64,000 bases of DNA, from IMG/VR virus record IMGVR_UViG_3300050821_009856, positions 1-64,000 of that record, one strand, 5' to 3'. This DNA comes from a virus. Position numbers and translations under genes: made by a program. Below, one piece after another: positions 1 to 64,000 of the stretch (positions within the stretch are counted from its first letter, which is position 1; each line of letters begins with the position of its first letter). Under the pieces are notes generated by a model. The model had not been told where the DNA came from. It ran no database searches and worked only from the letters and a program-made list of their open reading frames with translations.

Positions 1-1288
1 GCGCGTAGCCAGGAAGCTCTTCCGGAGACATCTGGAAAGCAGACAGGATGACCCGGGCGTTCGTATCACTGAGGTACTGGAACTCCATGTCCCGACCAGA
101 GGACTGGTCGATCGGCGACCACGTGATATCGTCTTCCTTGCCGACTCCAAAGACGGGCAGGCGCCAAGCATTCCCAACCGAGTTGATGGAGGCATTGAAC
201 TGCTGCTTGATTCCCATCAACAATGTCTGGTTAACGTCATCCGACTTGATGACCAGCATACCCTTGCTGGCCCGACCCGTCTGGAAGTACATCTTGTTGT
301 GGGTCGTGATGTTGATGTGAGTCGTGATATCGCTGATGGCCGTATCGATCGGCGTCAGCGGGTACCCATCAAGCTCGATGTCTGTGACAGGGTAGAAGTT
401 GTGAACCAGGCACTCGTCAGCCGTGAAGGCCTGCAATGGGCGCCCCTCGACAACTTGGACCCAGCTGAACTCATCGGCCACGTACTTCTCTGGGACAAGC
501 TTCTCGTTCTTGATTTGCTCCAGGAGATGGAGAGCTTCTTCACGGATCTGCTGAGCCGCTTCCTTGTACGGCGCCGCCTGGTAGATGGTACCGGCATCAA
601 TGGGCCGCCAGCTGTGAACGTGCCGCTTGCCATTGACGTCCATGGCCCAAATGACTTCGACCGCGATTCTACCAACGGTCACAGCGTTCCGGCACGTCAT
701 GCCAAGGAACTGTGCGAAGGTCATCCTGTCATCAGGCTTGTGTCCCTCGACGATGCCGCAAGTCAGGAGGAGCTTCGTGGCCCGCTCTACACGGTTCTCG
801 AACTCCTTCTTCTGCTCATCATTCATGCCATCGAGGAGACCCTCTTTGGCTTCAATCTTGAATCCAGTGCTGTGGCGATCTGGCTGAACACGCCCAAAGG
901 ACTGCAGCTGAGCGGCGCGAGCCGTAACGATGGCTGCGACCAAGCTGTCCTGAATGGCGATACGCTTGAGGATGTGGTCAGGCAACAACCGCATCTTCGA
1001 GCGGTACAGACTCGCGTAAACATTGTTCCGTTCCGGGCTAGTCTCGAAAGCCAGGCGCTCGATGGTATGGCCAGGGCCACCATTGAGGAGATTCATCACC
1101 GACTTGACGAGAGTCGGAGGTCCTTCGCCTTCCGCAGCCCTCAGGTCAGTGCTATGGGGATCTGCGAACTCAACGCCGATGTACTTGGAGGGCTTCTCCG
1201 CCTTCTGCATCGGCTGAGGCTGGACAATCGCCTCCAGCAGAGACGCCGCGAAGGGGCTAATCTGAACCTGCTGTTGGCCGAAGGCCAT
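1..1288 (-). CDS. Phage portal protein (partial, runs off left edge)
   Basis: Not in ORF track. Manual translation from ATG 1288 (MAFGQQQVQISPF...) is open to the edge and has portal-like segments RPIDAGTI, GYPLTPID, NKMYFQTG, RDMEFQYL, AFQMSPEEL; lies downstream of terminase. Confidence 0.85.
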   Translation of the reverse strand, partial: MAFGQQQVQISPFAASLLEAIVQPQPMQKAEKPSKYIGVEFADPHSTDLRAAEGEGPPTLVKSVMNLLNGGPGHTIERLAFETSPERNNVYASLYRSKMRLLPDHILKRIAIQDSLVAAIVTARAAQLQSFGRVQPDRHSTGFKIEAKEGLLDGMNDEQKKEFENRVERATKLLLTCGIVEGHKPDDRMTFAQFLGMTCRNAVTVGRIAVEVIWAMDVNGKRHVHSWRPIDAGTIYQAAPYKEAAQQIREEALHLLEQIKNEKLVPEKYVADEFSWVQVVEGRPLQAFTADECLVHNFYPVTDIELDGYPLTPIDTAISDITTHINITTHNKMYFQTGRASKGMLVIKSDDVNQTLLMGIKQQFNASINSVGNAWRLPVFGVGKEDDITWSPIDQSSGRDMEFQYLSDTNARVILSAFQMSPEELPGYA

Positions 1289-1291
1289 TAC

Positions 1292-2281
1292 TCACTCCGC
1301 CGAAAAGACACTAAAGTTGAGGGTCGAAGCCGACTGATTCACGATCGTCACCTTGTAGGTCGGCCCAAACTTCTCCAGCCATCCCATGTTGTTGATGTCC
1401 GCCGGAACAACCGGAATCAAAACGTTGTTCATGGTGGAATCAGCATTCAGCTGTACGACGGCCTGCTGATCTACCTCGACGCGGATCCACCGCTTTACTG
1501 TCGAGTAGAACTGCATACCCGCAGCACCGGGAGTGGCTCCACTTACCGTAGCTAAGGGGAGAGAAGAAATGACTTCGAACCAGGTAGATGTGACCTTGTC
1601 CACAACGAAGGTCTTCTCATCTGCCACAGGGAAGCCAGCACTGATGGTCACACTGTCGGCCGGCTGCACGCCTGCCGCGGTGAAAGCAACGAACTGCGAG
1701 TTGGCGGTGACAGTCTGAGTCTCGGATGCACCACTGAAGCTCGTACCCGGAGCACGAGCCATCTGAATGTGGGTTGACGTCAGGACAGCAAGGACCGTCC
1801 AAAAGCCTTCGTTCTGGCTGTTGAACGGACCAGCCGCATCACCAGTGGTAACACCAGGGATGAAGACAGTGTCGCCGGCAGCAGTTGAGCCAAAGGAGTT
1901 TCCGCTCAAGGTAACGTCAGCTACCTGGTTGGCACCGATACTGAACGTCACAGCGAGAGTGTTAAGAGTCAGGCCGCGGTCGGTCCGAAGAGTCGGGTTC
2001 GTACCACCAGTCCAAGTGAACCGGTACCGAGTCCCAGCATTCAGTGGCGACAAGGTCACCCCAAAAGCTGTAGTACCATCGATCGTCAGCGTCCTGGTGC
2101 CATCGAAAACGACCGTCGACAGACCAAGAGCAAGTGTACCCGGCGGAGAACGACCGGGGTTCGCACAGGGCAGCGCCTGGACGTTCTTCTTCCAGTCAAA
2201 GTACTTCAGGGCCGGATCGTTGTTAGGCGTCGGATCACCGAAGCCGAGTGCCTGTGAAACGATTGTCAGAAAACCTTGCAT
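1292..2281 (-). CDS. Putative virion structural protein
   Basis: 329 aa, T/G/V-rich beta-type composition, between terminase and portal, preceded by AATCTT motif and GGAG RBS. Confidence 0.55.
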   Translation of the reverse strand: MQGFLTIVSQALGFGDPTPNNDPALKYFDWKKNVQALPCANPGRSPPGTLALGLSTVVFDGTRTLTIDGTTAFGVTLSPLNAGTRYRFTWTGGTNPTLRTDRGLTLNTLAVTFSIGANQVADVTLSGNSFGSTAAGDTVFIPGVTTGDAAGPFNSQNEGFWTVLAVLTSTHIQMARAPGTSFSGASETQTVTANSQFVAFTAAGVQPADSVTISAGFPVADEKTFVVDKVTSTWFEVISSLPLATVSGATPGAAGMQFYSTVKRWIRVEVDQQAVVQLNADSTMNNVLIPVVPADINNMGWLEKFGPTYKVTIVNQSASTLNFSVFSAE

Positions 2282-2979
2282 GAGGTGTGCTCCGCCGTCT
2301 GAAGATTGGGGCTAGAAGGAATGCGGGAGAAGACATACCCGCCGGTATGACGATACCTCCCCTTTAGAACGTGAGAGATGTTCTGCGGCCAAAGCCCCAA
2401 CTTTGTGGCCGCCTCCTTCAGGGACTCGTATCTGACACCGTTTTGGTCCCAAAATGGTGGAATCGCATGGAGCTTATTGAGATGAGCCCTAAAGGCAGCC
2501 GAGGACCTTATCCCTGCAGCCACTGCAGCTATCTCTTCCGCAGATCGCTTCTTTCCAAGTTTGCTTTTCGAGATGTTTTCTTTCCACTCGGGCGTTCTAG
2601 TAACTGACCTAAAAAACTCAGACCGCGCCCTCCGGAGATCTGCCGTAGGAATGTATCCAGAGACACCCTCACCGCCATCGGTATCGTTGGTAAGGCGACA
2701 ACCTATCTGTCGAAAATAAGCAATCCAAAATCTCTCGGCCTGACCAAGAATGCCATCGTCATCAAACTCCTGAATGACAACCACCCCATACAACTCCAGC
2801 CCTGCTTTGAGGAGGTTCTTGATCCAACACACCTTCCGACCCCTTCCTTCGTGGCCAGCCAAGGCATTTCTCCACTCAGATCTAGGGCGTTTCAGACCAG
2901 AGCTAGATTTCCCCACATACCGCAATTGCCCATCCCGAGGATCGACCAGGCCGTAAATGAGAAACTTAGCCGAAGTCAT
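2266..2979 (-). CDS. Free-standing GIY-YIG homing endonuclease with NUMOD-type DNA-binding repeats
   Basis: IYGLVDPRDGQLRYVGKS, AERFWI, LTNDTDGGEG, 'WKENISKSKLGKKRS', C-terminal 'YESLKEAATKLGL..ISHVLKGR'; lower GC. Likely start ATG 2979 overlapping terL stop. Confidence 0.85.
   Translation of the reverse strand: MTSAKFLIYGLVDPRDGQLRYVGKSSSGLKRPRSEWRNALAGHEGRGRKVCWIKNLLKAGLELYGVVVIQEFDDDGILGQAERFWIAYFRQIGCRLTNDTDGGEGVSGYIPTADLRRARSEFFRSVTRTPEWKENISKSKLGKKRSAEEIAAVAAGIRSSAAFRAHLNKLHAIPPFWDQNGVRYESLKEAATKLGLWPQNISHVLKGRYRHTGGYVFSRIPSSPNLQTAEHTSCKVF
2299..2308 (-). promoter_or_regulatory. Putative late promoter CAATCTTCAG
   Basis: About 20 nt upstream of ATG 2281; member of the recurring AATCTT family. 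Confidence 0.55.
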
Positions 2980-4954
2980 AAAAAATCTTCCCCCTCTTAC
3001 CTGAAGATTTTCCGGGACGTTGATCTGAATTACCGCCCAGCGCACCCGAAATGTAGTAACTCAAATAATTGTGTACCGTTGGCGGCCGGCCAGGGTCGAA
3101 CTCTGTCGGATCAGTTGGATACGGAGCCGGTTCAGTGTTCTGACCGGGTGCAGCTATCTTAGGCTGCTCTTCACCGGCAAACTGGATACTACCCCGCGGT
3201 GCGAAGAGGTTCATCAATACGTACCGAACAGCATCACACGAGTCATCGTCCGTCTCGTCGGGGACTGCCGTCGGGCGCCCCTCCGAATCCAGCATCCAGT
3301 GGTACTTGGCGATCCTCTTCGACAGGGTCTCACAGCCCTCGTCGTCCTTCAGGATAAAGAAATTCGGAGGAGCCCCAAGAATGGGTGTCATCATGGACCG
3401 GACGACACGGATACCATCGAGGACGGAGTTGGGCTTCTTCTTCCAGTCGGACATCCGGAACCCAGCCTTCCGGAAGTCCTTGATGCTGCCGGGCTGCGCC
3501 GTATCGGCATACCAGAATGGATCCAGGGACTCATGGATGGGCCTACACAGGTCTATCTGCTCACTCGGGGACAGCTCGGGGACCTCCTGGGCGTCAACAA
3601 TGAAGAATAGATTCCCCCAACGAAATCCGACTACATACGCGAAGCAGTGCGTGTACCCAAAGTCCATGCCGCCAAAAAACTCAGCACCTCTGGATTTGGC
3701 AAAGGCAATCAAATCAGCCTTGCCCATCTCCTGCTGCGGCTCGCCCGTCATCAACTCGGCAATCTGCCTAGCCGTCAACATGTGAACGCCCGGATCAAAG
3801 GTCGGATAGACCATGCCCTCACCGGAAGGCTTCCAGTTCAGAAGCTGCGACTTCGCAATGTCAACAATCTTCAAGGACCGGAAGGTTCTCTGAACAGTGC
3901 GAACAGACTTCAGGAGCCTCGACTGAGACTTTTGCTTGGTCGCCAAACGACCGCGGCAGGCAGCAAAGATTTTACAGTTCTTCAAGCAGCCAACGTAGCC
4001 CTCGTCCTTCTCGTAATCCCCCTTCCCCTGTGGCGTCAGCTCGTCGTACTGCTCCTGGCTAATCGCAGCCAGGCGATTCTCGCTGTACCAGATTGGGATC
4101 TTCGGCTCTTCAGGAAGGTGCCTCTTGGGAGGACATGCCGCAGTTACATCGATGATATTCCAGTGCCGAATCTGGATTGGATCCATGTCCGGATTATTGA
4201 CGCTGTCGAGAACGTCCTGGATGGGCCCGCGGGCAAACTTCCGACTGCTAAGCATCAACGTCATCGGCAACTCACGATTGACGTGACCCTCAGAAGGAAT
4301 CATCTTCGCCTCTTCCAACGGAAGCGCAGGGCAGAGGTCCAACTCATCTTCAACCAGCAGAGAGCTGTGGCCAGAGTTCAGCGACTTCAGGGTGGCGACG
4401 AGGATCTCAACCTTGTACCTCTCCTCTGTCCAAAGCGGCTTATCGGCCTCCGCCAGGTCGTGGTGCTGAATAGGGGTCAGACGCCTACCGTCGGATCCAT
4501 TGTACCAACATACCTCGATAGTCCTCTCGTTCCTCGACACCAGATAGTCACGGAGGTAGGGACGCTTCAGGTACTTCTGCATGTAGTACGTCGCCCGCTT
4601 TGCCTGGGCTTCGATGGCTGCCACATGGAAGGGGTTCCGCTTCAGATGGAAGAGAGCCAGCGTCTCAAAGACCGAAGCGACGATGGTCTTGTAGCTGTCT
4701 CGGGCAGCGTACAGCAGAACCTGCATAAACGTATCGTCCTGACCATCGAGGGCTTTCGTGTACAGCTCCCAGAGAAGGTCCATCGGGCAGCTATTCGATG
4801 GCGGATGCTTGACGTCGTCGTCGCAGACAATGCAGTCGGGCAAGTCGAGATCCAGGTAGAACTTCACCCAGTCATGAAGGTGCTCCTTGGTCTGGCAAAT
4901 CGTGAAGACGGCCTGCCGGAGGTTCTCGGCGTCTGTGGGGACGGCGTCACTCAT
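2966..4954 (-). CDS. terL: Terminase large subunit
   Basis: Variant Walker A (YAARDSYKT), Walker B (LLVEDELD), nuclease motifs GGMDFGYTH and DDSCDAVRY; upstream of portal. Likely start MSDAVP at 4954. Confidence 0.85.
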   Translation of the reverse strand: MSDAVPTDAENLRQAVFTICQTKEHLHDWVKFYLDLDLPDCIVCDDDVKHPPSNSCPMDLLWELYTKALDGQDDTFMQVLLYAARDSYKTIVASVFETLALFHLKRNPFHVAAIEAQAKRATYYMQKYLKRPYLRDYLVSRNERTIEVCWYNGSDGRRLTPIQHHDLAEADKPLWTEERYKVEILVATLKSLNSGHSSLLVEDELDLCPALPLEEAKMIPSEGHVNRELPMTLMLSSRKFARGPIQDVLDSVNNPDMDPIQIRHWNIIDVTAACPPKRHLPEEPKIPIWYSENRLAAISQEQYDELTPQGKGDYEKDEGYVGCLKNCKIFAACRGRLATKQKSQSRLLKSVRTVQRTFRSLKIVDIAKSQLLNWKPSGEGMVYPTFDPGVHMLTARQIAELMTGEPQQEMGKADLIAFAKSRGAEFFGGMDFGYTHCFAYVVGFRWGNLFFIVDAQEVPELSPSEQIDLCRPIHESLDPFWYADTAQPGSIKDFRKAGFRMSDWKKKPNSVLDGIRVVRSMMTPILGAPPNFFILKDDEGCETLSKRIAKYHWMLDSEGRPTAVPDETDDDSCDAVRYVLMNLFAPRGSIQFAGEEQPKIAAPGQNTEPAPYPTDPTEFDPGRPPTVHNYLSYYISGALGGNSDQRPGKSSGKRGKIFYDFG
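3001..3010 (-). promoter_or_regulatory. Putative late promoter AAATCTTCAG
   Basis: About 24 nt upstream of the GIY-YIG ATG. Confidence 0.5.
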
Positions 4955-5621
4955 CTTCCCTGGCCTTAGGCGGATTCGCAGCCTGTAGGGCAGCCTGGAG
5001 CGCCTGGTGGGCACTCTCGGGTGGCATCGGCTTCCGCACATCGGGGATAGGCTGCTCCACAACATGGTGGTGCGTGATGTCGCCCTCAACCTTCTGCATG
5101 GAGGGCGGCTTCTGCTGATCGACACCCGTCAGCTTCTGCAGAATCTCGATTATCTGCTTGTACTGGTGAATGTTCTCAATCTGGAAGTGCTTCAGGTACT
5201 TCTCGTCGCCTGTCTGTAAGTACAGCCGAGCTGCATCTCCGAACTTCTTGTTGGCGACCGCCAGGATGTCGGCCATGAACTGTACGGACTCCAAGGTGGC
5301 CTGCTGGTAACGACCACGGCTGGTGGCCAGAAGGTTCTGAATGTACTCGTCGCGAATGGCGTCCCAATCACCTTCGATCCTGGCCGTGACGATCTGTGCC
5401 AAGCTATATCCCTTGTTGAGTCTAACGATCTCTTCACACGTTTTTCCCTGCAGGAACAGCTGGAAAAACTGCTCCTGAAGAGACGGACTCAGGCGTGGCT
5501 GTCCGAGCCTGGAATACAAACGATACGCCGCCAGTTCCCTGGCAATCAGTTTCGACTCAGCGATCTCAATACGCCTTAGGGCGTCTTTTTGACCGTCGAC
5601 TGTTCTTTCCGGAAGATCCAT
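4947..5621 (-). CDS. Putative terminase small subunit
   Basis: Overlaps terL start; HTH-like segment (FLQGKTCEEIVRLNKGYSLAQI) followed by helical region. Confidence 0.45.
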   Translation of the reverse strand: MDLPERTVDGQKDALRRIEIAESKLIARELAAYRLYSRLGQPRLSPSLQEQFFQLFLQGKTCEEIVRLNKGYSLAQIVTARIEGDWDAIRDEYIQNLLATSRGRYQQATLESVQFMADILAVANKKFGDAARLYLQTGDEKYLKHFQIENIHQYKQIIEILQKLTGVDQQKPPSMQKVEGDITHHHVVEQPIPDVRKPMPPESAHQALQAALQAANPPKAREDE

Positions 5622-6064
5622 GGCTTACTCGGCACTAGACGCCCGGCCTCAAAATCAACACCGGTGTACTCCGGACGAGCCTTGGGGACAGTTCGCCGGC
5701 TACCACTGAAGATTACTTGCCCGTCAGACCTGACCAGCACACTGAAGTCATCGCCAAGCATCAGCTGAACAGCCTCTAGAAGACCGTTGAGACGCTCCTG
5801 GAAGTTACCTGGCGGGCCTACCTTGAAGAGCTTGAAGAGCCGCCGGTTCTGCTGGTAGTCGAAGACCACCTCGTAAGACTCTGGCTTGATCTCCACCTGA
5901 GAAGGGAGCAGGTGAGGAGCCGTCAACTCTGCCCAGGCCCAAAGGTTCATCCTCTGTAGCTCATGGACAGCCCCCGTGCGTCGGAAAACGTCCCGGAGAG
6001 CAAGGAGCTGATGAAGGGGCGGATCAGGCCGTGTACCGGGCATGGAGCATGGCCTGCAGGACAT
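5576..6064 (-). CDS. Hypothetical protein
   Basis: Fills gap in a contiguous minus-strand operon; start may be ATG 6043. Confidence 0.55.
   Translation of the reverse strand: MSCRPCSMPGTRPDPPLHQLLALRDVFRRTGAVHELQRMNLWAWAELTAPHLLPSQVEIKPESYEVVFDYQQNRRLFKLFKVGPPGNFQERLNGLLEAVQLMLGDDFSVLVRSDGQVIFSGSRRTVPKARPEYTGVDFEAGRLVPSKPWIFRKEQSTVKKTP
5706..5715 (-). promoter_or_regulatory. Putative late promoter TAATCTTCAG
   Basis: Upstream of the terminase genes. Confidence 0.45.
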
Positions 6065-7010
6065 CTGGTGAGGTTTGGTGGGGAGCCTTAAAGTGCCGGA
6101 CGTACTTCTTTAGAGCGACAGCGATACCGTCAGACTCCTTAACCTTCGGAGCCGCAGTATCTGTCCTGAAGGTTCTGACGCGGGCACGCCCGACATACGC
6201 CCCCTTCTTAGCCTCAATCCAATCCTGTGGACCGCAGAGATCTACGACATACCGATGGTCACGAATGGGCCGGAACTCCAGGGGCTCCTCGGGGGTATCA
6301 GACAGGTGAACGAGGCGACTGCAGAACTCGTCAGTGGCGTACTGCCTGCGATTGGAATAGACGGTACCGCCCGCATCCCGCTCAACAAGCCACAGATACT
6401 TGCTGACGTTCGCGTCGCTGACATTCAGCCACCGCGGCGAGCCTGGGTACCAAACCTTTCCGAACTCCTGGGTCGTATGAATGTGACCGCTGATGACAAA
6501 CTGCTGCGGCAACAAAGCAGGGTCTACGCCGTCTTTAGCGTAAAACCCATTTTCATAGGTCGCCCCAGTCAAAGTCCCATGGCAAATCAGCGTCTGAGTG
6601 CCGGGGAAGGCGTTCGCCGCTGCCACAAACTCCTTTGGATCGAAGTAATACGGCAAGAACAGCTGCCCATCCCACTGCCACGGTTGGTCGACCACCTTGA
6701 CATGAGGAAAATGCTTGTAGGCCATCAAGGCGTGCGTCTTAGATCCGCGGTCAGACGACCGGTCGTGATTGCCGAGCAACATAACAACCGGCTTCTTGAT
6801 GGCATGCAGATACTTCAACCAGAACGCCACGACATCAATATGCATGATGGCGTGAGTATGGTGCTGGTCACCGAGAAAGATGACGCGATCTACCTCTTGA
6901 CCGTCAGGGGTCTTCTCGTTCGCCATCCGGACAACAGCTTCCAAGAGGGCCTCGCCATCTGGGAGGTCCTCTGGGCGAATGTGCGGATCCCCGACGAGCA
7001 GGTCCAGCAT
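6024..7010 (-). CDS. sbcD: SbcD/Mre11-like (gp47-like) recombination nuclease, metallophosphoesterase
   Basis: Motifs GDPH, GDQHH, GNHD, CHG, SGHIH, YPGSP. Confidence 0.8.
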   Translation of the reverse strand: MLDLLVGDPHIRPEDLPDGEALLEAVVRMANEKTPDGQEVDRVIFLGDQHHTHAIMHIDVVAFWLKYLHAIKKPVVMLLGNHDRSSDRGSKTHALMAYKHFPHVKVVDQPWQWDGQLFLPYYFDPKEFVAAANAFPGTQTLICHGTLTGATYENGFYAKDGVDPALLPQQFVISGHIHTTQEFGKVWYPGSPRWLNVSDANVSKYLWLVERDAGGTVYSNRRQYATDEFCSRLVHLSDTPEEPLEFRPIRDHRYVVDLCGPQDWIEAKKGAYVGRARVRTFRTDTAAPKVKESDGIAVALKKYVRHFKAPHQTSPDVLQAMLHARYTA

Positions 7011-7045
7011 CAGTGACACACCCCGATTTTCCATTCAGTTGGCAT

Positions 7046-7279
7046 TCAATCAATCCACTCAATCACAGCCTTATTCCCATGGCCGTGGATTGAAAGCATC
7101 ACATCTGGCGAATGATAAAACGCCATTGATGTCAGCGGACCAAGCCAAGTCAGAGTACAAAACCCGCTTGTGAATACGACCCCTTCGGCTACAACTCCAG
7201 TTCCAGAAACACCACTGACATCTTCTGTCCGACGAAGGACAAAGCGACGCATGAAAGTCTTTGGCTTGCGCCTACTCAC
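7046..7279 (-). CDS. Small phage hypothetical protein
   Basis: 77 aa, RTEDVSGVSGTGVVAEGV motif; overlaps neighbour. Confidence 0.65.
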   Translation of the reverse strand: MSRRKPKTFMRRFVLRRTEDVSGVSGTGVVAEGVVFTSGFCTLTWLGPLTSMAFYHSPDVMLSIHGHGNKAVIEWID

Positions 7280-7607
7280 GGGTCACCATCTTGACAAGCT
7301 CTTCCGGGAGCAACGCGAACTTCGGCCCGTTCGAGATGGAGTAGTGGTACTCACTGCCGAACCAGGCCATCTTCGTCACGTCTGCCTCAACCCAAACGAC
7401 CATCCCCTGGTTGAATCGATCGTTCGGATAGGCCACCTTGAAAGAGACAAGAGCCTTTGCGCTAGCCGTCTTAAATCCAGTCCCCTGGGTCTGGATGGGC
7501 TTGTGTCCGACACTCTCTACCAAGACGGCCACGAAGTGCCCAGGGACGTAAAACTTGTCGTCCCGGTAAATCGTAAAATACCTCAGTGCACCCTCGTTGC
7601 CTTCCAT
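7272..7607 (-). CDS. Hypothetical protein, possibly divergent GroES-like co-chaperonin
   Basis: 111 aa, GGAGG RBS; pattern PGHFVAV..E / flexible loop / FKVAY..FNQGMVVWV / GSEY..GPKFALLPEELVKMV parallels Cpn10 topology. Confidence 0.45.
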   Translation of the reverse strand: MEGNEGALRYFTIYRDDKFYVPGHFVAVLVESVGHKPIQTQGTGFKTASAKALVSFKVAYPNDRFNQGMVVWVEADVTKMAWFGSEYHYSISNGPKFALLPEELVKMVTRE

Positions 7608-7626
7608 CGGAGATCCTCCGAGAAGA

Positions 7627-8727
7627 CTATAGCGAGATACCTCTCAGCCTCAGGAGCTTTCTCTCGATGATCGGCAACCCAGAGACAGCCTCCTGGAGCT
7701 TAAATGACATCTCGGCCTTCTCTACCCGGACATCAGGTCGGTTCTCCTCGGCATCCGGACACCGATCCAGGAAGTTGCCGCGATCCTCATCCTCCCCATG
7801 GGTCACAGGCGTAGAATCCGTAGGCCCCAGAGAAGAAGCCGCCGCCATCAGGTCGGAGATCTCCGAGGGATTCGTCCTGGCAGCAGACTCCACGAACCGA
7901 CCGCGGGCATCCTTGTTGACGCTATCGGCCAACTTCTGGAGGTCGATCACTTCGCCATGCTTCGCCAGGTACTTGTTGGCCCGATAGAGTTTCCTCTTGT
8001 CCTTCGGGTAGAAATGGATGCTGGTCTCACTGTAGGCCTCGATGAAGTTGCCGACCATGCGCTGGACGGCCATGGGTCGGAAGCGGCGGAACTCCCGCAA
8101 CAGAACCTCTGGAGCCTTGAACCTCTTCGGATCCGGGAGGACGAACTTGTCCGCTGCAGATACGAGGCCGTCGAGCCCGACCTGGACCAAATCCATGTAC
8201 GTCAGGTGCGTATGGGCCGCTCTGGCTGGGGCCAAGCTCCAGAACCGTCTGGCCTGGCTGATAGCTAAGGGCGTGTTCAGCACCACGATGTCCTGGCGTG
8301 CTGACTCGATTTGCCGAGACAAGCGAAGAAGTCTTGAACCGGGGCGCCAGCGGTAGAGCTTCATCGCCCAAGCAACGAAATTGTAGTTGAAGTGAAAGCC
8401 CTGGAGAACCTTCATGTCACCCGCGGCAAGGGCGTGACTGATGGGCCCGATACAGACGTCCTGTCGTTCCCGGAAGTAGGGTCGGCTGGTCAGGATGTTG
8501 CCGTTCTCTGTACAGATCTTCTTAAAGAAGGCCTTATAGACCCCCTTCCCCCAGGCATGCTTCAGGAGGACCTGTCGGAACTCCTCTTCCAGATTGTGGA
8601 CTGTCTCTAGCTGCTTCTTCTGAAGCTGCAGGAGCTGTCCGTCGTCGAGCTTGCCATACTTGGCAATGGCCGACTCCAATCGAGTGGCAAAAAGCCGAAA
8701 GTGTTCGTTGTCTACGTCGCCCATCAC
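7627..8727 (-). CDS. Sigma-70-family RNA polymerase sigma factor, C-terminally truncated (no region 4.2 HTH)
   Basis: Region 2-like NTPLAISQARRF, YMDLVQVGLDGLVSAADKF, FRPMAVQRMVG; ends at LSGLPIIERKLLRLRG-like region 4.1 (LQEAVSGLPIIERKLLRLRGISL*). Confidence 0.75.
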   Translation of the reverse strand: MMGDVDNEHFRLFATRLESAIAKYGKLDDGQLLQLQKKQLETVHNLEEEFRQVLLKHAWGKGVYKAFFKKICTENGNILTSRPYFRERQDVCIGPISHALAAGDMKVLQGFHFNYNFVAWAMKLYRWRPGSRLLRLSRQIESARQDIVVLNTPLAISQARRFWSLAPARAAHTHLTYMDLVQVGLDGLVSAADKFVLPDPKRFKAPEVLLREFRRFRPMAVQRMVGNFIEAYSETSIHFYPKDKRKLYRANKYLAKHGEVIDLQKLADSVNKDARGRFVESAARTNPSEISDLMAAASSLGPTDSTPVTHGEDEDRGNFLDRCPDAEENRPDVRVEKAEMSFKLQEAVSGLPIIERKLLRLRGISL

Positions 8728-8732
8728 GCCCC

Positions 8733-9059
8733 CTAGGTGAAACTCGCCCCGAGATCCGCCAGCATCTCTAGCACGTACTCGCCATACTCCGTCTTGGCGT
8801 CGATGTTGACAGCCATCAGACCCGGACCGGTAGCCAGCGTCTCGACCCCCACGTCAAAGTGAAGCTTCGGGCTCTGGACACGCTGACCTATACAGTCTGC
8901 AGGTCCAGCCGCCAGGACTTTGAAGAGCACGTCCCAAACAGCTGACTCGACCACCGACGTCGGTGGTTCCCTGTCGTTCTCAATCTGGTATCGGAGCAAC
9001 CGAGACCGAAACGCCGACATGGCATCAGCTACCACAGCTCCGAAGTCAACCTCTTCCAC
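8733..9059 (-). CDS. Hypothetical protein
   Basis: Fills gap between helicase and sigma; likely GTG start 9059 within track ORF 8733..9194. Confidence 0.5.
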   Translation of the reverse strand: MEEVDFGAVVADAMSAFRSRLLRYQIENDREPPTSVVESAVWDVLFKVLAAGPADCIGQRVQSPKLHFDVGVETLATGPGLMAVNIDAKTEYGEYVLEMLADLGASFT

Positions 9060-9082
9060 GCCACCCACGACCGCCCCCGTAT

Positions 9083-10564
9083 CTACCCGTCCGACTCCCG
9101 GACCTGAACAACCTGCTCGTAAATCTTCCGCCTCGCCAACGCATGCCGATGCAGAACCTCTATGTTCGAGACGTCCACATCGATGATCTGGCACTCCGCC
9201 TTGCCAACCAGCTCGTGCTTCCTGGTACTACGACCGATAGCGCCCTGCATGACTTCAATCTCTGACTTGCCGCCGCGGAGATAGACCGTTGCCTTGTTAG
9301 CCTTGATGTCCGTTCCGGTAGCGATGCAGCTGGTCCCAACGAGAATCGGTAGCCTCCCGTCATTGAAGCGTTCGACCAGCTTGTCCGGATCTGACTTCTG
9401 GTACTCTAGAGGCAGAACATCCGACCCCGCTCCACCGCTGTGAGCGAAGCCAGCCTCGTGCCGAAGCATCGGGAGGAGCCTAGCAAACTGCTCTAGCTCT
9501 TCGACCAAGACCAGGACCTGGTAGCCGCAGAGCTTCACCAGCCGGTTGATAGTCATGGCTACGACCTGACAAACGTGCTGGTCGTAGAACAGGTGAGCCC
9601 TGGTCATCTCATTCGGGTCTCTGCCGCTAAAGCCCGAAGTAGATTCTACACTCAGCATTGTGACATTCAAACGAGCCAGGTAGCCCTGATCGATACCCTC
9701 CTTGACGGTCATCTTGGAGACGACCGGACCGGTGATGGCATCGAGCAGCAGGTCAAGTCCGTCATTCCGTAGCTGGGTACCAGAGAAGAAGTACCGGAAG
9801 GGGCTGGCCTTCATCATGCCAAAGCAAACCTTCTGCAGGGTGGTTGCCGGGCAGAGGTGGCTTTCGTCAGCAATAAATACTGGCGCTGCAGAAAAATACT
9901 CCCAAGCCTCCGAGCCAGGCTCAATTCTGGTTAGACTCTGGGCCGTAGCTACAGTCACCAGCTTGTTGATGTCATGCCTTCCATCGCCGTAACGACCAAC
10001 GACACGACGACCGAGGTCGTGTGCCATCGTGTCGTAGATCTGCTTAGCAATAGAAGTAGAGGGGGCCATGACAACAGCCCTGAGGCCAAGCTTTCTCACC
10101 AGGTAACGGATGATGAGTGTCTTACCCAATCCAGTACCTATTTCGACAGCAGAGTGCTCATTTGCTAGAAGCTCTGCCAGAGCTTTCTCCTGGTAGGGAT
10201 AAGGCTTCAGCGGATCCAACGCCCAGGGGAGGCTTTCTGCTGTAGGGTACTCGACGTCAGACTCGAATGGCGTACCGGGGAATGCATTCTGAATGTGTCT
10301 TTGCAAGCCTGTGTAGGTCCGGAACCCCTTCTCGTCTTTGAACAGGAGAGATTTGAAGCGACTTGCTTTCAATTCAGCCAGGCGTTCATCGTATGCTTCC
10401 TGGCCATACTTCTGAATGAACCAACCGGCATGCTTGAACTTCTGCAGCTCATAGTCTACTCGTTTGTCGTGATACTGCAGGTGTGCTGCCAGCATTACAG
10501 CTTCACTGCCAGGATTAACGCCGAGAATCCTCAGCTCGGTAGGGGAGACGGCATGCAGCTTCAT
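9083..10564 (-). CDS. Superfamily 2 DNA helicase (UvsW/XPB-like)
   Basis: PYPYQ, GTGLGKT, DESH, FSGT, TGTDI, QGAIGRSTR. Confidence 0.88.
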   Translation of the reverse strand: MKLHAVSPTELRILGVNPGSEAVMLAAHLQYHDKRVDYELQKFKHAGWFIQKYGQEAYDERLAELKASRFKSLLFKDEKGFRTYTGLQRHIQNAFPGTPFESDVEYPTAESLPWALDPLKPYPYQEKALAELLANEHSAVEIGTGLGKTLIIRYLVRKLGLRAVVMAPSTSIAKQIYDTMAHDLGRRVVGRYGDGRHDINKLVTVATAQSLTRIEPGSEAWEYFSAAPVFIADESHLCPATTLQKVCFGMMKASPFRYFFSGTQLRNDGLDLLLDAITGPVVSKMTVKEGIDQGYLARLNVTMLSVESTSGFSGRDPNEMTRAHLFYDQHVCQVVAMTINRLVKLCGYQVLVLVEELEQFARLLPMLRHEAGFAHSGGAGSDVLPLEYQKSDPDKLVERFNDGRLPILVGTSCIATGTDIKANKATVYLRGGKSEIEVMQGAIGRSTRKHELVGKAECQIIDVDVSNIEVLHRHALARRKIYEQVVQVRESDG

Positions 10565-11163
10565 GGCAGCATGAATGGAAGCTGCGGCAACCCTACAGGA
10601 TGCAGTAGCAACTGGAAGATGTACGACAGGGCTTGATCGGTTCTGTGCTTGCTGTCACCTGCCAAAGGCAGGTACCCCAACCAGGGGGCTTGTTCACTCA
10701 TGAGTGTTGGAAGCTTTTCGTCAATTTCATGGCTTTCTTTCATGCCATGGATACGGTTCGGGTCATCTCCAAAGCTAGGGAGAACCGTATGGACGTAGAA
10801 AGTCAAAGGCATGTGCTCTCGATGCACTTCGATTGCCTTCTGTACTGAAGCCTCTTTCCTCGCTGAAGGAGACATGTACAGCAAGCTGTTCAGGGGAGAG
10901 CTGTCTGTAACGATGACGACGTCAGGACCGCAGGCTGCCAGCATCATACTTTCAAGCTCAAGCTGCTTCCGCATGATGAGGATTTGGTCCAAATCCGTCA
11001 GGTGAACTGGAGCTTTGTAGACGGCACGACGCTCAGCAATGTACAGACGTGCCTGTTCAGGCAGAAACTCCGTGGCAACACCTCCATCCTTGAGGGCGGA
11101 GAACACCAGGGCAGCACAGGCGGTCTTGCCTGAGCATGGAGATCCGATGAAATTCACTAGCAT
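10561..11163 (-). CDS. P-loop kinase/ATPase (NadR/AAA_28-like)
   Basis: NFIGSPCSGKT, EQAR, IVTDSSPL, DPNRIH. Confidence 0.75.
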   Translation of the reverse strand: MLVNFIGSPCSGKTACAALVFSALKDGGVATEFLPEQARLYIAERRAVYKAPVHLTDLDQILIMRKQLELESMMLAACGPDVVIVTDSSPLNSLLYMSPSARKEASVQKAIEVHREHMPLTFYVHTVLPSFGDDPNRIHGMKESHEIDEKLPTLMSEQAPWLGYLPLAGDSKHRTDQALSYIFQLLLHPVGLPQLPFMLP

Positions 11164-11575
11164 GCCTATGACTATAGCGAGCGGATCTGGGGAGCGTAGC
11201 GACTGGCGCAGTTGTCTCAGGTTGGCAATCCTGGCAGTTCGGTGTAGCCAAGAGCATCGTCTTGTACGGATTGGCAGCGCTACCGTGTCCCGGTGTTTGC
11301 AATTTTGCTAGGGACCTCCGCGGTGGTTCAGAAGCGGCTTCGTAGAGATTTTCTAGCGGCTTCTCATGAGTCCCTGTAGCGGTCAATAATACATCCTGTA
11401 TTAGTCGCTATCGCTCCAAGAAAAATACTATAGTAATGCTAGCAGTTCATGCCAGCCCACCGCGGTGGCTCCCGCGGGGACTCAGAAGCGGCTCTATAGC
11501 GGCTATTGAGCGGACATCGAGCTTTTGGTGGGTCCATGTCCGCTCAAGGATTTTCTGACGCTATCGTTTCTTGGC
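11164..11575. other. Divergent intergenic region with short repeats and AT-rich core; candidate replication origin/regulatory hub
   Basis: CAGAAGCGGCT x2, TAGCGGCT x2, CCGCGGTGG x2 flanking an AT-rich core with AATACA-TCC-TGTATT and TACTATAGTA inverted repeats; strand-switch point. Confidence 0.4.
11171..11179 (-). promoter_or_regulatory. CGCTATAGT -10-type motif
   Basis: 7 nt before ATG 11163. Confidence 0.55.
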
Positions 11576-11773
11576 ATGGAGATCCTCGAATTACTGAAGC
11601 TGAATCCACACGTCACAGACAAGACAATCGCTGCAGCAACTGGCAAATCGGATCGCCAGATCCGGAGATACCTAAGGGGACTTGTCCAGACCGGCGCTAT
11701 CGTCTGTAGGACCAGGAAGGTCAAGTTGCAAGGCTGGTCTAACCAGCGAACCGTTGAGATCCAGGAGCGTTGA
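11576..11773 (+). CDS. Small winged-helix DNA-binding protein
   Basis: EILELLKLNPHVTDKTIAAATGKSDRQIRRYLRGLVQTGAI; leaderless start after CGCTATCGT. Confidence 0.7.
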   Translation: MEILELLKLNPHVTDKTIAAATGKSDRQIRRYLRGLVQTGAIVCRTRKVKLQGWSNQRTVEIQER

Positions 11774-13635
11774 TGTCCCTCTCGTATCGGAAGGTGAAGT
11801 CGGTAGGTAAGTTCGTCCTCACGCGTCAAGATGGTGGTCGGTTGGAAGCGGTGGTCAACAAGACCATGAAGACGCTCCGGAACATCGTCGGTGGAACCTT
11901 GGGACCTGGTGGACAGCCAGTTCTCATCGAGCGTCAGGAAGACAACATGCCGCCGATCGTCACGAAGGACGGGGTCACCGTCTTCCGGCACATGGGCTTT
12001 GAGGACCCGACCGCGGAGGTGGTACTTGAGGCCGCCCGGGATGCGGCGATCCGGACCGCGACTGAAGCTGGAGACGGTACCACAACGGCTACAGTTCTCT
12101 CTGAGGCCATTGTCCGGCTGACCAAGGAGTTCTGCGCCAAGCACCGAGATCAGAGCCCCCAGAAGGTTGTGCGGAGCCTACAGACAGCCTTTCAGTCCAT
12201 CATCGAACCGACCCTGAAGAGCCTGGCCATGCAAGCCTCAATGGAGACTGAAGAGGGCAAGGGCCTTCTGTACAACGTGGCACGCATCAGTTCTAACGGG
12301 GACACAGACCTGGCGAAAGCGGTCATGAAGTGCTTTGACATCGTCGGCGATGGCGGGAACGTCACAATCGCCGAGGTCAGTGGTCCCTACGGGTACGAGG
12401 TCGAACAGGTTGACGGGTATCCGATTCCCAACATGGGTTTCGAGGACTCGCTCGGGAAGTACGCCCCCGGCTTCATCACCGACCAAGCGGGTCAGCGCGT
12501 GTGGTTGGACAATCCGTTCTTCGTCGTCTTCCACGGGAAAATCACTGAGGTCCAGTCAATGCGTATTCTCATGGAGAAAATCTATGAGAACTGGCAGAAC
12601 CCTGGGGCCGGTTACCGGCGACACAATGTTGTCATTGTGGCCACTGGTTTCAGCGATTCCGTCGTGGGCCAGATGTACGTCAACATGACGGACCAGGGGA
12701 CCATCAACGTGGTCCCATTGACGGCTCCGCTGAGCCCCGTCCCGGGTGGCCAGCTGGCTCTCCTGGAGGATATCTGTGCCTTCACCGGTGCCAAACTCCT
12801 TGACCCGTTGTCGAACCCCCTGGACACGGCCAACTTGGAGGACTGTGGGACCTACGCGAAAGGGTTCGAGATGACCAGGTTCCGGACCACCATTTTCCCG
12901 ATGGATCCACAGCCGGTCATTGACCAGAACGGCAACGTTCTGACGACCGACCGCGGTGAGACCGTGTACGGTGACATGCCGAATGCTCTGACTGTCGGAG
13001 CCCGCATCGACATCCTGGAGCAGCACGCCAAGGACGCCATCTCTGGATTGGATGCCAGTATCGTCCAGGAGCGGATCGGCAAGCTGACCGGTGGCATCGC
13101 TCGCCTGAAGGTCGTTGGCTCCTCTTCTGGTGAGAACCGGGAGCGTCGCGACCGAGCCGAGGATGCTGTTTGTGCCGTTCGTGGGACCATCAAATACGGC
13201 TGCCTCCCTGGTGGAGGATGGGGACTACTGCGTGCCGCTGGTTCGCTCACTGGACCGGATCCAGACCCTGTGTACACGGACGTTTTGAGGCCAGCTCTCC
13301 TGGAGCCCGTGCACATGCTCTTTGACAACTGCGGGTTCACGAAGGAGGATTCTGGCAAGGCCATTGACGTCTTGGCTCATCAGCCCGAGCAGATCTTCGA
13401 CTTGCTGGAGATGAAGATGGTCGATGCCAAGACGGGTGGCCTCTTCGATAGCCTGCCTGCTGTTCTGGAGGCCATCCGGAACTCTCTATCGATTGCTTCT
13501 TTGCTTGGAACTCTGGGCGGGACAATCGTCTTCAATCGAGACTCTGACCTGGAGCGTTCGGAGGCCAAAGAGACGCGGAGCTTCCTTCGAGACGCTAATG
13601 AGGTACAGGACTATGTAAATGAACGGCCTCTCTGA
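11773..13635 (+). CDS. groEL: Phage chaperonin, GroEL/Cpn60-like
   Basis: TLGPGG, TKDGVTV, AGDGTTTATVL, ERIGKLTGGIA, PGGG motifs; about 620 aa. Confidence 0.93.
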   Translation: MSLSYRKVKSVGKFVLTRQDGGRLEAVVNKTMKTLRNIVGGTLGPGGQPVLIERQEDNMPPIVTKDGVTVFRHMGFEDPTAEVVLEAARDAAIRTATEAGDGTTTATVLSEAIVRLTKEFCAKHRDQSPQKVVRSLQTAFQSIIEPTLKSLAMQASMETEEGKGLLYNVARISSNGDTDLAKAVMKCFDIVGDGGNVTIAEVSGPYGYEVEQVDGYPIPNMGFEDSLGKYAPGFITDQAGQRVWLDNPFFVVFHGKITEVQSMRILMEKIYENWQNPGAGYRRHNVVIVATGFSDSVVGQMYVNMTDQGTINVVPLTAPLSPVPGGQLALLEDICAFTGAKLLDPLSNPLDTANLEDCGTYAKGFEMTRFRTTIFPMDPQPVIDQNGNVLTTDRGETVYGDMPNALTVGARIDILEQHAKDAISGLDASIVQERIGKLTGGIARLKVVGSSSGENRERRDRAEDAVCAVRGTIKYGCLPGGGWGLLRAAGSLTGPDPDPVYTDVLRPALLEPVHMLFDNCGFTKEDSGKAIDVLAHQPEQIFDLLEMKMVDAKTGGLFDSLPAVLEAIRNSLSIASLLGTLGGTIVFNRDSDLERSEAKETRSFLRDANEVQDYVNERPL

Positions 13636-13716
13636 TGCCTAGGAGTAATAAGGCAGGCAGAGCTGCGTACATGAGAAAATGGAGGCACGCCTTGCCTCCC
13701 GAAAAGAAAGGATGAT

Positions 13717-14073
13717 GTGATGATCAAGTTGAACGTGAGGGAGCGGACATACCGAGGGAATGGCATATGCGAGGCACTTAGTGACCTCCTCTACAATTCC
13801 CCGTACAGCAACGTTCCTGTTGAACTTCGAGTCGGCGACAGGGCCCTTCGTTTGATGCCCACCCGGTACGATATGCGACCCACTTATCGCAACTACGATT
13901 ACTGCCTCCCTGAGTACAATTTCGACATGGAGTTTCAGTGCGTCGGCGACATCAGGGTCGTCAAACCTGATCCCAAAATCGCTGAGCTTGAGCAGAGCCT
14001 GAAGCTCGTTGAGGCTCAACGAGACGCCAACGCTGCTCGGGTCAAGGACCTTGAAGCGAGGTTCGAGAAGTAG
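13717..14073 (+). CDS. Hypothetical protein with shared C-terminal coiled-coil tag
   Basis: 118 aa; last 30 aa nearly identical to those of 44124..44576. Confidence 0.65.
   Translation: MMIKLNVRERTYRGNGICEALSDLLYNSPYSNVPVELRVGDRALRLMPTRYDMRPTYRNYDYCLPEYNFDMEFQCVGDIRVVKPDPKIAELEQSLKLVEAQRDANAARVKDLEARFEK
13981..14070 (+). repeat. Dispersed 90-bp coding repeat, copy 1 (copy 2 at 44481..44570)
   Basis: Direct comparison: 29 of 30 codons encode the same residue. Confidence 0.9.
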
Positions 14074-14358
14074 ATGCCGGTCTACTACTTCAAGTGCCCG
14101 GACGGTGGGTGCCTCGGGACGGGCCGAAGTCGCATTACGAAAAGCGCGATGATGGCCGGCGCTCGACTCGAACCTATGGTTTGTATCGTTTGTGGTAAGA
14201 CGATGGTGCGGGCACCTAAGCCGGCAACCTCCAACGTAGTAGAGACCCTGGACAACGGAGTCATGTCTCGTCGTATTGAGCGTCCCGCCGACGCTGAGCG
14301 CTTGTTCAAAGAACGGGCTGCCGCGGACCAGGACCGAATCAACAACCCGAAGCTGTAG
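14074..14358 (+). CDS. FmdB-like zinc-ribbon protein
   Basis: MPVYYFKCPDGGC...CIVCGKTMVR. Confidence 0.65.
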   Translation: MPVYYFKCPDGGCLGTGRSRITKSAMMAGARLEPMVCIVCGKTMVRAPKPATSNVVETLDNGVMSRRIERPADAERLFKERAAADQDRINNPKL

Positions 14359-14359
14359 C

Positions 14360-14368
14360 CGCTATACT
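14360..14368 (+). promoter_or_regulatory. CGCTATACT -10-type motif, leaderless sbcC
   Basis: 7 nt before ATG 14376, no SD. Confidence 0.55.
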
Positions 14369-14375
14369 ACCAGCG

Positions 14376-16499
14376 ATGGGTGTCGTTCGTCTCGTTTCCC
14401 TGCTGATGGAGAACTTCCGGTCGCATCGGAAGTCCTTTGTCGTGTTTCCTAAGACCGGTATGATGCTGGTCCGTGGCTTTAACCGGGACACAGGTGGAAG
14501 TTCCTACGCCGGTAAGTCGTCGATCGGCTTAGCCATCGCCTACGTCAACGAGGCCGGTATGCCGTTCTCTGCCAAGGACCAGAAGTCGTGGTATGCCGAC
14601 GGCGGCATGGTCGTCGAAGAGGTTCTAGAGACTGACGCCGGATTGTACACGGTTCGCCGCGGTGCCCAGTACACTGTGACTAGGCCAGATGGATCGAAGG
14701 CCTCTGGGTCGGCCGCCGTCCAGGCTGAACTCCAGAAGGTCTTCGGGGCCCCCACAGACATGCTGGCGCCGTTGATTTACAAGCCCCAGGGCAAGGCTGG
14801 CAGGTACCTCTGGATGGAGCCCGCCCATAAGCGTGACTTCTTGGCACGGGTCCTGGGGATCCAGCAACTGGAAGAGTTGGCGGCTGAATCTCAAAAGAAA
14901 ATCAGTGGGTTGGAAAACGAGTACCAGGCATCGCGGTTCAGGCTCGTAACCGCGGAGAACCGGGTCCGTGATCTGTCAAGCCGTTTGACACTAGAGACGG
15001 TAGACGTCCAGCTGCTTGAGGAGCGGGTTACCGCGGGCGCCTTACAGCTGGCGGCCGCCGTCGATGCGACGAAGACCCTGGAGGGCCTGGAGTCGTCTTA
15101 CAGGGAGAAGCGAGAACAGGTGGCCGCCGAGATTGCTGTCCCATTCCGTGGCCGCCTATCCGTGGTGGAGGCAGAACGCCGAGCCATCATCGGTGCAGGT
15201 CCGGAACTGTATGCGGCACTGGAGTCGGGCGAGGAGCGTCTGGCAAAGCTCGTAGCTCAGGATAGGGAGGCCACCGCAGCTGTTGCCACTGCGCGTGCTG
15301 TCCTATCATCTCAGATCGGCAGCCTCCAAGTTGAGGTTCGGCAGGAAGATCGGCTGAATACAGAACGGGACAAAATTCTTGACGAATTAGAGGTCCTGAA
15401 GACAGAGGCTTGCCCTACCTGTGAACGACCAGGTTGGAAGAACAGTGGCGCCAGATCCGTAGAACTCTCGACCCGCCTCGCTCAAATCCTTGGGACAGAA
15501 TTGGTCGGTATCGACCTGAAGAAGGCCTTGCTTGATGAGGCGCAGCGGCGACTGACGCAAACAATCCATGTTCGCGATTCAAGGATAGATATTTTCCAGC
15601 AAGCTGTCGCGAATATAAAACAACAGATCGATGCACGACATAAGGCAGAGAAACAGAGGCAGTTCTCCCTTGCCGATGAGGCGGACAAGATTCAAGCGGA
15701 GTGTGCTCGGGCCGTCTCGAATCAACTCCGAGAGTTCGACGCCGATGCTGCAGCGGCAGGGAAGAAGCTGAAGGAAGCTCGGGAGCGTCTGTTCTTGGCT
15801 AGAACGGCGCATGCCGATGCCACCACGAACCTGAGGGTCACCAAGCAGGAGAACGACAGGCGGACGCAGGAATACGAGGACAGGAAGGGCGAGCTAGCTG
15901 TTGCCGAGAAGGCTCTGGAAGCTGCCCGAGAAGACCAGGCGGCTCGCCAGCAAGCTGTCAGCGCCGAGCGTGACTTCGTGGCGATGATCCGCAGCTTCTT
16001 GACGGCCATCTTTGACGAAGTCCTGGTGGCCATCAGCGATCGTGCCAACGCCATCCTCGGGGCCGTGGCAAACACGGCACATGTTAGCATTCGGTTCTTC
16101 ACGGAAGCAGTTAACAGCAAGGGCGAAGCGCGTCAGCAAATCACTACTGCTTGCACCATCAGTGGATTTCCTGCAGACCTGGAGTCAGGGAACAGCGGCG
16201 GTATGTTCTCGTCTGTCGACCTCGCTGTCGATCGGGCCCTCGCAGAAATCATCAGCGAGCGATCCAACTGCCGGCCCGGTTGGGTCTTCCTCGATGAAGC
16301 TTGGGAAGGCATGGATGCCGTCACCAAGGAATCCTGTATGGAGGTCCTCCAGAAGCAGGCTCAAGATAAGTTGATCCTGGTCGTTGACCACGGCAGCGAA
16401 ACAAAGGAACTCTTTACCAGCTTTCTGGATGTGGAGTTCAAGAACGGCATTTCTACAGTTCAAACGAAGGAGGCACCAGGTGCAGCTCAAAGCGTCTGA
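14376..16499 (+). CDS. sbcC: SbcC/Rad50-like (gp46-like) SMC ATPase
   Basis: ENFRSH, GKSS, long coiled coil with CPTC hook, SGG signature, FLDEA, VVDH. Confidence 0.88.
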   Translation: MGVVRLVSLLMENFRSHRKSFVVFPKTGMMLVRGFNRDTGGSSYAGKSSIGLAIAYVNEAGMPFSAKDQKSWYADGGMVVEEVLETDAGLYTVRRGAQYTVTRPDGSKASGSAAVQAELQKVFGAPTDMLAPLIYKPQGKAGRYLWMEPAHKRDFLARVLGIQQLEELAAESQKKISGLENEYQASRFRLVTAENRVRDLSSRLTLETVDVQLLEERVTAGALQLAAAVDATKTLEGLESSYREKREQVAAEIAVPFRGRLSVVEAERRAIIGAGPELYAALESGEERLAKLVAQDREATAAVATARAVLSSQIGSLQVEVRQEDRLNTERDKILDELEVLKTEACPTCERPGWKNSGARSVELSTRLAQILGTELVGIDLKKALLDEAQRRLTQTIHVRDSRIDIFQQAVANIKQQIDARHKAEKQRQFSLADEADKIQAECARAVSNQLREFDADAAAAGKKLKEARERLFLARTAHADATTNLRVTKQENDRRTQEYEDRKGELAVAEKALEAAREDQAARQQAVSAERDFVAMIRSFLTAIFDEVLVAISDRANAILGAVANTAHVSIRFFTEAVNSKGEARQQITTACTISGFPADLESGNSGGMFSSVDLAVDRALAEIISERSNCRPGWVFLDEAWEGMDAVTKESCMEVLQKQAQDKLILVVDHGSETKELFTSFLDVEFKNGISTVQTKEAPGAAQSV

Positions 16500-16767
16500 C
16501 GTCCTCGATGTCATCTCGATAGCCAGAAAATTCTTCATCGAATTACCTGCCGCGGCTCAGTTGCCGCAGATGACGAGACGGCTTGATGAAGCAGAGCGCC
16601 GAGCCTTGGCTTTTTTTCAGGGTTCTCTGAACTTGATGAATCGCCGCGGCCTGCTCAGGTCTGACCTGAAGCCAGGCGATCTGGATCTAGAATACGAGAT
16701 CGCCGACAGTCAGGTTGTCTCTGCTGAGTACGAAACTGAAGCGTCGACCCCCGCCAAGTCGCTATAG
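16480..16767 (+). CDS. Hypothetical protein
   Basis: GTG 16480 with AAGGAGG RBS, in frame with track ORF 16384..16767. Confidence 0.6.
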   Translation: MQLKASDVLDVISIARKFFIELPAAAQLPQMTRRLDEAERRALAFFQGSLNLMNRRGLLRSDLKPGDLDLEYEIADSQVVSAEYETEASTPAKSL

Positions 16768-16787
16768 TAGGCGGCAAGGAGACTTCA

Positions 16788-17378
16788 ATGGGACGACCGA
16801 AGGGCAGCAAGAACAAGGTGCAGCACGCTCCGAAGGACAAGATCGAGTACTGGAAGGCCGAAGAGCCCGAGGTGCTCGGGAAGGATTTGATTTCCAAGTT
16901 CCACACCCATCTTGCCACAGCGAAGATGTGCTACCTCTTCCGGACCAAGGCTCGGTCGAAGGGCACCAAGGTTGTTCTCGGTACGGCCGGTCGTCTCAGC
17001 GACAAGATCAAGGCACTTGCCGACTTTGACTTCATCATCGAGATCGGCTACGACGAGTGGCGCAATTTGAATGTCACGCAGAAGCAGGCCCTCGTTGACC
17101 ACGAGCTGTGCCACTGTGGCGGTGAGGAGGATCCGCAGACGGGCGGGATGAAGTGGGGGCTTCTTCAGCATGACCTCGAAGAGTTTCGGGAAATCGTCGG
17201 CCGCTACGGCTTTTGGAAGACCGATATCAAGGACTTCGTCCAATCGGTGAAGAAGGATCCAGAGGCTGTCGCTCCCATCAACACGCACACGGAAGCTCTG
17301 GAGCGGCACACCAAGCTCGCCGAGGAAACGCACTCGCGAGTGGACGCCCTGGTTGACGAAGCTGCTGCTGCGGCGTAG
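16788..17378 (+). CDS. Putative phage metallopeptidase with N-terminal AT-hook-like motif
   Basis: LVDHELCH (HExxH), HDLEEF; N-terminus GRPKGSKNK. Confidence 0.7.
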   Translation: MGRPKGSKNKVQHAPKDKIEYWKAEEPEVLGKDLISKFHTHLATAKMCYLFRTKARSKGTKVVLGTAGRLSDKIKALADFDFIIEIGYDEWRNLNVTQKQALVDHELCHCGGEEDPQTGGMKWGLLQHDLEEFREIVGRYGFWKTDIKDFVQSVKKDPEAVAPINTHTEALERHTKLAEETHSRVDALVDEAAAAA

Positions 17379-17414
17379 TATTGCCCTGTAGTCAACTCAA
17401 CCAAGGAGCCTCAG

Positions 17415-17708
17415 ATGTCCGAGAAGAAAGAGTACACGCCAGGCGGTAAGTCCAAATACGCTCACCGGAAGGCTCGGCGGGCCAATGGGGGCTCGCCTGC
17501 CAGTCGTGAGCAGATGCCCTGGTACTACCTCACGGTGACCCAGGACTTTGCTCAGCGTGAGCGTGATCAGGAGAAGGTCCGGGCGGCCGGGAAGAAGCTC
17601 AGCGCCAATCCGTTGCGTCCGTGGGGCGCCGAGCCCGAGCGTCGGTTGACGGAGCAAGAGTTGGCCATCATCGAGATGGAGGAGACCCAGGTCGCTGCGG
17701 CTGCGTAG
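17415..17708 (+). CDS. Hypothetical protein
   Basis: AAGGAG RBS, 97 aa. Confidence 0.65.
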   Translation: MSEKKEYTPGGKSKYAHRKARRANGGSPASREQMPWYYLTVTQDFAQRERDQEKVRAAGKKLSANPLRPWGAEPERRLTEQELAIIEMEETQVAAAA

Positions 17709-17743
17709 GAATCTTCGGTCAGGGCGGCGGGTCGGTTGGGGAG

Positions 17744-18058
17744 ATGATCAAGGTTCCATCTGCAGCGACATTGAGGAAGTACGGCTTGACCGATGTGACC
17801 TGGCTGGCGATTCTTGCCAGCCAGGGTAATGTCTGTCCGATCTGCAACAAGGTCCCGACTACTGGTCGGTTCGTGACAGACCACTACCACGTTAAGGGAT
17901 TCAAAGACCTTCCATTTGAAGAGAAGGCTCAGTGGGTCAGGGGCGTGACTTGCTGGTGGTGCAATAGCGTTTTCCTGGGTCGCGGCGTTACCATCGAGAA
18001 GGCCCAGGCTGTGGTAGACTACCTCAAGGCGTTCAAGGCCCGTATGGAGAAGCAATGA
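17744..18058 (+). CDS. Endonuclease VII-family (Holliday junction resolvase-like)
   Basis: KYGLT, QGNVCPIC, VTDHYH, VRGVTCWWCN. Confidence 0.8.
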   Translation: MIKVPSAATLRKYGLTDVTWLAILASQGNVCPICNKVPTTGRFVTDHYHVKGFKDLPFEEKAQWVRGVTCWWCNSVFLGRGVTIEKAQAVVDYLKAFKARMEKQ

Positions 18059-20046
18059 ATCCGGCGCAAGAGTTCATCTTTGTTGGGAAGTACGCTCGAT
18101 GGGTGGACGCACACAAGCGCAGGGAGAATTACGAAGAAGCGGTAGATCGGTACTTTGGTTTCTTCGAGAAGAAGTTCGGTGACAAGGTGCCGAAGAAGGT
18201 CTTTACCCTCTGTCGACACCAGGTCATGACGATGGGGGCCATGCCCTCAATGCGGGCTTTTTGGACGGCTGGACCTGCTCTGGAGCAGAACAACATCTGC
18301 GGCTACAACTGCTGCTCCATGGTCATCAAGGATCTGCAGTCCTTCGCTGAACTATTCTTCATCCTGATGTGCGGCACTGGCCCAGGATTCAGCGTTGAGG
18401 CCCAGTTTACGGACGATCTGCCGGCAGTGAAGCCCTTCACCGGTACTAGTGTCGGGACACATGTGGTCGGTGACAACAAAGAGGGCTGGGCCACCTCTTT
18501 GCGTGTCGGTATGGAAGCCTGGTTCGACGGTAAGGACATCGAGTTTGATTACAGTCTGGTCGAGAAGGGGCACCCTCGCGGATCTAGACTGAAAACGATG
18601 GGCGGACGGGCCAGCGGTCCGGAACCTCTGAAGCGCCTCCACGCCGTTGTCCGGGATATCGTTCTGGGAGCTGCTGGGCGAAAGCTGCGAAGCGATGAGA
18701 ATCTGGATATCTGCAACCACATCGGGGCAGTGACAGAGGTCGGTGGCATTCGTCGTGCCGCGGAGATTAGCTTTTCGGATCTGAATGACGACCTGATGAG
18801 GCATGCGAAGGACGCCCCGATCCCGCCCCATCGGTGGCAGTCCAACAACTCGGCTGTGTATTTGGGCCGTCCCGACATGATTACGTTTCTGCGTGAGTGG
18901 ACGGCCCTCGCAGCATCTGGCACGGGCGAACGGGGGATCTTCAACCTGAAGGCTGCCCAAGAATCCTGCTTACGTCGTGCCGTGGACAAGCTCGGTATGA
19001 CTTGGGAGGAGTTCAGCAAGTACCTGCGAACGAACCCATGTGGCGAGATTCTCTTGATGGCACTGCTTGGAGAATTCTGCAATCTCACGGAGGTTGTCAT
19101 CCGTGCCGACGACACATTTGCGGATCTGGTGGAGAAGGTTAAGTCGGCAGTCTGGATGGGTGCCATGCAGGCGTGCCTAACCGACTTCCCATTCATTCGC
19201 CCGAGCTTCAAGGCCTGCTGCGATGAAGAGATGTTGCTCGGAGTCAGCTTAACCGGGCAGATGGACAACCCGAAGCTCCTGACAGCCGAACGCCTCCAGG
19301 ACTTGAAGGAGGTTGCCATCCGAGAGTGTCGGAAGGCCTGCAAGGCACTCGGGCGTAACATGTCGGCTGCGATTACCACCGGCAAGCCCAGCGGAACCGT
19401 CAGCCAGCTCGTAAACTGTGCTTCTGGATGCCACCCGCGGTACGCGAAGTTCTATTGGCGGCGGTATCGGCTGAACAGTGTGGATCCACTCTTCCGGATG
19501 CTCCGTGACCAGGGGCTCAAGTTCACGCCAGAAAACGGTCAGGGCCCCGAGGCCGTGGAAGCTCGTCGGAAAGCTCTCATCACCAAGGGGCGCTCTTCCG
19601 AGGAAGCGGCAGTCTTGGTGCCCGATTGGTCTGAGGACCAGGTCATGACCTGGGTGTGTGCCTTCCCGGAGGCCGCGCCGGCCAAGGCCATCACACGAGA
19701 CCAGATGTCGGCGATCGACCAGCTGGAGTGGTACCTGAAGATCAAGAAGAACTGGTGTGAACATAACCAGAGTGTCACAATCTATATAAAGCCAGACGAA
19801 TGGTTGAAAGTGGGTACGTGGGTGTGGGAGCATTTTGACGAGATCTGCGGAGTGAGCTTCCTACCGTACGATGGGGGGAGTTACGAACAGGCCCCCTATC
19901 AAGAAATTACAAAAGAGCAGTATGAAAGGGCGGTTAAGGCCTTCCCGAAGATTGATTACAGCCAGCTGTACCTTTATGAAGAGGACGACAATACGACTGG
20001 AGCAAAACAGGTAGCCTGTGGTGCTGGGGGGTGTGAGAGCAGGTGA
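18055..20046 (+). CDS. nrdJ: Class II (adenosylcobalamin-dependent) ribonucleotide reductase
   Basis: MPSMR, YNC, GGRASGPEPL, TNPCGEI, FCNLTE, KPSGTVSQL, C-terminal CGAGGC. Confidence 0.9.
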   Translation: MNPAQEFIFVGKYARWVDAHKRRENYEEAVDRYFGFFEKKFGDKVPKKVFTLCRHQVMTMGAMPSMRAFWTAGPALEQNNICGYNCCSMVIKDLQSFAELFFILMCGTGPGFSVEAQFTDDLPAVKPFTGTSVGTHVVGDNKEGWATSLRVGMEAWFDGKDIEFDYSLVEKGHPRGSRLKTMGGRASGPEPLKRLHAVVRDIVLGAAGRKLRSDENLDICNHIGAVTEVGGIRRAAEISFSDLNDDLMRHAKDAPIPPHRWQSNNSAVYLGRPDMITFLREWTALAASGTGERGIFNLKAAQESCLRRAVDKLGMTWEEFSKYLRTNPCGEILLMALLGEFCNLTEVVIRADDTFADLVEKVKSAVWMGAMQACLTDFPFIRPSFKACCDEEMLLGVSLTGQMDNPKLLTAERLQDLKEVAIRECRKACKALGRNMSAAITTGKPSGTVSQLVNCASGCHPRYAKFYWRRYRLNSVDPLFRMLRDQGLKFTPENGQGPEAVEARRKALITKGRSSEEAAVLVPDWSEDQVMTWVCAFPEAAPAKAITRDQMSAIDQLEWYLKIKKNWCEHNQSVTIYIKPDEWLKVGTWVWEHFDEICGVSFLPYDGGSYEQAPYQEITKEQYERAVKAFPKIDYSQLYLYEEDDNTTGAKQVACGAGGCESR

Positions 20047-20568
20047 TAGAACTCGAAGGAAAGAAGTTTGGTCGGTTGGTGGTCCTGAAATTCTTGGGTC
20101 GTAGTTACGGGACTCCGTGCTGGCTCTGTCGGTGTGAATGTGGCAAAACTAAATCGATAAAGTCCTCTCATTTGCTTGCTGGAGCCACAAAAAGTTGTGG
20201 CTGTTTGAATAGAGATGCAATCGCAGCCAGATGGATGCCGCATAGACAGAATACACTTTTTCGTTGCGTGATCCACGGATATAAAACGGGGGCAACGCGC
20301 AGGGGGGCTGGTGTGGGGACTTTCATTTGAAGATTGCTTTAAACTGATGTCCTCTCCGTGCCATTATTGTGGTGCGCCTCCATCGCAGAGTAGAAGTAAG
20401 TGGCCTGACATCTTCTACATGGGAATAGATCGTAAGGACAATGCTGAAGGGTACACAGCAGAAAATGTTTTGCCGTGTTGTGTTATTTGTAATAAGGCAA
20501 AGCTGACCATGCCCTATTCTGGGTTCAAGGAGTGGATCTCGAAGGTTTATCGGCATCTGGCGCTATAG
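20043..20568 (+). pseudogene. HNH-type homing endonuclease interrupted by +1 frameshift
   Basis: N-half GKKFGRLVVL, WLCRCECG, TKSCGC; C-half PCHYCG, GIDRKDN, ENVLPCCVICNKAK; deleting one G from the G6 run at 20302-20307 fuses them; AT-rich. Confidence 0.75.
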
Positions 20569-20569
20569 T
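20561..20569 (+). promoter_or_regulatory. CGCTATAGT -10-type motif
   Basis: 8 nt before ATG 20578, no SD. Confidence 0.55.
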
Positions 20570-20577
20570 CTGCCTGA

Positions 20578-21606
20578 ATGCCTGGTTACTTTGACGATGA
20601 TGAGCCGCAGTCTCTAGCCGAACAGGGCTACGACGAAGATCCGCAGCCGCAATCTCAACGACCAGCTATCCGTCGTCCGCGGCCAGACCAGCAGGAAGAG
20701 TACTTCGAGGAACAGGCGCCACAGCAGATGGAGACAGTCAGCATCAACACCGAAGAGGTCGAAGAGGATTACCAGGAAGTGGTATCCCATGTCGACCGTC
20801 GGCTCCGGATCGCCCAGTACTACCGCATGGTCTTGGATGGGTCGCTTTTTAACGACGACACTCCTGAGTCGAAAATCGTCCAGAATCGGATCCGAAAGTT
20901 CGTCAGAGATGAGATAGAGGTCCTCTTCGGCATGAAGGTGGCCCCTACCGCGGCAGCTGTGGACTTGCCTTTCAGCGCCGAAGAAATCGACGCCCTGAAG
21001 GCCCTGGCTCAGGCCACGGTCGCAGCTAAGCGTAGGGCCGTCGAGCCGAAGCTCAACCGTATTGCCCAGTCGCCACCGGCTCAACAGGCAGCTCCCGTGC
21101 CGGCCCTGAAGCCCATCCAGGCGCCTCCACAGCAGGCGCGGCCTGTGGCGTCACCCCAGCCCCATCCGCAGGTGGACCGAGTAGATCGAGCCCAGAAGCC
21201 TCGTCCACCTCAGCCTCAACAGAAGCCGGTTCCACCGGCCCAGCCCGGAGTCCTCCAAAGCAACGTGAAGCCCGGGGACCCGTCACTGGTGGGTGACCCA
21301 CGTGTGCCCGAAGACTATCGCCAGGACCCTACGATTCGGATCAAGAATGGCCATGTATACGTTCAGCAAAGAGACCCCAATGGGGAACTTCTCTGGGTCC
21401 ATGAGACCGGCATGGCGCGGGCGATGCCTCTCCTCAAGGATGTGACGCCGGTCGCCAAACCTACGGGGCCGATTCAGCCTCTACCGATGCCGTCCATCGA
21501 CATGATGCCCATGCTCACAGAGCAACGAGCGTCCACAGAGGCCGTGGAGAATCTGGAACGTATCGCCATCAAGCTTGATCCTGTCTTTAGGGGCAAAATC
21601 TTTTAA
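20578..21606 (+). CDS. Hypothetical protein, Pro/Gln-rich linker
   Basis: 342 aa; leaderless after CGCTATAGT. Confidence 0.7.
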   Translation: MPGYFDDDEPQSLAEQGYDEDPQPQSQRPAIRRPRPDQQEEYFEEQAPQQMETVSINTEEVEEDYQEVVSHVDRRLRIAQYYRMVLDGSLFNDDTPESKIVQNRIRKFVRDEIEVLFGMKVAPTAAAVDLPFSAEEIDALKALAQATVAAKRRAVEPKLNRIAQSPPAQQAAPVPALKPIQAPPQQARPVASPQPHPQVDRVDRAQKPRPPQPQQKPVPPAQPGVLQSNVKPGDPSLVGDPRVPEDYRQDPTIRIKNGHVYVQQRDPNGELLWVHETGMARAMPLLKDVTPVAKPTGPIQPLPMPSIDMMPMLTEQRASTEAVENLERIAIKLDPVFRGKIF

Positions 21607-21627
21607 CCCAAACAAAGGAGTACCGCA

Positions 21628-22311
21628 GTGAATCCCACCGTACCGCAGCAGACCAGTGCACGCCAGGGCGCCAAGGACGCGTTCAGTCGCCTGACCGCCC
21701 TTGAGAAGCGACTGGCAGATCAGGAGCAGACTTCCACCCGAGTTCTGATGGCCGTTAACCAGGCATTCGGTAGCCTCGGAAAGGCTGTTGACGACCAGGC
21801 AGAAACTGTCGAGGCCATCGTTTCTCTGACCGGACCCGACCAGGTTGCCCAGGTCATCGCTGAGCTGCGGGCCACCAAGCTTCGCCAGCAGGCCGAAACC
21901 ACCAAGGCTCAGATTTCCTTGGCTCTGACTGAAGGGAAGCTCTTGAAGGCTGAGGTCATTGGGGAGAACTCCCTGGTTGTTGGCCGAGAGGTCAACAAGG
22001 ATGGTGCCGAGCTTCCTCCTGGATACGCCGCCGCTCGTGTCAGTGCGCTGCCGCCCGACAACAAGGAGCGAGTGATGGGCCACAAGGTTGGTGATGTTGT
22101 CGAGACGAAGGAGGGTGGAAAGTTCACCGTCCAAGAGGTCTATGACTACGCACCGCCCAAGCCTGCCGAGACTCCGGCGGCCCCGCCGCCTGCGGCTGAG
22201 CCCCAGGTTGCTGCATCGCCCGCGCCGGTGGAGCCTACGCCCGAGCAGGTCCCTCAACCCGAGCCGACGCCTGTTGCTGAAACCTCCGTCGCCGCTCCGG
22301 CGCAGGCGTAA
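21628..22311 (+). CDS. Hypothetical coiled-coil protein with possible GreA/FKBP-like C-terminal domain
   Basis: AAGGAG RBS; RVMGHKVGDVVETKEGGKFTVQEV motif; Pro-rich tail. Confidence 0.55.
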   Translation: MNPTVPQQTSARQGAKDAFSRLTALEKRLADQEQTSTRVLMAVNQAFGSLGKAVDDQAETVEAIVSLTGPDQVAQVIAELRATKLRQQAETTKAQISLALTEGKLLKAEVIGENSLVVGREVNKDGAELPPGYAAARVSALPPDNKERVMGHKVGDVVETKEGGKFTVQEVYDYAPPKPAETPAAPPPAAEPQVAASPAPVEPTPEQVPQPEPTPVAETSVAAPAQA

Positions 22312-22314
22312 CGT

Positions 22315-23121
22315 ATGACCGCCAAACGTAGCACCGAGAAGCGTCCCGTTGTCGTAACACTCGACATCGAGACGGCCCCGCTTGAGGTCTACGTCTGGCG
22401 GATCTGGGAAGAGAATGTCGGCATCGACCAAATCAAAAAGGACTGGTGCATCCTCTCTTTCGCCTACAAGTTTCTGGACGAGAAGAAGGTGTACTTCCAT
22501 TGCACTGGTGGCCGCGGGCCCGACAAGGTTCGAGACGACAAGAAGCTTGTAGAACTGCTCTGGGAGATCCTGGACAAAGCCGACGTGGTCGTCCTTCAAA
22601 ACGGGAAGGCATTCGACATCAAGAAGATCAACGCCCGGATGGCCATGTATGGGATGAAGCCGTACTCGCCCATCAAGGTCATTGACACGATGCTTATTGC
22701 CAAGAAGCAGTTTGGGTTCACCAGTAACAAGCTGGAGTTCTTGGCACGCATCTTGACCGACACTGGGAAGTCGAAGCACAAGAAGTTCCCCGGCTTCGAA
22801 CTCTGGGAGGAGTGCCTGAAGGACAACCCGGAGGCTTGGATCGAGATGGAGAAATACAACAAGATCGACGTCGTGGCTGACGAGAAGGTCTACCTGCGGC
22901 TGCGTCCTTGGGTCGAGGGGCATCCAAACTTCGGTGTCTACTCCTCTACGGAAGAGGTGACGTGTCCGAAGTGTGGCAGCACACATCTACAGAAGCGCGG
23001 TAGCTCCTACACTCAGGTCGGTGAGTATCACAGGTTTCAGTGCCTGGACTGCCATGGCTGGGCCCGGAGCCGTTACGTCACCAACACCAAAGAGAAGCGT
23101 AAGGCGCTCCTTAGTAACTGA
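22315..23121 (+). CDS. RNase H-fold 3'-5' exonuclease (YprB/DnaQ-like) with C-terminal zinc ribbon
   Basis: LDIETAP, QNGKAFD, YNKIDV, CPKCGS..CLDC. Confidence 0.82.
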   Translation: MTAKRSTEKRPVVVTLDIETAPLEVYVWRIWEENVGIDQIKKDWCILSFAYKFLDEKKVYFHCTGGRGPDKVRDDKKLVELLWEILDKADVVVLQNGKAFDIKKINARMAMYGMKPYSPIKVIDTMLIAKKQFGFTSNKLEFLARILTDTGKSKHKKFPGFELWEECLKDNPEAWIEMEKYNKIDVVADEKVYLRLRPWVEGHPNFGVYSSTEEVTCPKCGSTHLQKRGSSYTQVGEYHRFQCLDCHGWARSRYVTNTKEKRKALLSN

Positions 23122-23124
23122 ACC

Positions 23125-23343
23125 ATGACGGTCGAGGAGATTCGGCATCGACTCAGTACGGACGAAGACTTCATTCCCCTGAAGCGCTTCGACTATTCGA
23201 TGCGGTGTCTGTTGGACCGATATCCCGATGGAGTCCCAGATCGGATCATCGCTCAGAGCTTGTTGATTGATGATGAGCAGGTCGAGGTTCTCTACCAGGA
23301 AGTTGTGGCCAAACTTCGGACCAACATGAAGGTGGAGACGTGA
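23125..23343 (+). CDS. Small HTH protein resembling sigma-70 region 4
   Basis: DGVPDRIIAQSLLIDDEQVEVLYQEVVAKLR matches the region-4 pattern G...IA..L.I....V.......KLR. Confidence 0.55.
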   Translation: MTVEEIRHRLSTDEDFIPLKRFDYSMRCLLDRYPDGVPDRIIAQSLLIDDEQVEVLYQEVVAKLRTNMKVET

Positions 23344-23531
23344 TCGCCAAAAAATCGCCACCGTGTCAGCACCTAGAGCTTCACTTTGAGCGTGGTGGCT
23401 TGTACGTCGTTTGCAGCAACAAAGAGTGTGGCGACATGTGGCGATCCGTCTTGAAACCCATGGGGATCGTTGTTAATCCGGCTGCCAGGTCTCAAGGATT
23501 GACCAACCTAGACGTGCGTCAGAAGCCTTAA
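23340..23531 (+). CDS. Small Cys-containing hypothetical protein
   Basis: GGAG RBS, overlapping start; CQH..CSNKEC. Confidence 0.55.
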   Translation: MIAKKSPPCQHLELHFERGGLYVVCSNKECGDMWRSVLKPMGIVVNPAARSQGLTNLDVRQKP

Positions 23532-23592
23532 TCTTCTCCTCCGTAGCATCCCAGTCTGCTGTCAACCCTTGCTGTCGTTATAGTCCAGCCTG

Positions 23593-26500
23593 ATGCCATT
23601 TTTGAATTTTGCAACTCCTCATTGTCATGTGGATTCGCTAGACTCCGCATCAACCCCGAAAGCCTTCGCTCAGCGCGAGCTTGAACTGGAGACCGGGGCT
23701 CTCACCATCACAGATCACGGTACTCTGCAGTCTGTCCGGAAGGTCTACGACTTAGTCAAGGACAAGAAGTCGCCTTACTTCGGGAAACTCACCCCTATCC
23801 TTGGTGTAGAGGGCTACTTCCGAGATGACAGCTGCCCTATTCTTGCCGCGGCGGGGGTACCCAAGAACGACAAGGGCACGTACGTCGACTTCTTCAAGTA
23901 CGGACACCTGACTCTTCATGCTCTCGATGCCGATGGCTACGAGACGCTCTGCCGAGTTCTCTCCGATGCTGATGGCCACGCCGAGAAGCACGGCTCTGAA
24001 CGCAAGCCCCTCTTCACCTGGAGGGACCTAGAGGAGCTTGGGGGCAAGAACATCACAGTAGGTAGTGGCTGCCTTATTGGCATGGTTCAGCGGTTCATCA
24101 TGGCTCATGGGCGCTTCGACCTGGCCGAGGCCTACTACCGTCGACTCCGATCCACCTTCAAGCCTGGTAACTTCTTCGTAGAGGTCTTCCCGCACGTTTG
24201 CGACCGGAACTGGGACGAGACGGTCTTCGTGAAGTTCTCGGACGGTAGCACCGAGAAGTTCCCTATCTACAAGAACCTCAAGACTGACAAGAAGCCGACC
24301 GGCAAGAAGGGTGGTGAGGGATGGAAGGCCAAAGACTTGGCTGCCAATTGGCATCGTAGTCCTGAAGGCCATGGCTGCCTTCGGGCTGTCATGCAGGATC
24401 GGAAGTGGGTTGAGTACGACTCGCCACGGCAGATCGTTGGCGTCGAGCACCTACAGGACTTCATCGTCAATGACTGCCAGCCCTGGGCGCCTGGTGGTGA
24501 CCTGCAATACGGCTGCAACAAGGCGGTCATCGAGTTGGCCGCCAAGTACGGCGACAAGATCCTCATCAGCGATGACAGCCATTTCGTCAGGCCTGATGAG
24601 AAAGTCATCCAGGACATCCGACTGCAGCAGAGCGGTAGCTGGCGATTCAGTAGCGCCCACTTTCGGTACAGCAGCGACGATGCCTGGCAGTACTTCCGTG
24701 ACGTCCTCCAGGTCCCCGAGGCAACCTTCGAGTCGTGGATCGACAACAGCAGAGAGTGGAGTCAGCGTTTCAAGGACTTCAAGTTCAAGGACCGGGCGAG
24801 CCTTCCCGTAAAGTTCTACCCAGCAGACAGCTGGCGTCACACGGCTCAGCTAGTACTTCGCCATGGGCGTATGCAGGTTGATCCGCCACATGTCGAGCGG
24901 TTTAAGTCGGAAATTGAACTGCTCCATAAGAACGGCACTATCGACTTGCTGCCGTACTTCTTCATCGATGAAGAGGCGGTCTACCAGTATGAACGCCGCG
25001 GCGAACTGACTGGCCCAGGCCGTGGGTCTGCCGCCGGCTTGTCTCTGACGTATTTGATGGGCATCACGCATGCGGACCCGCTTCGATATGGTTTGAGTAA
25101 GGACCGATTCCTGACCCTCGACCGCATCCAATCAAAGAAGCTCCCCGACATCGACCAAGACCTGCCTGAGCGCGAGAAGACTCTTCTGCCATGGCTAGAG
25201 AAGAGGTTCGCTGGCCACTACGCACAGATCAGCGTCGATACAACCCTAAAGCTCCGGTCGAGCGTCAAAGATGTTGCTCGGTGGAAGCGAGCCAAAGATG
25301 GGAAGAGCGGCTTTGTCCCTCCAGAGATTGAGAACCTGGCGAAGAAGTTCGAGGAGGCCCCTCAGGGGGTAACCGACTACGATTTCGTCTTCGGCTACAA
25401 AGGAGCTGATGGCTGGGTTCAGGGGAGCCTTGACCACGATCCGGCGTTGCAGCAATACATTGCCCTGTTCCCCGATGAGTGGGCTCTTGTTCAGAAGTGC
25501 CTGGGCCTGAGTCGTCAGAAGGGCAGGCACGCTAGCGCCTTCGTCATCACCAACGAGCCCATCAAGAACTTCATCCCCCTGACGTCCGTCTCTGATGTAA
25601 CTGTCACCCAGTTCACCGCCAACAGCGTCGAAGCGATGGGAGGTCTGAAGATGGACTTCTTGGTGGTGTCAGCCCTGAACGACATCGGGGCCTGCATTCG
25701 TTTGATTCAGAAGCGAAGCGCCGACCAGTCACAGCCCTGGTCGTCTGCCTACCAGCATTTCGATACGCCTTTCAATGACATCCCGGACGATTTTGTGCCA
25801 CCGTCGATGACCATTGATGGACTCCGAGTTCCCCTGTTGAGGGTCGTGCCGTTCAAGGGCGGACACGTTGACATCTGGGACCTGCCAGAAATCCAGGCTG
25901 TCTTCAGGGAAATCTGTGAGCAGCGTACGGAAACGGTGTTTCAGTTCAATACCCCTGGGGCCAAGAAGTGGCTTCGGCACTTTGACTCAGTGAGCGGGGT
26001 CGAAGCAGATGGCACCGTTCACAAGGCTCTCGACAGCATTGAAGACCTGGCTGCCTTCACGGCCCTTGACCGGCCAGGGCCACTCGATGCAACGCCGACA
26101 CCTGATACGACCCACAATATGCTCGTGGAGTTCGCCAATCGAGCCAAGGGGAAGCCAGCTGTAGGGGTTGTTCCTATGCTGATGCAGCTTATCAGCGAGA
26201 CCCATGGTGTCATCACCTACCAGGAACAACTGACTCGCATCTTCAGGGAGACTGGCAAGTCGACGGCTATTGAGGCAGAGAACTTCCGGATCCACGTCAG
26301 CAAGAAGATGCCGATGGAGATTATCAAAGACAAGGCGATCTTCATGAAAGGGGCAGTCGAGACTGTTGGCCCCGAAGTCGCCGATCAGCTTTGGTCCATG
26401 ATGGAGACTTTTGGCCAGTACGGATTCAACAAGAGCCACGCCGTCTGCTACGTCATCATCAGCTATGCCTGCGCCTGGCTGAAGCACCACTTCCCTCTGG

Positions 26501-27483
26501 AATGGTGGACGTCCGTTCTGACGAATGCAGATCGGAAGGAGATTGAAGAGAAGTTCTGGCCGTACTGCGGGCATCTCATCGATTCGCCGGACATTAACAA
26601 TAGTGGTGACGGGTTCGAAATCCAGGGGACCAGGATTCGAGCACCCCTGAATCTCATCCAGGGGATCGGTCCCGCGGGTTCAGCAGAACTGAACGCCAAT
26701 CGCCCTTACGCAAGCCTCCGCGAGTTCTGCGAGAAAATCGTAGCCCAGAAAAGGGCCACCAGCACTACGACCTTGGACCCAGAAAACGGGAAGTCGTCTG
26801 TGAAGGCTGGACGTTCGGCACTTCACCGCGGCATTGTCACCCGACTGACTTGCTCCGGTGTCATGGATAGCTTGTTTGGTCCAGAGGTCCTAGACGAAGT
26901 TGGCCAGAAGTTAGAGGCCTATGAGCGGATCACCGCAGAGCTAGCGAAGAAGAGGAAGTGGCAGCCCGTTGACCCGTTCTACACGACGATGAACCCCATG
27001 CAGAGGTACCAGCTGAAGAAGTCCATCCTGTCAGCGTATGGCGCGGATCTGATTCCGATGGCCCTCGACATGAAGGTAGAGGGGTTCAGGATGACGCCGA
27101 CAGGATGTGAGTACGCCATCGACAAGGGGCGGATGGGAGTCATCCGGGCCCTCGACTTGGAAGTGCTCGGGCAACAGACCCTATTGCCGCCTGGTGGTCT
27201 GAAGTTCGTCGTCCTGGCCTATGTCAACGCCGATGTCCGACAAAAGTTTCAGGGCACCAAGGACATGGCGAAGCTAACCCTGGATGTTGAGGGCCATCGA
27301 CAGGAGTTTGTTCAGTGGCCCCGCCGCGGCGAAGAGATCCTCCCGATTGAATACCGTTCAGGGAGCCTCAAGGGTGCTGTGGTCGCCGCTATATTGACTC
27401 GGTGGAACTCGGAGAAGCCTTTTCAGATCTCCGGAATAGAGGTTCTCCAGCCACCGCTGAAGGACCTCAAGGAAGAGGAATGA
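23593..27483 (+). CDS. dnaE: DNA polymerase III alpha subunit (family C)
   Basis: PHP motifs (HCH, TDHG, GVE, DSH), GPGRGSAAG, PDIDQD, KMDFL, YQEQ, YGFNKSHA. Confidence 0.95.
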   Translation: MPFLNFATPHCHVDSLDSASTPKAFAQRELELETGALTITDHGTLQSVRKVYDLVKDKKSPYFGKLTPILGVEGYFRDDSCPILAAAGVPKNDKGTYVDFFKYGHLTLHALDADGYETLCRVLSDADGHAEKHGSERKPLFTWRDLEELGGKNITVGSGCLIGMVQRFIMAHGRFDLAEAYYRRLRSTFKPGNFFVEVFPHVCDRNWDETVFVKFSDGSTEKFPIYKNLKTDKKPTGKKGGEGWKAKDLAANWHRSPEGHGCLRAVMQDRKWVEYDSPRQIVGVEHLQDFIVNDCQPWAPGGDLQYGCNKAVIELAAKYGDKILISDDSHFVRPDEKVIQDIRLQQSGSWRFSSAHFRYSSDDAWQYFRDVLQVPEATFESWIDNSREWSQRFKDFKFKDRASLPVKFYPADSWRHTAQLVLRHGRMQVDPPHVERFKSEIELLHKNGTIDLLPYFFIDEEAVYQYERRGELTGPGRGSAAGLSLTYLMGITHADPLRYGLSKDRFLTLDRIQSKKLPDIDQDLPEREKTLLPWLEKRFAGHYAQISVDTTLKLRSSVKDVARWKRAKDGKSGFVPPEIENLAKKFEEAPQGVTDYDFVFGYKGADGWVQGSLDHDPALQQYIALFPDEWALVQKCLGLSRQKGRHASAFVITNEPIKNFIPLTSVSDVTVTQFTANSVEAMGGLKMDFLVVSALNDIGACIRLIQKRSADQSQPWSSAYQHFDTPFNDIPDDFVPPSMTIDGLRVPLLRVVPFKGGHVDIWDLPEIQAVFREICEQRTETVFQFNTPGAKKWLRHFDSVSGVEADGTVHKALDSIEDLAAFTALDRPGPLDATPTPDTTHNMLVEFANRAKGKPAVGVVPMLMQLISETHGVITYQEQLTRIFRETGKSTAIEAENFRIHVSKKMPMEIIKDKAIFMKGAVETVGPEVADQLWSMMETFGQYGFNKSHAVCYVIISYACAWLKHHFPLEWWTSVLTNADRKEIEEKFWPYCGHLIDSPDINNSGDGFEIQGTRIRAPLNLIQGIGPAGSAELNANRPYASLREFCEKIVAQKRATSTTTLDPENGKSSVKAGRSALHRGIVTRLTCSGVMDSLFGPEVLDEVGQKLEAYERITAELAKKRKWQPVDPFYTTMNPMQRYQLKKSILSAYGADLIPMALDMKVEGFRMTPTGCEYAIDKGRMGVIRALDLEVLGQQTLLPPGGLKFVVLAYVNADVRQKFQGTKDMAKLTLDVEGHRQEFVQWPRRGEEILPIEYRSGSLKGAVVAAILTRWNSEKPFQISGIEVLQPPLKDLKEEE

Positions 27484-28262
27484 AGATGGGCACACCGCTT
27501 GTGAATCTCCTGGAGGGCATCAAAGCGTCTCAGGCCGATGCCGATGTAGACATCGACCAATACCCGATGAAGTACCGACCCGCCAAGGCTATCGCCAAGG
27601 CCGACGGCGCTAAGTCGCTGGAGGCTTTCAAGAACGAGTACGCTCGGGAGTTCGGAAATCGGTCCGCAGTGATTCTCATCACCGGCAGTGCCGCTGCCCA
27701 GCAGGCGTTCATGGCCGTGGCCAAGGAGATCGGCGGCACCAACCTCCTGTCTGCCTCTGCTCTGGAGGCCTATAGAAAGATGGCTGACGATGTAGAGCCG
27801 ACCATCGGCCGAGAGCGCGAGTTTGCCGGCACCCAGCTTGGGCATTTGCTTCGGTCTGTTGAGGCTGTTGGGAAGGAAGCTGGGTCGTCCTTCTTGAAGA
27901 CTCCGACCCTCATCGACGGCGTCTTCATCGTCCGCACCTTCGACGACCTGGTGACGGGCATCCGAGATCTGCTGCTCCCACAAGTCGGCGCCGTCCTCAA
28001 CCGGGATTACCTGCAAACGGTCCTCCTTCGTCAAGCAATTGAGCAGGAGTTCTCTGCGTCGACAGCCGCTATCGTCGTCACTGACGCTTCACCGAAGGAA
28101 ATCGAATTCTTCACTACCAACCTGTTCAACGGCGTCGGCATCGTCGTTGACTTGCCAGAAGACGTATCGAAGATTGACAACAAGTTCGTTGTTGCCACCT
28201 TTGATGCCCTGAGGGCAACCAAAAAGCAAGCCGACAACCTGCAGTTCAATTCCAGCCACTAA
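27480..28262 (+). CDS. Hypothetical protein
   Basis: ATG 27480 overlaps dnaE stop, GAGG RBS. Confidence 0.7.
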   Translation: MKMGTPLVNLLEGIKASQADADVDIDQYPMKYRPAKAIAKADGAKSLEAFKNEYAREFGNRSAVILITGSAAAQQAFMAVAKEIGGTNLLSASALEAYRKMADDVEPTIGREREFAGTQLGHLLRSVEAVGKEAGSSFLKTPTLIDGVFIVRTFDDLVTGIRDLLLPQVGAVLNRDYLQTVLLRQAIEQEFSASTAAIVVTDASPKEIEFFTTNLFNGVGIVVDLPEDVSKIDNKFVVATFDALRATKKQADNLQFNSSH

Positions 28263-28276
28263 CAAGAGGAAACACA

Positions 28277-29524
28277 ATGTCACTCCGCGATTCATTCGGT
28301 AAGCCCAAAGAGGGCGGCAAGTTCGAGATCATCACTGTTGGCGAAGGGGAGTCGAAAGTCTTCCGCTTCATGGCGCCGATGAAGTCTATGGCTCCCAAGG
28401 GTATCTGGGGTCGGTACATCAAGCAGCACTACGGCTACGGCGTCAAGGACAAGAAGAATCCTGATGGCAAGCTGCGGCTGCGCCCCTTCGAGTGTATCGA
28501 GGAGAAGGAAGAGTCTGGGCTCGTGACTACCAGCTGCCCTGAGGATCGGAACATCGAGAACCAGCGGCAGGCCGAGAAGGATGCCATTGCCGTCCGCACC
28601 GCGGATCTGCGCGCCAAAGGTGCCAGCAAGGCCGAGCTTGAGGCTGAAGAGGCGAACGTCCACAAGGCCTTCGCGGTGTGGTTCCGTGACCACAATCTCG
28701 ACTGCAAGTGGTTCATCCCTGTCAAGACTGAGGACGGCAAGTTCGGACTCCTCAAGATTCCACACAAGGGGAAGAAGGCCATTGACAAGGTCCGGACCAA
28801 GATGAAGAGTCAGAAGAAGCCCATCGAGATGTTGGACATCGACACCGGCTTCTGGGTTCGGGTCACTCGCACCGGCACCGGCCTTCAGACGGACTACGAG
28901 GCTGAGGTGGTGGTGGAGATGAAGACCCTGCCGAACGGCGAGGAGTACCCGGTCACCAAGCTGGCCCCGCTCAGCGATGCTGACCTGGAGCAAGCTCTGG
29001 CTAGCATCCCCGACCTTGGAAGTTCACAGCTGGTCCGTCGTCTGACCAAGGACCAGATCCAGATGTTGGTGGACTCGAAGGGGAATCCGGATGTCGTCGA
29101 GACGGTGCTCAACATGAGCCAGAAGGTCAAGACGGCCGACACCGTGGTCGAAGAGGACGAGGCCGAGGCCGAGCCGATTGTTACTACTGGAACTGTGGCA
29201 ACGACCAATCCGCCCCCGGTGCAGCTTACCGTTACCTTGCCGCCTTCGGTTCAGGTGACGCCGGCCGTGATGGTCGAACTGAAAGAGACCCACGCTACCG
29301 CAATGGCCGAGCTGGATGAAGAGGCCGAGCTGATGCGGAAGCTCCAAGAAACCCGGGCCAAGAAAGCCGCGGCAGCTGCCGCGACGACTTCGGCGCCGGT
29401 TCAACAGCCGGTTTCGAAACCGGCTACAGTCGTGAAGGCCGCAAACCCGCTGGATCCGTCGATGTCTGATGACGACTTCATGCGACTTTACGGCCCCGGC
29501 TCAACGGCTGCCTCAGCCCGATAG
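28277..29524 (+). CDS. Putative single-stranded DNA-binding protein (gp32-like)
   Basis: FRFMAP, QHYGY, C..SCP, GFWVRVTRTGTGLQTDY, acidic C-terminus (SDDDF); located in the replication/recombination cluster. Confidence 0.6.
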   Translation: MSLRDSFGKPKEGGKFEIITVGEGESKVFRFMAPMKSMAPKGIWGRYIKQHYGYGVKDKKNPDGKLRLRPFECIEEKEESGLVTTSCPEDRNIENQRQAEKDAIAVRTADLRAKGASKAELEAEEANVHKAFAVWFRDHNLDCKWFIPVKTEDGKFGLLKIPHKGKKAIDKVRTKMKSQKKPIEMLDIDTGFWVRVTRTGTGLQTDYEAEVVVEMKTLPNGEEYPVTKLAPLSDADLEQALASIPDLGSSQLVRRLTKDQIQMLVDSKGNPDVVETVLNMSQKVKTADTVVEEDEAEAEPIVTTGTVATTNPPPVQLTVTLPPSVQVTPAVMVELKETHATAMAELDEEAELMRKLQETRAKKAAAAAATTSAPVQQPVSKPATVVKAANPLDPSMSDDDFMRLYGPGSTAASAR

Positions 29525-29532
29525 AGGACTTC

Positions 29533-29557
29533 GGGGCCCGCAAGGGCCCCAAATTTT
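29533..29557 (+). terminator. Putative intrinsic terminator
   Basis: GGGGCCC-GCAA-GGGCCCC hairpin followed by AAATTTT, just after the SSB stop. Confidence 0.6.
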
Positions 29558-29559
29558 CC

Positions 29560-30213
29560 ATGCAACTAGACATCCCGATTGTTCCGAAGGACGGTACGTC
29601 GGTCCTCAGCTTCAACATGGACCGCATCTACCAGGCTGAGCGTCGAAACGACGAGATCGCCATCGCCAACGAGCACAAAGCTCCTGAGTTGATGGCCTTC
29701 TTTAACCGGGCGTACATCGACGCCACTGACTACAGTAACGCCCTGGCTGCGGAAGTGATGAGGGCTAAGAAGCTGGCCGAGAGACGGAAGTCGTCAGTCA
29801 TTTTGGACGAGGTCCCACGGATCCTACGGGAGAAGGGGCTCGTTCCCGAGGGCAGCTCCAAAATCAGTGGAACGGTGCTTCAGCAGGAGGCCATCCTCAC
29901 TCAGGACGTCGAGTACCAGGCTGCAGTCGACCTGGTGGACGGGTTGAATCACTACAAGGACTTGATGGACAGGAAGATGAAGACCATCGAGAACATGTAC
30001 CTGGGCGTCCGGAAGATGATCGGCGGCGACAGGATGCAGTGGGTAGGGCGTGGGACATCGGCAGGTGCGCCGGTGCTTGAAGACGAGACCTCCAAGTCGG
30101 TACGGGAACACGCCGCGGCTTGGGCTCCTAAAGGGGAGAGCGCTAGTCCGCTGCCGCCGCTACCGCCGCAACCTCGTACCCTGAGATCCTCCTTCGGATC
30201 TCCGCGGGACTAG
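29560..30213 (+). CDS. Hypothetical protein, possible UvsY-like recombination mediator
   Basis: Helical, between SSB and RecA; ILTQDVEYQ segment. Confidence 0.45.
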   Translation: MQLDIPIVPKDGTSVLSFNMDRIYQAERRNDEIAIANEHKAPELMAFFNRAYIDATDYSNALAAEVMRAKKLAERRKSSVILDEVPRILREKGLVPEGSSKISGTVLQQEAILTQDVEYQAAVDLVDGLNHYKDLMDRKMKTIENMYLGVRKMIGGDRMQWVGRGTSAGAPVLEDETSKSVREHAAAWAPKGESASPLPPLPPQPRTLRSSFGSPRD

Positions 30214-30240
30214 CCCGCTATCTTCAGTTAGGAGAACAAC

Positions 30241-31374
30241 ATGGGTAAGACCAATTGGAAGTCCAAGCTGGCTACGCTTGAGGGGGCCGTTGACACCTCA
30301 GTGCAGCGGAACATCCACTCAACGGTCATCCAGACCGTGTCGCCAAGCATTAACTTCACCTATGGCCGCGGTTGGGGCTTGCCTAAGGGGTTCTCGCTCG
30401 TCCTGTACGGTCCTCCGAAGGCCGGCAAGTCTGTCCTTACGTACATGCACGCCGCCGGAGTTCAGCATGACTACCCCGAGGACTTCGTCCTCAAGTTCAA
30501 CACCGAGTTCCGTGAAGAGGGACAGCTCGACGCGAAGGGGATGCAGATCTTCGGCATCGACAAGGACCGGTACCAGGGCATCAATGTCAACAACCCAGGC
30601 CTGATTTACGATACCATCGAGCAGAAGGTTGCTGCCTGGTGCGCTGACGGCATGAAGGTCGGCCTGATCATCATCGACAGCCTTAATGGTGTCCAGGGCC
30701 GGCGTGTCCAGGAATCCGTTATGGATCAGACCATCGGTGACGTGGCACAGACCAACAAGGAAGGCCTCAAGCGCATCTTGCCGGTTCAACGCAAGTACGG
30801 CTTCAGCCTCATCTTGACGTCACACGTTGCTATCGAGATGGACCCCATCGAGCAGAAGCGTGGCAACAAGTTCAAGATGGGGGCCAGCGTCGGCGTCCAG
30901 CACCACGGCGAGTACTTCATGTACGTTGAGTCGAGCAAGAACAAGGCTGACCTGGCAGACCTGCTTGGGAAAGAGTTCCGAGACGAGTCGACCAAGGATC
31001 TGTTCGGTGCCGACGGTAAGGGCGAGCAAACCGGATTCAAGATTCGTGCGACCATGAAGGAGTCCACCTTCGGGATCCGCGGTCGCACCGGTCAGTTCAC
31101 CTGGGATTACGCCAAGGGTGTCATCAACCAGCATGAGGAGGTCTTCTTGCTGGCTACGCGCCGAAACATCATCGAGCGGCCAAACAACACCTCGTACATC
31201 TTCAAGGACCAGAAGTGGGTGGGCAAAGAGACGATGATTTCTGCCCTCAAGGACTCCACAGAGCTGCAGGGCGCCATCCTCAAGGAGCTACAGGATCGTG
31301 ACCTCCAGGGTCGCTTGGTGGCCTACGACCAGGTTGAGGCAGCTGCAGCTGCCGACCCCGAGCTGGAGGAGTAA
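30241..31374 (+). CDS. recA: RecA/UvsX-like recombinase
   Basis: YGPPKAGKS, NTE, IIIDSL; AGGAG RBS. Confidence 0.82.
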   Translation: MGKTNWKSKLATLEGAVDTSVQRNIHSTVIQTVSPSINFTYGRGWGLPKGFSLVLYGPPKAGKSVLTYMHAAGVQHDYPEDFVLKFNTEFREEGQLDAKGMQIFGIDKDRYQGINVNNPGLIYDTIEQKVAAWCADGMKVGLIIIDSLNGVQGRRVQESVMDQTIGDVAQTNKEGLKRILPVQRKYGFSLILTSHVAIEMDPIEQKRGNKFKMGASVGVQHHGEYFMYVESSKNKADLADLLGKEFRDESTKDLFGADGKGEQTGFKIRATMKESTFGIRGRTGQFTWDYAKGVINQHEEVFLLATRRNIIERPNNTSYIFKDQKWVGKETMISALKDSTELQGAILKELQDRDLQGRLVAYDQVEAAAAADPELEE

Positions 31375-32465
31375 TGCCAGGCCTCCAGCGTGGAGGCTGT
31401 CGTCCGGAAGCACTCCGAGAGTTCATCGAGTCGTCTGGTCTGAAGTTTCGTCCTGGCGCGAAATCCTGGATCTTCGAGTGTCCCAAGTGCGGTAAGAGGG
31501 ACAAGCTCTACATCCGCAGGTCAGACGGCGCCTACATCTGCTGGTACTGTGCAGAGACCATCGGCTACAAGGGTAGGAACCCGGAGTACGCACTCGCCGA
31601 CCTGATGAACATCAGCGTTGCCGCCGTTAAAGAGAAGCTCTACGGCGTTAGTGCCCCAGAAGATGGCGGTACTCCGTGGGTGAACATCAAGCTCCAGGAC
31701 TTCTACGCTGAGATAGATGAGCTAGACGAGGACCTGGAAATCTTTCAGATGCAGGAGCGGCTCTGGCCGCCCGATTACTACGACCTTGGTCAGGCCTGGA
31801 GTCAGCCCGGTCGCCAGTATTTGCTTGGCCGCGGCATCGATGACGACCTGATTCGGTACTACCACCTGCGATACGACCCGAGCCGAGAGCGTGTCATCTT
31901 CCCGGTTGAATATCAGGGGAAGCTCTACGGTTGGCAAGCCCGTTACATCAAGCCTGACTCGGGTGTGAACCCGGAGACAGGAGTCGAGTGGCGGATCCCC
32001 AAGATTCTTACAAGTGACCCGTTCGAGCGCGAGAAGATCGTCATGTTCGCCGATCAGCTAGATGGGGCCAAGCAAGCAATCATCTGCGAGGGTCCAGTCG
32101 ATGCCATCAAGTGCCATGCCTGCCACCCTGAAGGGCAGCCAGGTGGCAACGTCGTCACCATGGGGAAGGCCGTGTCGACACGTCAGATAGCCTTCATCCG
32201 GAATGCCGGCATCCATCAGATCTACCTGGGGCTCGATCCTGATGCGGCCCAGGAAATTCCGCGGCTGGTTCAAGCCTTCCCTGACTGCAAGCTGTTCCTG
32301 ATGCGCCCATCCAAAGGGGCTAAGGCGCCAGACGGGAAGCCGGCCAAGGACCTCGGAGACCTAGACCTGGAGACTGCTCGCGGTGCCTGGTTGAGTGCCG
32401 AGCCGATCCGCCCCGGGATGATTTTCGTTTACCTGGACCCGGGTGGCATCCCCCGTTGGCGATGA
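31374..32465 (+). CDS. DnaG-type DNA primase
   Basis: Zinc finger CPKC..CWYC, YLLGRGI, RVIFPV, GWQAR, TOPRIM CEGPVDA and LDPDA, KDLGD. Confidence 0.88.
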   Translation: MPGLQRGGCRPEALREFIESSGLKFRPGAKSWIFECPKCGKRDKLYIRRSDGAYICWYCAETIGYKGRNPEYALADLMNISVAAVKEKLYGVSAPEDGGTPWVNIKLQDFYAEIDELDEDLEIFQMQERLWPPDYYDLGQAWSQPGRQYLLGRGIDDDLIRYYHLRYDPSRERVIFPVEYQGKLYGWQARYIKPDSGVNPETGVEWRIPKILTSDPFEREKIVMFADQLDGAKQAIICEGPVDAIKCHACHPEGQPGGNVVTMGKAVSTRQIAFIRNAGIHQIYLGLDPDAAQEIPRLVQAFPDCKLFLMRPSKGAKAPDGKPAKDLGDLDLETARGAWLSAEPIRPGMIFVYLDPGGIPRWR

Positions 32466-33746
32466 CTTCTTGCTCCGACACGGCTTGCAGTAGGACTGGC
32501 GTTTGACGTATTTCGGACGTCCCGCGTCGTCCCTCTCCATGACTCGCACACCGATGTCTGCCTTGGGCAACTCCAAGTGACACTTCCGGCACTCCAGGAG
32601 ATCCGGCAAGCTTACAAAAAAGGTGTCGATGATGTTGGTCGGAGAGCAAGTCTGACAATCCAGGCGGTGGACCTTCAGCTCACCGCGGGCCCCAGTCCTG
32701 ACTGTCTCCCGGTTGCTGTCAGCCAACATGGTGATGATGGAAATGAATTCCGAGTGTGGGAACTTCCGCAGATCCGAACTGAACTTCATGGGGTCACAGG
32801 CCTGGCAGGTGGTCCAGTGCTGACCCAGCATCTTCCTCGCCGCGGATCTGATATCCGATTCGTAACCGGCAATGAACTGGTGTCGGAGAGTCCTCAGCAG
32901 CTCATCGTGGTCCAGATCTTCAACCTCCGACCAGACGTCCACCTCGGATTCGTTCTTGACGGCGCAGAGGGACATCTCTCCTCCTTCTCCGTACTGACGA
33001 ACGTGGTGAATGTCCAATCCCAGGTCGATGGTCTCTTCGTCGACCAGGATGTTCGCCGCCTTCCGACGCAACAGGGGGAGCAGATCCGAGTAGAAACGCT
33101 GCTGCAAGTACGAGCAGAGCATCTTCCCGTTCTCTCCCTTCTTAGCGTTGATTTTTCGCCATCGGCCGTGAAAGTTCGTCAGGTAGATCATGGCGTACGT
33201 CTCCAGGTCCGAGACGTCGAAGGCCATGTTCTGGCAGAGCCTGAGGTTGTTCCTGTAGAACTTGTGGCAGTACCATTCCATGATTCGCCGGTAGTCATCG
33301 TCGGCGTACACGGAGGCGGGCAAGTTCGCCACCTGGCGGAACTCTCTGTGTCGGATAGCGACAAGTTCGGGGGCGTCTTCCGACTTCACGCGGTCCGGCC
33401 GGGTCGTCCCACAATCGGGATTCGGGCAGATCTTCTCGTCAGTCAGTTCCTGGTGGCAGCGCATGCACCTGCGAGCCCCGCGGTCTACCGGCTGGGGGCG
33501 CCCGTAGCCAGCTGCCTCCGTGACGGTCCAGAAGACCTTCAGGGCCTTGTCAAGTGGTGCCGTCAGGTCGTCGGCGCGGATCGCGGTCCCTGCTGTTGGC
33601 TGATCCACGACGATCTTCACGGGGATCTCTCCGACAGTCAGGTCTCGGTCAGCTGCCTGGTCCAGTCGATACGGGACCTTGACGGCGTCCAACCAGCCAA
33701 CCAGAATCGTAAGTGCTCGGGACTCTTTCAACTTCATGGATCTCAT
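32361..33746 (-). CDS. Multi-zinc-finger protein with sigma region 2-like segment (putative transcription regulator)
   Basis: Likely start 33746 (GGAGG RBS); FDVSDLETYAMIYL..SYLQQRF, two HxxxCxxC motifs, CxxC pairs at both ends. Confidence 0.55.
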   Translation of the reverse strand: MRSMKLKESRALTILVGWLDAVKVPYRLDQAADRDLTVGEIPVKIVVDQPTAGTAIRADDLTAPLDKALKVFWTVTEAAGYGRPQPVDRGARRCMRCHQELTDEKICPNPDCGTTRPDRVKSEDAPELVAIRHREFRQVANLPASVYADDDYRRIMEWYCHKFYRNNLRLCQNMAFDVSDLETYAMIYLTNFHGRWRKINAKKGENGKMLCSYLQQRFYSDLLPLLRRKAANILVDEETIDLGLDIHHVRQYGEGGEMSLCAVKNESEVDVWSEVEDLDHDELLRTLRHQFIAGYESDIRSAARKMLGQHWTTCQACDPMKFSSDLRKFPHSEFISIITMLADSNRETVRTGARGELKVHRLDCQTCSPTNIIDTFFVSLPDLLECRKCHLELPKADIGVRVMERDDAGRPKYVKRQSYCKPCRSKKSSPTGDATRVQVNENHPGADRLGTQPGTASSLQV

Positions 33747-33803
33747 CGGGCCTCCGCCGCTATCGTGTCGTTGCAGGTGGTTACGGTGCTCATCTTCCAA
33801 CAG

Positions 33804-33833
33804 ACTGTAAGGAGTTCCAGCACCGGCTGTCAA
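33804..33833 (-). promoter_or_regulatory. Sigma70-like promoter TTGACA-18-TACAGT
   Basis: Upstream of ATG 33746. Confidence 0.6.
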
Positions 33834-33888
33834 GTCGTGTGTCGGTGTAAGTTCAGCAACTACAGTCGTTTGAGGGGTCGTCAAGCCG

Positions 33889-35403
33889 ATGGACAGTAGC
33901 GCTGCGGAAGAGGCCGAACGGCGAGCCGTTGAGCCGAAAGTAGGGGATCAGCTCCCCTTCAGCCCCGCCAAGCAAGATGCCGTACTTGGCCATCTCCTGA
34001 TGAACAGGACGTTTTTCCTGACTTGCAAGGACAGAATTAAGCCTAGCTGGTTTGCTGAGGGGCTGTCTCAACGCGTTTGGACTGCCGCCCTGGACTATTA
34101 CCAGCAATTCCAGCTGATTCCGAGAGCGGACACCGATCTGCTCCAGCATAACCTGATCCAGAGAGAACGCCAGGACCTTCGTAACGCCGTCGAGGCCAAA
34201 ATCAAAGGGGCCATGCACCAGGCCACCCTCTACCACCTGAAGGCCATCGAGACCGAGCTAACGGATTGGCTCCGGGCCCGGCTGTACTTCGAGGGGGTCA
34301 ACAAGAGCGCCGAGACCTGGAACCGCGGCCAGCTCGTGACCGCCTACGATATCCTCGGTAAGGCCTACCGAGAAATCCAGGGTACGGTATTCCATCCGGA
34401 CACCGCAGCCAGCTTCAAGGACCTGAAAGCGCTGACCAACAAGGTCCAACTGGATATTCAGAACGCCCTGACCTTTGGATCGACCATTGTCGACAAGCTC
34501 ATCCTGAAGAACGCTGTCTCTGGCGGTCTTCTGCCCGGCGGCACAACCATCCTGGTAGCACCGACCGACATCGGCAAGACAACCACGCTCATGACCATCG
34601 CTTGCGCGAACATGAAGCTCGGGAAGTCCGTACTGTTCATCGCCCACGAGGGCATCGAAGCGCAGCTGCAGCTGAAGTTCCTTTGCTGCATGTTGGGGGA
34701 GACCCTCGATTGGTTTTTGTCGAATCTCTCGAATCCGGATCCGAGCATTCAGAGGCGTATCACCAGGGCCCAGGTCATCCTCGATAACAAGCTGACGTTC
34801 ATCCACTACGTCAAGGCAGGGATGACTGTCGAGCAGGTAATGGCCATCATCCGACGGCGCCAGGAAGAGCGCCTGGTAACCACTGGCCATGGGTACGACC
34901 TACTGGTCGACGACTACGCTGCGAAGCTTACCACTGAGGAAGCAAAGCACGGGAAGCTTGAGAAGCGGCAACGCGACGAAATCGTGTACCGCCAGTTCAT
35001 CGATATTGCCCTTGAGTTCGAGTTCCATCATCTGGGTGCCATCCAGACAAATCGCGAGGGCTCTAAAATCAACCGCGGCTTCAAAGGCTATGAGGACCGA
35101 CTCTTGGAGATGGAGGACGTGAGCGAGAGCATGTCGGTGATGAACGACGCTCACTGTGTAATCACCATTAACCGGCCGCCGATTGCCATGGCCCAAGAGT
35201 GGGTTACCTATCACATCTCCAAGTCGAAGTTTGGTTCGACCGGTTGGGCAATTATCTGCAGATCGAACTTCGGTTGCGGTGTCTCCCACAGCAATGACCT
35301 TGGGGGCATCTGGTATCGGGGTAGTAGCAGTGGCTCGGAGCGGATCGACCAGCTCCTGACGGCCTATAACAACCAACAGCTGCCAGCTACCGAGAAACTC
35401 TAG
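33889..35403 (+). CDS. Replicative DNA helicase (DnaB/gp41-like)
   Basis: APTDIGKTT, FIAHE, VDDY, AIQTNREG, SES, SKSK. Confidence 0.85.
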   Translation: MDSSAAEEAERRAVEPKVGDQLPFSPAKQDAVLGHLLMNRTFFLTCKDRIKPSWFAEGLSQRVWTAALDYYQQFQLIPRADTDLLQHNLIQRERQDLRNAVEAKIKGAMHQATLYHLKAIETELTDWLRARLYFEGVNKSAETWNRGQLVTAYDILGKAYREIQGTVFHPDTAASFKDLKALTNKVQLDIQNALTFGSTIVDKLILKNAVSGGLLPGGTTILVAPTDIGKTTTLMTIACANMKLGKSVLFIAHEGIEAQLQLKFLCCMLGETLDWFLSNLSNPDPSIQRRITRAQVILDNKLTFIHYVKAGMTVEQVMAIIRRRQEERLVTTGHGYDLLVDDYAAKLTTEEAKHGKLEKRQRDEIVYRQFIDIALEFEFHHLGAIQTNREGSKINRGFKGYEDRLLEMEDVSESMSVMNDAHCVITINRPPIAMAQEWVTYHISKSKFGSTGWAIICRSNFGCGVSHSNDLGGIWYRGSSSGSERIDQLLTAYNNQQLPATEKL

Positions 35404-35417
35404 GCTATTATCCTCGC

Positions 35418-36020
35418 ATGGGCAAACCCACCGAGAAAGAGTTGAGGCAGCAGGCCGACCAAGCAGACTCCCTTGTAGCTGCTGTCGGCAACGCCCAGAA
35501 CCTGAGATTCGAGCCACTCAGTAGGACCATCTTCCTCTGGTCTGACATTGAAAACGAGGCGGCCTGTCAGTTCGGCGTGACACTGATGGTTGTGGATCAG
35601 ACGCTGGGCCCAATCAGACTCGTGATGAATAGCTGTGGCGGCCACTCCGAGGCAGGTCTGGCCATCTACGATGCCATCAAGACGGCCAAGAACCGCGTGG
35701 ACATCGACGTCTATGGGGCCTGCGAGAGTATCGCCGCAATTATTCTGCAGGCCGGGCAGCGTCGACGGTTGTCGCGAAACACCGAGTTCATGGTGCATGA
35801 CGGTTCCATTCAAATGGACGGCTGGGAATCTGCCAGGGACCTAGCCATCTGCAGCAAGCAGCTCGGCAACGTGAATCGACAGATGCACAAGCTCCTGGCC
35901 AGTCGATCGAAAATGTCCGAGGCCGCGATTAGGAATCGATGCCGCAATGACTTCTATTTGACGGCCGATCAGGCGGTCCGGCTCGGCTTCGCCGACGAAA
36001 TCATCAAGGAGACCAGATGA
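35418..36020 (+). CDS. clpP: ClpP-like protease
   Basis: MNSCGG, GACESIAAIILQAG (Ser), FMVH (His), DFYLTADQAVRLGFADEI (Asp). Confidence 0.85.
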   Translation: MGKPTEKELRQQADQADSLVAAVGNAQNLRFEPLSRTIFLWSDIENEAACQFGVTLMVVDQTLGPIRLVMNSCGGHSEAGLAIYDAIKTAKNRVDIDVYGACESIAAIILQAGQRRRLSRNTEFMVHDGSIQMDGWESARDLAICSKQLGNVNRQMHKLLASRSKMSEAAIRNRCRNDFYLTADQAVRLGFADEIIKETR

Positions 36021-36859
36021 ACATCGACCTTAAACCTGTCGGAGATGCTGCGCTGCAGCTGCTTCTGAAGCATGTTCGAACGGTCCTGACTGTTCTGGCG
36101 TTCGCCGTCCTTGCGCTCGTCGCGACCGTAAAGATTCACGGGCTGCAGAGCCAGGTCACCCTGGCCCAGAATCAGGCCGCCCTTGCATCTAAGACGGTAG
36201 AGGAAGACAAGGGAGTCTTTGAACGCCAGGTCCAGGCCGACAAGTCAGCTCTGCAATCTATGCTCAAGGGATCGGATCAGCAGCTCCAGGAACTCAGGGG
36301 TCTGCTGAAGCAGAAGAGTGAGCAGCTGGACAACGCCACCACTGTGTCGGTTCAGCTTCGGAAGGCTCTTCAGGCTCAGACCACGGCCGTACAGACGCAG
36401 CAGCAGCCTCCTGCAGCCGGAGGCGGTCCGTCTGCTACTTCTCGGGTTCGAGTGGACTTCGACCACGACTTCGGCTGGCTCCGCGTGACCGGCTACACGT
36501 TGACGGATCCGGCATACGGATTTCTGACCATTAATAACGGCAGCCGCCCCCTGAAGCTGACAGTTGCTCTCAGCAAGGACAGGCAGAACGCCTGGCACGC
36601 CTACGTGACGTCGTCGGATGTCGCCATCAGCGCCGATGTACTGATTGCCGCGGTTGACCCGTCGATTCGTGACGTGAAGTGGTACGAGCGTCTAGGCGTT
36701 ATGGGCAACGTAGGGGTCGGTGATGGGTTGCTCGTTGGTGCAGGGCTGACTCTAGATATTGGCCGCTTTACTGTCGGCCCGGCGGTCTGGTTGAGCGTCA
36801 ATTCCCAGGTCAGCAAGTACTACGGTATCGCCGCGGTCTGGCGGCCGTTCGCTCGATGA
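36017..36859 (+). CDS. Membrane-anchored coiled-coil protein
   Basis: N-terminal TM helix, coiled coil, C-terminal amphipathic beta strands. Confidence 0.6.
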   Translation: MNIDLKPVGDAALQLLLKHVRTVLTVLAFAVLALVATVKIHGLQSQVTLAQNQAALASKTVEEDKGVFERQVQADKSALQSMLKGSDQQLQELRGLLKQKSEQLDNATTVSVQLRKALQAQTTAVQTQQQPPAAGGGPSATSRVRVDFDHDFGWLRVTGYTLTDPAYGFLTINNGSRPLKLTVALSKDRQNAWHAYVTSSDVAISADVLIAAVDPSIRDVKWYERLGVMGNVGVGDGLLVGAGLTLDIGRFTVGPAVWLSVNSQVSKYYGIAAVWRPFAR

Positions 36860-37929
36860 CTGCAGATCCCGACAAGTTTCTGGTCCGGGGCGCCGGGCCA
36901 GAGGGAACCTACAACTTAGCGGTTGGAGAACCGGTCTTTCTCCGGAAGCATCTAGTGGTTCCTCAGAACCTCCTGGTCTCAAACATCGGGGGATCTGACT
37001 ACCCACCCTACAAGGGGCTCCCACGGCTCCTGGAGGAGCTTGGGTGGATGTACCCAGGCAAGCACGTGGTAGTGACGACCGGGGCCAAGCAAGCCCTCCT
37101 GGCGGCCTTCTATGCGTATCGGCAGCGCTTCGGGAAACAGGCCGTTTACCACGAGGCTCCGTGCTGGCCCTCTTACCCCACGTTGGCGAAGTTGTCGGGC
37201 CTGAGCTTTCAGTCGGATCGTATGTCCCTCCTCTGCTTGACGGATGAGTTCTTCGCTCGTCGATACATCAGCGTCAAGACGGCCCCTAACAATCCCGATG
37301 GACGTGTCGCAGACCGGTTGGATTTGAAGCACTACGACATCTGGGATGCGGCATATGCCCACCCAGTTTACGGATGGAATCCGGCAGATCTCCCGAGCCA
37401 TACTGTATCGGTCTGGTCTGCTGCCAAGTTGCTTGGGTTTAGTGGTGACCGAATCGGCTGGCTGGTGACTGGAGACAAGGAGCTAGCGGATCTCGCCGCA
37501 GACTACATCGAGAAGACGACTTCGGGGGTCAATACCAAGAGTCAGGCCATCATTGCAGCGGTACTCGGCTATATCAGGTGCTTTCCCGAAGAAGGTCGGA
37601 AGATGTACGAGGCTGCCCGCAACGATCTGCTGCACAACTTCATGCGGTTCATCCAAACGTTCGGGCCGAGCGTCAGGAATGCAAAAGACTACTCTGGAAT
37701 GTTCGGTTGGTTCGACCTGCCTTACGACGTGGGGGTCCGCCAGGAAGAGTTCGATGCCCTCCTTCGAGAGGCCAGGGTGATGCTGGTGCCGGCGTCAGCC
37801 TGCGGCGTTCTAGATAAGCCTGGCAGATATCGGATTTCTCTCGGCCACCGCGTGGAAGTGGTTGATGCGGCGCTACAATCCATCTCTGAAGCCCTTTGGA
37901 GGCGTCGTGGACCGCTATTCGGAACTTGA
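36856..37929 (+). CDS. PLP-dependent aminotransferase, fold type I (alliinase/TAA1-like features)
   Basis: NLAVGEP, TTGAKQAL, PNNPDG, DAAY, SAAK(PLP Lys)LLGFSGDRIGW, RIS. Confidence 0.85.
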   Translation: MTADPDKFLVRGAGPEGTYNLAVGEPVFLRKHLVVPQNLLVSNIGGSDYPPYKGLPRLLEELGWMYPGKHVVVTTGAKQALLAAFYAYRQRFGKQAVYHEAPCWPSYPTLAKLSGLSFQSDRMSLLCLTDEFFARRYISVKTAPNNPDGRVADRLDLKHYDIWDAAYAHPVYGWNPADLPSHTVSVWSAAKLLGFSGDRIGWLVTGDKELADLAADYIEKTTSGVNTKSQAIIAAVLGYIRCFPEEGRKMYEAARNDLLHNFMRFIQTFGPSVRNAKDYSGMFGWFDLPYDVGVRQEEFDALLREARVMLVPASACGVLDKPGRYRISLGHRVEVVDAALQSISEALWRRRGPLFGT

Positions 37930-38539
37930 AGCAAAGTACAGCGCAAACCAGTTGCCCTTCAGTCGCTTCCGAACTGAGATGGACAAGCTGACTTCACTGA
38001 AGCAGCCCCACGTTGTCGTCGGATGGGACACTTTCTACGCCAACCCGGAGACCGGCCTGGTTCTCAGATTCCGGCGAGCAAAGTCCGAGGGCAACGATCA
38101 CCCCGTCCTGACCTACAAGTACAGGAAGTCCGTTGGGGCCGACAGTGTCGATCGCCATGAGGTCGATTTGTTCTTGGAGAACAACGACAAGGTTGAAGAG
38201 GACACTGACGCCCTCTTGACAATGGCTCTGGGCTGCAAGAAGCATTTCTCCATTCTGAAGGAGAGCTGCATCTATCACATCGAGGGGGCGGGGCACACAG
38301 CCGTCATCGCCCTGTACGATGTCATGGTGCCGGGCAACAATTACGTAGAGCGCTTTCTTGAGGTAGAGATCGACAAGGATAGCCCATGTACGCCTGAAGA
38401 AGGCGCCGCAGCCTTGGCCGCATGGCAAGAGGCCGTTGAATCCCAGTTCGACCTCCAAAGGCCACTGGGCCAGTCGCTATATGAGCTACTGGGTCGTAAC
38501 TACGGAGATCCTGAACTTTTCATCAAGGGAACTTTCTGA
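37907..38539 (+). CDS. CYTH-domain protein (class IV adenylate cyclase / triphosphate tunnel metalloenzyme)
   Basis: ELEAKY (ExExK), DTFY, LRFRR, LTYK, RHEV, FLEVE; GTG 37907 with GGAGG RBS. Confidence 0.8.
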   Translation: MDRYSELEAKYSANQLPFSRFRTEMDKLTSLKQPHVVVGWDTFYANPETGLVLRFRRAKSEGNDHPVLTYKYRKSVGADSVDRHEVDLFLENNDKVEEDTDALLTMALGCKKHFSILKESCIYHIEGAGHTAVIALYDVMVPGNNYVERFLEVEIDKDSPCTPEEGAAALAAWQEAVESQFDLQRPLGQSLYELLGRNYGDPELFIKGTF

Positions 38540-38730
38540 TGCCACTCACCGAAGAGCAGTTTGCCGAGATCCTGGACGAAGTCATCGACGAGACTCTGGA
38601 CCTGAAGAAGCAGGACCGAGTCCGATTCAACAACGCCCTCCTGGAGCGGCTCGGGGAGGAAGATGTCTTCCCTGAAGAGGATGAGGACGAGGGTCTCACT
38701 GAAGAGCAGATCGATGCGGAGGAAGAGTGA
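38539..38730 (+). CDS. Small highly acidic protein
   Basis: 25 D/E versus 5 K/R in 63 aa; overlaps both neighbours. Confidence 0.7.
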   Translation: MPLTEEQFAEILDEVIDETLDLKKQDRVRFNNALLERLGEEDVFPEEDEDEGLTEEQIDAEEE

Positions 38731-39569
38731 TGAAGGCCCTAGTCTTGAGTGGTGGCGGATCTAAGGGGGCCTATGAGGCCGGCGTCGTCAAGTACCTCAT
38801 GGACTTCGAGGGCCGACGATATGACCTCTTTGCTGGAGTCAGTGTTGGGGCCCTGAACGCTGCCTTCTTGGCTCAGTACGGAGACGTTTCACCGCTTAGC
38901 GTCCATTCTCAGCAATACGCCGCCGAGGACTTGGTGAACCTCTGGAAGAGCCTCGACAACTCGAATGTCTTCAAGAATTGGTTTCCGCCCTATGTCTCTG
39001 CGCTCTGGAGGCCGTCGGTCTTCGATAGTTCGCCGCTCCAGAAGCTCGTCCGTAGCATCCTGAAGAAACCAGGCCCGAATAAGAAGCTCCGAGTTGGAGC
39101 GACTGGCCTGGACACGGGTACCTTCCGAGTCTTCGACGAGACCTACCCAGATGTCGCTACTGCGGTGCTCGCTAGTTCGGCATTCCCCGGCATGCTGCTG
39201 CCCGTGGAGATCGAGGGGCAGCTCTACACCGATGGCGGTGTCTGCAACAACACACCGCTCCGACAGGCCATCTCGGCAGGAGCCACGGAGATCGACGTTA
39301 TTCTTTGCTCGCCCTTGGACGACCCGTCCACGTCCTTCCAGGCCAAGACGACCGCAGTGAATGTTGGCTTCCGGGCCATCAGCCTCTTGACCGACCAGGT
39401 TCAGCGGGACAGCCTGGTCGACTGTATGGTCAATCGGACAGATCTGAAGATTCGGCTCATCAAGCCTTCGGCTGTGCTGACCAGTAATCCGTTGGACTTC
39501 TCCCCATCGCTGATTGCGTCGATGCTCAAGCAAGGCTATGCTGACGCCGAAAAGGGGCTATCCAAATGA
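38727..39569 (+). CDS. Patatin-like phospholipase
   Basis: GGGSKG, GVSVG (Ser), DGG (Asp). Confidence 0.9.
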   Translation: MMKALVLSGGGSKGAYEAGVVKYLMDFEGRRYDLFAGVSVGALNAAFLAQYGDVSPLSVHSQQYAAEDLVNLWKSLDNSNVFKNWFPPYVSALWRPSVFDSSPLQKLVRSILKKPGPNKKLRVGATGLDTGTFRVFDETYPDVATAVLASSAFPGMLLPVEIEGQLYTDGGVCNNTPLRQAISAGATEIDVILCSPLDDPSTSFQAKTTAVNVGFRAISLLTDQVQRDSLVDCMVNRTDLKIRLIKPSAVLTSNPLDFSPSLIASMLKQGYADAEKGLSK

Positions 39570-40189
39570 CCACCTGGTTTACCTCGGACCTTCATTTCAA
39601 CCACGTCAACATCATGCTGCCGTCGTACACGCGGCGGGAAGAGACGTTCCCAGACCTTCAGGCCATGAACGAGGGGCTGGTTCAGCGCTGGAACGAACGG
39701 GTCAAGCCAGATGACGACGTGTACCTCATTGGCGACTTGGCGATGGGGAAGAAGGCTGAGGCCTTGCCCTACCTGAATCGCCTCGTCGGCCACAAGCACC
39801 TCATCTTCGGAAACCACGACTACAAAGACCACAAGTGCACCGCCGTGCACCCGGCCATCCTTCAGGCCTATAAGGAGGGGGTGCTTGAGACCACCGTAGA
39901 GAGCCTACCGGTTCTTGAGAATGGGAAGCGACTCTTCCTCCACCATGAGCCCTGCTCGGTGCCAGAGACCTTCGACTATGTATTCTGCGGCCATGTTCAC
40001 GAGTCGTTCACCCGCGCTCGTTGGGATGCCGAGAGGCTGAACACCGAGACGGGCAAGCCCGGTGTTGCGGTCGCGGATCCAGATGGCAATATCATCAACG
40101 TCGGTGTGGACGTGAGCGACTACAAGCCGATGACGCTTGAAGAGCTTCTGGCTCGGCCTTTCTACGAGGGGCCGAAGCACAGGATCTAG
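39566..40189 (+). CDS. Calcineurin-like metallophosphoesterase
   Basis: SDLH, GD, GNHD, HEP, GHVH, NVGVD. Confidence 0.88.
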   Translation: MTTWFTSDLHFNHVNIMLPSYTRREETFPDLQAMNEGLVQRWNERVKPDDDVYLIGDLAMGKKAEALPYLNRLVGHKHLIFGNHDYKDHKCTAVHPAILQAYKEGVLETTVESLPVLENGKRLFLHHEPCSVPETFDYVFCGHVHESFTRARWDAERLNTETGKPGVAVADPDGNIINVGVDVSDYKPMTLEELLARPFYEGPKHRI

Positions 40190-40197
40190 AATGTTAT

Positions 40198-40271
40198 TCC
40201 AGGGTGCCAGAGTCTGGTAATGGGCGTGACTGTTAATCACGAAGCCGGTGGTTCGAATCCACCCCCTGGAG
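40198..40271 (+). tRNA. tRNA-Asn (GTT)
   Basis: Acceptor TCCAGGG/CCCTGGA, anticodon arm CGTGA-CTGTTAA-TCACG, T arm GGTGG-TTCGAAT-CCACC, discriminator G, no encoded CCA; TAGAAT -10 box at 40187-40192. Confidence 0.9.
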
Positions 40272-40693
40272 TTGTAAGGGATAATCCTAAGGCGGTTGGC
40301 GAGCGGTCAGAAGCAGCCATTCTGGCTGAACTTTTATTTCGTGGTTACACCGTATTGACCCCATTTGGGGATAACCAACGATACGACTTGGTCGTCGACT
40401 TGAGGACGAAGTTCCTTAAAATCCAATGTAAGACCGGTAGGATTAAGGCGGGGGCAATCATATTCCCCACCTCTTCGTCTCAGGCTCATCGTGGCAAGGG
40501 GCGCCAGAGTTATCGAGGACAGATCGATCTCTTTGCTGTTTATTGTCCAGAAAATCGCCGGGTATACGTGGTTCCCGTAGACGATGTCGGCACTTGCGAG
40601 GGATCACTTCGAATCGAGGCTACAAAGAATAATCAGACGATCGGATGTCGAATGGCCGCTGACTATGATCTGCAGTCGCTGGTGTTAGTCTAA
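40220..40693 (+). CDS. PD-(D/E)XK homing endonuclease (I-Ssp6803I / group I intron-associated type)
   Basis: GERSE, PFGDNQRYDLVVD, KIQCKT, YRGQIDLFAVYCP; AT-rich; start lies inside the tRNA. Confidence 0.8.
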   Translation: MGVTVNHEAGGSNPPPGVVRDNPKAVGERSEAAILAELLFRGYTVLTPFGDNQRYDLVVDLRTKFLKIQCKTGRIKAGAIIFPTSSSQAHRGKGRQSYRGQIDLFAVYCPENRRVYVVPVDDVGTCEGSLRIEATKNNQTIGCRMAADYDLQSLVLV

Positions 40694-41343
40694 TGCCAGC
40701 AACACTTCACACCGAGGCGATGGCTTGGCTTAGATACGGCAAGCACATGCCACTTGTCTGCACCGAGGCGGGCTACTGGAGTGCGGATGTCCTTGGCATC
40801 GATGACACCAAATGTGTGGAAGTAGAAATCAAAAAGAGCATAGCAGATCTCCGAGCCGACTTCAGGCGGAAAACAAGGAAGCACGAGACATACGCTAACC
40901 TGAAAGCCGACGGTCGAGCCATTTGGTCGCCGAACTACTTCTGGATCTTCGTGCCTGCCAGTATTGGTCGTCAGGCTCTTACTGTCTTGGACGAACTCGA
41001 CGCCAAGCACGCTGGCCTTGCCGTCTTGGAGGCAGAGACGACGCGTCCAGGCCACGCCGGTCGCTGGGTGACCATCCTCCGGCGAGCGCCGCGGCTGCAC
41101 GGCAACAAGCCCCATCCCAAGCTTGTTCGGGCGATCCAGCTTCGAATGGGCTCAGAACTGACGACGCTACGGTTGAACCTGGAGCTGCTCAAGCATGCCA
41201 AGCCAGAACAAGTAGACGCTATCGTCCAGAGTGCGTTGGAGATCTCGAAGTCATTAGTCGAGACTCAGGACTGGGAGAAAGACAGTGAATGCGGACAAGA
41301 AGCTTCTGAGACTGCTGGGCCAAGCCCTGATGCTCCTCGATAG
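40693..41343 (+). CDS. MmcB-like PD-(D/E)XK nuclease
   Basis: ADVLG, EVEIKKSIADLRADF, PNYFWIFVP. Confidence 0.65.
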   Translation: MPATLHTEAMAWLRYGKHMPLVCTEAGYWSADVLGIDDTKCVEVEIKKSIADLRADFRRKTRKHETYANLKADGRAIWSPNYFWIFVPASIGRQALTVLDELDAKHAGLAVLEAETTRPGHAGRWVTILRRAPRLHGNKPHPKLVRAIQLRMGSELTTLRLNLELLKHAKPEQVDAIVQSALEISKSLVETQDWEKDSECGQEASETAGPSPDAPR

Positions 41344-41440
41344 TGTTAACTCGGCGGCAACTCAATATGAATATGATTTGCTCATCGTGGCTCGGAGGAT
41401 GGTGGAAGACCGAGTCTACTCTCACGAGACGAATCGATGA
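41285..41440 (+). CDS. Small hypothetical protein (51 aa)
   Basis: Manual: GTG with GGAG RBS, MNADKKLLRLLG..., stop overlaps next ATG. Confidence 0.45.
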   Translation: MNADKKLLRLLGQALMLLDSVNSAATQYEYDLLIVARRMVEDRVYSHETNR

Positions 41441-41676
41441 AGAAGCTCCAGTTGGCCAAAATGAGCCTGGGCCAGGGCCAGTACCGCGGCAAGGTGAGCC
41501 TCGTCAGCGACTCCTGTGAGCCAGGGACCCTGGAGGATCGTCTGTTCCGACTCGACCTACTGCAAGCCGTTGCCAACGACCCGCAGCTTCAATCCGTAGC
41601 CGGCAAGGACTTCCAGACCATGAAGATGTACTTTGCCGGTGGCCAGTGGCAAATCGACCTGGAGGCGGACCTCTGA
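41437..41676 (+). CDS. Hypothetical protein
   Basis: Coupled overlaps at both ends. Confidence 0.6.
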   Translation: MKKLQLAKMSLGQGQYRGKVSLVSDSCEPGTLEDRLFRLDLLQAVANDPQLQSVAGKDFQTMKMYFAGGQWQIDLEADL

Positions 41677-41960
41677 TGTGCCCGATCTGCGCCAAGAAGC
41701 CGGCCAGCCGCTCCACTGTTTTCTGTGACGACCACTTGAAAGTCTGGGTGGGCAGCCCGGAACGGTATGCCGTCGATTGGGCCTCCGAGGACAGCTATGA
41801 AGCGGAGCAAGCACAGTTCGTGGATCGGGTGCGGAAAGAGATGGGGCCAGGCATTTTCGTGGGTTCAGCCCTGACCTTCCTCCCGATTGAAATTGTAGTA
41901 CCAACCGGTAGCGACAGCCTTCCGGTAACCAGATCAGACTCGGGCCAAACGAATGTCTGA
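41676..41960 (+). CDS. Hypothetical protein with N-terminal CPIC..C..H zinc motif
   Basis: ATG 41676 with GGAGG RBS. Confidence 0.55.
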   Translation: MCPICAKKPASRSTVFCDDHLKVWVGSPERYAVDWASEDSYEAEQAQFVDRVRKEMGPGIFVGSALTFLPIEIVVPTGSDSLPVTRSDSGQTNV

Positions 41961-42225
41961 CCAGCTGTCACCTTTCTCTGGATGCACCCTCAACAAGGCT
42001 TGGCTGGACTCCGAGATTCGCCAGGAGGTCGCTGACGCCATCGTCCGCCTCAATGGCGCGGCTGCTCGATGGGCCAGGGCCACGCCCCAGAACTACTGGG
42101 AGGCAGAGCAAGAGTTCCTGAAGTTCTGGATCGACCTGGAGGGTGTCATGATTGGCTTCACCGATACCTACGTGCCGCCTGAGCCCCCTAGCCCTGCTCC
42201 TTGGCCGCGTCCACTTTCAGCTTGA
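41953..42225 (+). CDS. Hypothetical protein
   Basis: Operon continuity. Confidence 0.55.
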   Translation: MSDQLSPFSGCTLNKAWLDSEIRQEVADAIVRLNGAAARWARATPQNYWEAEQEFLKFWIDLEGVMIGFTDTYVPPEPPSPAPWPRPLSA

Positions 42226-42251
42226 CGATCTGCTCTCGGTAGCGCTATGTT
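42222..42251 (+). promoter_or_regulatory. Sigma70-like promoter TTGACG-18-TATGTT
   Basis: Upstream of the small-gene cluster starting at 42285. Confidence 0.5.
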
Positions 42252-42284
42252 GATGCCGAACGCTTTACCGGGAGAAAAACTCGA

Positions 42285-42608
42285 ATGGATGCTTTGACTG
42301 CCGTAGCGATTGCCCTGGCCATTGATCCCGCCGTCGGGGCCTTAGTCGAGCCTGCTTTTGAGGATGTCGAAGCCCAGGAATTGCTCGACGCCTCGCAGCG
42401 TGAGGCCAAGGCCGAGGAGGAACGCCGGAATGCCGCCAAGCGGGCCCACCACAAGCAGGTTCGAGCCCGGCGTCGGAAGCAGCAGCGGCGTGAGGCCAAG
42501 AGCTTGGGCCACAAGCTCGGCCAGAACTCGCGGAAGTGTAAGTTCTGCGGCAACAAGCGCCTGACCATCCTGGAGACGAGCTTGCGGTGCCCGGGGAAGC
42601 CGTCGTGA
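42285..42608 (+). CDS. Hypothetical basic protein
   Basis: GGAG RBS; Arg/Lys-rich helix, CKFC. Confidence 0.55.
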   Translation: MDALTAVAIALAIDPAVGALVEPAFEDVEAQELLDASQREAKAEEERRNAAKRAHHKQVRARRRKQQRREAKSLGHKLGQNSRKCKFCGNKRLTILETSLRCPGKPS

Positions 42609-42811
42609 AGTGGCTCTTGCTCCTGCTGGCACTGGCCGGCTGCGACTACGAGGGCCGGGCTGTCCGCGACCTCCGCTACTACCGTGACACCCGAACCGGT
42701 ATGTGCTACGCCGCGGCGTACGTGAACGTCGCCGGTGACGCGTCGGTCGCCCTGACCTGGGTGCCTTGCGAGAAGGTGCCGACGAGCCTCCTGCAGGACG
42801 TCAGCCAATGA
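42605..42811 (+). CDS. Small lipoprotein
   Basis: MKWLLLLLALAGC lipobox; DTRTGMCY..VPC. Confidence 0.7.
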   Translation: MKWLLLLLALAGCDYEGRAVRDLRYYRDTRTGMCYAAAYVNVAGDASVALTWVPCEKVPTSLLQDVSQ

Positions 42812-43278
42812 AAGTCATCATCATGCGGGGCGGTCCCGGGAGCGGGAAGAGCACCCTGGCTAGGAAGCTCGCCTCTGAGTTGGAGGCTCAGGGCTACAAG
42901 GCTCGGTGCTTCTCTGCCGACTTTTACTTCGAGAAAGCTGGCGTGTACCAGTTTGATCGGAACTTGCTCGGGAAGGCCCATGCGGCTTGCCTAAAGGGGT
43001 TTGCCCAGGACCTGGTGTTCTGCTACCAATGGCCGAACAAGGACGTCCTCATTGTAGACAACACGAACACCACTGAGGCCGAGGTTGCCCCGTACGCCCG
43101 GTTGGCTCAAGCCTTTGGAGCTGAACTGGAGATCGTTACCGCCGATTGCGACCAGGCTACCGCCTTCGCCCGGCAGACCCACGGCGTCCCGGAGAAGAAC
43201 CACAAGTCGATGGCCGAGAGAATGCAGCGATCTCGGCTCCCCAAGGAGTGGCCGCAGCGGTCGGTGAAGACGTCATGA
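42808..43278 (+). CDS. P-loop kinase (AAA_33 / polynucleotide kinase-like)
   Basis: MRGGPGSGKST, SADFYF, IVDNTN, RQTHGVP. Confidence 0.82.
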   Translation: MKVIIMRGGPGSGKSTLARKLASELEAQGYKARCFSADFYFEKAGVYQFDRNLLGKAHAACLKGFAQDLVFCYQWPNKDVLIVDNTNTTEAEVAPYARLAQAFGAELEIVTADCDQATAFARQTHGVPEKNHKSMAERMQRSRLPKEWPQRSVKTS

Positions 43279-43439
43279 GCTACAGCGGCAGCATCAGACT
43301 CTGGAGCCTTGCTGACCAGGTCGTCGGCGCCGCTCGCCGCTTCAAGACGGATCAGCGGCGAGCTAATGCTCGGGCCAAGTTCTTGGACACCAAAGAAATC
43401 GAACGAGACTCGACGCCGACGTACAAGAAGAAGTCATGA
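43275..43439 (+). CDS. Small hypothetical protein
   Basis: ATGA overlaps at both ends (MSYSGSIRLW...). Confidence 0.5.
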   Translation: MSYSGSIRLWSLADQVVGAARRFKTDQRRANARAKFLDTKEIERDSTPTYKKKS

Positions 43440-43585
43440 GGCCATTCACTCGCGGTCAGGCTGCCCTGGAGCTGCTGATTTGGGCGCTCTTCCTTGGCGG
43501 CTCAGCCGTCGCGACACCGGCAGTGAACTGGTTGGGGATCCGAGGGGCTATCGTCTGGATCCAGAGAGAACTGGAGACACCGTGA
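43436..43585 (+). CDS. 49-aa membrane peptide with class III (prepilin-like) signal motif
   Basis: Manual: MRPFTRGQAALELLIWALFLGG...; overlaps upstream stop and def start. Confidence 0.5.
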   Translation: MRPFTRGQAALELLIWALFLGGSAVATPAVNWLGIRGAIVWIQRELETP

Positions 43586-44127
43586 TGAAGAAAATCTTAC
43601 TGTGGCCGAATCCCAAGCTGAAGCTCGTGAGTGTCGGCGTTGACGTCGAAGAGACCAACCGAGACCCCGAGGCCATCAAGTCTTTGCGGACCCTGGCTGA
43701 GGAGATGGCCGGCATCATGGGCACCCACGGTGGCGTCGGTCTGGCCGCCATTCAGATCGATGTACCCATTCGGGTGCTGACGACCCTCGTGGACGGCATC
43801 CCGCGGGTCTTCGTGAATCCGGTCCTGGTCGCCAAGGACGGTGAGACCGAGTTGATGCGAGAGGGCTGCCTGTCCGTGCCTGACTACTACGACCGGGTCC
43901 GACGTTATCCGACCGTCACGGTGGAGCACAACCAGCTTCTGCCGGACAAGCTCATCGGCCGGGAGACCTACAAGGCCCATGGGTTACTGGCCCAGGTGCT
44001 GCAGCATGAATTGGAGCACCTTGACGGACGCCTCTTCATTGACTCACTGTCTCCCGCGAAACGCCAAAACATTCGGGGAGATCTTCTGAAGAAACGCCTT
44101 GCAGGGCTTCTTCGAGACTACCGGTGA
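43585..44127 (+). CDS. def: Peptide deformylase
   Basis: GVGLAAIQI, EGCLSVP, QHELEHLDG. Confidence 0.93.
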   Translation: MKKILLWPNPKLKLVSVGVDVEETNRDPEAIKSLRTLAEEMAGIMGTHGGVGLAAIQIDVPIRVLTTLVDGIPRVFVNPVLVAKDGETELMREGCLSVPDYYDRVRRYPTVTVEHNQLLPDKLIGRETYKAHGLLAQVLQHELEHLDGRLFIDSLSPAKRQNIRGDLLKKRLAGLLRDYR

Positions 44128-44576
44128 GCGAGCCACGGTGGTTTGAAGAGCTTCAAGCAGAGGTCAGCGGCATTCGCATCCGCTGTGGGTACCACGGCCT
44201 GGACCGCAGCTGCGTCTACAACAGCAGGATGCAGGTACACTTTCAGCCCGTGGTTGAGATGCCCGCTTGGGTCACCGAGTACCTGGAAAACATCATAATC
44301 CCACTCCATCGAAATTGGCCCGCGACCGACCACATAATGGCTGCCCTGGCCTGTCAGGTTGCCCAAGAGATGGCGAGACTTGAGCACGCGGGCGCGATTT
44401 ACAGGACGGATGGTGGTGGCTGGAATGATCCTCGTTGGTCTGGGAATCACAAGGACCGATGGGCCAAACCGAATCGTACGGCCGAGCTTGAGCAGAGCCT
44501 GAAGCTCGTTGAGGCTCAGCGAGACGCCAATGCCGCCCGCGTTAAAAATCTCGAAGCGAGATTCGAGAAGCTATAG
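44124..44576 (+). CDS. Hypothetical protein with shared C-terminal coiled-coil tag
   Basis: C-terminal 30 aa shared with 13717..14073. Confidence 0.6.
   Translation: MSEPRWFEELQAEVSGIRIRCGYHGLDRSCVYNSRMQVHFQPVVEMPAWVTEYLENIIIPLHRNWPATDHIMAALACQVAQEMARLEHAGAIYRTDGGGWNDPRWSGNHKDRWAKPNRTAELEQSLKLVEAQRDANAARVKNLEARFEKL
44481..44570 (+). repeat. Dispersed 90-bp coding repeat, copy 2
   Basis: Matches 13981..14070. Confidence 0.9.
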
Positions 44577-44595
44577 TTCTGCCAAGGAGAAGCAC

Positions 44596-44874
44596 ATGCC
44601 CAACTACGCCCCTGAAGTGGTGGTTTCGAAGTCCACCGTTGACCCCACCAAGATGGACCACGCTTTCAGCGAGAAGGTCCCGGCCTGGGTGGACGGCTAC
44701 ATCAAGGCCGTCATTGCTCGAAACTTCCAGATCAGTCAGGACCTCGACAACCGCCAGTTGAACCAGGTCCTTCAGACTGCCACCAAGGAACTGAATCAGG
44801 TCCTGGAGAACCTGGTCAACAGCGGCCTCGTGTTCCGGTCTGGCAATTCCGACTTCAAGTCTGCTGGCGAATAG
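44596..44874 (+). CDS. Hypothetical protein
   Basis: AAGGAG RBS, GCTATAGT motif upstream. Confidence 0.65.
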   Translation: MPNYAPEVVVSKSTVDPTKMDHAFSEKVPAWVDGYIKAVIARNFQISQDLDNRQLNQVLQTATKELNQVLENLVNSGLVFRSGNSDFKSAGE

Positions 44875-44911
44875 CCGCTATTACCAATCGAACCCAAACC
44901 CGAGGAACACA

Positions 44912-45355
44912 ATGCTCAAGTCCATCATCGCAGCCATCATTCTCACTGGAGCGGTAGCCACTGCGGCGACCGTCACCGTCACCAGCACAAAGGTGACCAC
45001 CGTCAAGACTACCAAGCAGAAGGCCGTGGACGCTGGAGTGCCTGACGCTGGCATGTCTGAAGTGGGGGCGAACCGAGCCGCGGTTCGAAAGGATCTGGCG
45101 GATCAACTCGACCAGTCTGCCGTACAGATGTCGAGCGACCTCGGTGTCGATGTCCGGGTCAAGAAGCTCTACTGGGCTGGAGCAGCTCACCCCACCACGG
45201 GGTGCATTGCCGTCTTCTCTGTCGGCAAGACCAAGGAGGTCGCCTTCTTCCTCTACTACAAGGGCGGCGCCTTCAATCGGATCGAAGAGGATTTCGTCAC
45301 TGAAGATCAGCTTGATGCCGACGGCGTCGAGGTCCCTACCGAGGTTCAGAAGTAA
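44912..45355 (+). CDS. Secreted hypothetical protein
   Basis: Signal peptide MLKSIIAAIILTGAVATA; DAGVPDAG linker. Confidence 0.65.
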   Translation: MLKSIIAAIILTGAVATAATVTVTSTKVTTVKTTKQKAVDAGVPDAGMSEVGANRAAVRKDLADQLDQSAVQMSSDLGVDVRVKKLYWAGAAHPTTGCIAVFSVGKTKEVAFFLYYKGGAFNRIEEDFVTEDQLDADGVEVPTEVQK

Positions 45356-45540
45356 TGAAGACAGTGTACGTAGAACTCATCAAGAACAACAGGGGGCAGA
45401 TTGTCGATGCTGCCCCCATTCTTCTCGGCAAGGTCGTCCGCGGCGTCAAGGACGGTGTTGAACGCGGGTACGTCCAGATCATCAATGGCCACGCCGTTCA
45501 GTACTTCGACGACTCCGAGATTCGGGTCTTCCACGTATGA
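45355..45540 (+). CDS. Small hypothetical protein
   Basis: Coupled overlaps. Confidence 0.55.
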   Translation: MKTVYVELIKNNRGQIVDAAPILLGKVVRGVKDGVERGYVQIINGHAVQYFDDSEIRVFHV

Positions 45541-45950
45541 ACCCCAACACCACCAGGCTGTATGTTGTAGTTCGTAAGGAGCTTGGTGACCGCCAGTTTG
45601 TGGCCCACTTTGGCCATGCTGCACGGGAGGCTTTCTTTGCTCCGCCGGTGACGAATGCTCTGCCTGTAGCTCCGAGCGAGGATGAAGCGATCGTTGTCCT
45701 CAGGGCCAGCAAGAAGCAGATGGAAGACCTTAGGGTCAACCTGATTGCTGCAGGAATTGCCGTGAAGGCTTGCGTTGAGATTCATGGACCGATGGCTGGC
45801 AGTACGCCATCCCTTGGATTCGCCATCTCCGAATACCAGCGCTCCGTAGTGGATCCGCTGGTCAAGGATCTGAAGTCGTGGGAGCCGCCTGCAGCGGCGA
45901 TTGCCGAAGAGGAGTTTCCTCCAGCTGCGGGCTCGGGTTGTAGAGCTTGA
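45537..45950 (+). CDS. Peptidyl-tRNA hydrolase type 2 (Pth2)-like protein
   Basis: LYVVVRKEL, AHFGHAA, IVVLRA, GS.PSLG, VDPLVKDLK pattern of the PTH2 family; catalytic DAG motif appears altered. Confidence 0.6.
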   Translation: MNPNTTRLYVVVRKELGDRQFVAHFGHAAREAFFAPPVTNALPVAPSEDEAIVVLRASKKQMEDLRVNLIAAGIAVKACVEIHGPMAGSTPSLGFAISEYQRSVVDPLVKDLKSWEPPAAAIAEEEFPPAAGSGCRA

Positions 45951-46001
45951 GCGGCTCCTTGAATACGAGAAGGATCGCTATATCGACGATTGTATCGACG
46001 A

Positions 46002-48503
46002 TTAGCCGATGACCTGATAGTTCCAGGTGTAGAGCGTGCCGTCGACCGGAGCGTTTTTGGTTTCTACGGTGAAGCTACCGGCGGCGGCACTAGCCCACCA
46101 CTGAAGCCCTGCAGCATTGCTGTTGGTCGGCGTCAGCAGGACGACTGGGGTAGACGCAAAAGCGCCGCGGTTTGCAGCGAAGGTAACAACCCCGAGCGCA
46201 CCTGCTCCTGACCCAGTACCTGTCGTGATGCTGACGGTTCCGCGGACGTCAGTGTTCCCAGCTCCTGGAGTTAGGGTTGGCCCGGAGCCTACGTTGGCGC
46301 CAGCGGTTAGTGTAGGGGCGTCACCAGCTTGGAGGCTTTCGCGGAAGGATACCAAGCGGTCACCGATCGCCAAGTCACCATTAGGGGCGATCGAACCTGC
46401 CGGAGCCCCGTACGGATAGGGGCCGAAGTGATTCATGGTCTCGCCAAGCTCACTCGGCAGGAGACCTCCGGAGAGACGGATGAAGGTTAGTCCGTAGTAG
46501 TCCACGTAGCTGCCAGCAATGGGCTGGCCGGCGCTCAAGAATAGCTCGACTGTATCGGAAGCCTCGGCTACGCCAACGATGTAGAAGACCTCCCACTCCC
46601 AGTCGTTGTTGTCCGAGGTTACCCGACTGCTGTCTTGTTGGATCCCGCCAGTGACCTGTTCGAGAATGATGTTGTTGGTGGAGCCGACAAGGCTCGGTTT
46701 GGTCCAAGCTCCGGCGATCATGATTTCGCCAGCGGCTACGGTGCCGACGTTGCTATAAACGATCACCGTGCCGTGATTGCCTGCACCATCTGGATTGAGG
46801 ACGCGGATGGCCCGGTTGCCGCCGAATGGATCTGGGTGTCCGGTCGTTGTGGTAGTGCTACCAAGGCTTACCCAGTCGCTTGGATTCTTACTGGCGAGGT
46901 TCTGCGATTTGACTGCCGAAGGGGCGTTGAGTCTACGCGCTGCATCGCTGCTAGCGAAGATGCGGCCGTTATAGAAGCCCACGGCGTTTTGGGCAGATAG
47001 GGTCTGGAACTGTCCCTGACCGCCGTTACTTGCGATGTAGGTACATGGCCCAGTTACGGTGGCGCAGTTAATAACCTGGACGAGGTTACTCATGTATGGA
47101 AGAGCTGTTGGAACCTGCCCGTAGCCTTTGAACCCGTCGATGTAAACGTCCACGTCAGGAGAGTCCGCGGTGGCGCAGTTCTCCAGAATGGAGTAGCCGG
47201 CGATGGAGCCGATCGACATGTGGACGCCAGGGCCGATTGGAATGGTACCGTCGCTTTCTGTGGTCCAGTCTCGGATCTGAATCTGCCAGGCCGAGCCAGC
47301 ATAGTAGGCAATGCCGCCGCCGAACCCATAGCAGTGCTCAATGGCCATGAGTCCAGCCGGTTGAGTGACTCCCGGCGAACTAGAGGTCAGGAGTACAGCC
47401 ATTCGCTCTGGCTGTCTGACCCTATTCGGGAACTGCCAGAGGACGTGGCCGACACCGCTTGGGACCGTGGCGAAGCTTAGCTGGTGAAGGCTGGTGTTGA
47501 TGGCCGTGACTTGGTGCTTGGTCGCGTAGTCTGTGTCGAAGACGACCCAGTCGCCAACCATGTAGTTAGATTCCGCGCCGGCCACACCCATCGTGACGTG
47601 CCCGGGAGTACCAGGTGAGTCAGTACAAACATCGCCTACACCATTGCCGGGGATCCGGTTGATGGTCAGACCTGTCGTGACGCCCGTGTTCGAGTCGAGG
47701 CCGACGAATCCATTGACCGAGTCGATGCTCGTCACGGTGTGGGCGTTACCAGCTACAGTGACGTTCGTTCCTACTCCAAAGTTGGCTGTGTCGGCTGGGT
47801 AGTGAAGGGTAGCAACGTGGGTACTTGCGTTGAAGACATCGATGAGGCCACCTACGTACGGTCCATGGTTTGGATCCGAGTAGTAGTTAGGCGTGAACTC
47901 GCAGTGCCGGAAGTACATCCAGAACGAGTAGCCACTGATGACGGCCGGCGAGGCAACGCCGCTGAAGGTATTGCTAGAGAAAGCGCAGTGGTCGAACTCC
48001 AAGTGGCTGCAGGCGTGGGTAGCATCGCCTCCAGGGTTGCCATTGCCGTCGCAGCCGATCTCCGTGCGGTCCTGGAAGATGAGGTTGCGGAATGTGAACC
48101 CAGCACCTGATGTCCCAGCCAGACGCAGCGCCGGCATCCCGTTGTTGACTAGCGAGTTGGTTACGGCTAGTCCACCGTTAGTACCAGCCTCCCCGCCCAC
48201 ACCTACAAACTCGGTGCCCCCAAAAGGAAGAGAGTTCAGCCAGTACGGAGAGCCGGTGTAGAGAGCCGAATCATTGGTCAACCACAGGCCATGAATGCCG
48301 TCTGGGTGGAGGTTTGTGTTGTCTGCGATGTAGAGCCTGGCTTTGACCGGGATGGCTGCCATTGCCACGAGGGCGCCGTAGACTGTCGCATAGGCGTTGC
48401 TCCAGTCCAGTCCTGAGTTGTTGTCGTTCCCCTTTGGATGGACGTATCGTTCAACGAAGGAGCTGGTGTAGATGTTCGGGTTATGGATGTAGCTTGTCGG
48501 CAT
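46002..48503 (-). CDS. Tailspike/tail fibre, beta-helix (polysaccharide depolymerase-like)
   Basis: RYVHPKGNDNNSGLDWSNAYAT, beta-helix-like repeats (FRNLIF, FDHCAF, FRHCEF); paralog of next gene. Confidence 0.7.
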   Translation of the reverse strand: MPTSYIHNPNIYTSSFVERYVHPKGNDNNSGLDWSNAYATVYGALVAMAAIPVKARLYIADNTNLHPDGIHGLWLTNDSALYTGSPYWLNSLPFGGTEFVGVGGEAGTNGGLAVTNSLVNNGMPALRLAGTSGAGFTFRNLIFQDRTEIGCDGNGNPGGDATHACSHLEFDHCAFSSNTFSGVASPAVISGYSFWMYFRHCEFTPNYYSDPNHGPYVGGLIDVFNASTHVATLHYPADTANFGVGTNVTVAGNAHTVTSIDSVNGFVGLDSNTGVTTGLTINRIPGNGVGDVCTDSPGTPGHVTMGVAGAESNYMVGDWVVFDTDYATKHQVTAINTSLHQLSFATVPSGVGHVLWQFPNRVRQPERMAVLLTSSSPGVTQPAGLMAIEHCYGFGGGIAYYAGSAWQIQIRDWTTESDGTIPIGPGVHMSIGSIAGYSILENCATADSPDVDVYIDGFKGYGQVPTALPYMSNLVQVINCATVTGPCTYIASNGGQGQFQTLSAQNAVGFYNGRIFASSDAARRLNAPSAVKSQNLASKNPSDWVSLGSTTTTTGHPDPFGGNRAIRVLNPDGAGNHGTVIVYSNVGTVAAGEIMIAGAWTKPSLVGSTNNIILEQVTGGIQQDSSRVTSDNNDWEWEVFYIVGVAEASDTVELFLSAGQPIAGSYVDYYGLTFIRLSGGLLPSELGETMNHFGPYPYGAPAGSIAPNGDLAIGDRLVSFRESLQAGDAPTLTAGANVGSGPTLTPGAGNTDVRGTVSITTGTGSGAGALGVVTFAANRGAFASTPVVLLTPTNSNAAGLQWWASAAAGSFTVETKNAPVDGTLYTWNYQVIG

Positions 48504-48506
48504 GGC

Positions 48507-51329
48507 TTACCCCACTACCAGGTAGTCCCAGGTGTAGGTCGTGGCATCTACCAGGGCGTTGAGGGTGTTGAGCAGGAAGGTACTCGCCGTCTTGGTCGGG
48601 TACGTCTGAAGGAGGGCGGCAGCAGCAGCGTTGGTCGCCTGGATCTTAACGTGAGGTGCAGCGGCATAAGCAACAGCAAAGGTGACAGTGGCAAGTAAGC
48701 CGCTAGAGGACCCGGTGCCGGTCGTGACGCTGATGGTCCCACACGTATCGGTGCCAACGACGGAGACGGTGGGGCTAGTCCCGAGGTTGGTTCCCGCGGC
48801 AATTGACGGATGCGTGTTGGCCTGAGGGGACTCCTGGAACGTGACGATGTGCTTCGAGAGCCCTAGGTCGAGCATCGGCGCGAACACGCCTGCCGGAGTG
48901 TTCGATGGGAATGGGCCACAGTGCTGCTGGAACTCGGCTAGCTCAGTTACGCTCAGCGTGCCTGCCGGGAAACGGTAGACGACCATCCCGTAGTAGTCTG
49001 TTGATGCCGCGGCGATGTTGAAGGTTGTGACGGTGACGGTGACGGTGTCACTGGCAGATGCGATCCCCAGCATGTAGCCACTACACCACTGCCATTCACC
49101 ATCTCCTCCAGATGGTCTTGCGAAAGTGTTGTTGGTGGCAACCCCCTGCCTCAAGACAATGAGTGGCTGTCCTCCAGAGGCACGACACCAGCAGCCGGCG
49201 AAGACAATTTCCCCAGAGCCTACGGCACCGGTGTTGGAATAGACCGTAGCATTGATATTGTTGGTCCCAGCCTGTGTCACACGGAACGCTCGCGTGCCAC
49301 CAAACGGATCTGCGATTCCGGATGTGACAGTCGCCGGGTTGATGGCTGCAGGGAAATCGGCTGTGTTGTTTAGCGCCAGATTCTGGAACCTATTCCCTGC
49401 GAGTCTTCGGCCTGCATCTGTCTGTCCATAGACTTTGCCAAATAAGAATCCGCTTTGCCCCTGAGATGAGGGCTGGAGCTGCACCAACGGGAAATATTGA
49501 GTGCCTACAACACATGGGCCAGTCACACCGCTGCAGTGGTCTACGTTTACTATGCTCGGGTTCGGGACAAATCCATTTATGCCGTCGATCTGCACGTCGG
49601 GAAAGAACACCCCGTTGTGGTCCTGGATGTCGTCAGCGTTACCTGACCAACTGACTTGAGCAAACCCGTAGTTACCATAAAGCCTCAGGTGGACGCCCGG
49701 ACCTGTCGGGTGTAAGAAGTCCGACTCAACATTGAAGTCGTTAACGAAGAAGTCCCACTCTTGAGCGCCATTGTAATAGGTGAGTCCACCGCCGCCAGCA
49801 GTGCAATGTTCAATGAAGTACAGGTAGCCACCAGAAATTCCTGTACCTGGTACGTCTGGTGTTAAGAAAACGGAGGAACGAAGAGGCTGGCCTCTATTTT
49901 CCGAGACCTGGAATAGCAACAGCGTGCTGGTCGTCCAGCTGTTGACGGGGGCCGTGAACGTCAGCTGGTTGGCTCCGACGTTGACCGACAGAACCTGGTA
50001 GACAAAGGCGCCAGTGGCGTAATCGCGAATGAAGTCGCCGGGCTGGTAGTAAGCTGCGTTCCCGGCCGTGGCCAGTGTAACGACAGCCCCGTTGATGCCG
50101 TTGGTGGCAATCGGGTCACCTTGGATAGCAATGCGATTGATGGTGTTGCCGATCGCCAACCCACCTGGACCATCGAAGGTGATAGTGCCTGCACCGAAGT
50201 TTGTAGAAACGATTGTCCTGGTTTGTCCACCTACGCTGACCTTCAGGCCATTCGCGTTGTGGGTGTACATGTCGTCCTGGTAGGACAGAGTAACGGTGTT
50301 GGTACTCACATTGGCGATGTATCCGCCCACCGTGATGCCGCCACCGCCGAGTGCTCCTTGCGCGAAGAAGTGGCAGTCTCGAATGTAGATCCAGAAACTA
50401 GCCCCAGCGAGAAATGAGGGGTGGCAGGCTGCGAATCCATTTACGGTCGTGATGGATGTTTCGAAAGAGCAGTCGTCAAAGCGAATTTTGGTGGGGCCGT
50501 GGGTGAAGTCTCCATGGGGAAGCCCCGTGATTGGATCTACGTTCAGCTCCGTCCTGTCGTAGAAGATGATGTTCTTGAATGACAGGCCGTTGGCGCCGTA
50601 CAGCTTGAGTGCGGGAACTCCTGCAGCTCCGACCACCTGTGCCTGACCACCGAAGCTGAACTGTGTACCCCGGCCGCCTATTCCGATCATCTCAAAGCGT
50701 AGGGTGCTACTGTTTACCCACTGATTGCTCCCTGTGTAGACAGCCGAGTCGGTGGTCAGCCAGATGCCAGTAGAATGGTCCGGATTACAGTAGCTGCCAT
50801 CTGCCACATAGATCCGAGCTACGCCCAGGGCAGTTCCGCCAGCCGCCACGCAAGCCTTCAGGGCTCCGTAGACAGTCGCGTAAGCGTTCTCCCAGTCGAC
50901 GCCACTGTTGGTATCATTGCCGTTTGGATGAACGTAGCGTTCAGCGAAGACAGAATTCTTGACGTCTGGATTGAAGAGGATCGCCGGAATACTGGTGTTG
51001 ACCGATGCCTGGATTTTGTGATTGTCTGAAGTTAGCCCGAGAACGCCAGTGGTGGACGTAGAGGCTGGCACGGAGCCGGCATTCAGCGTGAGCCCCTGAG
51101 TGGTCAGGGCCCCAACGTTGAAGGTCCCCGTGACAGTTAGGTTCTGGCCGACAGTGAAATTGCTGGTCGAGGTCAGATTGCCAAGGCCGTCACTTGTAAC
51201 TGATGCGATGAGGTTAGCGATGCTAACGCCAGGCGGCAGCGATGCACGATTCAGGCCGTTGTCGGCAAGCCCGTTCAGAAAGGCATTGTCGAGTGCTGTC
51301 CTGAACTCATTGGTGAACAGCAGCGACAT
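48507..51329 (-). CDS. Tailspike/tail fibre, beta-helix, with N-terminal anchor
   Basis: Same architecture as 46002..48503 plus about 115 aa N-terminal extension. Confidence 0.7.
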   Translation of the reverse strand: MSLLFTNEFRTALDNAFLNGLADNGLNRASLPPGVSIANLIASVTSDGLGNLTSTSNFTVGQNLTVTGTFNVGALTTQGLTLNAGSVPASTSTTGVLGLTSDNHKIQASVNTSIPAILFNPDVKNSVFAERYVHPNGNDTNSGVDWENAYATVYGALKACVAAGGTALGVARIYVADGSYCNPDHSTGIWLTTDSAVYTGSNQWVNSSTLRFEMIGIGGRGTQFSFGGQAQVVGAAGVPALKLYGANGLSFKNIIFYDRTELNVDPITGLPHGDFTHGPTKIRFDDCSFETSITTVNGFAACHPSFLAGASFWIYIRDCHFFAQGALGGGGITVGGYIANVSTNTVTLSYQDDMYTHNANGLKVSVGGQTRTIVSTNFGAGTITFDGPGGLAIGNTINRIAIQGDPIATNGINGAVVTLATAGNAAYYQPGDFIRDYATGAFVYQVLSVNVGANQLTFTAPVNSWTTSTLLLFQVSENRGQPLRSSVFLTPDVPGTGISGGYLYFIEHCTAGGGGLTYYNGAQEWDFFVNDFNVESDFLHPTGPGVHLRLYGNYGFAQVSWSGNADDIQDHNGVFFPDVQIDGINGFVPNPSIVNVDHCSGVTGPCVVGTQYFPLVQLQPSSQGQSGFLFGKVYGQTDAGRRLAGNRFQNLALNNTADFPAAINPATVTSGIADPFGGTRAFRVTQAGTNNINATVYSNTGAVGSGEIVFAGCWCRASGGQPLIVLRQGVATNNTFARPSGGDGEWQWCSGYMLGIASASDTVTVTVTTFNIAAASTDYYGMVVYRFPAGTLSVTELAEFQQHCGPFPSNTPAGVFAPMLDLGLSKHIVTFQESPQANTHPSIAAGTNLGTSPTVSVVGTDTCGTISVTTGTGSSSGLLATVTFAVAYAAAPHVKIQATNAAAAALLQTYPTKTASTFLLNTLNALVDATTYTWDYLVVG

Positions 51330-51344
51330 CTAGCCCTGCCTTAC

Positions 51345-52301
51345 TTAGACCTTGGCGGTGATCCAGTAGTTGGCGCCGTCGCTCACGCAGGTCAAAGAAC
51401 CGGTGGTCCCCGGGGTAATGACGTTGGTCGCAGCGCCGCCACTCTTTACGGTCCCGCTAGTCGCTACGTTCACCGTGATGGTGTTGGTCGAAGTGACGGT
51501 ACCGCTGGAGTCGACGATCGTGTACTCGCTGCCAGACGGAGCAGCGTGCGGAAGGGTAACGGTCCTGACAGACGCTCCAGACATGTAGATGATGTGGTCT
51601 GTCGCTGCCGCACTATATGAGGTACCAGCTTGCGTAGTGACGCCCAGAGTCTGCCCGGCATCTTGAAAAGATCCGCCGACCACTTGAACGGCGCCGTTGG
51701 CGCTCTGCTGCATGTAGAGTCCAGACTTGCTTGTGCCTTGCCCCTGAAAACCGATGCCACTGGAGGCAGCGACACTCATGCCAATAGAGTTGGTGTCGAG
51801 CGCAAAGACTCCGCCGGCCTGGAATGGCACAGAAGCCGGGAAGGTATTGATGCTCCCGCTCACGTAAACGAGCCCTGCCGTGGAGGTAGCGCCAGATGCA
51901 GCCCCATTGAGGTCAAGGGCCGCACCTTGGGGGATGGAAACGGCAACCTTGTCCGCTCCACTTTGGTACGTTTGGATACCAAAGGTGTACATGGTCGCCC
52001 AACGCAGACCGGTTGAGCCGAAGTTGAAGTTGTCATCGATGCTTGGGGCGATCGCCCCTAAGCCACCGAGACTGATACCGCCGAGACCACCAGCAATGAC
52101 CAGCTGGTTACCGCCAGACTCGGTAAGAGTCTCCGTGGTACCGATGGTAATTCCAGTAGGAAAGATGCCGCCGGCTTCGCTATTGAGAATGGCTCCTAGA
52201 GAAAACAAGCCGGCAAGCCGCGGCGCAAGTCCTCGACCGGTCATCAGACCGAAGAAGGCGCCATCGACTGCAGCAACTTGTTCATTTGTGAGAAGCGCCA
52301 T
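51345..52301 (-). CDS. Short tail fibre/adhesin-like protein
   Basis: N-terminal 40 aa shared with next gene; C-terminal TVTLP..VSDGANYW fibre-type domain. Confidence 0.6.
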   Translation of the reverse strand: MALLTNEQVAAVDGAFFGLMTGRGLAPRLAGLFSLGAILNSEAGGIFPTGITIGTTETLTESGGNQLVIAGGLGGISLGGLGAIAPSIDDNFNFGSTGLRWATMYTFGIQTYQSGADKVAVSIPQGAALDLNGAASGATSTAGLVYVSGSINTFPASVPFQAGGVFALDTNSIGMSVAASSGIGFQGQGTSKSGLYMQQSANGAVQVVGGSFQDAGQTLGVTTQAGTSYSAAATDHIIYMSGASVRTVTLPHAAPSGSEYTIVDSSGTVTSTNTITVNVATSGTVKSGGAATNVITPGTTGSLTCVSDGANYWITAKV

Positions 52302-52310
52302 TGTTTTTTC

Positions 52311-53378
52311 TTAGTTGATCTGTTCGATAACCGCTGCGTCATCGTACGTGGCGCTGGTGAAAGTCCCCGCCGTACTCACGCTGATCGTCGTGTTGGGGTT
52401 CACAGTGATATAGATCGGCAGACCAGCCCAGAAACCAACCGACGTAGCGGCATTGATCGGCGATGCAGCCAAGCTCAGCGGGACGTTGAGTGTCTGGGCA
52501 GCACCTGCGTGGTCGGTGAAGGCGACTTGGAGGTTTATGCTCGCCGAGCCAGCTACGGTAATCTTGATCATCCCGCTGACAAGATAGGTGTGCTTGTTGC
52601 CGTCGTTTGGCGATGTGACGGTAATAAAGCTGGGGTCCGCTGCGGTCTTACCAGTTCGCGGAGCCGTAATTGCGCGAGTGGTAGAGACACCGATACCCGC
52701 AGTTGCTGCCCCACCTACGGTAGGGAGAAATCCCTGGTAGTCAACGGACAGTTTTGACGTGGCGTTGTTCTTCAGCAGAAATAACAGGTCGCCGGCAGTA
52801 CTGAGGGTGTTGCTGGTGTTAACGTTCCAGACGCCCGCTGATGCGGAACCACTCGCCACATTGGATGTTATTGTGTGAATGCCAGCATTCTGCACAAGGC
52901 TGTCTGTCTCTTGAGCATTGAGGTAGATGGCCTGCCCGTTCGACATAATGAACGGAGAACCGGACAAAAAGAATCCACCACCACCTGTCGTCAGCGTGAG
53001 CTGTCCACCGCCACTCGCAGATTCAGTGAAGACCTCCGAGCCGATAGAAAGGCTCTTGTTGGCAGTGGCGATGGTGATCCCACCCAGGAAGTTGAGGTTG
53101 GTGCCATCGAAGTACATGTCGCCAGTTGCACCAACGCGGTTGGTGCCGACGGTCCGGCCAGCCCAGGAAAATCCAGCTGACTGAGGTATCGAGAAGCCGT
53201 ACTGAGTGCCTGTGGCGGAGGACTGGAAGAGCCCGGAAACGCCGCCCGGAAAGCTTCCGTTTACGATGGCTCCCAGGGAGAATAACCCTGAGAGAGCTGG
53301 TGCAAGCCCGCGACCGGTCATCAGACCGAAGAAGGCGCCGTCAATTGCTGAAACTTGGTCGTTTGTCAGGAGCGCCAT
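52311..53378 (-). CDS. Short tail fibre/adhesin-like protein
   Basis: Shared N-terminus MALLTNDQVSAIDGAFFGLMTGRGLAP; G/S/T-rich. Confidence 0.6.
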   Translation of the reverse strand: MALLTNDQVSAIDGAFFGLMTGRGLAPALSGLFSLGAIVNGSFPGGVSGLFQSSATGTQYGFSIPQSAGFSWAGRTVGTNRVGATGDMYFDGTNLNFLGGITIATANKSLSIGSEVFTESASGGGQLTLTTGGGGFFLSGSPFIMSNGQAIYLNAQETDSLVQNAGIHTITSNVASGSASAGVWNVNTSNTLSTAGDLLFLLKNNATSKLSVDYQGFLPTVGGAATAGIGVSTTRAITAPRTGKTAADPSFITVTSPNDGNKHTYLVSGMIKITVAGSASINLQVAFTDHAGAAQTLNVPLSLAASPINAATSVGFWAGLPIYITVNPNTTISVSTAGTFTSATYDDAAVIEQIN

Positions 53379-53388
53379 GAACTACTCT

Positions 53389-53775
53389 TTAGAAGGTCTG
53401 CGACAGGTCGGTCGCGTAGATGAGCTGGTCGTCGCAGTACAGTGTGTAGGTGCCGCCAGTGAAGGCGCTGAGGTCTGAGGCAGCGTAGGTCACAGGCTTC
53501 AGTCGGTTGTCCATGAACTTGGGGCCGATGCCCGCGGAGGGGACATTGCCGATCGCCGAGTTGGCTTCAACGCTTTCGGCATCGATGACCTTCTGGGCCG
53601 TGACGTGCGTTCCATCCGGGACCGTGAGGACTTTCACCTTCTGGCTGACGGTACCGTTACTAAGCCAGCCAATCTGGCTGGGATACATGCCAGTGGATGA
53701 GGCGACAGTCAGCAGGCCACCGGTGGTGGCTACAGATACGACAGATTGAACGTTGGGGACAAACTTAGCCGCCAT
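53389..53775 (-). CDS. Putative virion protein
   Basis: AGGAG RBS and AATCTT motif; beta-rich. Confidence 0.55.
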   Translation of the reverse strand: MAAKFVPNVQSVVSVATTGGLLTVASSTGMYPSQIGWLSNGTVSQKVKVLTVPDGTHVTAQKVIDAESVEANSAIGNVPSAGIGPKFMDNRLKPVTYAASDLSAFTGGTYTLYCDDQLIYATDLSQTF

Positions 53776-53793
53776 GGGATTGTTCTCCTAAGG

Positions 53794-53803
53794 CGGAAGA
53801 TTG
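53794..53803 (-). promoter_or_regulatory. Putative late promoter CAATCTTCCG
   Basis: About 21 nt upstream of ATG 53775. Confidence 0.55.
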
Positions 53804-53806
53804 TGA

Positions 53807-54250
53807 TTAAGCCGGCCACTCTCCGCTGACCATCATTTGGGCGTCTTCCTGGGCCCTCTTACCAACCTGCTTGGCCCAAAGACTGGCGAGCATGCCAGCG
53901 GAAGCTGCCGCATAGTTGCCTTCCTGGATGAAGCCCAGGGTGTGGTGAAACTGGAGTAACGTGGGCAGCCCCATGTTGAAAGAAAGATCCCCCAGAACGG
54001 CCTGACGGACAGGGTCCAGGTCGACTGCCCATGGGAGAGCCTTGAGTAGCCCACTCATAGCGTCGTCAAGGTCCTGTTGAAGGAGCTGGTCGATTTGATC
54101 ATCTGTGAGGGGCGGGACCATATCTGAGGGTAGTGGATGGGCCTCGATGTTGTGCCCTACCCCCACCGTTTTGATGCCCTTGGAATCCAGATAGACGTTG
54201 GCTTCTCTGCCCTCGTGCTTGCTCACCAGCTTCAAGAGACTATCGATCAT
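53807..54250 (-). CDS. Endolysin, T4-like lysozyme (GH24)
   Basis: HEG..VYLDSKGIKTVGVGHN (E-D-T triad), FNMG, SLWAKQVGKRA. Confidence 0.9.
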   Translation of the reverse strand: MIDSLLKLVSKHEGREANVYLDSKGIKTVGVGHNIEAHPLPSDMVPPLTDDQIDQLLQQDLDDAMSGLLKALPWAVDLDPVRQAVLGDLSFNMGLPTLLQFHHTLGFIQEGNYAAASAGMLASLWAKQVGKRAQEDAQMMVSGEWPA

Positions 54251-54265
54251 TTGCTCTCCCCGATG

Positions 54266-54295
54266 TTGACTAAGATTGTCGCCCTGTGGTAGGGT
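54266..54295 (+). promoter_or_regulatory. Sigma70-like promoter TTGACT-18-TAGGGT (leaderless) overlapping the divergent AATCTT late motif
   Basis: 6 nt before ATG 54302; AAGATT at 54272-54277 lies in its spacer. Confidence 0.55.
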
Positions 54296-54301
54296 TTCTG
54301 C

Positions 54302-54811
54302 ATGAAAATCCTTCTACTTGCTGTGGTGCTGGCAGGATGCGGAATCCGGTTCAATCCCGCCGACATCGTGGAGCCCCTGGACGATTCGCCAGCCCCATTC
54401 TACTGTGACTCGCAGTACTTCGGGTCAGTTGAATCTGAGTCGCAGATCGACTGCGGCGTCTTCGAGGCCGATGCCAAACTGGCCACCGACATGGTTGTCC
54501 GTTTGACCAAGGTTGACTCCAACTCCTACTATCGGATCATGCGACGAACGACCGTCCATGTTCGCAGCGTAGTTGAGTGGGGCTCGGGCTCAGATACGGT
54601 GAAAGGGCAGGCGTGGTTCCAGCGAATCGACATCGGCAGTTCCGCAACCGCCTTGGCGCACGAGACCCTTCACGTCTACAGTTTCTCCCATTGGGAGGTG
54701 AACTCTGGTGACCATCCGGGGTGGATTGAGCTGTGTCCGGACGACTCAGATTCCAGGTGCAACTACTACCTGGCGGCCAACACGTACGCAGACCAAGCCA
54801 AGACACCTTAG
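54302..54811 (+). CDS. Lipoprotein with HExxH metallopeptidase motif (moron)
   Basis: MKILLLAVVLAGC lipobox, LAHETLH; lone plus-strand gene in the structural arm. Confidence 0.7.
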   Translation: MKILLLAVVLAGCGIRFNPADIVEPLDDSPAPFYCDSQYFGSVESESQIDCGVFEADAKLATDMVVRLTKVDSNSYYRIMRRTTVHVRSVVEWGSGSDTVKGQAWFQRIDIGSSATALAHETLHVYSFSHWEVNSGDHPGWIELCPDDSDSRCNYYLAANTYADQAKTP

Positions 54812-57687
54812 AGTGGCGGGGTCAAATTCGGCATCGTGTAAAGTACGCGAGCCCCCTGGAAGTTGACGTTACCGGTTGCCGCAGTTTGCGGTACTCCGAT
54901 GATGATCTGAACGACACCCTCCGAGGTACCAACAACGCCAGTAGCAATTTGCGTGCTCGTCCAGGACTGATTTGCGGACCACCACGTGTACGAAGATGTG
55001 TTGTGAGTCACAGTGAACGTGTTGGGGGCGCCAGTATCGATGGCAGTCACAGTGTACGAGCCGCCCGCCGCATACGTCATCAATTGAGCGTATGAGAAGA
55101 TGGAGTAGTCGATCGATGCGTGCGTGTTATTGGCCAGCACCTGGACGGCCGTGACGGTAGCGCCGGTCGGAATTCGCACCGTCGCTACATAGGCGGCGGT
55201 GGCACCCGATGTAATGGACTGGATGATCCATACCCGACTGCTACTGATGTTGGTGCCGTACCCTGTCGTTAGACCGAAACTATTGAAGTCGGATGGGAGT
55301 AGGTGAATCGCCTTACTGACAGTCGTTGCAAACCCATAGTTCTGGGTGTTGGGGATGATGGTCGCCTGAGTTCCGGCGCCGCCTGCCGTGAAAGACCCAC
55401 CTGGAGCAGTAGATCCACCAGTGGCTTTTACACCGAAGCCACCGACACCGGCATTTTGGCCGTTGCCTCCAAGTAAGGTGGCGCCGTTACCGCCGATCTC
55501 CGCGCTACCGCCAGTGCCACCGGACCCGCCTGTCCCCTGGATTGCGTCGCCACCGGCGTTGTTGAGACCCGGTCGCCCGCCAGCGCCGATGGCGAGAATG
55601 GCGACACCGCCAGTGGCCCCGGTGCCTACCGGATTGCCACCTATCGCGTTGATAGCAACGCCACCATTACCGTTTCCGACCGCTACGCTCCCTATGGCTA
55701 CAATGGCGGTGGAGCCGTTGACGTTACCAGCTTGCGGTGCACCGCCGGTGACGTGCATGCCGTCGCCACCGTTGCCAGACGTTGCTCCGCCTTTTCCGCC
55801 GTTGACGTCTATCCCAAGCCCGCCGTTCCCGGTTGCTCCACCGGCGCCCTGATTGTCGTAGGCGGCAGCGCCACCGTTGATGAGAAGACCGGTACCACCA
55901 CCACCACTTCCGTTGCCGTTGCCAGCATCAAGAGAAAGGGCAGCGCCACCGATGCCGTTTGTCGATCCGCTCCCGGCTCCGCCATTGATGTAAGCGCCGA
56001 TACCACCAGCAGTGCTCGAAGAGCCACCGGTACCACCGCCGAAGTTGCCGCCGAAGCCGCCGGTCTGGGTGCCGAAGCCATTGCCACCGAAGCCACCGAC
56101 TCCGTTGCCACCGAGGGTATTACCAGCTGTCCCGTTGCCACCGTTGAAAGTACCGGCGTTGCTGCCGCCACTGGTGGTGCCCGTGCCGCCGTTAACAGTT
56201 AGCCCCTGACCACCGTTGCCTGCCCCATTGTTGAAGCCCGTGACAGTCAGGCCTGTCACGTTCGAGATAGCGGTGATGGTTCCGCCAGCATCGCTGATGA
56301 CAATGGGGGTTGATGGAGTGTTGTCGTTGCGGCTCAGCTGGACCACGCCGACACTGCTTGCAGTTGCAGGCGTAAAGGTCGTCCCGATTGGGTAGATCCA
56401 ATTCTTAGTGTAGACCTGGGTACCGATGCGCCAGGCCAGAACGTGGCGGCTTCCAGGCGTAACGGGCGTCCCCATGGTAGACAGGAAGCCCTTGACGGGC
56501 TGAATCGGAGTGCCAACGCCAGGGCCGAGATAATCCCAGGTACAAGAGTTATCGACTTGCCCAGAAGTAGTTCCGGTAGGCCCACCTGAACCGGCAGAAG
56601 TCCCCAGGGTCGTGTTGATGTACACGTTCCCGTTGTTCTGAACCGTGTAGCCAACTGCGTATCCTGTCGTGCCAGCCCAGTTTGCCTTGGCGTGGCACTG
56701 GCTGCGATCCAAGTCCACGTACAAGCAGGCGCCATCGGCCAGGTCGGTCAGACCTGGCGAGTTGCTCGTCTGATCTGCGATGTCGTTCTCGATGCCAGTG
56801 CTGTTGTCGAAGATGAAGCGAACGTTTTGCCAGGTCAGGTTGGTACCAGACCAGCTGAAGTTTTCGCCGTTGGACAGTGTAGCTCCCCACCAAATGACCG
56901 TGACGTTTCGGTCCGCGGTGGCGCTGTACCAGTACTGACCGCCACCGATTTCCCAAATACGGGTCATGGCAGCCTGCATCCACTCACGGACACTGGAGAT
57001 GCCCTTGTCGCCGTTTGAGAAGATGTCGCCAGTCAGGTTCTCGAAGCGCCCACCCGGCCAGTTGTAGCCCTGGTTGATAGCCGCGAAGTCACCACCAGGA
57101 GCAACTCTGCCCATGATGTTCCGGCAGTCCTGGATGCTGACGATGTTCGTGTTGCTGTCGGTGACAACCTTGGCGATCGGCACAAGGTTTGGCTGGGCAC
57201 TGAAGCTCGTGGTCGAGATGACGAACCGATAGTTCAGAGTTCGAGCCAGCGGGATATTCTTCGGAACCTCAGTGAGGGTCGTGCCGTTCAGGAACTGAAG
57301 AGTATCAGAGGTTGTGGCGTCAGCACTCCTAAGCAAGTCTACGCCGATGAAGTTCGTAGCGTTGGCGGTCCAGCTGCCGCTAACAACGGTGTTCGTCGAG
57401 TTCAGGGTCTCCGGAGAACGGTTGGAAGGAACCTGGAAGATGGAGCCAGACTCGGAGGCATTGTAGTTGATGAGGACGCTACCAGCCGTAAGGACCTGGA
57501 TGGCCGTGGCGGCAGACCCGACAGCAATGTTCGTCAGCTTGAAGCCGCCAACCACCAGGGCTTGCTTCCCGGACAGGATCCACCCGGACTGGACGTCAAA
57601 GTCCGCGGCGACGCTACTCTCCATGGCACGGAGCAGAGGCACGTCGACACGCATTTGACCGAGCCAGTTCGTTTGTCTTTCTACCAT
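54808..57687 (-). CDS. Glycine-rich tail fibre/baseplate protein
   Basis: N-terminal structural domain, CBM5/12-like W..TGYAVG..V.NNGNVY module, long GGxGG repeats. Confidence 0.65.
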   Translation of the reverse strand: MVERQTNWLGQMRVDVPLLRAMESSVAADFDVQSGWILSGKQALVVGGFKLTNIAVGSAATAIQVLTAGSVLINYNASESGSIFQVPSNRSPETLNSTNTVVSGSWTANATNFIGVDLLRSADATTSDTLQFLNGTTLTEVPKNIPLARTLNYRFVISTTSFSAQPNLVPIAKVVTDSNTNIVSIQDCRNIMGRVAPGGDFAAINQGYNWPGGRFENLTGDIFSNGDKGISSVREWMQAAMTRIWEIGGGQYWYSATADRNVTVIWWGATLSNGENFSWSGTNLTWQNVRFIFDNSTGIENDIADQTSNSPGLTDLADGACLYVDLDRSQCHAKANWAGTTGYAVGYTVQNNGNVYINTTLGTSAGSGGPTGTTSGQVDNSCTWDYLGPGVGTPIQPVKGFLSTMGTPVTPGSRHVLAWRIGTQVYTKNWIYPIGTTFTPATASSVGVVQLSRNDNTPSTPIVISDAGGTITAISNVTGLTVTGFNNGAGNGGQGLTVNGGTGTTSGGSNAGTFNGGNGTAGNTLGGNGVGGFGGNGFGTQTGGFGGNFGGGTGGSSSTAGGIGAYINGGAGSGSTNGIGGAALSLDAGNGNGSGGGGTGLLINGGAAAYDNQGAGGATGNGGLGIDVNGGKGGATSGNGGDGMHVTGGAPQAGNVNGSTAIVAIGSVAVGNGNGGVAINAIGGNPVGTGATGGVAILAIGAGGRPGLNNAGGDAIQGTGGSGGTGGSAEIGGNGATLLGGNGQNAGVGGFGVKATGGSTAPGGSFTAGGAGTQATIIPNTQNYGFATTVSKAIHLLPSDFNSFGLTTGYGTNISSSRVWIIQSITSGATAAYVATVRIPTGATVTAVQVLANNTHASIDYSIFSYAQLMTYAAGGSYTVTAIDTGAPNTFTVTHNTSSYTWWSANQSWTSTQIATGVVGTSEGVVQIIIGVPQTAATGNVNFQGARVLYTMPNLTPPL

Positions 57688-57728
57688 GTGGATTCTCCGG
57701 ACCGCGGTGAAGCCGCCGGCCTGTCAAA

Positions 57729-57738
57729 CTGAAGATTA
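57729..57738 (-). promoter_or_regulatory. Putative late promoter TAATCTTCAG
   Basis: Upstream of ATG 57687. Confidence 0.55.
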
Positions 57739-58167
57739 CCCTTGGTCAGGCCTGAGGATCTCATTACGATAGCTCAAGCCCTTGAAGGTCATCGAGCCCT
57801 GAACTACACCGCCGGCCTCGGCTCCCCAGTTCTCATTCACGACAGAGCAGTATCTGGCTTCGAAAATCAGGGTCTGGGTAACAACTTCCTTCAGCTGGAC
57901 CGTGAAGAACATGGCGTGTGGGATATCGGCAAAGGCAAACCCAGCCCCAGCCCCTTGAGCGCCACCATCAAGGCGTGTTCGCCAGACGCCGATGTCCCCC
58001 TGAACGCTGACCGCCTGGGGCATGAAGTCGTAGGCCTCGACGCTGTCCAGGCCGTGGATCTCCCGTTGTGGAGTTGTAGGGCTCCACCGGAAGGACTTTA
58101 CCTGGCCGTAGGAGCGGCCGTTGATGTAGCAGACGACACTTGCTCCTACGATGGTTTGCTGAGGCAT
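57736..58167 (-). CDS. Tail tube-like / baseplate tube initiator protein
   Basis: 143 aa, YINGRSYGQV, EIHGLDS, terminal SMTFKG; position in baseplate cluster. Confidence 0.55.
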   Translation of the reverse strand: MPQQTIVGASVVCYINGRSYGQVKSFRWSPTTPQREIHGLDSVEAYDFMPQAVSVQGDIGVWRTRLDGGAQGAGAGFAFADIPHAMFFTVQLKEVVTQTLIFEARYCSVVNENWGAEAGGVVQGSMTFKGLSYRNEILRPDQG

Positions 58168-61100
58168 TACGTTACCCTCGCTGTAGCTACTTCGACATCC
58201 ACGTCGTCACCACTCCAGATTTCTACTCTGTCGCTAAGCTTGGTCGAGCCATGGGTCGGGAAGCCACCACCACCGAGTCCCCTGTCACCAGGGTAGACGA
58301 TGGTCTCAACTAGGTTCAAGCCGGCAGCCACAGAGGCGGCGATGCTCGATTCCGCGGCCACTCGTGCAGACGCTGTATCGGTCAGGTAGAAGCTTCCCGT
58401 CTGTTGTGGTGCTGGCGGAGTCCACGGCCCCTTCTGCACGAGGAGAATCACGGAAGATCCAGATGGGATATCGACCGGGAAGACAGTTGTGTAATCCAGG
58501 GCGAGGGTGGCGTTGTCGATAAGGCCTGTGTAGTACACCGGGTAGGTCTGTGCAGAGGTACCGAAACCCAGGACCAGCCAGCCAGGTGCGTCAGGGAATC
58601 CGACGGAAGATCCAACGCCAAGGCTAGCGTAGTGCTGCTTCGCCCGTATAGAGACAGTCGTAGTCGTAGAGACGTTGCCGATCGCCGGGTCTCCCTTGGA
58701 GTCCCAGGTGTACGGTCCAAGCTGGCCGATAGCGGCCGGTTGCTCGTTCACCGGAGTCAGGGTGGGAGTTCCAACCGCGGCCGCATAGGAGGCCGTTCTC
58801 TCTACGGTCTGGAAGGTCAGGGTGGTGCCGTTGGGGGCAGTGGCCACAACTTGCATGGCGTTCAAGCCACCGCCACTGATTTGGTCGCCAGCCGGCTGGA
58901 ACACATCCACGTCCTTGACAGCAGAGGCGCTGACGGTCCCACCGGCGTAGGCCACCAGGTTGCCGTTCAGTAAGGCCGAGCCACCCAGAGTTCGAGAGAA
59001 CCCTTCCACAGACGGCGGGGCCATCCAGGTTCTTGTAGCTACATCGAAATAGTCGACGGCTGTCGATCCACCGAACACAATCACCTTGTTGCTGGCACTC
59101 AGGTACAGGGCGTGTGTGTCGCTACGAGCTAGGGACTGGGCACCAACCGCCGACCATCGACCGGTGCTGTAATCATACAGTTCGGCCACGGCAATGTTCA
59201 GTACAGGGAAGGCTGGCTGGGAAGCGTTGTAGCCTAGTCCACCAACAACCAAGACTTTGTCGCCAGGCAGCCAGGCCGCCACGTGCCCAGATCTAGCGAA
59301 AATCATATTCCCAGTCTGAACAGTTTTGTTACCAACTGCATCGTAAATCTCACAGAGCTGCGTTGGAGTTGCCGCAGAATTCGTATAGCCACCGATCAGC
59401 AGCAGTTTCCCGTCAGACATCAACACGGCCTGATGGCTGGCCCGGGGGGTCAGCATGGCCTGACTGCCAGTTGCCCAGGCTCCGCCACCCACTGAAGGAG
59501 TGAAGAACTCGACAGACGACACCGGAGTTCCGCCGACAGACGAGATACCTCCGGTGACAGCTATGCGATTATCTACCAGGGTAGTCTCGGTGTGCAGCCG
59601 ACGCGCCACAGACATCGGGATGTTTGCGCTCCAGCTGTTACCGGCCACGTTGTAGATGTAGGCGTTCGTGAAAGAGCCGGCCCCGGCATAGCCACCTGTC
59701 AGCAGGACGTTGCCCCCTTGATTGGCATCGGTCAGTACCGAAGCCTGGTGCTGGGAGACGGCATTCGGGACCGCCGCGGCTGAAGTCAATGTGTACGTGT
59801 ACTGAGTGCCGCCGTTGGCCTGAACTGCAGAGCCAGTGATGGCGATCAGGCGGGCGTCCGTATCGTAGGATGCACCTGTGTAGCCACCGGTTACCAGGAC
59901 CTTGCCGTTCTGGAGTGACGTAGCGACACAGTTGGTCGACAGGTTGCCGGGCATGTTCCCGAGGTTAGTCCAGATACTAATCGGGCTGGCATTAGTAGTT
60001 GAGGAGCCGTTGCCAGTAACAACGGCTGGGGGCGTGGAGGCTGGCACTTCTCCATCCAGGAAGAACCACTGATTGGCGACCAGACCGTGGGGCGTGGAGG
60101 TCGTTGCCGTGACAGTGCCCCCTGGCTGCCGAATGACAGACGAGAAATTAACGGATGGCTGGACAACTGCATAGGCGCCACTGTTTGGGCCGCGGCTGAC
60201 AGCGATGGTCGTAGTCGGCAGCTGTACATCAACTTCGTTGGCCTTGGTAGACGACACCGATACGAAGGCGCCGAGGCTGACTGCATCGAGGGCCGACCTG
60301 GAGGTGAGGCTCTCAATCTGCGGCCGGAAGAACATCATGTCTGAGGAAGCGACGATGCTGACGCTACCCTGGCTGACGGAGTTGCTGTTGAGCGTCTCGA
60401 AGAACTGTGTCAGGACACCACCGACGACGCGGACGTCGACATTCGTGACCGCCAACGTTCCCTGATTGAGAACGTTGAAGTTCGCCCCAAAGACGTTCAC
60501 GTAGTCGCCGACCTGCAGTAGCAGCAGGTTAGTGGTAGTCACGTTGCTCGTCAGCGTGTATCTCAGGACTCCAGGGGCAGACGCAGCAACTGCCCAGAAG
60601 TCACCAGCCCGAGCCTGGGTGATGAGGGTCGGGAACTGTAGGACGTTCTGGGCTTCACCACCAGTGACTGCTAAGTTGCCACCCAGCCCTAGCGCACCGC
60701 TGTAGATCCGCACCAGGTTCAGGCCCGTATTCGGATCCAGGTAGGCCAGAGCGTAAGCCTCGGAGTCGTTCAGCTCCAACCACCTGGTGATGACTGCGGC
60801 AACCTCGATGGCTTTGGCGGCTGCCACGTTTGTGTAGTCAGAAGATTTGATGGGGACCGTTATGGCCTGCCCGTCTGCCTTTAGGGTGAGCGTCCATCCA
60901 TTCTGTAGGGCGAACGGCTCTCCTACGGTTGTCGTGATATGCGCTCTGCAGCTGTCCTGACCGTAGTAGGCGTTCAGAATGTCTAAGAGTGCCTCGGATA
61001 CAACCTTGCGGTTCGTCAGCTTCAGGCCCAGCTGTCGGTAGGCGCTGTCGCCGAGGCCGACATTGACGGGCCGTTGCAACCCGTAGTCGGACATCCGGCG

Positions 61101-61625
61101 ATCCAGATAGACACCAGATGCTGTTGACCGGTAGAGCTGGTTGGCGACTAGTTCGGCGTTGTTGAAGTTATTGCTATCCCCCGCGGCCAAGGCCGCAATG
61201 AGCCCCTCGTTGTTGATGCCATCGAGGGCGTCAGGCCAGTGCTTCGTCAGTACAGCTTCTGCATCGTCGCCGATAGCTCCCGGATTTAGTGGCTCGCCGA
61301 TGTTGATCGGTGGCACCCAAGTGAAGGCCACGATGGCTGGAGCCTGGACGGCAACTCCATCGGGGGTTGTAACATTGATGGCCGACACCAGCCAGGAGCC
61401 AGACGGCAGTGCCGTAGGCAGAGCTAAGTAGAGGCTCCTGGCGTCACCGCTGACTGTCGAGACAAATAGGACACGAACACTACCGGGCCCTGTCAGACTC
61501 CAGTTCTGAGGATTTAGGCCATCCTTGGTTCCTGCTGGGTTCAGCTGTAGAACAGGGACACTGAAGCTCACCTTGACGGTGAAGCCTTTGTTCAGAACCG
61601 TTGCTGATTGGAGGACTGCCGCCAT
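58167..61625 (-). CDS. Baseplate wedge protein containing a Kelch beta-propeller
   Basis: TASGVYLDR..YGL.RP wedge motif; about 7 Kelch repeats (GKVLVTGGY, NRIAVTGG, GKLLLIGGY, DKVLVVGG). Confidence 0.7.
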   Translation of the reverse strand: MAAVLQSATVLNKGFTVKVSFSVPVLQLNPAGTKDGLNPQNWSLTGPGSVRVLFVSTVSGDARSLYLALPTALPSGSWLVSAINVTTPDGVAVQAPAIVAFTWVPPINIGEPLNPGAIGDDAEAVLTKHWPDALDGINNEGLIAALAAGDSNNFNNAELVANQLYRSTASGVYLDRRMSDYGLQRPVNVGLGDSAYRQLGLKLTNRKVVSEALLDILNAYYGQDSCRAHITTTVGEPFALQNGWTLTLKADGQAITVPIKSSDYTNVAAAKAIEVAAVITRWLELNDSEAYALAYLDPNTGLNLVRIYSGALGLGGNLAVTGGEAQNVLQFPTLITQARAGDFWAVAASAPGVLRYTLTSNVTTTNLLLLQVGDYVNVFGANFNVLNQGTLAVTNVDVRVVGGVLTQFFETLNSNSVSQGSVSIVASSDMMFFRPQIESLTSRSALDAVSLGAFVSVSSTKANEVDVQLPTTTIAVSRGPNSGAYAVVQPSVNFSSVIRQPGGTVTATTSTPHGLVANQWFFLDGEVPASTPPAVVTGNGSSTTNASPISIWTNLGNMPGNLSTNCVATSLQNGKVLVTGGYTGASYDTDARLIAITGSAVQANGGTQYTYTLTSAAAVPNAVSQHQASVLTDANQGGNVLLTGGYAGAGSFTNAYIYNVAGNSWSANIPMSVARRLHTETTLVDNRIAVTGGISSVGGTPVSSVEFFTPSVGGGAWATGSQAMLTPRASHQAVLMSDGKLLLIGGYTNSAATPTQLCEIYDAVGNKTVQTGNMIFARSGHVAAWLPGDKVLVVGGLGYNASQPAFPVLNIAVAELYDYSTGRWSAVGAQSLARSDTHALYLSASNKVIVFGGSTAVDYFDVATRTWMAPPSVEGFSRTLGGSALLNGNLVAYAGGTVSASAVKDVDVFQPAGDQISGGGLNAMQVVATAPNGTTLTFQTVERTASYAAAVGTPTLTPVNEQPAAIGQLGPYTWDSKGDPAIGNVSTTTTVSIRAKQHYASLGVGSSVGFPDAPGWLVLGFGTSAQTYPVYYTGLIDNATLALDYTTVFPVDIPSGSSVILLVQKGPWTPPAPQQTGSFYLTDTASARVAAESSIAASVAAGLNLVETIVYPGDRGLGGGGFPTHGSTKLSDRVEIWSGDDVDVEVATARVT

Positions 61626-61650
61626 GAGGAGGACCTTAGACTACGGTACT

Positions 61651-61660
61651 GCTAAGATTG
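61651..61660 (-). promoter_or_regulatory. Putative late promoter CAATCTTAGC
   Basis: About 28 nt upstream of ATG 61625. Confidence 0.55.
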
Positions 61661-61665
61661 GGGCC

Positions 61666-64000
61666 TCAGGTGTTGCTGAGGCTAACCAGCACGTCTGTCG
61701 TGAGGTTCAAGATCAGGGGCTTCTCGAACGGCTGGACCGCAATTTTCGAGCTGCCAGAGGCAAACGTTGGGCTAATCCAGGTGACAGCCGTGACGCCAGG
61801 CACCGACCGAGCCGCGGAGATCAAGGCTGCGATATCCACACTCTGGCCGACGCCGGTGTTGTTGATGACCGCGGCAACCACAGACTGGACACGATTGATG
61901 ACGTCTTGCTGGTTCTGCGTGTTGGCTGCGATTTCGATGCTCAGAGACACCTGCAGGCGCCGGACGTTCGGGCCACTGATGTTCACCAGGGCACCTGCGG
62001 CCACGATGCCGGGGTAAGTAGAGGAGTCCGCCTCAACACCGTAGGCGACCCGGTTGGCCTCAGCGATGAGGCCAGTCGAATACCGATATCCGTCGATCCC
62101 CTGAACCAGAGCCGTGGAGAAGTTGAGCTTGTCCAGGGGGGAGATGACGGTGCCTGCAATGGTGCCGATGCCGGTGTAGCCCTGGGCGCTGGTGAACTTG
62201 ATATCGTAGTACAGGCCATTGGCCGCTGAGGGGCTGACGCTTTGGACTTTCTTGATGAGCGACGACGGAGCACCCTCGAAGTCCTGGAACAGAGAGAAGG
62301 ACGTACCAAGGGTCACAGGGCCCGTAAAGTTCGCCGCGGTTCTGCCCGCGGCATTCAGGGTCACCTGCTTCACGTTGCCTGTGTTGATGCTAGAAACGGT
62401 CCAGGCTCCCTGGTTAGCGGTGCCGATGAGACTGCTGCCGATGACCATCGTATCGCCAGGCAGGACAGAGCCGTTAGCGATGAACAATAGGTTCGCAGTA
62501 GCTCGCTGCTCAACGAGGTTCGGGTTCTCGAACCAGAAGACGTTGTTAACGCCATCGATACGGACGATACGGAAGGTCCCGAGGTTGGATGCACTAGCAG
62601 TACCGCCGCTAATTGTCACGTAGTCGCCCTCTTGGACGCCGGTGATGCTTGGGGCTCCACCAATGCCATCCCAGGCGAAGGCTACGAAGTTGCCCCACTT
62701 CTCGATCTGCCAGGTGAAGCCATTCACTGGCGCAGCACCGCTGTTGGCGTAGTTCCAGAAGTTCGTGGAGGACGTGCCATCGAGAGTCAGGGTGGCCGCC
62801 ACACCAGCAACGGTCAGGTTGTTGATGACTGTCGTGGCGGTGAAGACTGGCTTGGCCACAGGAGCGCTATTCTTCAGGCGGCACCACATGCGACCGCGGA
62901 TCCCAATCGCATCCTGGCTGCGGACCTGTACGAGAGCGTATGTTCCGGCAATCGAAGAGCCGCTGCCAACCACGGAGGCGCCCACGCTGTTGGCGAGACC
63001 GCCCTGGACCTGGACAGACCCAGAGCTGCCGGCCGTCCTGGTGGCAACCTGAAAATCGTCTCCGGCACCGGCTGTTCCGATGCTGGCTACAGTTCCGAGC
63101 CCGGTAACGCCTGGCGTGTTCAACCAGTCCACGATGTTCTGAGCCTTCACGGGGACCAGACGGACGTCCTCGTTCAGCCAGTCGCTGTTCGTGGCCAGAG
63201 TGGCGGTTACAGCTTCTTTGAAGGTGAACTGGTAGTTGTGCGATGTGTCTACGGGGTTTACTTGTGACTGCACCCAGTTGATGCCGTCTGACAGCTGGTA
63301 CGTTTTGCTCGGCAGCTGAAACTCGTCCCAGCTGGCTTCTGCGATGACGCCGCTGGTGTCGGCGCCGGTACCGACAGCCACAGCCGTCAGAGGATCCGTC
63401 GGATTGGCCGTCGCCTGCAGGGCGTTGACTGCCGTGGCGATAGAGGTGATGGCGTTGGCGCTGCCACTGGTCTTCACCGGGAAGAAGGACAGGTACGTGG
63501 CTTGGTTCAGAGGATACCAAGTCAGGGTCGTGGATGGAGCGATGCCACCGATGCCAACGGCCACCCAGAATTGATTACCGAACGAGGTGATACGAACGGG
63601 CTGCTCGTAGGGTGCCGGCAATCCACCGGTAGGCAGAATCGATGCGATGTCGTTGGTGTTGACGGTCGAACCTTGAAGCGTAGCCGCGGCGGTATCGAAG
63701 CTGATGGTTCCGGGGCTGGCATCCGGACCTGCATTAGCTCCACTGTCGGCGTAGCTGACGGTTGTCGCCGTAGAACCAGTGAGGGTGTACGTGCCTGACG
63801 GGAAGTTGACGTCCGTGGAAGCCAAGAAAATCTTGTTGCCTGCCACCAGGCCGTTGTTGGCCACTGAGCCCGGGAGGGTCACGGTGAGGGTGGTGGTTCC
63901 GGCCGACCGAGTAGCTGAGGACACGGTGAAGCCGAGGACGTAGGTCAAGGTCTGAATGCTACCTGGGCCGTTCTGGGCAATGACGCCGATCTGCGTAGAC
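61666..64000 (-). CDS. Large baseplate J/gp6-like protein (partial, start beyond right edge)
   Basis: Frame open to window end; C-terminal YPGIVAAG, INNTGVGQSV, RSVPGV typical of baseplate J. Confidence 0.75.
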   Translation of the reverse strand, partial: STQIGVIAQNGPGSIQTLTYVLGFTVSSATRSAGTTTLTVTLPGSVANNGLVAGNKIFLASTDVNFPSGTYTLTGSTATTVSYADSGANAGPDASPGTISFDTAAATLQGSTVNTNDIASILPTGGLPAPYEQPVRITSFGNQFWVAVGIGGIAPSTTLTWYPLNQATYLSFFPVKTSGSANAITSIATAVNALQATANPTDPLTAVAVGTGADTSGVIAEASWDEFQLPSKTYQLSDGINWVQSQVNPVDTSHNYQFTFKEAVTATLATNSDWLNEDVRLVPVKAQNIVDWLNTPGVTGLGTVASIGTAGAGDDFQVATRTAGSSGSVQVQGGLANSVGASVVGSGSSIAGTYALVQVRSQDAIGIRGRMWCRLKNSAPVAKPVFTATTVINNLTVAGVAATLTLDGTSSTNFWNYANSGAAPVNGFTWQIEKWGNFVAFAWDGIGGAPSITGVQEGDYVTISGGTASASNLGTFRIVRIDGVNNVFWFENPNLVEQRATANLLFIANGSVLPGDTMVIGSSLIGTANQGAWTVSSINTGNVKQVTLNAAGRTAANFTGPVTLGTSFSLFQDFEGAPSSLIKKVQSVSPSAANGLYYDIKFTSAQGYTGIGTIAGTVISPLDKLNFSTALVQGIDGYRYSTGLIAEANRVAYGVEADSSTYPGIVAAGALVNISGPNVRRLQVSLSIEIAANTQNQQDVINRVQSVVAAVINNTGVGQSVDIAALISAARSVPGVTAVTWISPTFASGSSKIAVQPFEKPLILNLTTDVLVSLSNT

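Follow-up and report, generated by a model that had tools for sequence, protein, structure and literature searches.

Can a sigma factor that stops before its -35-reading helix-turn-helix (HTH) be completed by a small protein encoded elsewhere in the genome? The question is raised by a 64,000-nt stretch of viral DNA (positions 1 to 64,000 of IMG/VR record IMGVR_UViG_3300050821_009856), referred to here as the window. The phage is a soil phage and a relative of Myxococcus phage Mx1. A preliminary description of the window proposed that a sigma gene and a free-standing ORF of 72 aa form a split sigma factor, and both ORFs are found with the coordinates and sequences that it gave. That the two proteins act together as a two-part sigma is plausible, with weak computational support.

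The sigma factor and the loss of region 4.2

The 366-aa protein (7627..8727, minus strand) is a sigma70-family factor with regions 1.2 to 4.1 and without the region 4.2 HTH, as identified by profile, AF2, Foldseek and VIA-align comparisons. In a PDB profile search the family profile matches sigma region 2 of RpoD and SigA chains (E 3e-6), and its long alignments reach the SigA chains 8h3v and 8gzg. The best Foldseek matches of the AF2 model (pLDDT 83) are Thermus and E. coli sigmaA (E 1e-5). The sigma2 domain (regions 1.2-2.4), which contacts the clamp helices of beta-prime and recognises the -10 box, is present in the phage protein, where VIA-align matches the model to sigma70 domain 2 over 182 aa with Z 12.3 and an rmsd of 3.2 A. 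Sigma3 and the 3.2 linker are present too, with the model up to residues ~300-318 matched to sigma70 504-524 in many VIA-align rows. The gene was originally called a sigma2/3 gene, which is correct for those two domains, but the protein also holds regions 1.2 and 4.1. The Pfam Sigma70 r2, r3 and r4 models do not match it even at E <= 10, and besides the Pfam search its sole match is PHROG 351, 'RNA polymerase sigma factor' (1.8e-5).

The truncation at the 4.1/4.2 boundary is natural and family-wide. The protein ends in ...IIERKLLRLRGISL, followed by TAG. Residues 1-366 of the model fall on E. coli sigma70 from ~91/95 to 566 of 613 in many VIA-align rows (Z 11-12), and the model stops ~46-49 residues short of the C-terminus of sigmaS, M. 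tuberculosis SigB, M. smegmatis SigA and Caulobacter sigma73. With an end at ~sigma70 566, the protein lacks the part of sigma4 that carries the -35-reading HTH, and the structural alignment agrees with the first placement of the stop, after region 4.1 and before the 4.2 HTH. In the family profile the last helices correspond to RpoD 515-562, a register that is not significant on its own. The sigma is encoded by 102 stretches in IMG/VR, from which 80 loci were kept, and all 79 complete homologs stop 0-17 aa past a ..RKLLRLKG.. motif. In independent soil assemblies, contigs of three studies span the stop with zero letter differences. The homologs and the contigs agree that the stop is real, and not the sequencing error that the preliminary description had considered.

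The residual 4.1 motif, ..ERKLLRLKG.., is one of the most strongly conserved segments of the sigma (K357 is invariant, and L351, L359 and G363 are nearly so), suggesting that it still contacts something. Deletion of region 4.2 leaves E. coli sigma70 able to initiate at extended -10 promoters (Kumar et al. 1993, reviewed in PMC2613000). In the structural block of the phage genome, AATCTT lies 22-45 nt 5' of the start codon in all four intergenic gaps checked, which is consistent with single-box promoters.

The small acidic protein

The 72-aa ORF (23125..23343, plus strand) is a real, conserved gene. Its GC pattern is coding-like, its reading frame is kept in 20 of 20 related genomes, and its family has 383 representative clusters. 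In the GenBank record of Mx1 the gene lacks annotation. The AF2 model has four helices (pLDDT 93).

The protein weakly resembles sigma4- and LuxR-type HTHs at residues ~30-70, as judged from the PDB profile, the structure and language-model neighbours. In the PDB profile search the family matches the NarL HTH (E 0.006) and FliA region 4.2 (E 0.11). VIA-align compared residues 30-72 with sigma4 of SigL, SigW, SigH, SigK, sigma32 and SigF, and the values for the ECF sigmas, sigma32 and SigF are Z 2.3-3.1 and rmsd 2.1-3.6 A over 36-42 aa; for the six named sigmas Z is 2.3-2.6. The whole-fold match is weak (best Z 3.6), and Foldseek finds nothing for the model at E <= 0.001. The nearest named Atlas clusters (score 0.94, 179-182 shared features) are small viral proteins with PF04545 in 63-83% of members. 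Pfam gives no match of any kind to the 72-aa protein at E <= 10, including PF04545 and DNA_pol3_theta. Within the family, PF04545 matches four of 69 members at E <= 1 (best 0.034), and the GerE and HTH_69 models match some members weakly. In the HMM search that was first proposed as a check, no Pfam Sigma70 model detects either ORF.

Reading of a -35 box by the 72-aa protein is unlikely, because acidic residues dominate the would-be recognition helix throughout the family. Positions 50-54 are E/E/E/V/E, the mean net charge is -3.4, and 86% of members are net negative, so that the initial observation of an acidic rather than Arg-rich helix extends to the family as a whole. In sigma70 the -35 box is read by R584, E585 and R588 (PMC2613000). 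Opposite these residues the consensus of the small-protein family is E-E-E-V-E instead of a basic helix, in an alignment register that is not statistically significant.

Gene order and a possible role in replication

The most stable linkage of the small gene is to dnaE. The gene for the DnaE-type DNA polymerase III alpha subunit (23593..27483, plus strand; Pfam DNA_pol3_alpha, PHP, finger and HHH_6) lies beside the small gene, as originally noted, with 250 bp and a 63-aa ORF in between. The small gene is followed by dnaE on one strand in all 20 relatives and in Mx1, and the distance is at most 552 bp in 13 of the 20. This order persists down to 29% dnaE identity; genes farther upstream vary. 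Directly upstream is a 268-aa RNase H-fold exonuclease (22315..23121, plus strand; Pfam RNase_H_2, 2.5e-9), whose stop lies 3 nt ahead of the start of the 72-aa ORF and which has a homolog near the small gene in only one of the 20 relatives. The intervening 63-aa ORF (23340..23531, plus strand), which bears Cys and His residues, has a GTG start that overlaps the stop of the 72-aa ORF. It also has a homolog in one of 20 relatives.

A replication role for the 72-aa protein is a serious rival explanation, because the small gene is always upstream of dnaE. The truncated sigma would then act alone at -10-only promoters, and the 72-aa protein would be an unrelated accessory of the replisome, or a regulator co-produced with DnaE, with an HTH-like fold used for protein contact. 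The persistence of the gene order despite diverged dnaE sequences and the tight run of replication genes, with a short gap before the small gene and a start/stop overlap after it, are in favor of this, as is the ability of sigma70 without region 4.2 to initiate unaided at extended -10 promoters (PMC2613000). However, adjacency alone is weak evidence, since the whole module is syntenic, and the adjoining exonuclease is rarely found near the small gene. No Pfam replication family, including DNA_pol3_theta, matches the protein. Rate covariation of the small protein is lower with dnaE (r 0.15) than with sigma (r 0.26, 8th of 28 pairs), both values being at noise level. A replication role would also mean that the likeness to sigma4 and the weak pass in the co-folding described below are coincidental, and overall it appears unlikely. 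One specific identity, Pol III theta (HolE/HOT), was rejected based on the lack of a Pfam match and the presence of the exonuclease nearby in a single relative.

The preliminary description also suggested that late transcription is coupled to replication. The gene order, which is the sole basis for this, stands, but no DnaN-type sliding clamp gene (PF00712) is matched in this record or in four complete relatives. Any clamp involved could be a diverged one or that of the host.

Pairing of the two proteins

The 72-aa protein is the sole sigma4-like candidate found. Neither this record nor any of five complete relatives has a canonical Sigma70_r4 that passes the Pfam cut-off, and this record has no PF04545 or PF08281 signal anywhere. 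The ORF of 111 aa that immediately follows the sigma gene (7272..7607, minus strand) has no Pfam match and is in a different frame from sigma. It was rejected as a conserved partner, since none of 20 related genomes has a homolog of it next to sigma. The 72-aa ORF had been described as the missing part of the sigma, and its weak sigma4 likeness and lack of competitors are in line with this. However, the sigma is not cleanly split, since the small protein itself has an equivalent of the second 4.1 helix, together with a conserved N-terminal segment unrelated to sigma4. It has no homology to the C-terminus of the sigma.

Co-occurrence was expected of a pair, and a single copy of the small gene is found in each of the 15 sigma-bearing genomes with a completeness of 90% or more. 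No phage was found with one of the two genes but not the other. These genomes all belong to one clade, in which every core gene co-occurs, and the co-occurrence is therefore non-discriminating, as both are core genes of that clade. The rate covariation of sigma and the small protein given above (8th of 28 pairs) is unremarkable and does not single them out as a pair. In the genomes examined the two genes are 14-32 kb apart and never adjacent or fused, and no fused sigma of ~440 aa is present among the 120 of 196 sigma-family matches that were listed.

Co-folding lends weak support to the pairing. The sigma and the small protein score 0.55, versus 0.01 for the best control, and three runs gave 0.47, 0.55 and 0.55. 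The runs have at least 59% of contacts in common and a partner pLDDT of at least 73, and no interface was returned. Of 80 solved complexes 58 attain the pass mark, as do two of 110 mismatched pairs. At scores of 0.60 or below, seven of the 80 solved complexes pass, along with both of the passing mismatches, and passes in this range are wrong more often than not, except for pairings that are likely a priori. The score may also stem from intact sigma4 domains that the model has memorised.

A proposed mechanism

The best explanation, which is offered tentatively and with somewhat less than even confidence, is that the truncated sigma works with an acidic sigma4-like cofactor that does not read DNA and stands in for the sigma4 half on the polymerase. 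It is built on the conserved truncation of the sigma, on the fold class and acidic character of the small protein, and on the presence of that protein in every near-complete relative; from these the binding of the two proteins, the binding site and the promoter type are inferred. The 366-aa protein would be the phage's own sigma70-family factor, keeping regions 1.2, 2, 3 and 4.1 with the 4.2 HTH permanently gone, and most likely steers host RNA polymerase to phage promoters that probably lack a -35 box and have a single -10-type box. The 72-aa protein would be a free-standing acidic sigma4-like module that is not DNA-reading and most likely fills the place of the absent sigma4 half on the polymerase. 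It may dock on the two leftover 4.1 helices of the sigma, on the beta-flap tip, or on both, and would be a cofactor comparable to T4 gp33 with gp55. A fuller version, which is possible but rather doubtful, is that Mx1-like soil phages as a group have a split sigma in which the protein with regions 1.2-4.1 is joined by the acidic module on both the 4.1 helices and the beta-flap, with the module gene kept beside the replicase gene. Its supply would then follow the expression of the replication genes.

Alternatively, the 72-aa protein could be a sigma4 decoy directed against the host, which sits on the beta-flap tip or binds a host factor that contacts sigma4 and stops -35-dependent host transcription. 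This is quite unlikely, although the protein presents an acidic face where sigma70 has R584, E585 and R588 (PMC2613000) and its gene is apparently expressed with early or middle replication genes. T4 gp33 alone also represses transcription from its seat on the flap (PMC7892883). On the other hand, it is the phage sigma with which the protein gives its weak co-folding signal, and a decoy overlaps the cofactor explanation, since a flap-bound protein would serve the phage sigma too.

It is less probable still that the 72-aa protein has as its partner a candidate second sigma2-like factor of 507 aa (32361..33884, minus strand), which would be a closer copy of T4 gp55/gp33. This gene is 9 kb from the small gene within the replication module, and its Atlas leads are small viral Sigma70_r2 proteins. 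Their scores of 0.84-0.85 are below 0.9 and count as leads only, and Pfam and PDB sequence searches with the 507-aa protein give no match. That the 72-aa protein is an ordinary LuxR/GerE-type regulator that binds DNA, or truly reads the -35 box for the split sigma, is highly improbable: the NarL DNA-binding HTH is the top PDB profile match and GerE and HTH_69 match some members weakly, but the family is mostly net negative, its recognition helix begins with E/E/E/V/E, and the AF2 model lacks the fourth, dimerisation helix that follows the HTH in the LuxR type.

If the cofactor explanation is true, the pair would be a fourth two-part sigma architecture beside T4 gp55/gp33, SPO1 gp33/gp34 and SigO-RsoA/Sig7-8, and the first that is broken inside domain 4. 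It would explain how a large and widespread group of soil phages redirects host RNA polymerase to promoters without a -35 box. Mx1 on Myxococcus xanthus is a culturable system in which the pairing can be tested directly. Should the pairing prove false, a natural and conserved sigma without region 4.2 is still a useful model for initiation without -35 contact.

Comparison with known systems

In its logic, the two-part reading of this phage is closest to T4 gp55/gp33. Late transcription in T4 uses the minimal sigma gp55, the flap-binding co-activator gp33 and the gp45 clamp (PMC7892883, PMC2988020). Gp33 clamps onto the flap tip in the place of sigma4 and alone does not bind DNA (PMC7892883). 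Both phages have a sigma without a -35-reading domain, and single-box promoters are probable here as well. The small protein is acidic and helical like gp33, is predicted not to bind DNA, and could occupy the usual seat of sigma4. However, gp55 is essentially sigma2 only, while the sigma described here retains regions 1.2, 3 and 4.1, and gp33 is structurally unrelated to sigma4, while the 72-aa protein is weakly sigma4-like. In contrast to T4, no sliding-clamp gene was found in the four complete relatives, and the 72-aa protein has no evident clamp-binding tail.

In SigO-RsoA of B. subtilis, Sig7-Sig8 of Tn916 and gp33/gp34 of SPO1, two proteins are described as jointly supplying sigma regions 2 and 4 (bioRxiv 10.64898/2026.10.01.756105). 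The phage pair would resemble these in having sigma function on two polypeptides, both predicted to be on RNA polymerase. In contrast to these systems, one protein of the phage pair has the whole of sigma2, the split falls between regions 4.1 and 4.2, a distance of 15 kb separates the genes, and the second piece looks unable to read DNA. Membership in the SigO-RsoA/Sig7-Sig8 class was rejected because the 366-aa protein has the entire sigma2 domain and the 72-aa protein is sigma4-like rather than RsoA-type.

The small protein can be superposed through its helices 2-4 on the HTH in sigma4 of ECF sigmas, sigma32 and SigF, in line with a likeness to sigma4 (PF04545/PF08281) and the LuxR/GerE HTH, and it shares with sigma4 the hydrophobic pattern and the ..KLR end of the recognition helix. 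It differs from sigma4 in being under every Pfam threshold, in having an acidic instead of an Arg-rich recognition face, and in its N-terminal 30 residues, which include a conserved DPDFI..KRF.YS and have no sigma4 counterpart. The sigma itself has in effect the same truncation point as the engineered E. coli sigma70 without region 4.2 (PMC2613000). That protein is a laboratory deletion, whereas the phage sigma is a natural form that is conserved in at least 79 phage genomes.

The sigma factor ends before region 4.2

The location and sequence of the 366-aa ORF at 7627-8727 on the minus strand agree with the preliminary description of a sigma factor gene that stops short of the -35 helix-turn-helix (HTH). 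The encoded protein is a sigma70-family factor that spans region 1.2 to the end of region 4.1, without the region 4.2 HTH. No sigma family was recognized in a Pfam search of the protein, and PHROG 351 (RNA polymerase sigma factor) matches it weakly (1.8e-5). A family profile built from a 40-sequence alignment matches many RpoD and SigA chains at region 2 (E about 3e-6) and makes long alignments to cyanobacterial SigA that end about 50 residues short of the SigA C-terminus. The best Foldseek matches of the AF2 model (mean pLDDT 83) are the primary sigmas of Thermus and E. coli (E 1e-5). With VIA-align (Z 11-12), residues 1-366 repeatedly fall on residues from about 91/95 to 566 of the 613 in E. 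coli sigma70, and the end point is similar in comparisons with sigmaS, mycobacterial SigA and SigB, and Caulobacter sigma73. The terminal helices are placed on RpoD 515-562, the region 4.1 stretch '..LAGLTAREAKVLRMR', by a local profile alignment that is not significant alone but agrees in register. It is because the structural alignments and the profile register put the C-terminus at this point that the protein is read as ending at region 4.1. The residues named as readers of the -35 element, R584, E585, and R588, belong to region 4.2 (PMC2613000).

The truncation is almost certainly designed. In 80 IMG/VR loci there are 79 complete ORFs that end 0-17 residues past the conserved ..RKLLRLKG.. 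motif, and the 80th is interrupted by the end of its contig. Nearly all of the 120 family members listed, of 196 found, are 335-381 aa long with coverage of about 99%. The stop codon is covered by contigs of three studies with zero differing letters. The preliminary description had allowed for a sequencing error at the stop; error and read-through are both rejected, since the 79 complete homologs stop alike, independent contigs agree, and the 111-aa ORF downstream of the sigma gene is not conserved and lies in a different frame. This ORF was also considered as the missing half and rejected, because it shows no HTH signal and no homolog of it occurs beside the sigma gene in 20 related genomes. 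Fusions of the sigma to the 72-aa protein described below are absent from the 120 matches listed of 196. The only long homologs listed are P0121 (589 aa) and P0080 (628 aa); the 589-aa form contains the intein domain PF14890, so that an intein can be present within the sigma gene of some relatives.

The IMG/VR record that holds the window is 86 kb and is estimated to be 53% complete. The same DNA is present in independent soil metagenomes from several studies, and no RNA data set is among the sources listed. Of the phages in GenBank, the 169.6-kb Myxococcus phage Mx1 is the only relative.

The 72-aa protein is probably a free-standing HTH domain

The small gene lies at 23125-23343 on the plus strand and has a coding-type GC pattern. 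Its start follows an RNase H-fold exonuclease gene by 3 nt, and its stop overlaps the GTG start of a 63-aa ORF (23340-23531, plus strand) situated between it and dnaE, the gene for a DnaE-type DNA polymerase III alpha subunit (23593-27483, plus strand), which starts 250 bp further on. The 63-aa ORF has a Cys/His pattern, C..H then C....C, and a homolog in only one of the 20 relatives. An exhaustive profile search gave 383 representative clusters of the small protein, almost all 65-110 aa long; longer members of 131-218 aa have an extra N-terminal part without a Pfam domain, probably a gene-calling extension. The Mx1 homolog (locus L002 6001-6213, OR576727.2 157473-157685, minus strand; 41% identity, E 3e-12) is unannotated in GenBank, lies 25 bp upstream of dnaE, and has a 44-nt overlap with the end of the upstream CDS.

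Several comparisons, each of them weak, agree on a free-standing HTH of the sigma4/LuxR class, joined to a novel N-terminal part, as the probable identity of this protein. The family profile matches the NarL HTH (E 0.006), the final repeat of TFIIB, and FliA and WhiG in their region 4.2 (E 0.1-0.4), and in Pfam a few members weakly touch HTH_69, Sigma70_r4, GerE, and the PhyR sigma-like domain. The AF2 model (pLDDT 93) has four helices, at residues 3-12, 26-32, 39-45, and 50-67. A Foldseek search with this model gave nothing at E <= 0.001. Against 48,161 chains in VIA-align the best whole-protein Z is 3.6, to a segment of the T4 portal, a match that we take as chance. Sigma4 and sigma-like domains make up about a quarter of the 50 VIA-align matches listed, and they match residues 30-72 over 36-42 aa (rmsd 2.1-3.6 A). 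Among ESM Atlas clusters with a Pfam family, those closest to the small protein consist of viral proteins of only 74-79 aa, and PF04545 is present in 63-83% of their members (score 0.94, 179-182 shared features).

The family is acidic, with a mean net charge of -3.4 and a negative charge in 86% of members, and the would-be recognition helix starts with E-E-E-V-E, compared to R584-E585-R586-I587-R588 in sigma70. The protein therefore should not read the -35 box, as the preliminary description had anticipated from the acidic helix, and it is very unlikely to read DNA at all.

Pairing of the two proteins is a tentative reading

The preliminary description combined the two genes into a two-part phage sigma. 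The observation behind this proposal, a truncated sigma and a separate small gene, is confirmed, and the proposal itself is partly supported, with weak evidence for the pairing. The small gene occurs in exactly one copy in 21 of 24 sigma-bearing IMG/VR records, and in all 15 of those that are at least 90% complete, in genomes of 155-182 kb that form one clade in which every core gene co-occurs. In the reverse direction, a degenerate DNA pattern returned 12 loci, three of which truly have the small gene, and one further locus brings these to four. Two of the four carry the sigma, and the contigs of the other two begin too near the small gene to reach the sigma position; among these four loci, no phage with the small gene but without the sigma was found. 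Other sigma4 candidates were sought in this record and five complete relatives, and none scores above the Pfam cut-off.

Co-folding the small protein with the complete sigma gives weak support for pairing, with a score of 0.55 versus 0.01 for the best control (runs of 0.47, 0.55, and 0.55; at least 59% of contacts common to runs; partner pLDDT at least 73). In calibration, 58 of 80 solved complexes passed the mark, as did two of 110 mismatched pairs. Only seven of these 80 complexes, along with both passing mismatches, did so with scores of 0.60 or lower, so a pass in this range is more often wrong than right unless pairing is likely beforehand. The signal may also come from intact sigma4 domains on which the model was trained, and the output contained no interface. 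An analysis of rate covariation with eight proteins from 14 genomes, on a fixed tree of 25 branches, gives r 0.26 for the sigma and the small protein, an uninformative value that ranks eighth of 28 pairs; the top pairs, sigma with a GroEL-like protein and small protein with an SbcC-like one, are presumably noise. In the window, the gene of a GroEL-like chaperonin (621 aa, 11770-13635, plus strand; Cpn60_TCP1 6e-33) is overlapped at its start by the gene of an 82-aa winged-HTH protein (11525-11773, plus strand; HTH_24 1.9e-4).

Profile-profile comparison of the two families finds no homology (probability 2.6%), and the small protein has none to the sigma C-terminus. It includes an equivalent of the second region 4.1 helix and therefore is not simply the cut-off piece. 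Overall, there is an even chance or slightly better that it acts on RNA polymerase in some way, while direct pairing with the 366-aa sigma falls somewhat short of an even chance.

Gene order keeps a replication role alive for the small protein. In Mx1 and all 20 relatives its gene is upstream of dnaE on the same strand, at no more than 552 bp in 13 of the relatives and at 1.4-3.4 kb in the seven most distant ones, and this linkage is its most stable one, as the genes further upstream vary. However, the exonuclease is near it in only one of the 20 relatives, synteny extends over the entire module, and the small protein matches no replication family. This gene order is the sole support for the suggested coupling of late transcription to replication. 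A DnaN-type clamp gene was not found in this record or in four complete relatives, and coupling of the clamp type is improbable.

The match to dnaE is broken into two or three pieces in eight of the 20 relatives: L111 (G013, 2852-7759), L116 (G008, 3078-7989), L112, L115, L117, L119, L121, and L124. Between the pieces in G013 and G008 lies a homolog of an 85-aa ORF of the window (20311-20568). This pattern suggests a mobile insertion in the replicase gene such as an intron, intein, or homing-endonuclease cassette.

A 507-aa ORF at 32361-33884 on the minus strand may be a second sigma-like factor and an alternative partner for the small protein. Sequence searches of Pfam and the PDB gave no match to it, and the named Atlas clusters closest to it are those of small viral Sigma70_r2 proteins, with scores of 0.84-0.85 that serve as leads only.

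Promoter context and comparison with known systems

The motif AATCTT occurs 29 times in the window, where about 16 copies would be expected. In a brief check of the minus-strand structural block (53.8-61.7 kb), a copy precedes the start codon by 22-45 nt in four of four intergenic gaps (minus-strand copies at 53797, 54272, 57732, and 61654), and a plus-strand copy at 23530 lies 58 nt before dnaE. Several copies read YAATCTTCAG. Promoters with a single box would fit a sigma that lacks region 4.2, and E. coli sigma70 without this region still initiates at extended -10 promoters (PMC2613000).

Two-part sigmas are known in T4 (gp55/gp33), SPO1 (gp33/gp34), SigO-RsoA, and Tn916 Sig7-8 (bioRxiv 10.64898/2026.10.01.756105). 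T4 gp33 clamps the flap tip like sigma4 but is structurally unrelated to it, and on its own it does not bind DNA (PMC7892883). In contrast to all of these systems, the sigma described here retains regions 1.2, 3, and 4.1, its candidate partner is acidic although similar to sigma4 itself, and the two genes are 15 kb apart. A truncated sigma and small protein pair is described neither in the Mx1 genome announcement (PMC10720576) nor in a 2026 survey of myxophages.

Follow-up and report, generated by a model that had tools for sequence, protein, structure and literature searches.

How, and whether, a nuclease can be made from a gene whose only canonical initiation codons lie inside a tRNA is the question raised by this locus. 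The window, i.e., the whole stretch of DNA analysed here, comprises 64,000 nucleotides (positions 1 to 64,000 of IMGVR_UViG_3300050821_009856) and belongs to an 86-kb IMG/VR viral record with an estimated completeness of about 53%; DNA near-identical to that of the record is found in soil metagenomes. A sequence-only reading of the window had placed the start codon and the first 17 codons of an endonuclease gene inside a tRNA-Asn gene, and suggested that each transcript would be either tRNA or mRNA, as an intron-less throttle on a toxic homing enzyme or a sensor of tRNA processing. The intron-less nuclease tied to a tRNA stands, but the start inside the tRNA does not look like a designed feature. 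What that reading had named as its own counter-case, a start that has been lost or a non-canonical initiation downstream of the tRNA, is more likely.

The tRNA-Asn gene and the nuclease frame

The tRNA-Asn gene (anticodon GUU; 40198..40271, on the plus strand like all features described here) lies where it had been claimed, and was recovered both by ARAGORN (40197–40272) and by the Rfam model RF00005, which matches 40198–40271 over its full length with 63 bits against a cut-off of 29 bits. Its 7-bp acceptor stem is perfectly paired, its T-arm is of the standard form, the discriminator (40271) is a G, CCA is not encoded, and the minimum-energy structure of the region is the tRNA cloverleaf; the tRNA is apparently functional. 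It is the sole tRNA that ARAGORN finds in the whole 86-kb record. As already noted in the sequence-only reading, no intron is visible: between 39000 and 42000 the Rfam search at E ≤ 1 detected neither a group I intron nor any further family, and the tRNA-Asn is uninterrupted, while the same search does detect introns beside other members of the nuclease family. A stump of a second tRNA-Asn copy was sought downstream of the nuclease, where the best local alignment score (16) was at noise level.

Upstream of the tRNA, a gene for a calcineurin-like phosphoesterase (39566..40189) ends with a TAG codon (40187–40189), 8 nt ahead of the tRNA and in frame with the nuclease. From the next codon, at 40190, this frame is open, as had been described, and runs through the tRNA to the nuclease TAA at 40691–40693 (whole open frame, 40190..40693). 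Between 40190 and the conserved N-terminal helix of the nuclease, a frame scan that covered TTG in addition to the ATG and GTG of the earlier claim gave the same two codons, ATG 40220 and GTG 40226 (40220..40228), both inside the D-loop/anticodon-stem part of the tRNA. The ATG is that of the D-loop sequence AAUGG, and counted from it 17.3 nuclease codons are within the tRNA. Downstream, the ATG of a 216-residue protein of unknown function (phrog_2776; 40693..41343) overlaps the nuclease stop as TAATG. Such an overlap usually points to translational coupling with an upstream frame that is itself translated, and in this respect speaks against loss of the nuclease start.

The conserved PDDEXK_5, or I-Ssp6803I-type, body of the nuclease (40283..40693; 136 codons plus TAA) has no frameshift or internal stop, and contains all family-invariant residues. 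The open reading frame counted from ATG 40220 (40220–40693, 157 residues) matches Pfam PF11645 (PDDEXK_5) with 128.6 bits against a cut-off of 26.1; the match comprises residues 22–151, starting at nucleotide 40283, and profile positions 2–137 of 138. The sequence also matches that of I-Ssp6803I (PDB code 2OST) with E = 1.2e-8. An AlphaFold model based on a 60-sequence alignment (pLDDT 89.6, pTM 0.80) has chains of 2OST as its top four Foldseek matches (E 3e-9, TM 0.67–0.70). Asp56, Gln69, and Lys71 are invariant in the 60-sequence alignment and align with YD...QvK of 2OST, and the N-terminal helix carries the conserved K-x-x-G-E-x-S-E motif, of which Gly27, Glu28, Ser30, and Glu31 are present in the window. 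Neither the nuclease nor the neighbour gene has a match in NCBIfam. In agreement with the earlier assignment, sequence and model together indicate an I-Ssp6803I-type (PDDEXK_5) PD-(D/E)XK homing-type endonuclease, with cleavage and homing as putative functions. The GC content is 0.50–0.52 over 40100–40900 compared with 0.57–0.60 in the flanks, and because this dip of 7–9 points is confined to the nuclease frame, we regard the gene as that of a free-standing homing endonuclease, probably acquired horizontally. Homologues have a scattered occurrence in phages, haloarchaea, and many phyla of bacteria, and a published survey describes the distribution of the PDDEXK_5 family as patchy (PMC3424549).

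The junction between tRNA and nuclease is real DNA and not an assembly artefact, since contigs from four soil-metagenome runs in three studies (2018–2025) cover 40116–40306 with 0 differences, the same allele being present in all four metagenomes. Close relatives of the phage itself were sought via the phosphoesterase gene, the 216-residue gene, and DNA similarity, and these searches returned only matches with at most 36% identity and without synteny.

Start codons in related loci

Loci with homologues of the nuclease were collected from viral (16), metagenomic (80), and genomic (80) sequences and analysed by script. A tRNA is present within 130 nt in 126 of 177 loci. The search for tRNA-overlapping PDDEXK_5 genes in other phages that had been proposed with the sequence-only reading turned up cases in phages My1 and phi-pp2, together with 44 unique metagenomic and genomic loci where the nuclease is upstream of the tRNA and its stop codon is the TAG of tRNA nucleotides 8–10. 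These 44 loci show that overlap with a tRNA by some nucleotides is normal for the PDDEXK_5 family. In the protein tree, clades follow the identity of the tRNA and the side on which the nuclease is placed (Thr-UGU, Thr-GGU, Lys-UUU, Ala-GGC, and Asn-GUU). The clade of the window nuclease has 17 rows and SH-aLRT support of 89, and most of its members adjoin a tRNA-Asn, on one side or the other. The protein tree was a quick one, and a sister relation between the window and one other locus (L028) was not resolved in it. A separate clade, with loci from Burkholderiaceae, Streptomycetaceae, and other metagenome-assembled genomes (MAGs), has a group I ribozyme core directly after the open reading frame, i.e., the classical intron-borne context.

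Nine unique loci, the window included, have a tRNA-Asn at most 91 nt upstream of the nuclease, and in all nine the nuclease frame passes through the anticodon loop as ACU-GUU-AAU. This is the single frame of a typical tRNA-Asn that lacks both TAG triplets (U8-A9-G10, and GGTAG in the D-loop); the nuclease frame is thus open through the tRNA by default, since the other frames run into one of these triplets. Nearly all of these tRNAs have an in-frame ATG, GTG, or TTG, and the place and kind of this start-like codon differ among the relatives. Because the stop-free frame is typical and such a codon is found in nearly every related tRNA-Asn, the overlap of reading frame and tRNA is not in itself improbable. 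The frame common to the nine loci is explained by a start that is fixed just after the tRNA, in combination with a coding constraint on the spacer.

Judged from the junction sequences, the nuclease in tRNA-Asn-following relatives normally starts at the codon three bases past the discriminator, in bacteria and phages as well as in an archaeal virus. In Roseisolibacter and a related MAG (L015, L108, and L109), the discriminator G is followed by CT and then by ATG, and the identical G-CT-ATG is found behind the annotated tRNA-Asn of the cultured archaeal virus HSTV-4. Two further loci have a GTG (L033) and an ATG (L041) 3 nt past the discriminator, and in another (L037) the discriminator itself is the first base of the GTG.

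The corresponding sequence in the window is G-TT-GTA-AGG-GAT-AAT. The spacer from the discriminator to the first conserved nuclease codon (40272..40282) has 11 nt, as in L015 and L028, and contains the triplet GTA at 40274–40276. The closest relatives (L053 and P0003–P0005, 59–60% identical) start with M-R-[ST]-D-P-K, collinear with V-R-D-N-P-K in the window, and at the nucleotide level ATG AGG TCG GAC CCG AAG in L053 can be matched without gaps to GTA AGG GAT AAT CCT AAG. On the basis of the junction alignment, the codon-for-codon match to L053 and P0003–P0005, and the G-CT-ATG of HSTV-4, GTA 40274–40276 can be taken as the positional homologue of the family start codon. A path from ATG via GTG to GTA would account for the codon in the window. 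We had also considered that the window might be a version of L034 from which a 72-nt deletion had removed the starts, an idea that was replaced by the gapless codon match to L053 and P0003–P0005, and by L015. The 8-mer TTGTAAGG that the window has in common with L053 is a chance match, being present in 16 of 187 loci. A GTA is found at the homologous codon also in L034, which however has ordinary ATGs farther downstream, and L028 has the near-cognate AAG in this position. With relatives that start 0–3 nt after the discriminator, a GTA in this place in the window, and in-tRNA codons that are not conserved, a start inside the tRNA does not look like a designed throttle or sensor.

Lack of a canonical start is rare, and was observed in 4 of 157 unique loci. 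Two of these are intron-borne (L114 and L122), and the other two, the window and L028/L029, where the sole start is an ATG that straddles the 5' end of the tRNA, both follow a tRNA-Asn. Start-less copies thus constitute 2 of 9 tRNA-Asn-following loci as compared with 2 of 148 elsewhere (Fisher p = 0.017, with small numbers); a called protein, P0010, suggests a third such case behind tRNA-Asn. The bodies of the start-less copies are all intact. The nearest start is located a median of 5 codons from the conserved N-terminal codon among the loci, and 19 codons from it in the window. Four proteins known from gene calls (P0010, P0014, P0025, and P0030) have tRNA-derived N-termini. The enrichment of start-less copies behind tRNA-Asn may mean that an own start is dispensable beside a tRNA, which would count against simple loss of the start.

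The complete 113.6-kb phage genome that holds locus L017, and the related one that holds L018, have no tRNA other than the tRNA-Asn linked to the nuclease, as in the record of the window, a pattern that fits with the nuclease and the tRNA-Asn travelling together.

Probable loss of the start codon and possible alternative routes of expression

We consider it slightly better than an even chance that the window nuclease has lost its own initiation codon and is either silent or translated in trace amounts, as a case of early decay or of tolerated down-tuning. The clade is one whose members sit flush with tRNA-Asn(GUU) genes, be it in phages, in bacteria of soil, or in viruses of archaea, and in the relatives the nuclease would be transcribed together with the tRNA-Asn. 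Trimming of the tRNA 3' end after the discriminator would then free a near-leaderless mRNA with its AUG 2 nt from the 5' end. In the window, where the family start reads GTA and no other canonical start is found behind the tRNA, the consequence would be silence or trace expression of the nuclease, with a tRNA that stays functional. The ATG and GTG inside the tRNA are probably incidental, a by-product of the loss of the start and not a designed control, because the stop-free frame of tRNA-Asn and the AAUGG of its D-loop supply an ATG, and because the positions of such codons are not conserved among the compared sequences. The intact state of the 136-codon body, with every invariant residue kept, is unlike that of a gene in long-standing decay and is an observation against loss of the start.

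The octamer GYTATAST occurs 7 times compared with 1.8 expected, 7–8 nt before ATGs, and leaderless starts seem to be in use elsewhere in this phage. Since no recognisable promoter motif is present between 23577 and 44570, the tRNA and the nuclease seem to be part of a long plus-strand unit, and the tRNA has to be cut out of this unit. A search near the tRNA gave no sigma-70-like promoter above the chance level. A terminator-like hairpin with a T-tract at 40304–40338, inside the nuclease gene, was considered and attributed to chance (18 such sites versus 16 expected; hairpin z = −0.78).

The initial proposal, translation from ATG 40220 or GTG 40226 on uncut and unfolded precursor RNA, would make each transcript serve as either tRNA or nuclease mRNA and keep a toxic enzyme at a low level. 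The long plus-strand block without a promoter motif is in line with such a precursor, and in a variant of the proposal, ribosomes that terminate at the phosphoesterase TAG could unwind the acceptor stem and begin anew 31 nt farther on. These two codons are the only canonical in-frame starts, the frame is open across the whole tRNA and leads into an intact nuclease body. Relatives tolerate N-terminal extensions of up to about 25–28 codons, and the 20-residue extension encoded inside the tRNA is modelled as coil (pLDDT 65–67), i.e., as a floppy tail. The frame kept in 9 of 9 loci behind tRNA-Asn could be read in the same sense, as could the sole ATG at the tRNA 5' end in L028/L029, and the 44 loci with a stop codon in the downstream tRNA would follow the same either/or logic, since cleavage by RNase P would give an mRNA without stop. 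However, the position of the in-tRNA start is not conserved in relatives and is explained by constraints on the tRNA sequence, and the common frame is accounted for by a start just after the tRNA and the coding constraint on the spacer. The tRNA folds strongly, and the two codons are part of its D-arm and anticodon stem. Pairing with the anti-Shine-Dalgarno sequence, −3.9 kcal/mol for ATG 40220 and −3.2 kcal/mol for GTG 40226, is at the background level (median −3.1 kcal/mol), the median for genes of the phage being −5.6 kcal/mol. About one-third of the phage's genes have Shine-Dalgarno sequences as weak as those of the in-tRNA starts, and several of these look leaderless. The GTA, as a mutated form of the normal start of the family, also points to loss instead, and we regard initiation inside the tRNA as unlikely. 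A broader version, which we hold to be a little less probable still, is that the family as a whole is welded to the edges of tRNAs, such that nuclease synthesis competes with tRNA maturation and a toxic enzyme is held at trace level and tied to tRNA processing. Upstream copies (44 loci) would borrow their stop from tRNA nucleotides 8–10, and cleavage by RNase P would leave a stop-less message targeted by tmRNA; downstream copies would start at or inside the 3' part of the tRNA, and for the window and L028/L029, which have no start of their own, only uncut precursor RNA would be translatable. If true, welded edges would represent an intron-free way of invading tRNA loci.

Initiation just after the tRNA at a non-canonical codon, either GUA 40274 or AGG 40277, the latter about 5–8 nt after the GGAG of the acceptor, might take place on the trailer or on the precursor and yield enzyme in trace but sufficient amounts. 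The GTA is at the exact ancestral start position, L034 and L028 have GTA and the near-cognate AAG in the same place, and the acceptor 3' strand and discriminator together read CTGGAG, for which anti-Shine-Dalgarno pairing amounts to −5.9 kcal/mol for starts at 40274–40280, similar to the median phage gene; the apparent use of leaderless starts by this phage would also be compatible with translation of a trailer. On the other hand, GUA and AGG do not belong to the initiation codons recognised for bacteria in NCBI table 11, an RNase Z-type cut would give a trailer that begins with UUG-UAA, a start followed by a stop in another frame, and L034 can rely on its downstream ATGs; we find this route quite unlikely. 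Even less can be said for a 112-residue product from TTG 40355 (40355..40693), which is the version called in a public protein collection (P0002). This start would delete helix 23–40 with the invariant G-E-x-S-E as well as the first strand of the PD-(D/E)XK core, its Shine-Dalgarno pairing (−2.2 kcal/mol) is weaker than background, and it is used by no relative, which makes it very improbable that this is the real product. Finally, the phosphoesterase and nuclease frames are identical and separated by one TAG, such that read-through would produce a fusion of phosphoesterase, tRNA-encoded linker, and nuclease. TAG, however, terminates 16 of 54 long open reading frames of the record in the ordinary way, no suppressor tRNA is present in the 86 kb, two frames would coincide by chance in 1 of 3 cases, and a fusion of this kind is seen in no relative, so that we give read-through hardly any credence. 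Loss of the start codon, an ordinary event, is the likely answer for this copy.

Comparison with known tRNA-associated nucleases

In the literature that was searched, the family is described as intron-encoded only, as for I-Ssp6803I (PMC3943268). I-Ssp6803I (PDB code 2OST), the endonuclease of the Synechocystis tRNA-fMet group I intron, belongs to the same family as the window nuclease and has the same fold (28% identity), the same catalytic D...QxK motif, and a similar tie to a tRNA. Unlike I-Ssp6803I, the window gene is free-standing, without an intron, lies right behind the 3' end of a tRNA-Asn that is itself intact, and lacks a start codon of its own. The intron-borne relatives in the Burkholderiaceae and Streptomycetaceae MAG loci are members of the same family, but of another clade.

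SegB of phage T4, a free-standing homing endonuclease encoded in the T4 tRNA gene cluster, is similar to the window gene in lacking an intron and lying among phage tRNAs, and presumably spreads by cleavage of the corresponding tRNA regions in related phages that have no nuclease there (PMC2330249). SegB has the unrelated GIY-YIG fold and not a PD-(D/E)XK fold, however, and in contrast to the window gene it has its own translation signals and shares no nucleotides with a tRNA. A closer counterpart is gp71 of Halorubrum sodomense tailed virus 4 (HSTV-4; MZ334501.1), where tRNA-Asn(GTT) and nuclease are found in the same order, with relatives in HRTV/HJTV viruses. The differences are that HSTV-4 is an archaeal virus, that gp71 has an intact ATG, and that the identity to the window nuclease is about 35% over two-thirds of the length. 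My1_056 of Pectobacterium phage My1 and pp2_314 of Vibrio phage phi-pp2 (KVP40 group) are members of the same family in phage tRNA arrays, and their annotated coding sequences overlap a tRNA (31–36% identity). These genes overlap tRNA-Ile and tRNA-Met with their 3' ends, and not with their starts as in the window.

Our literature search found no description of a tRNA-abutting, intron-less PDDEXK_5 arrangement. The window and about 175 relatives show a second, intron-less lifestyle, where the gene is set so close to a tRNA gene that the stop of the nuclease, or almost its start, is common to both, and the G-CT-ATG junction is common to bacteria, phages, and an archaeal virus. This raises the question of whether such nucleases are made from a leaderless message that trimming of the tRNA sets free or from the uncut precursor, and whether nuclease and tRNA-Asn move together. 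The arrangement also calls for caution in annotation, as gene callers either shorten such genes, as in the 112-residue call for the window, or extend them through the tRNA.

tRNA sequences at the borders of the nuclease gene

Among the related loci that encode nuclease homologues (L-numbers, with coordinates of the locus itself), the nuclease stop codon is in 44 unique cases formed by nucleotides 8–10 (TAG) of a downstream tRNA, which is Asn-GUU, Thr-UGU or Thr-GGU; examples are L005 (3393–3402), L006, L007, L014, L032, L044 and L110. Because the stop is placed at these nucleotides, the acceptor stem of the tRNA encodes the last 2–3 codons of the nuclease. Judged from this gene arrangement, cutting by RNase P at the 44 loci would leave a nuclease message without a stop codon.

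In four loci the nuclease is flanked by partial tRNA pieces, located at 2920–2990 and 3466–3510 in L005, 2945–2995 in L006, 2150–2227 and 2693–2735 in L011, and 1440–1500 and 1942–2010 in L053. The unit of nuclease and tRNA-Asn is bracketed in L005 and L011 by the 5' half and the 3' half of another tRNA, and the downstream tRNA-Asn of L053 has a broken 3' acceptor strand. Based on the flanking pieces, it looks as if resident tRNA genes have been invaded by a cassette composed of the nuclease and a tRNA.

Further RNA genes in phage tRNA arrays that adjoin these nucleases (L005:3952–4392; L016:3935–4267; L012:1395–1710; L013:5402–5685) are one GOLLD RNA (154 bits), one bacterial-type RNase P RNA (155 bits), one tmRNA and one permuted tmRNA.

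Single-tRNA genomes and the intron-borne clade

The L017 record (113,606 bp, with terminal repeats) is a 100% complete phage genome, and the tRNA-Asn abutting its nuclease is the single tRNA, as in the window's record. In the record of its relative L018, the tRNA-Asn linked to the nuclease is likewise the sole tRNA.

A separate clade of the nuclease family, from Burkholderiaceae, Streptomycetaceae and other MAGs, carries a group I intron core (57–67 bits) directly 3' of the ORF, at about 1920–2200 in L112, L114, L115, L118, L122, L123, L133 and L134, and is the classical intron-borne form of the family. Two of its ORFs (L114 and L122) have no canonical start.

Gene context and putative signals in the window

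A tightly packed gene block (37862–40189) precedes the tRNA; supported by Pfam hits, it encodes a protein with a CYTH domain, an acidic protein of 63 aa, a phospholipase of the patatin-like type and a calcineurin-like phosphoesterase. Directly 3' of the nuclease, a 216-aa gene (40693–41343, plus strand) overlaps the nuclease stop with its ATG (TAATG). The sole match of its product is phrog_2776, which has no function assigned; the N-terminal part contains a D...E-x-K pattern (ADVLGIDD...VEVEIKK), and by this pattern looks like another PD-(D/E)XK nuclease.

About 35 nt 3' of the tRNA, within the codons of the first nuclease helix, a terminator-like 9-bp hairpin is followed by AACTTTTATTT (40304–40338), and could cause tRNA transcripts to end early. 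The frequency of terminator-like hairpin sites in the region around it does not exceed chance.

The motif GYTATAST occurs seven times in the window against 1.8 expected, at 7626–7633 and 11171–11178 on the minus strand and at 14361–14368, 16761–16768, 20562–20569, 23577–23584 and 44570–44577, with no occurrence between 23577 and 44570. At the genes checked, 11163 (minus strand), 14376, 20578 and 23593, the ATG lies 7–8 nt past the motif end, and GYTATAST probably serves as the -10 box of phage promoters that give rise to leaderless transcripts.
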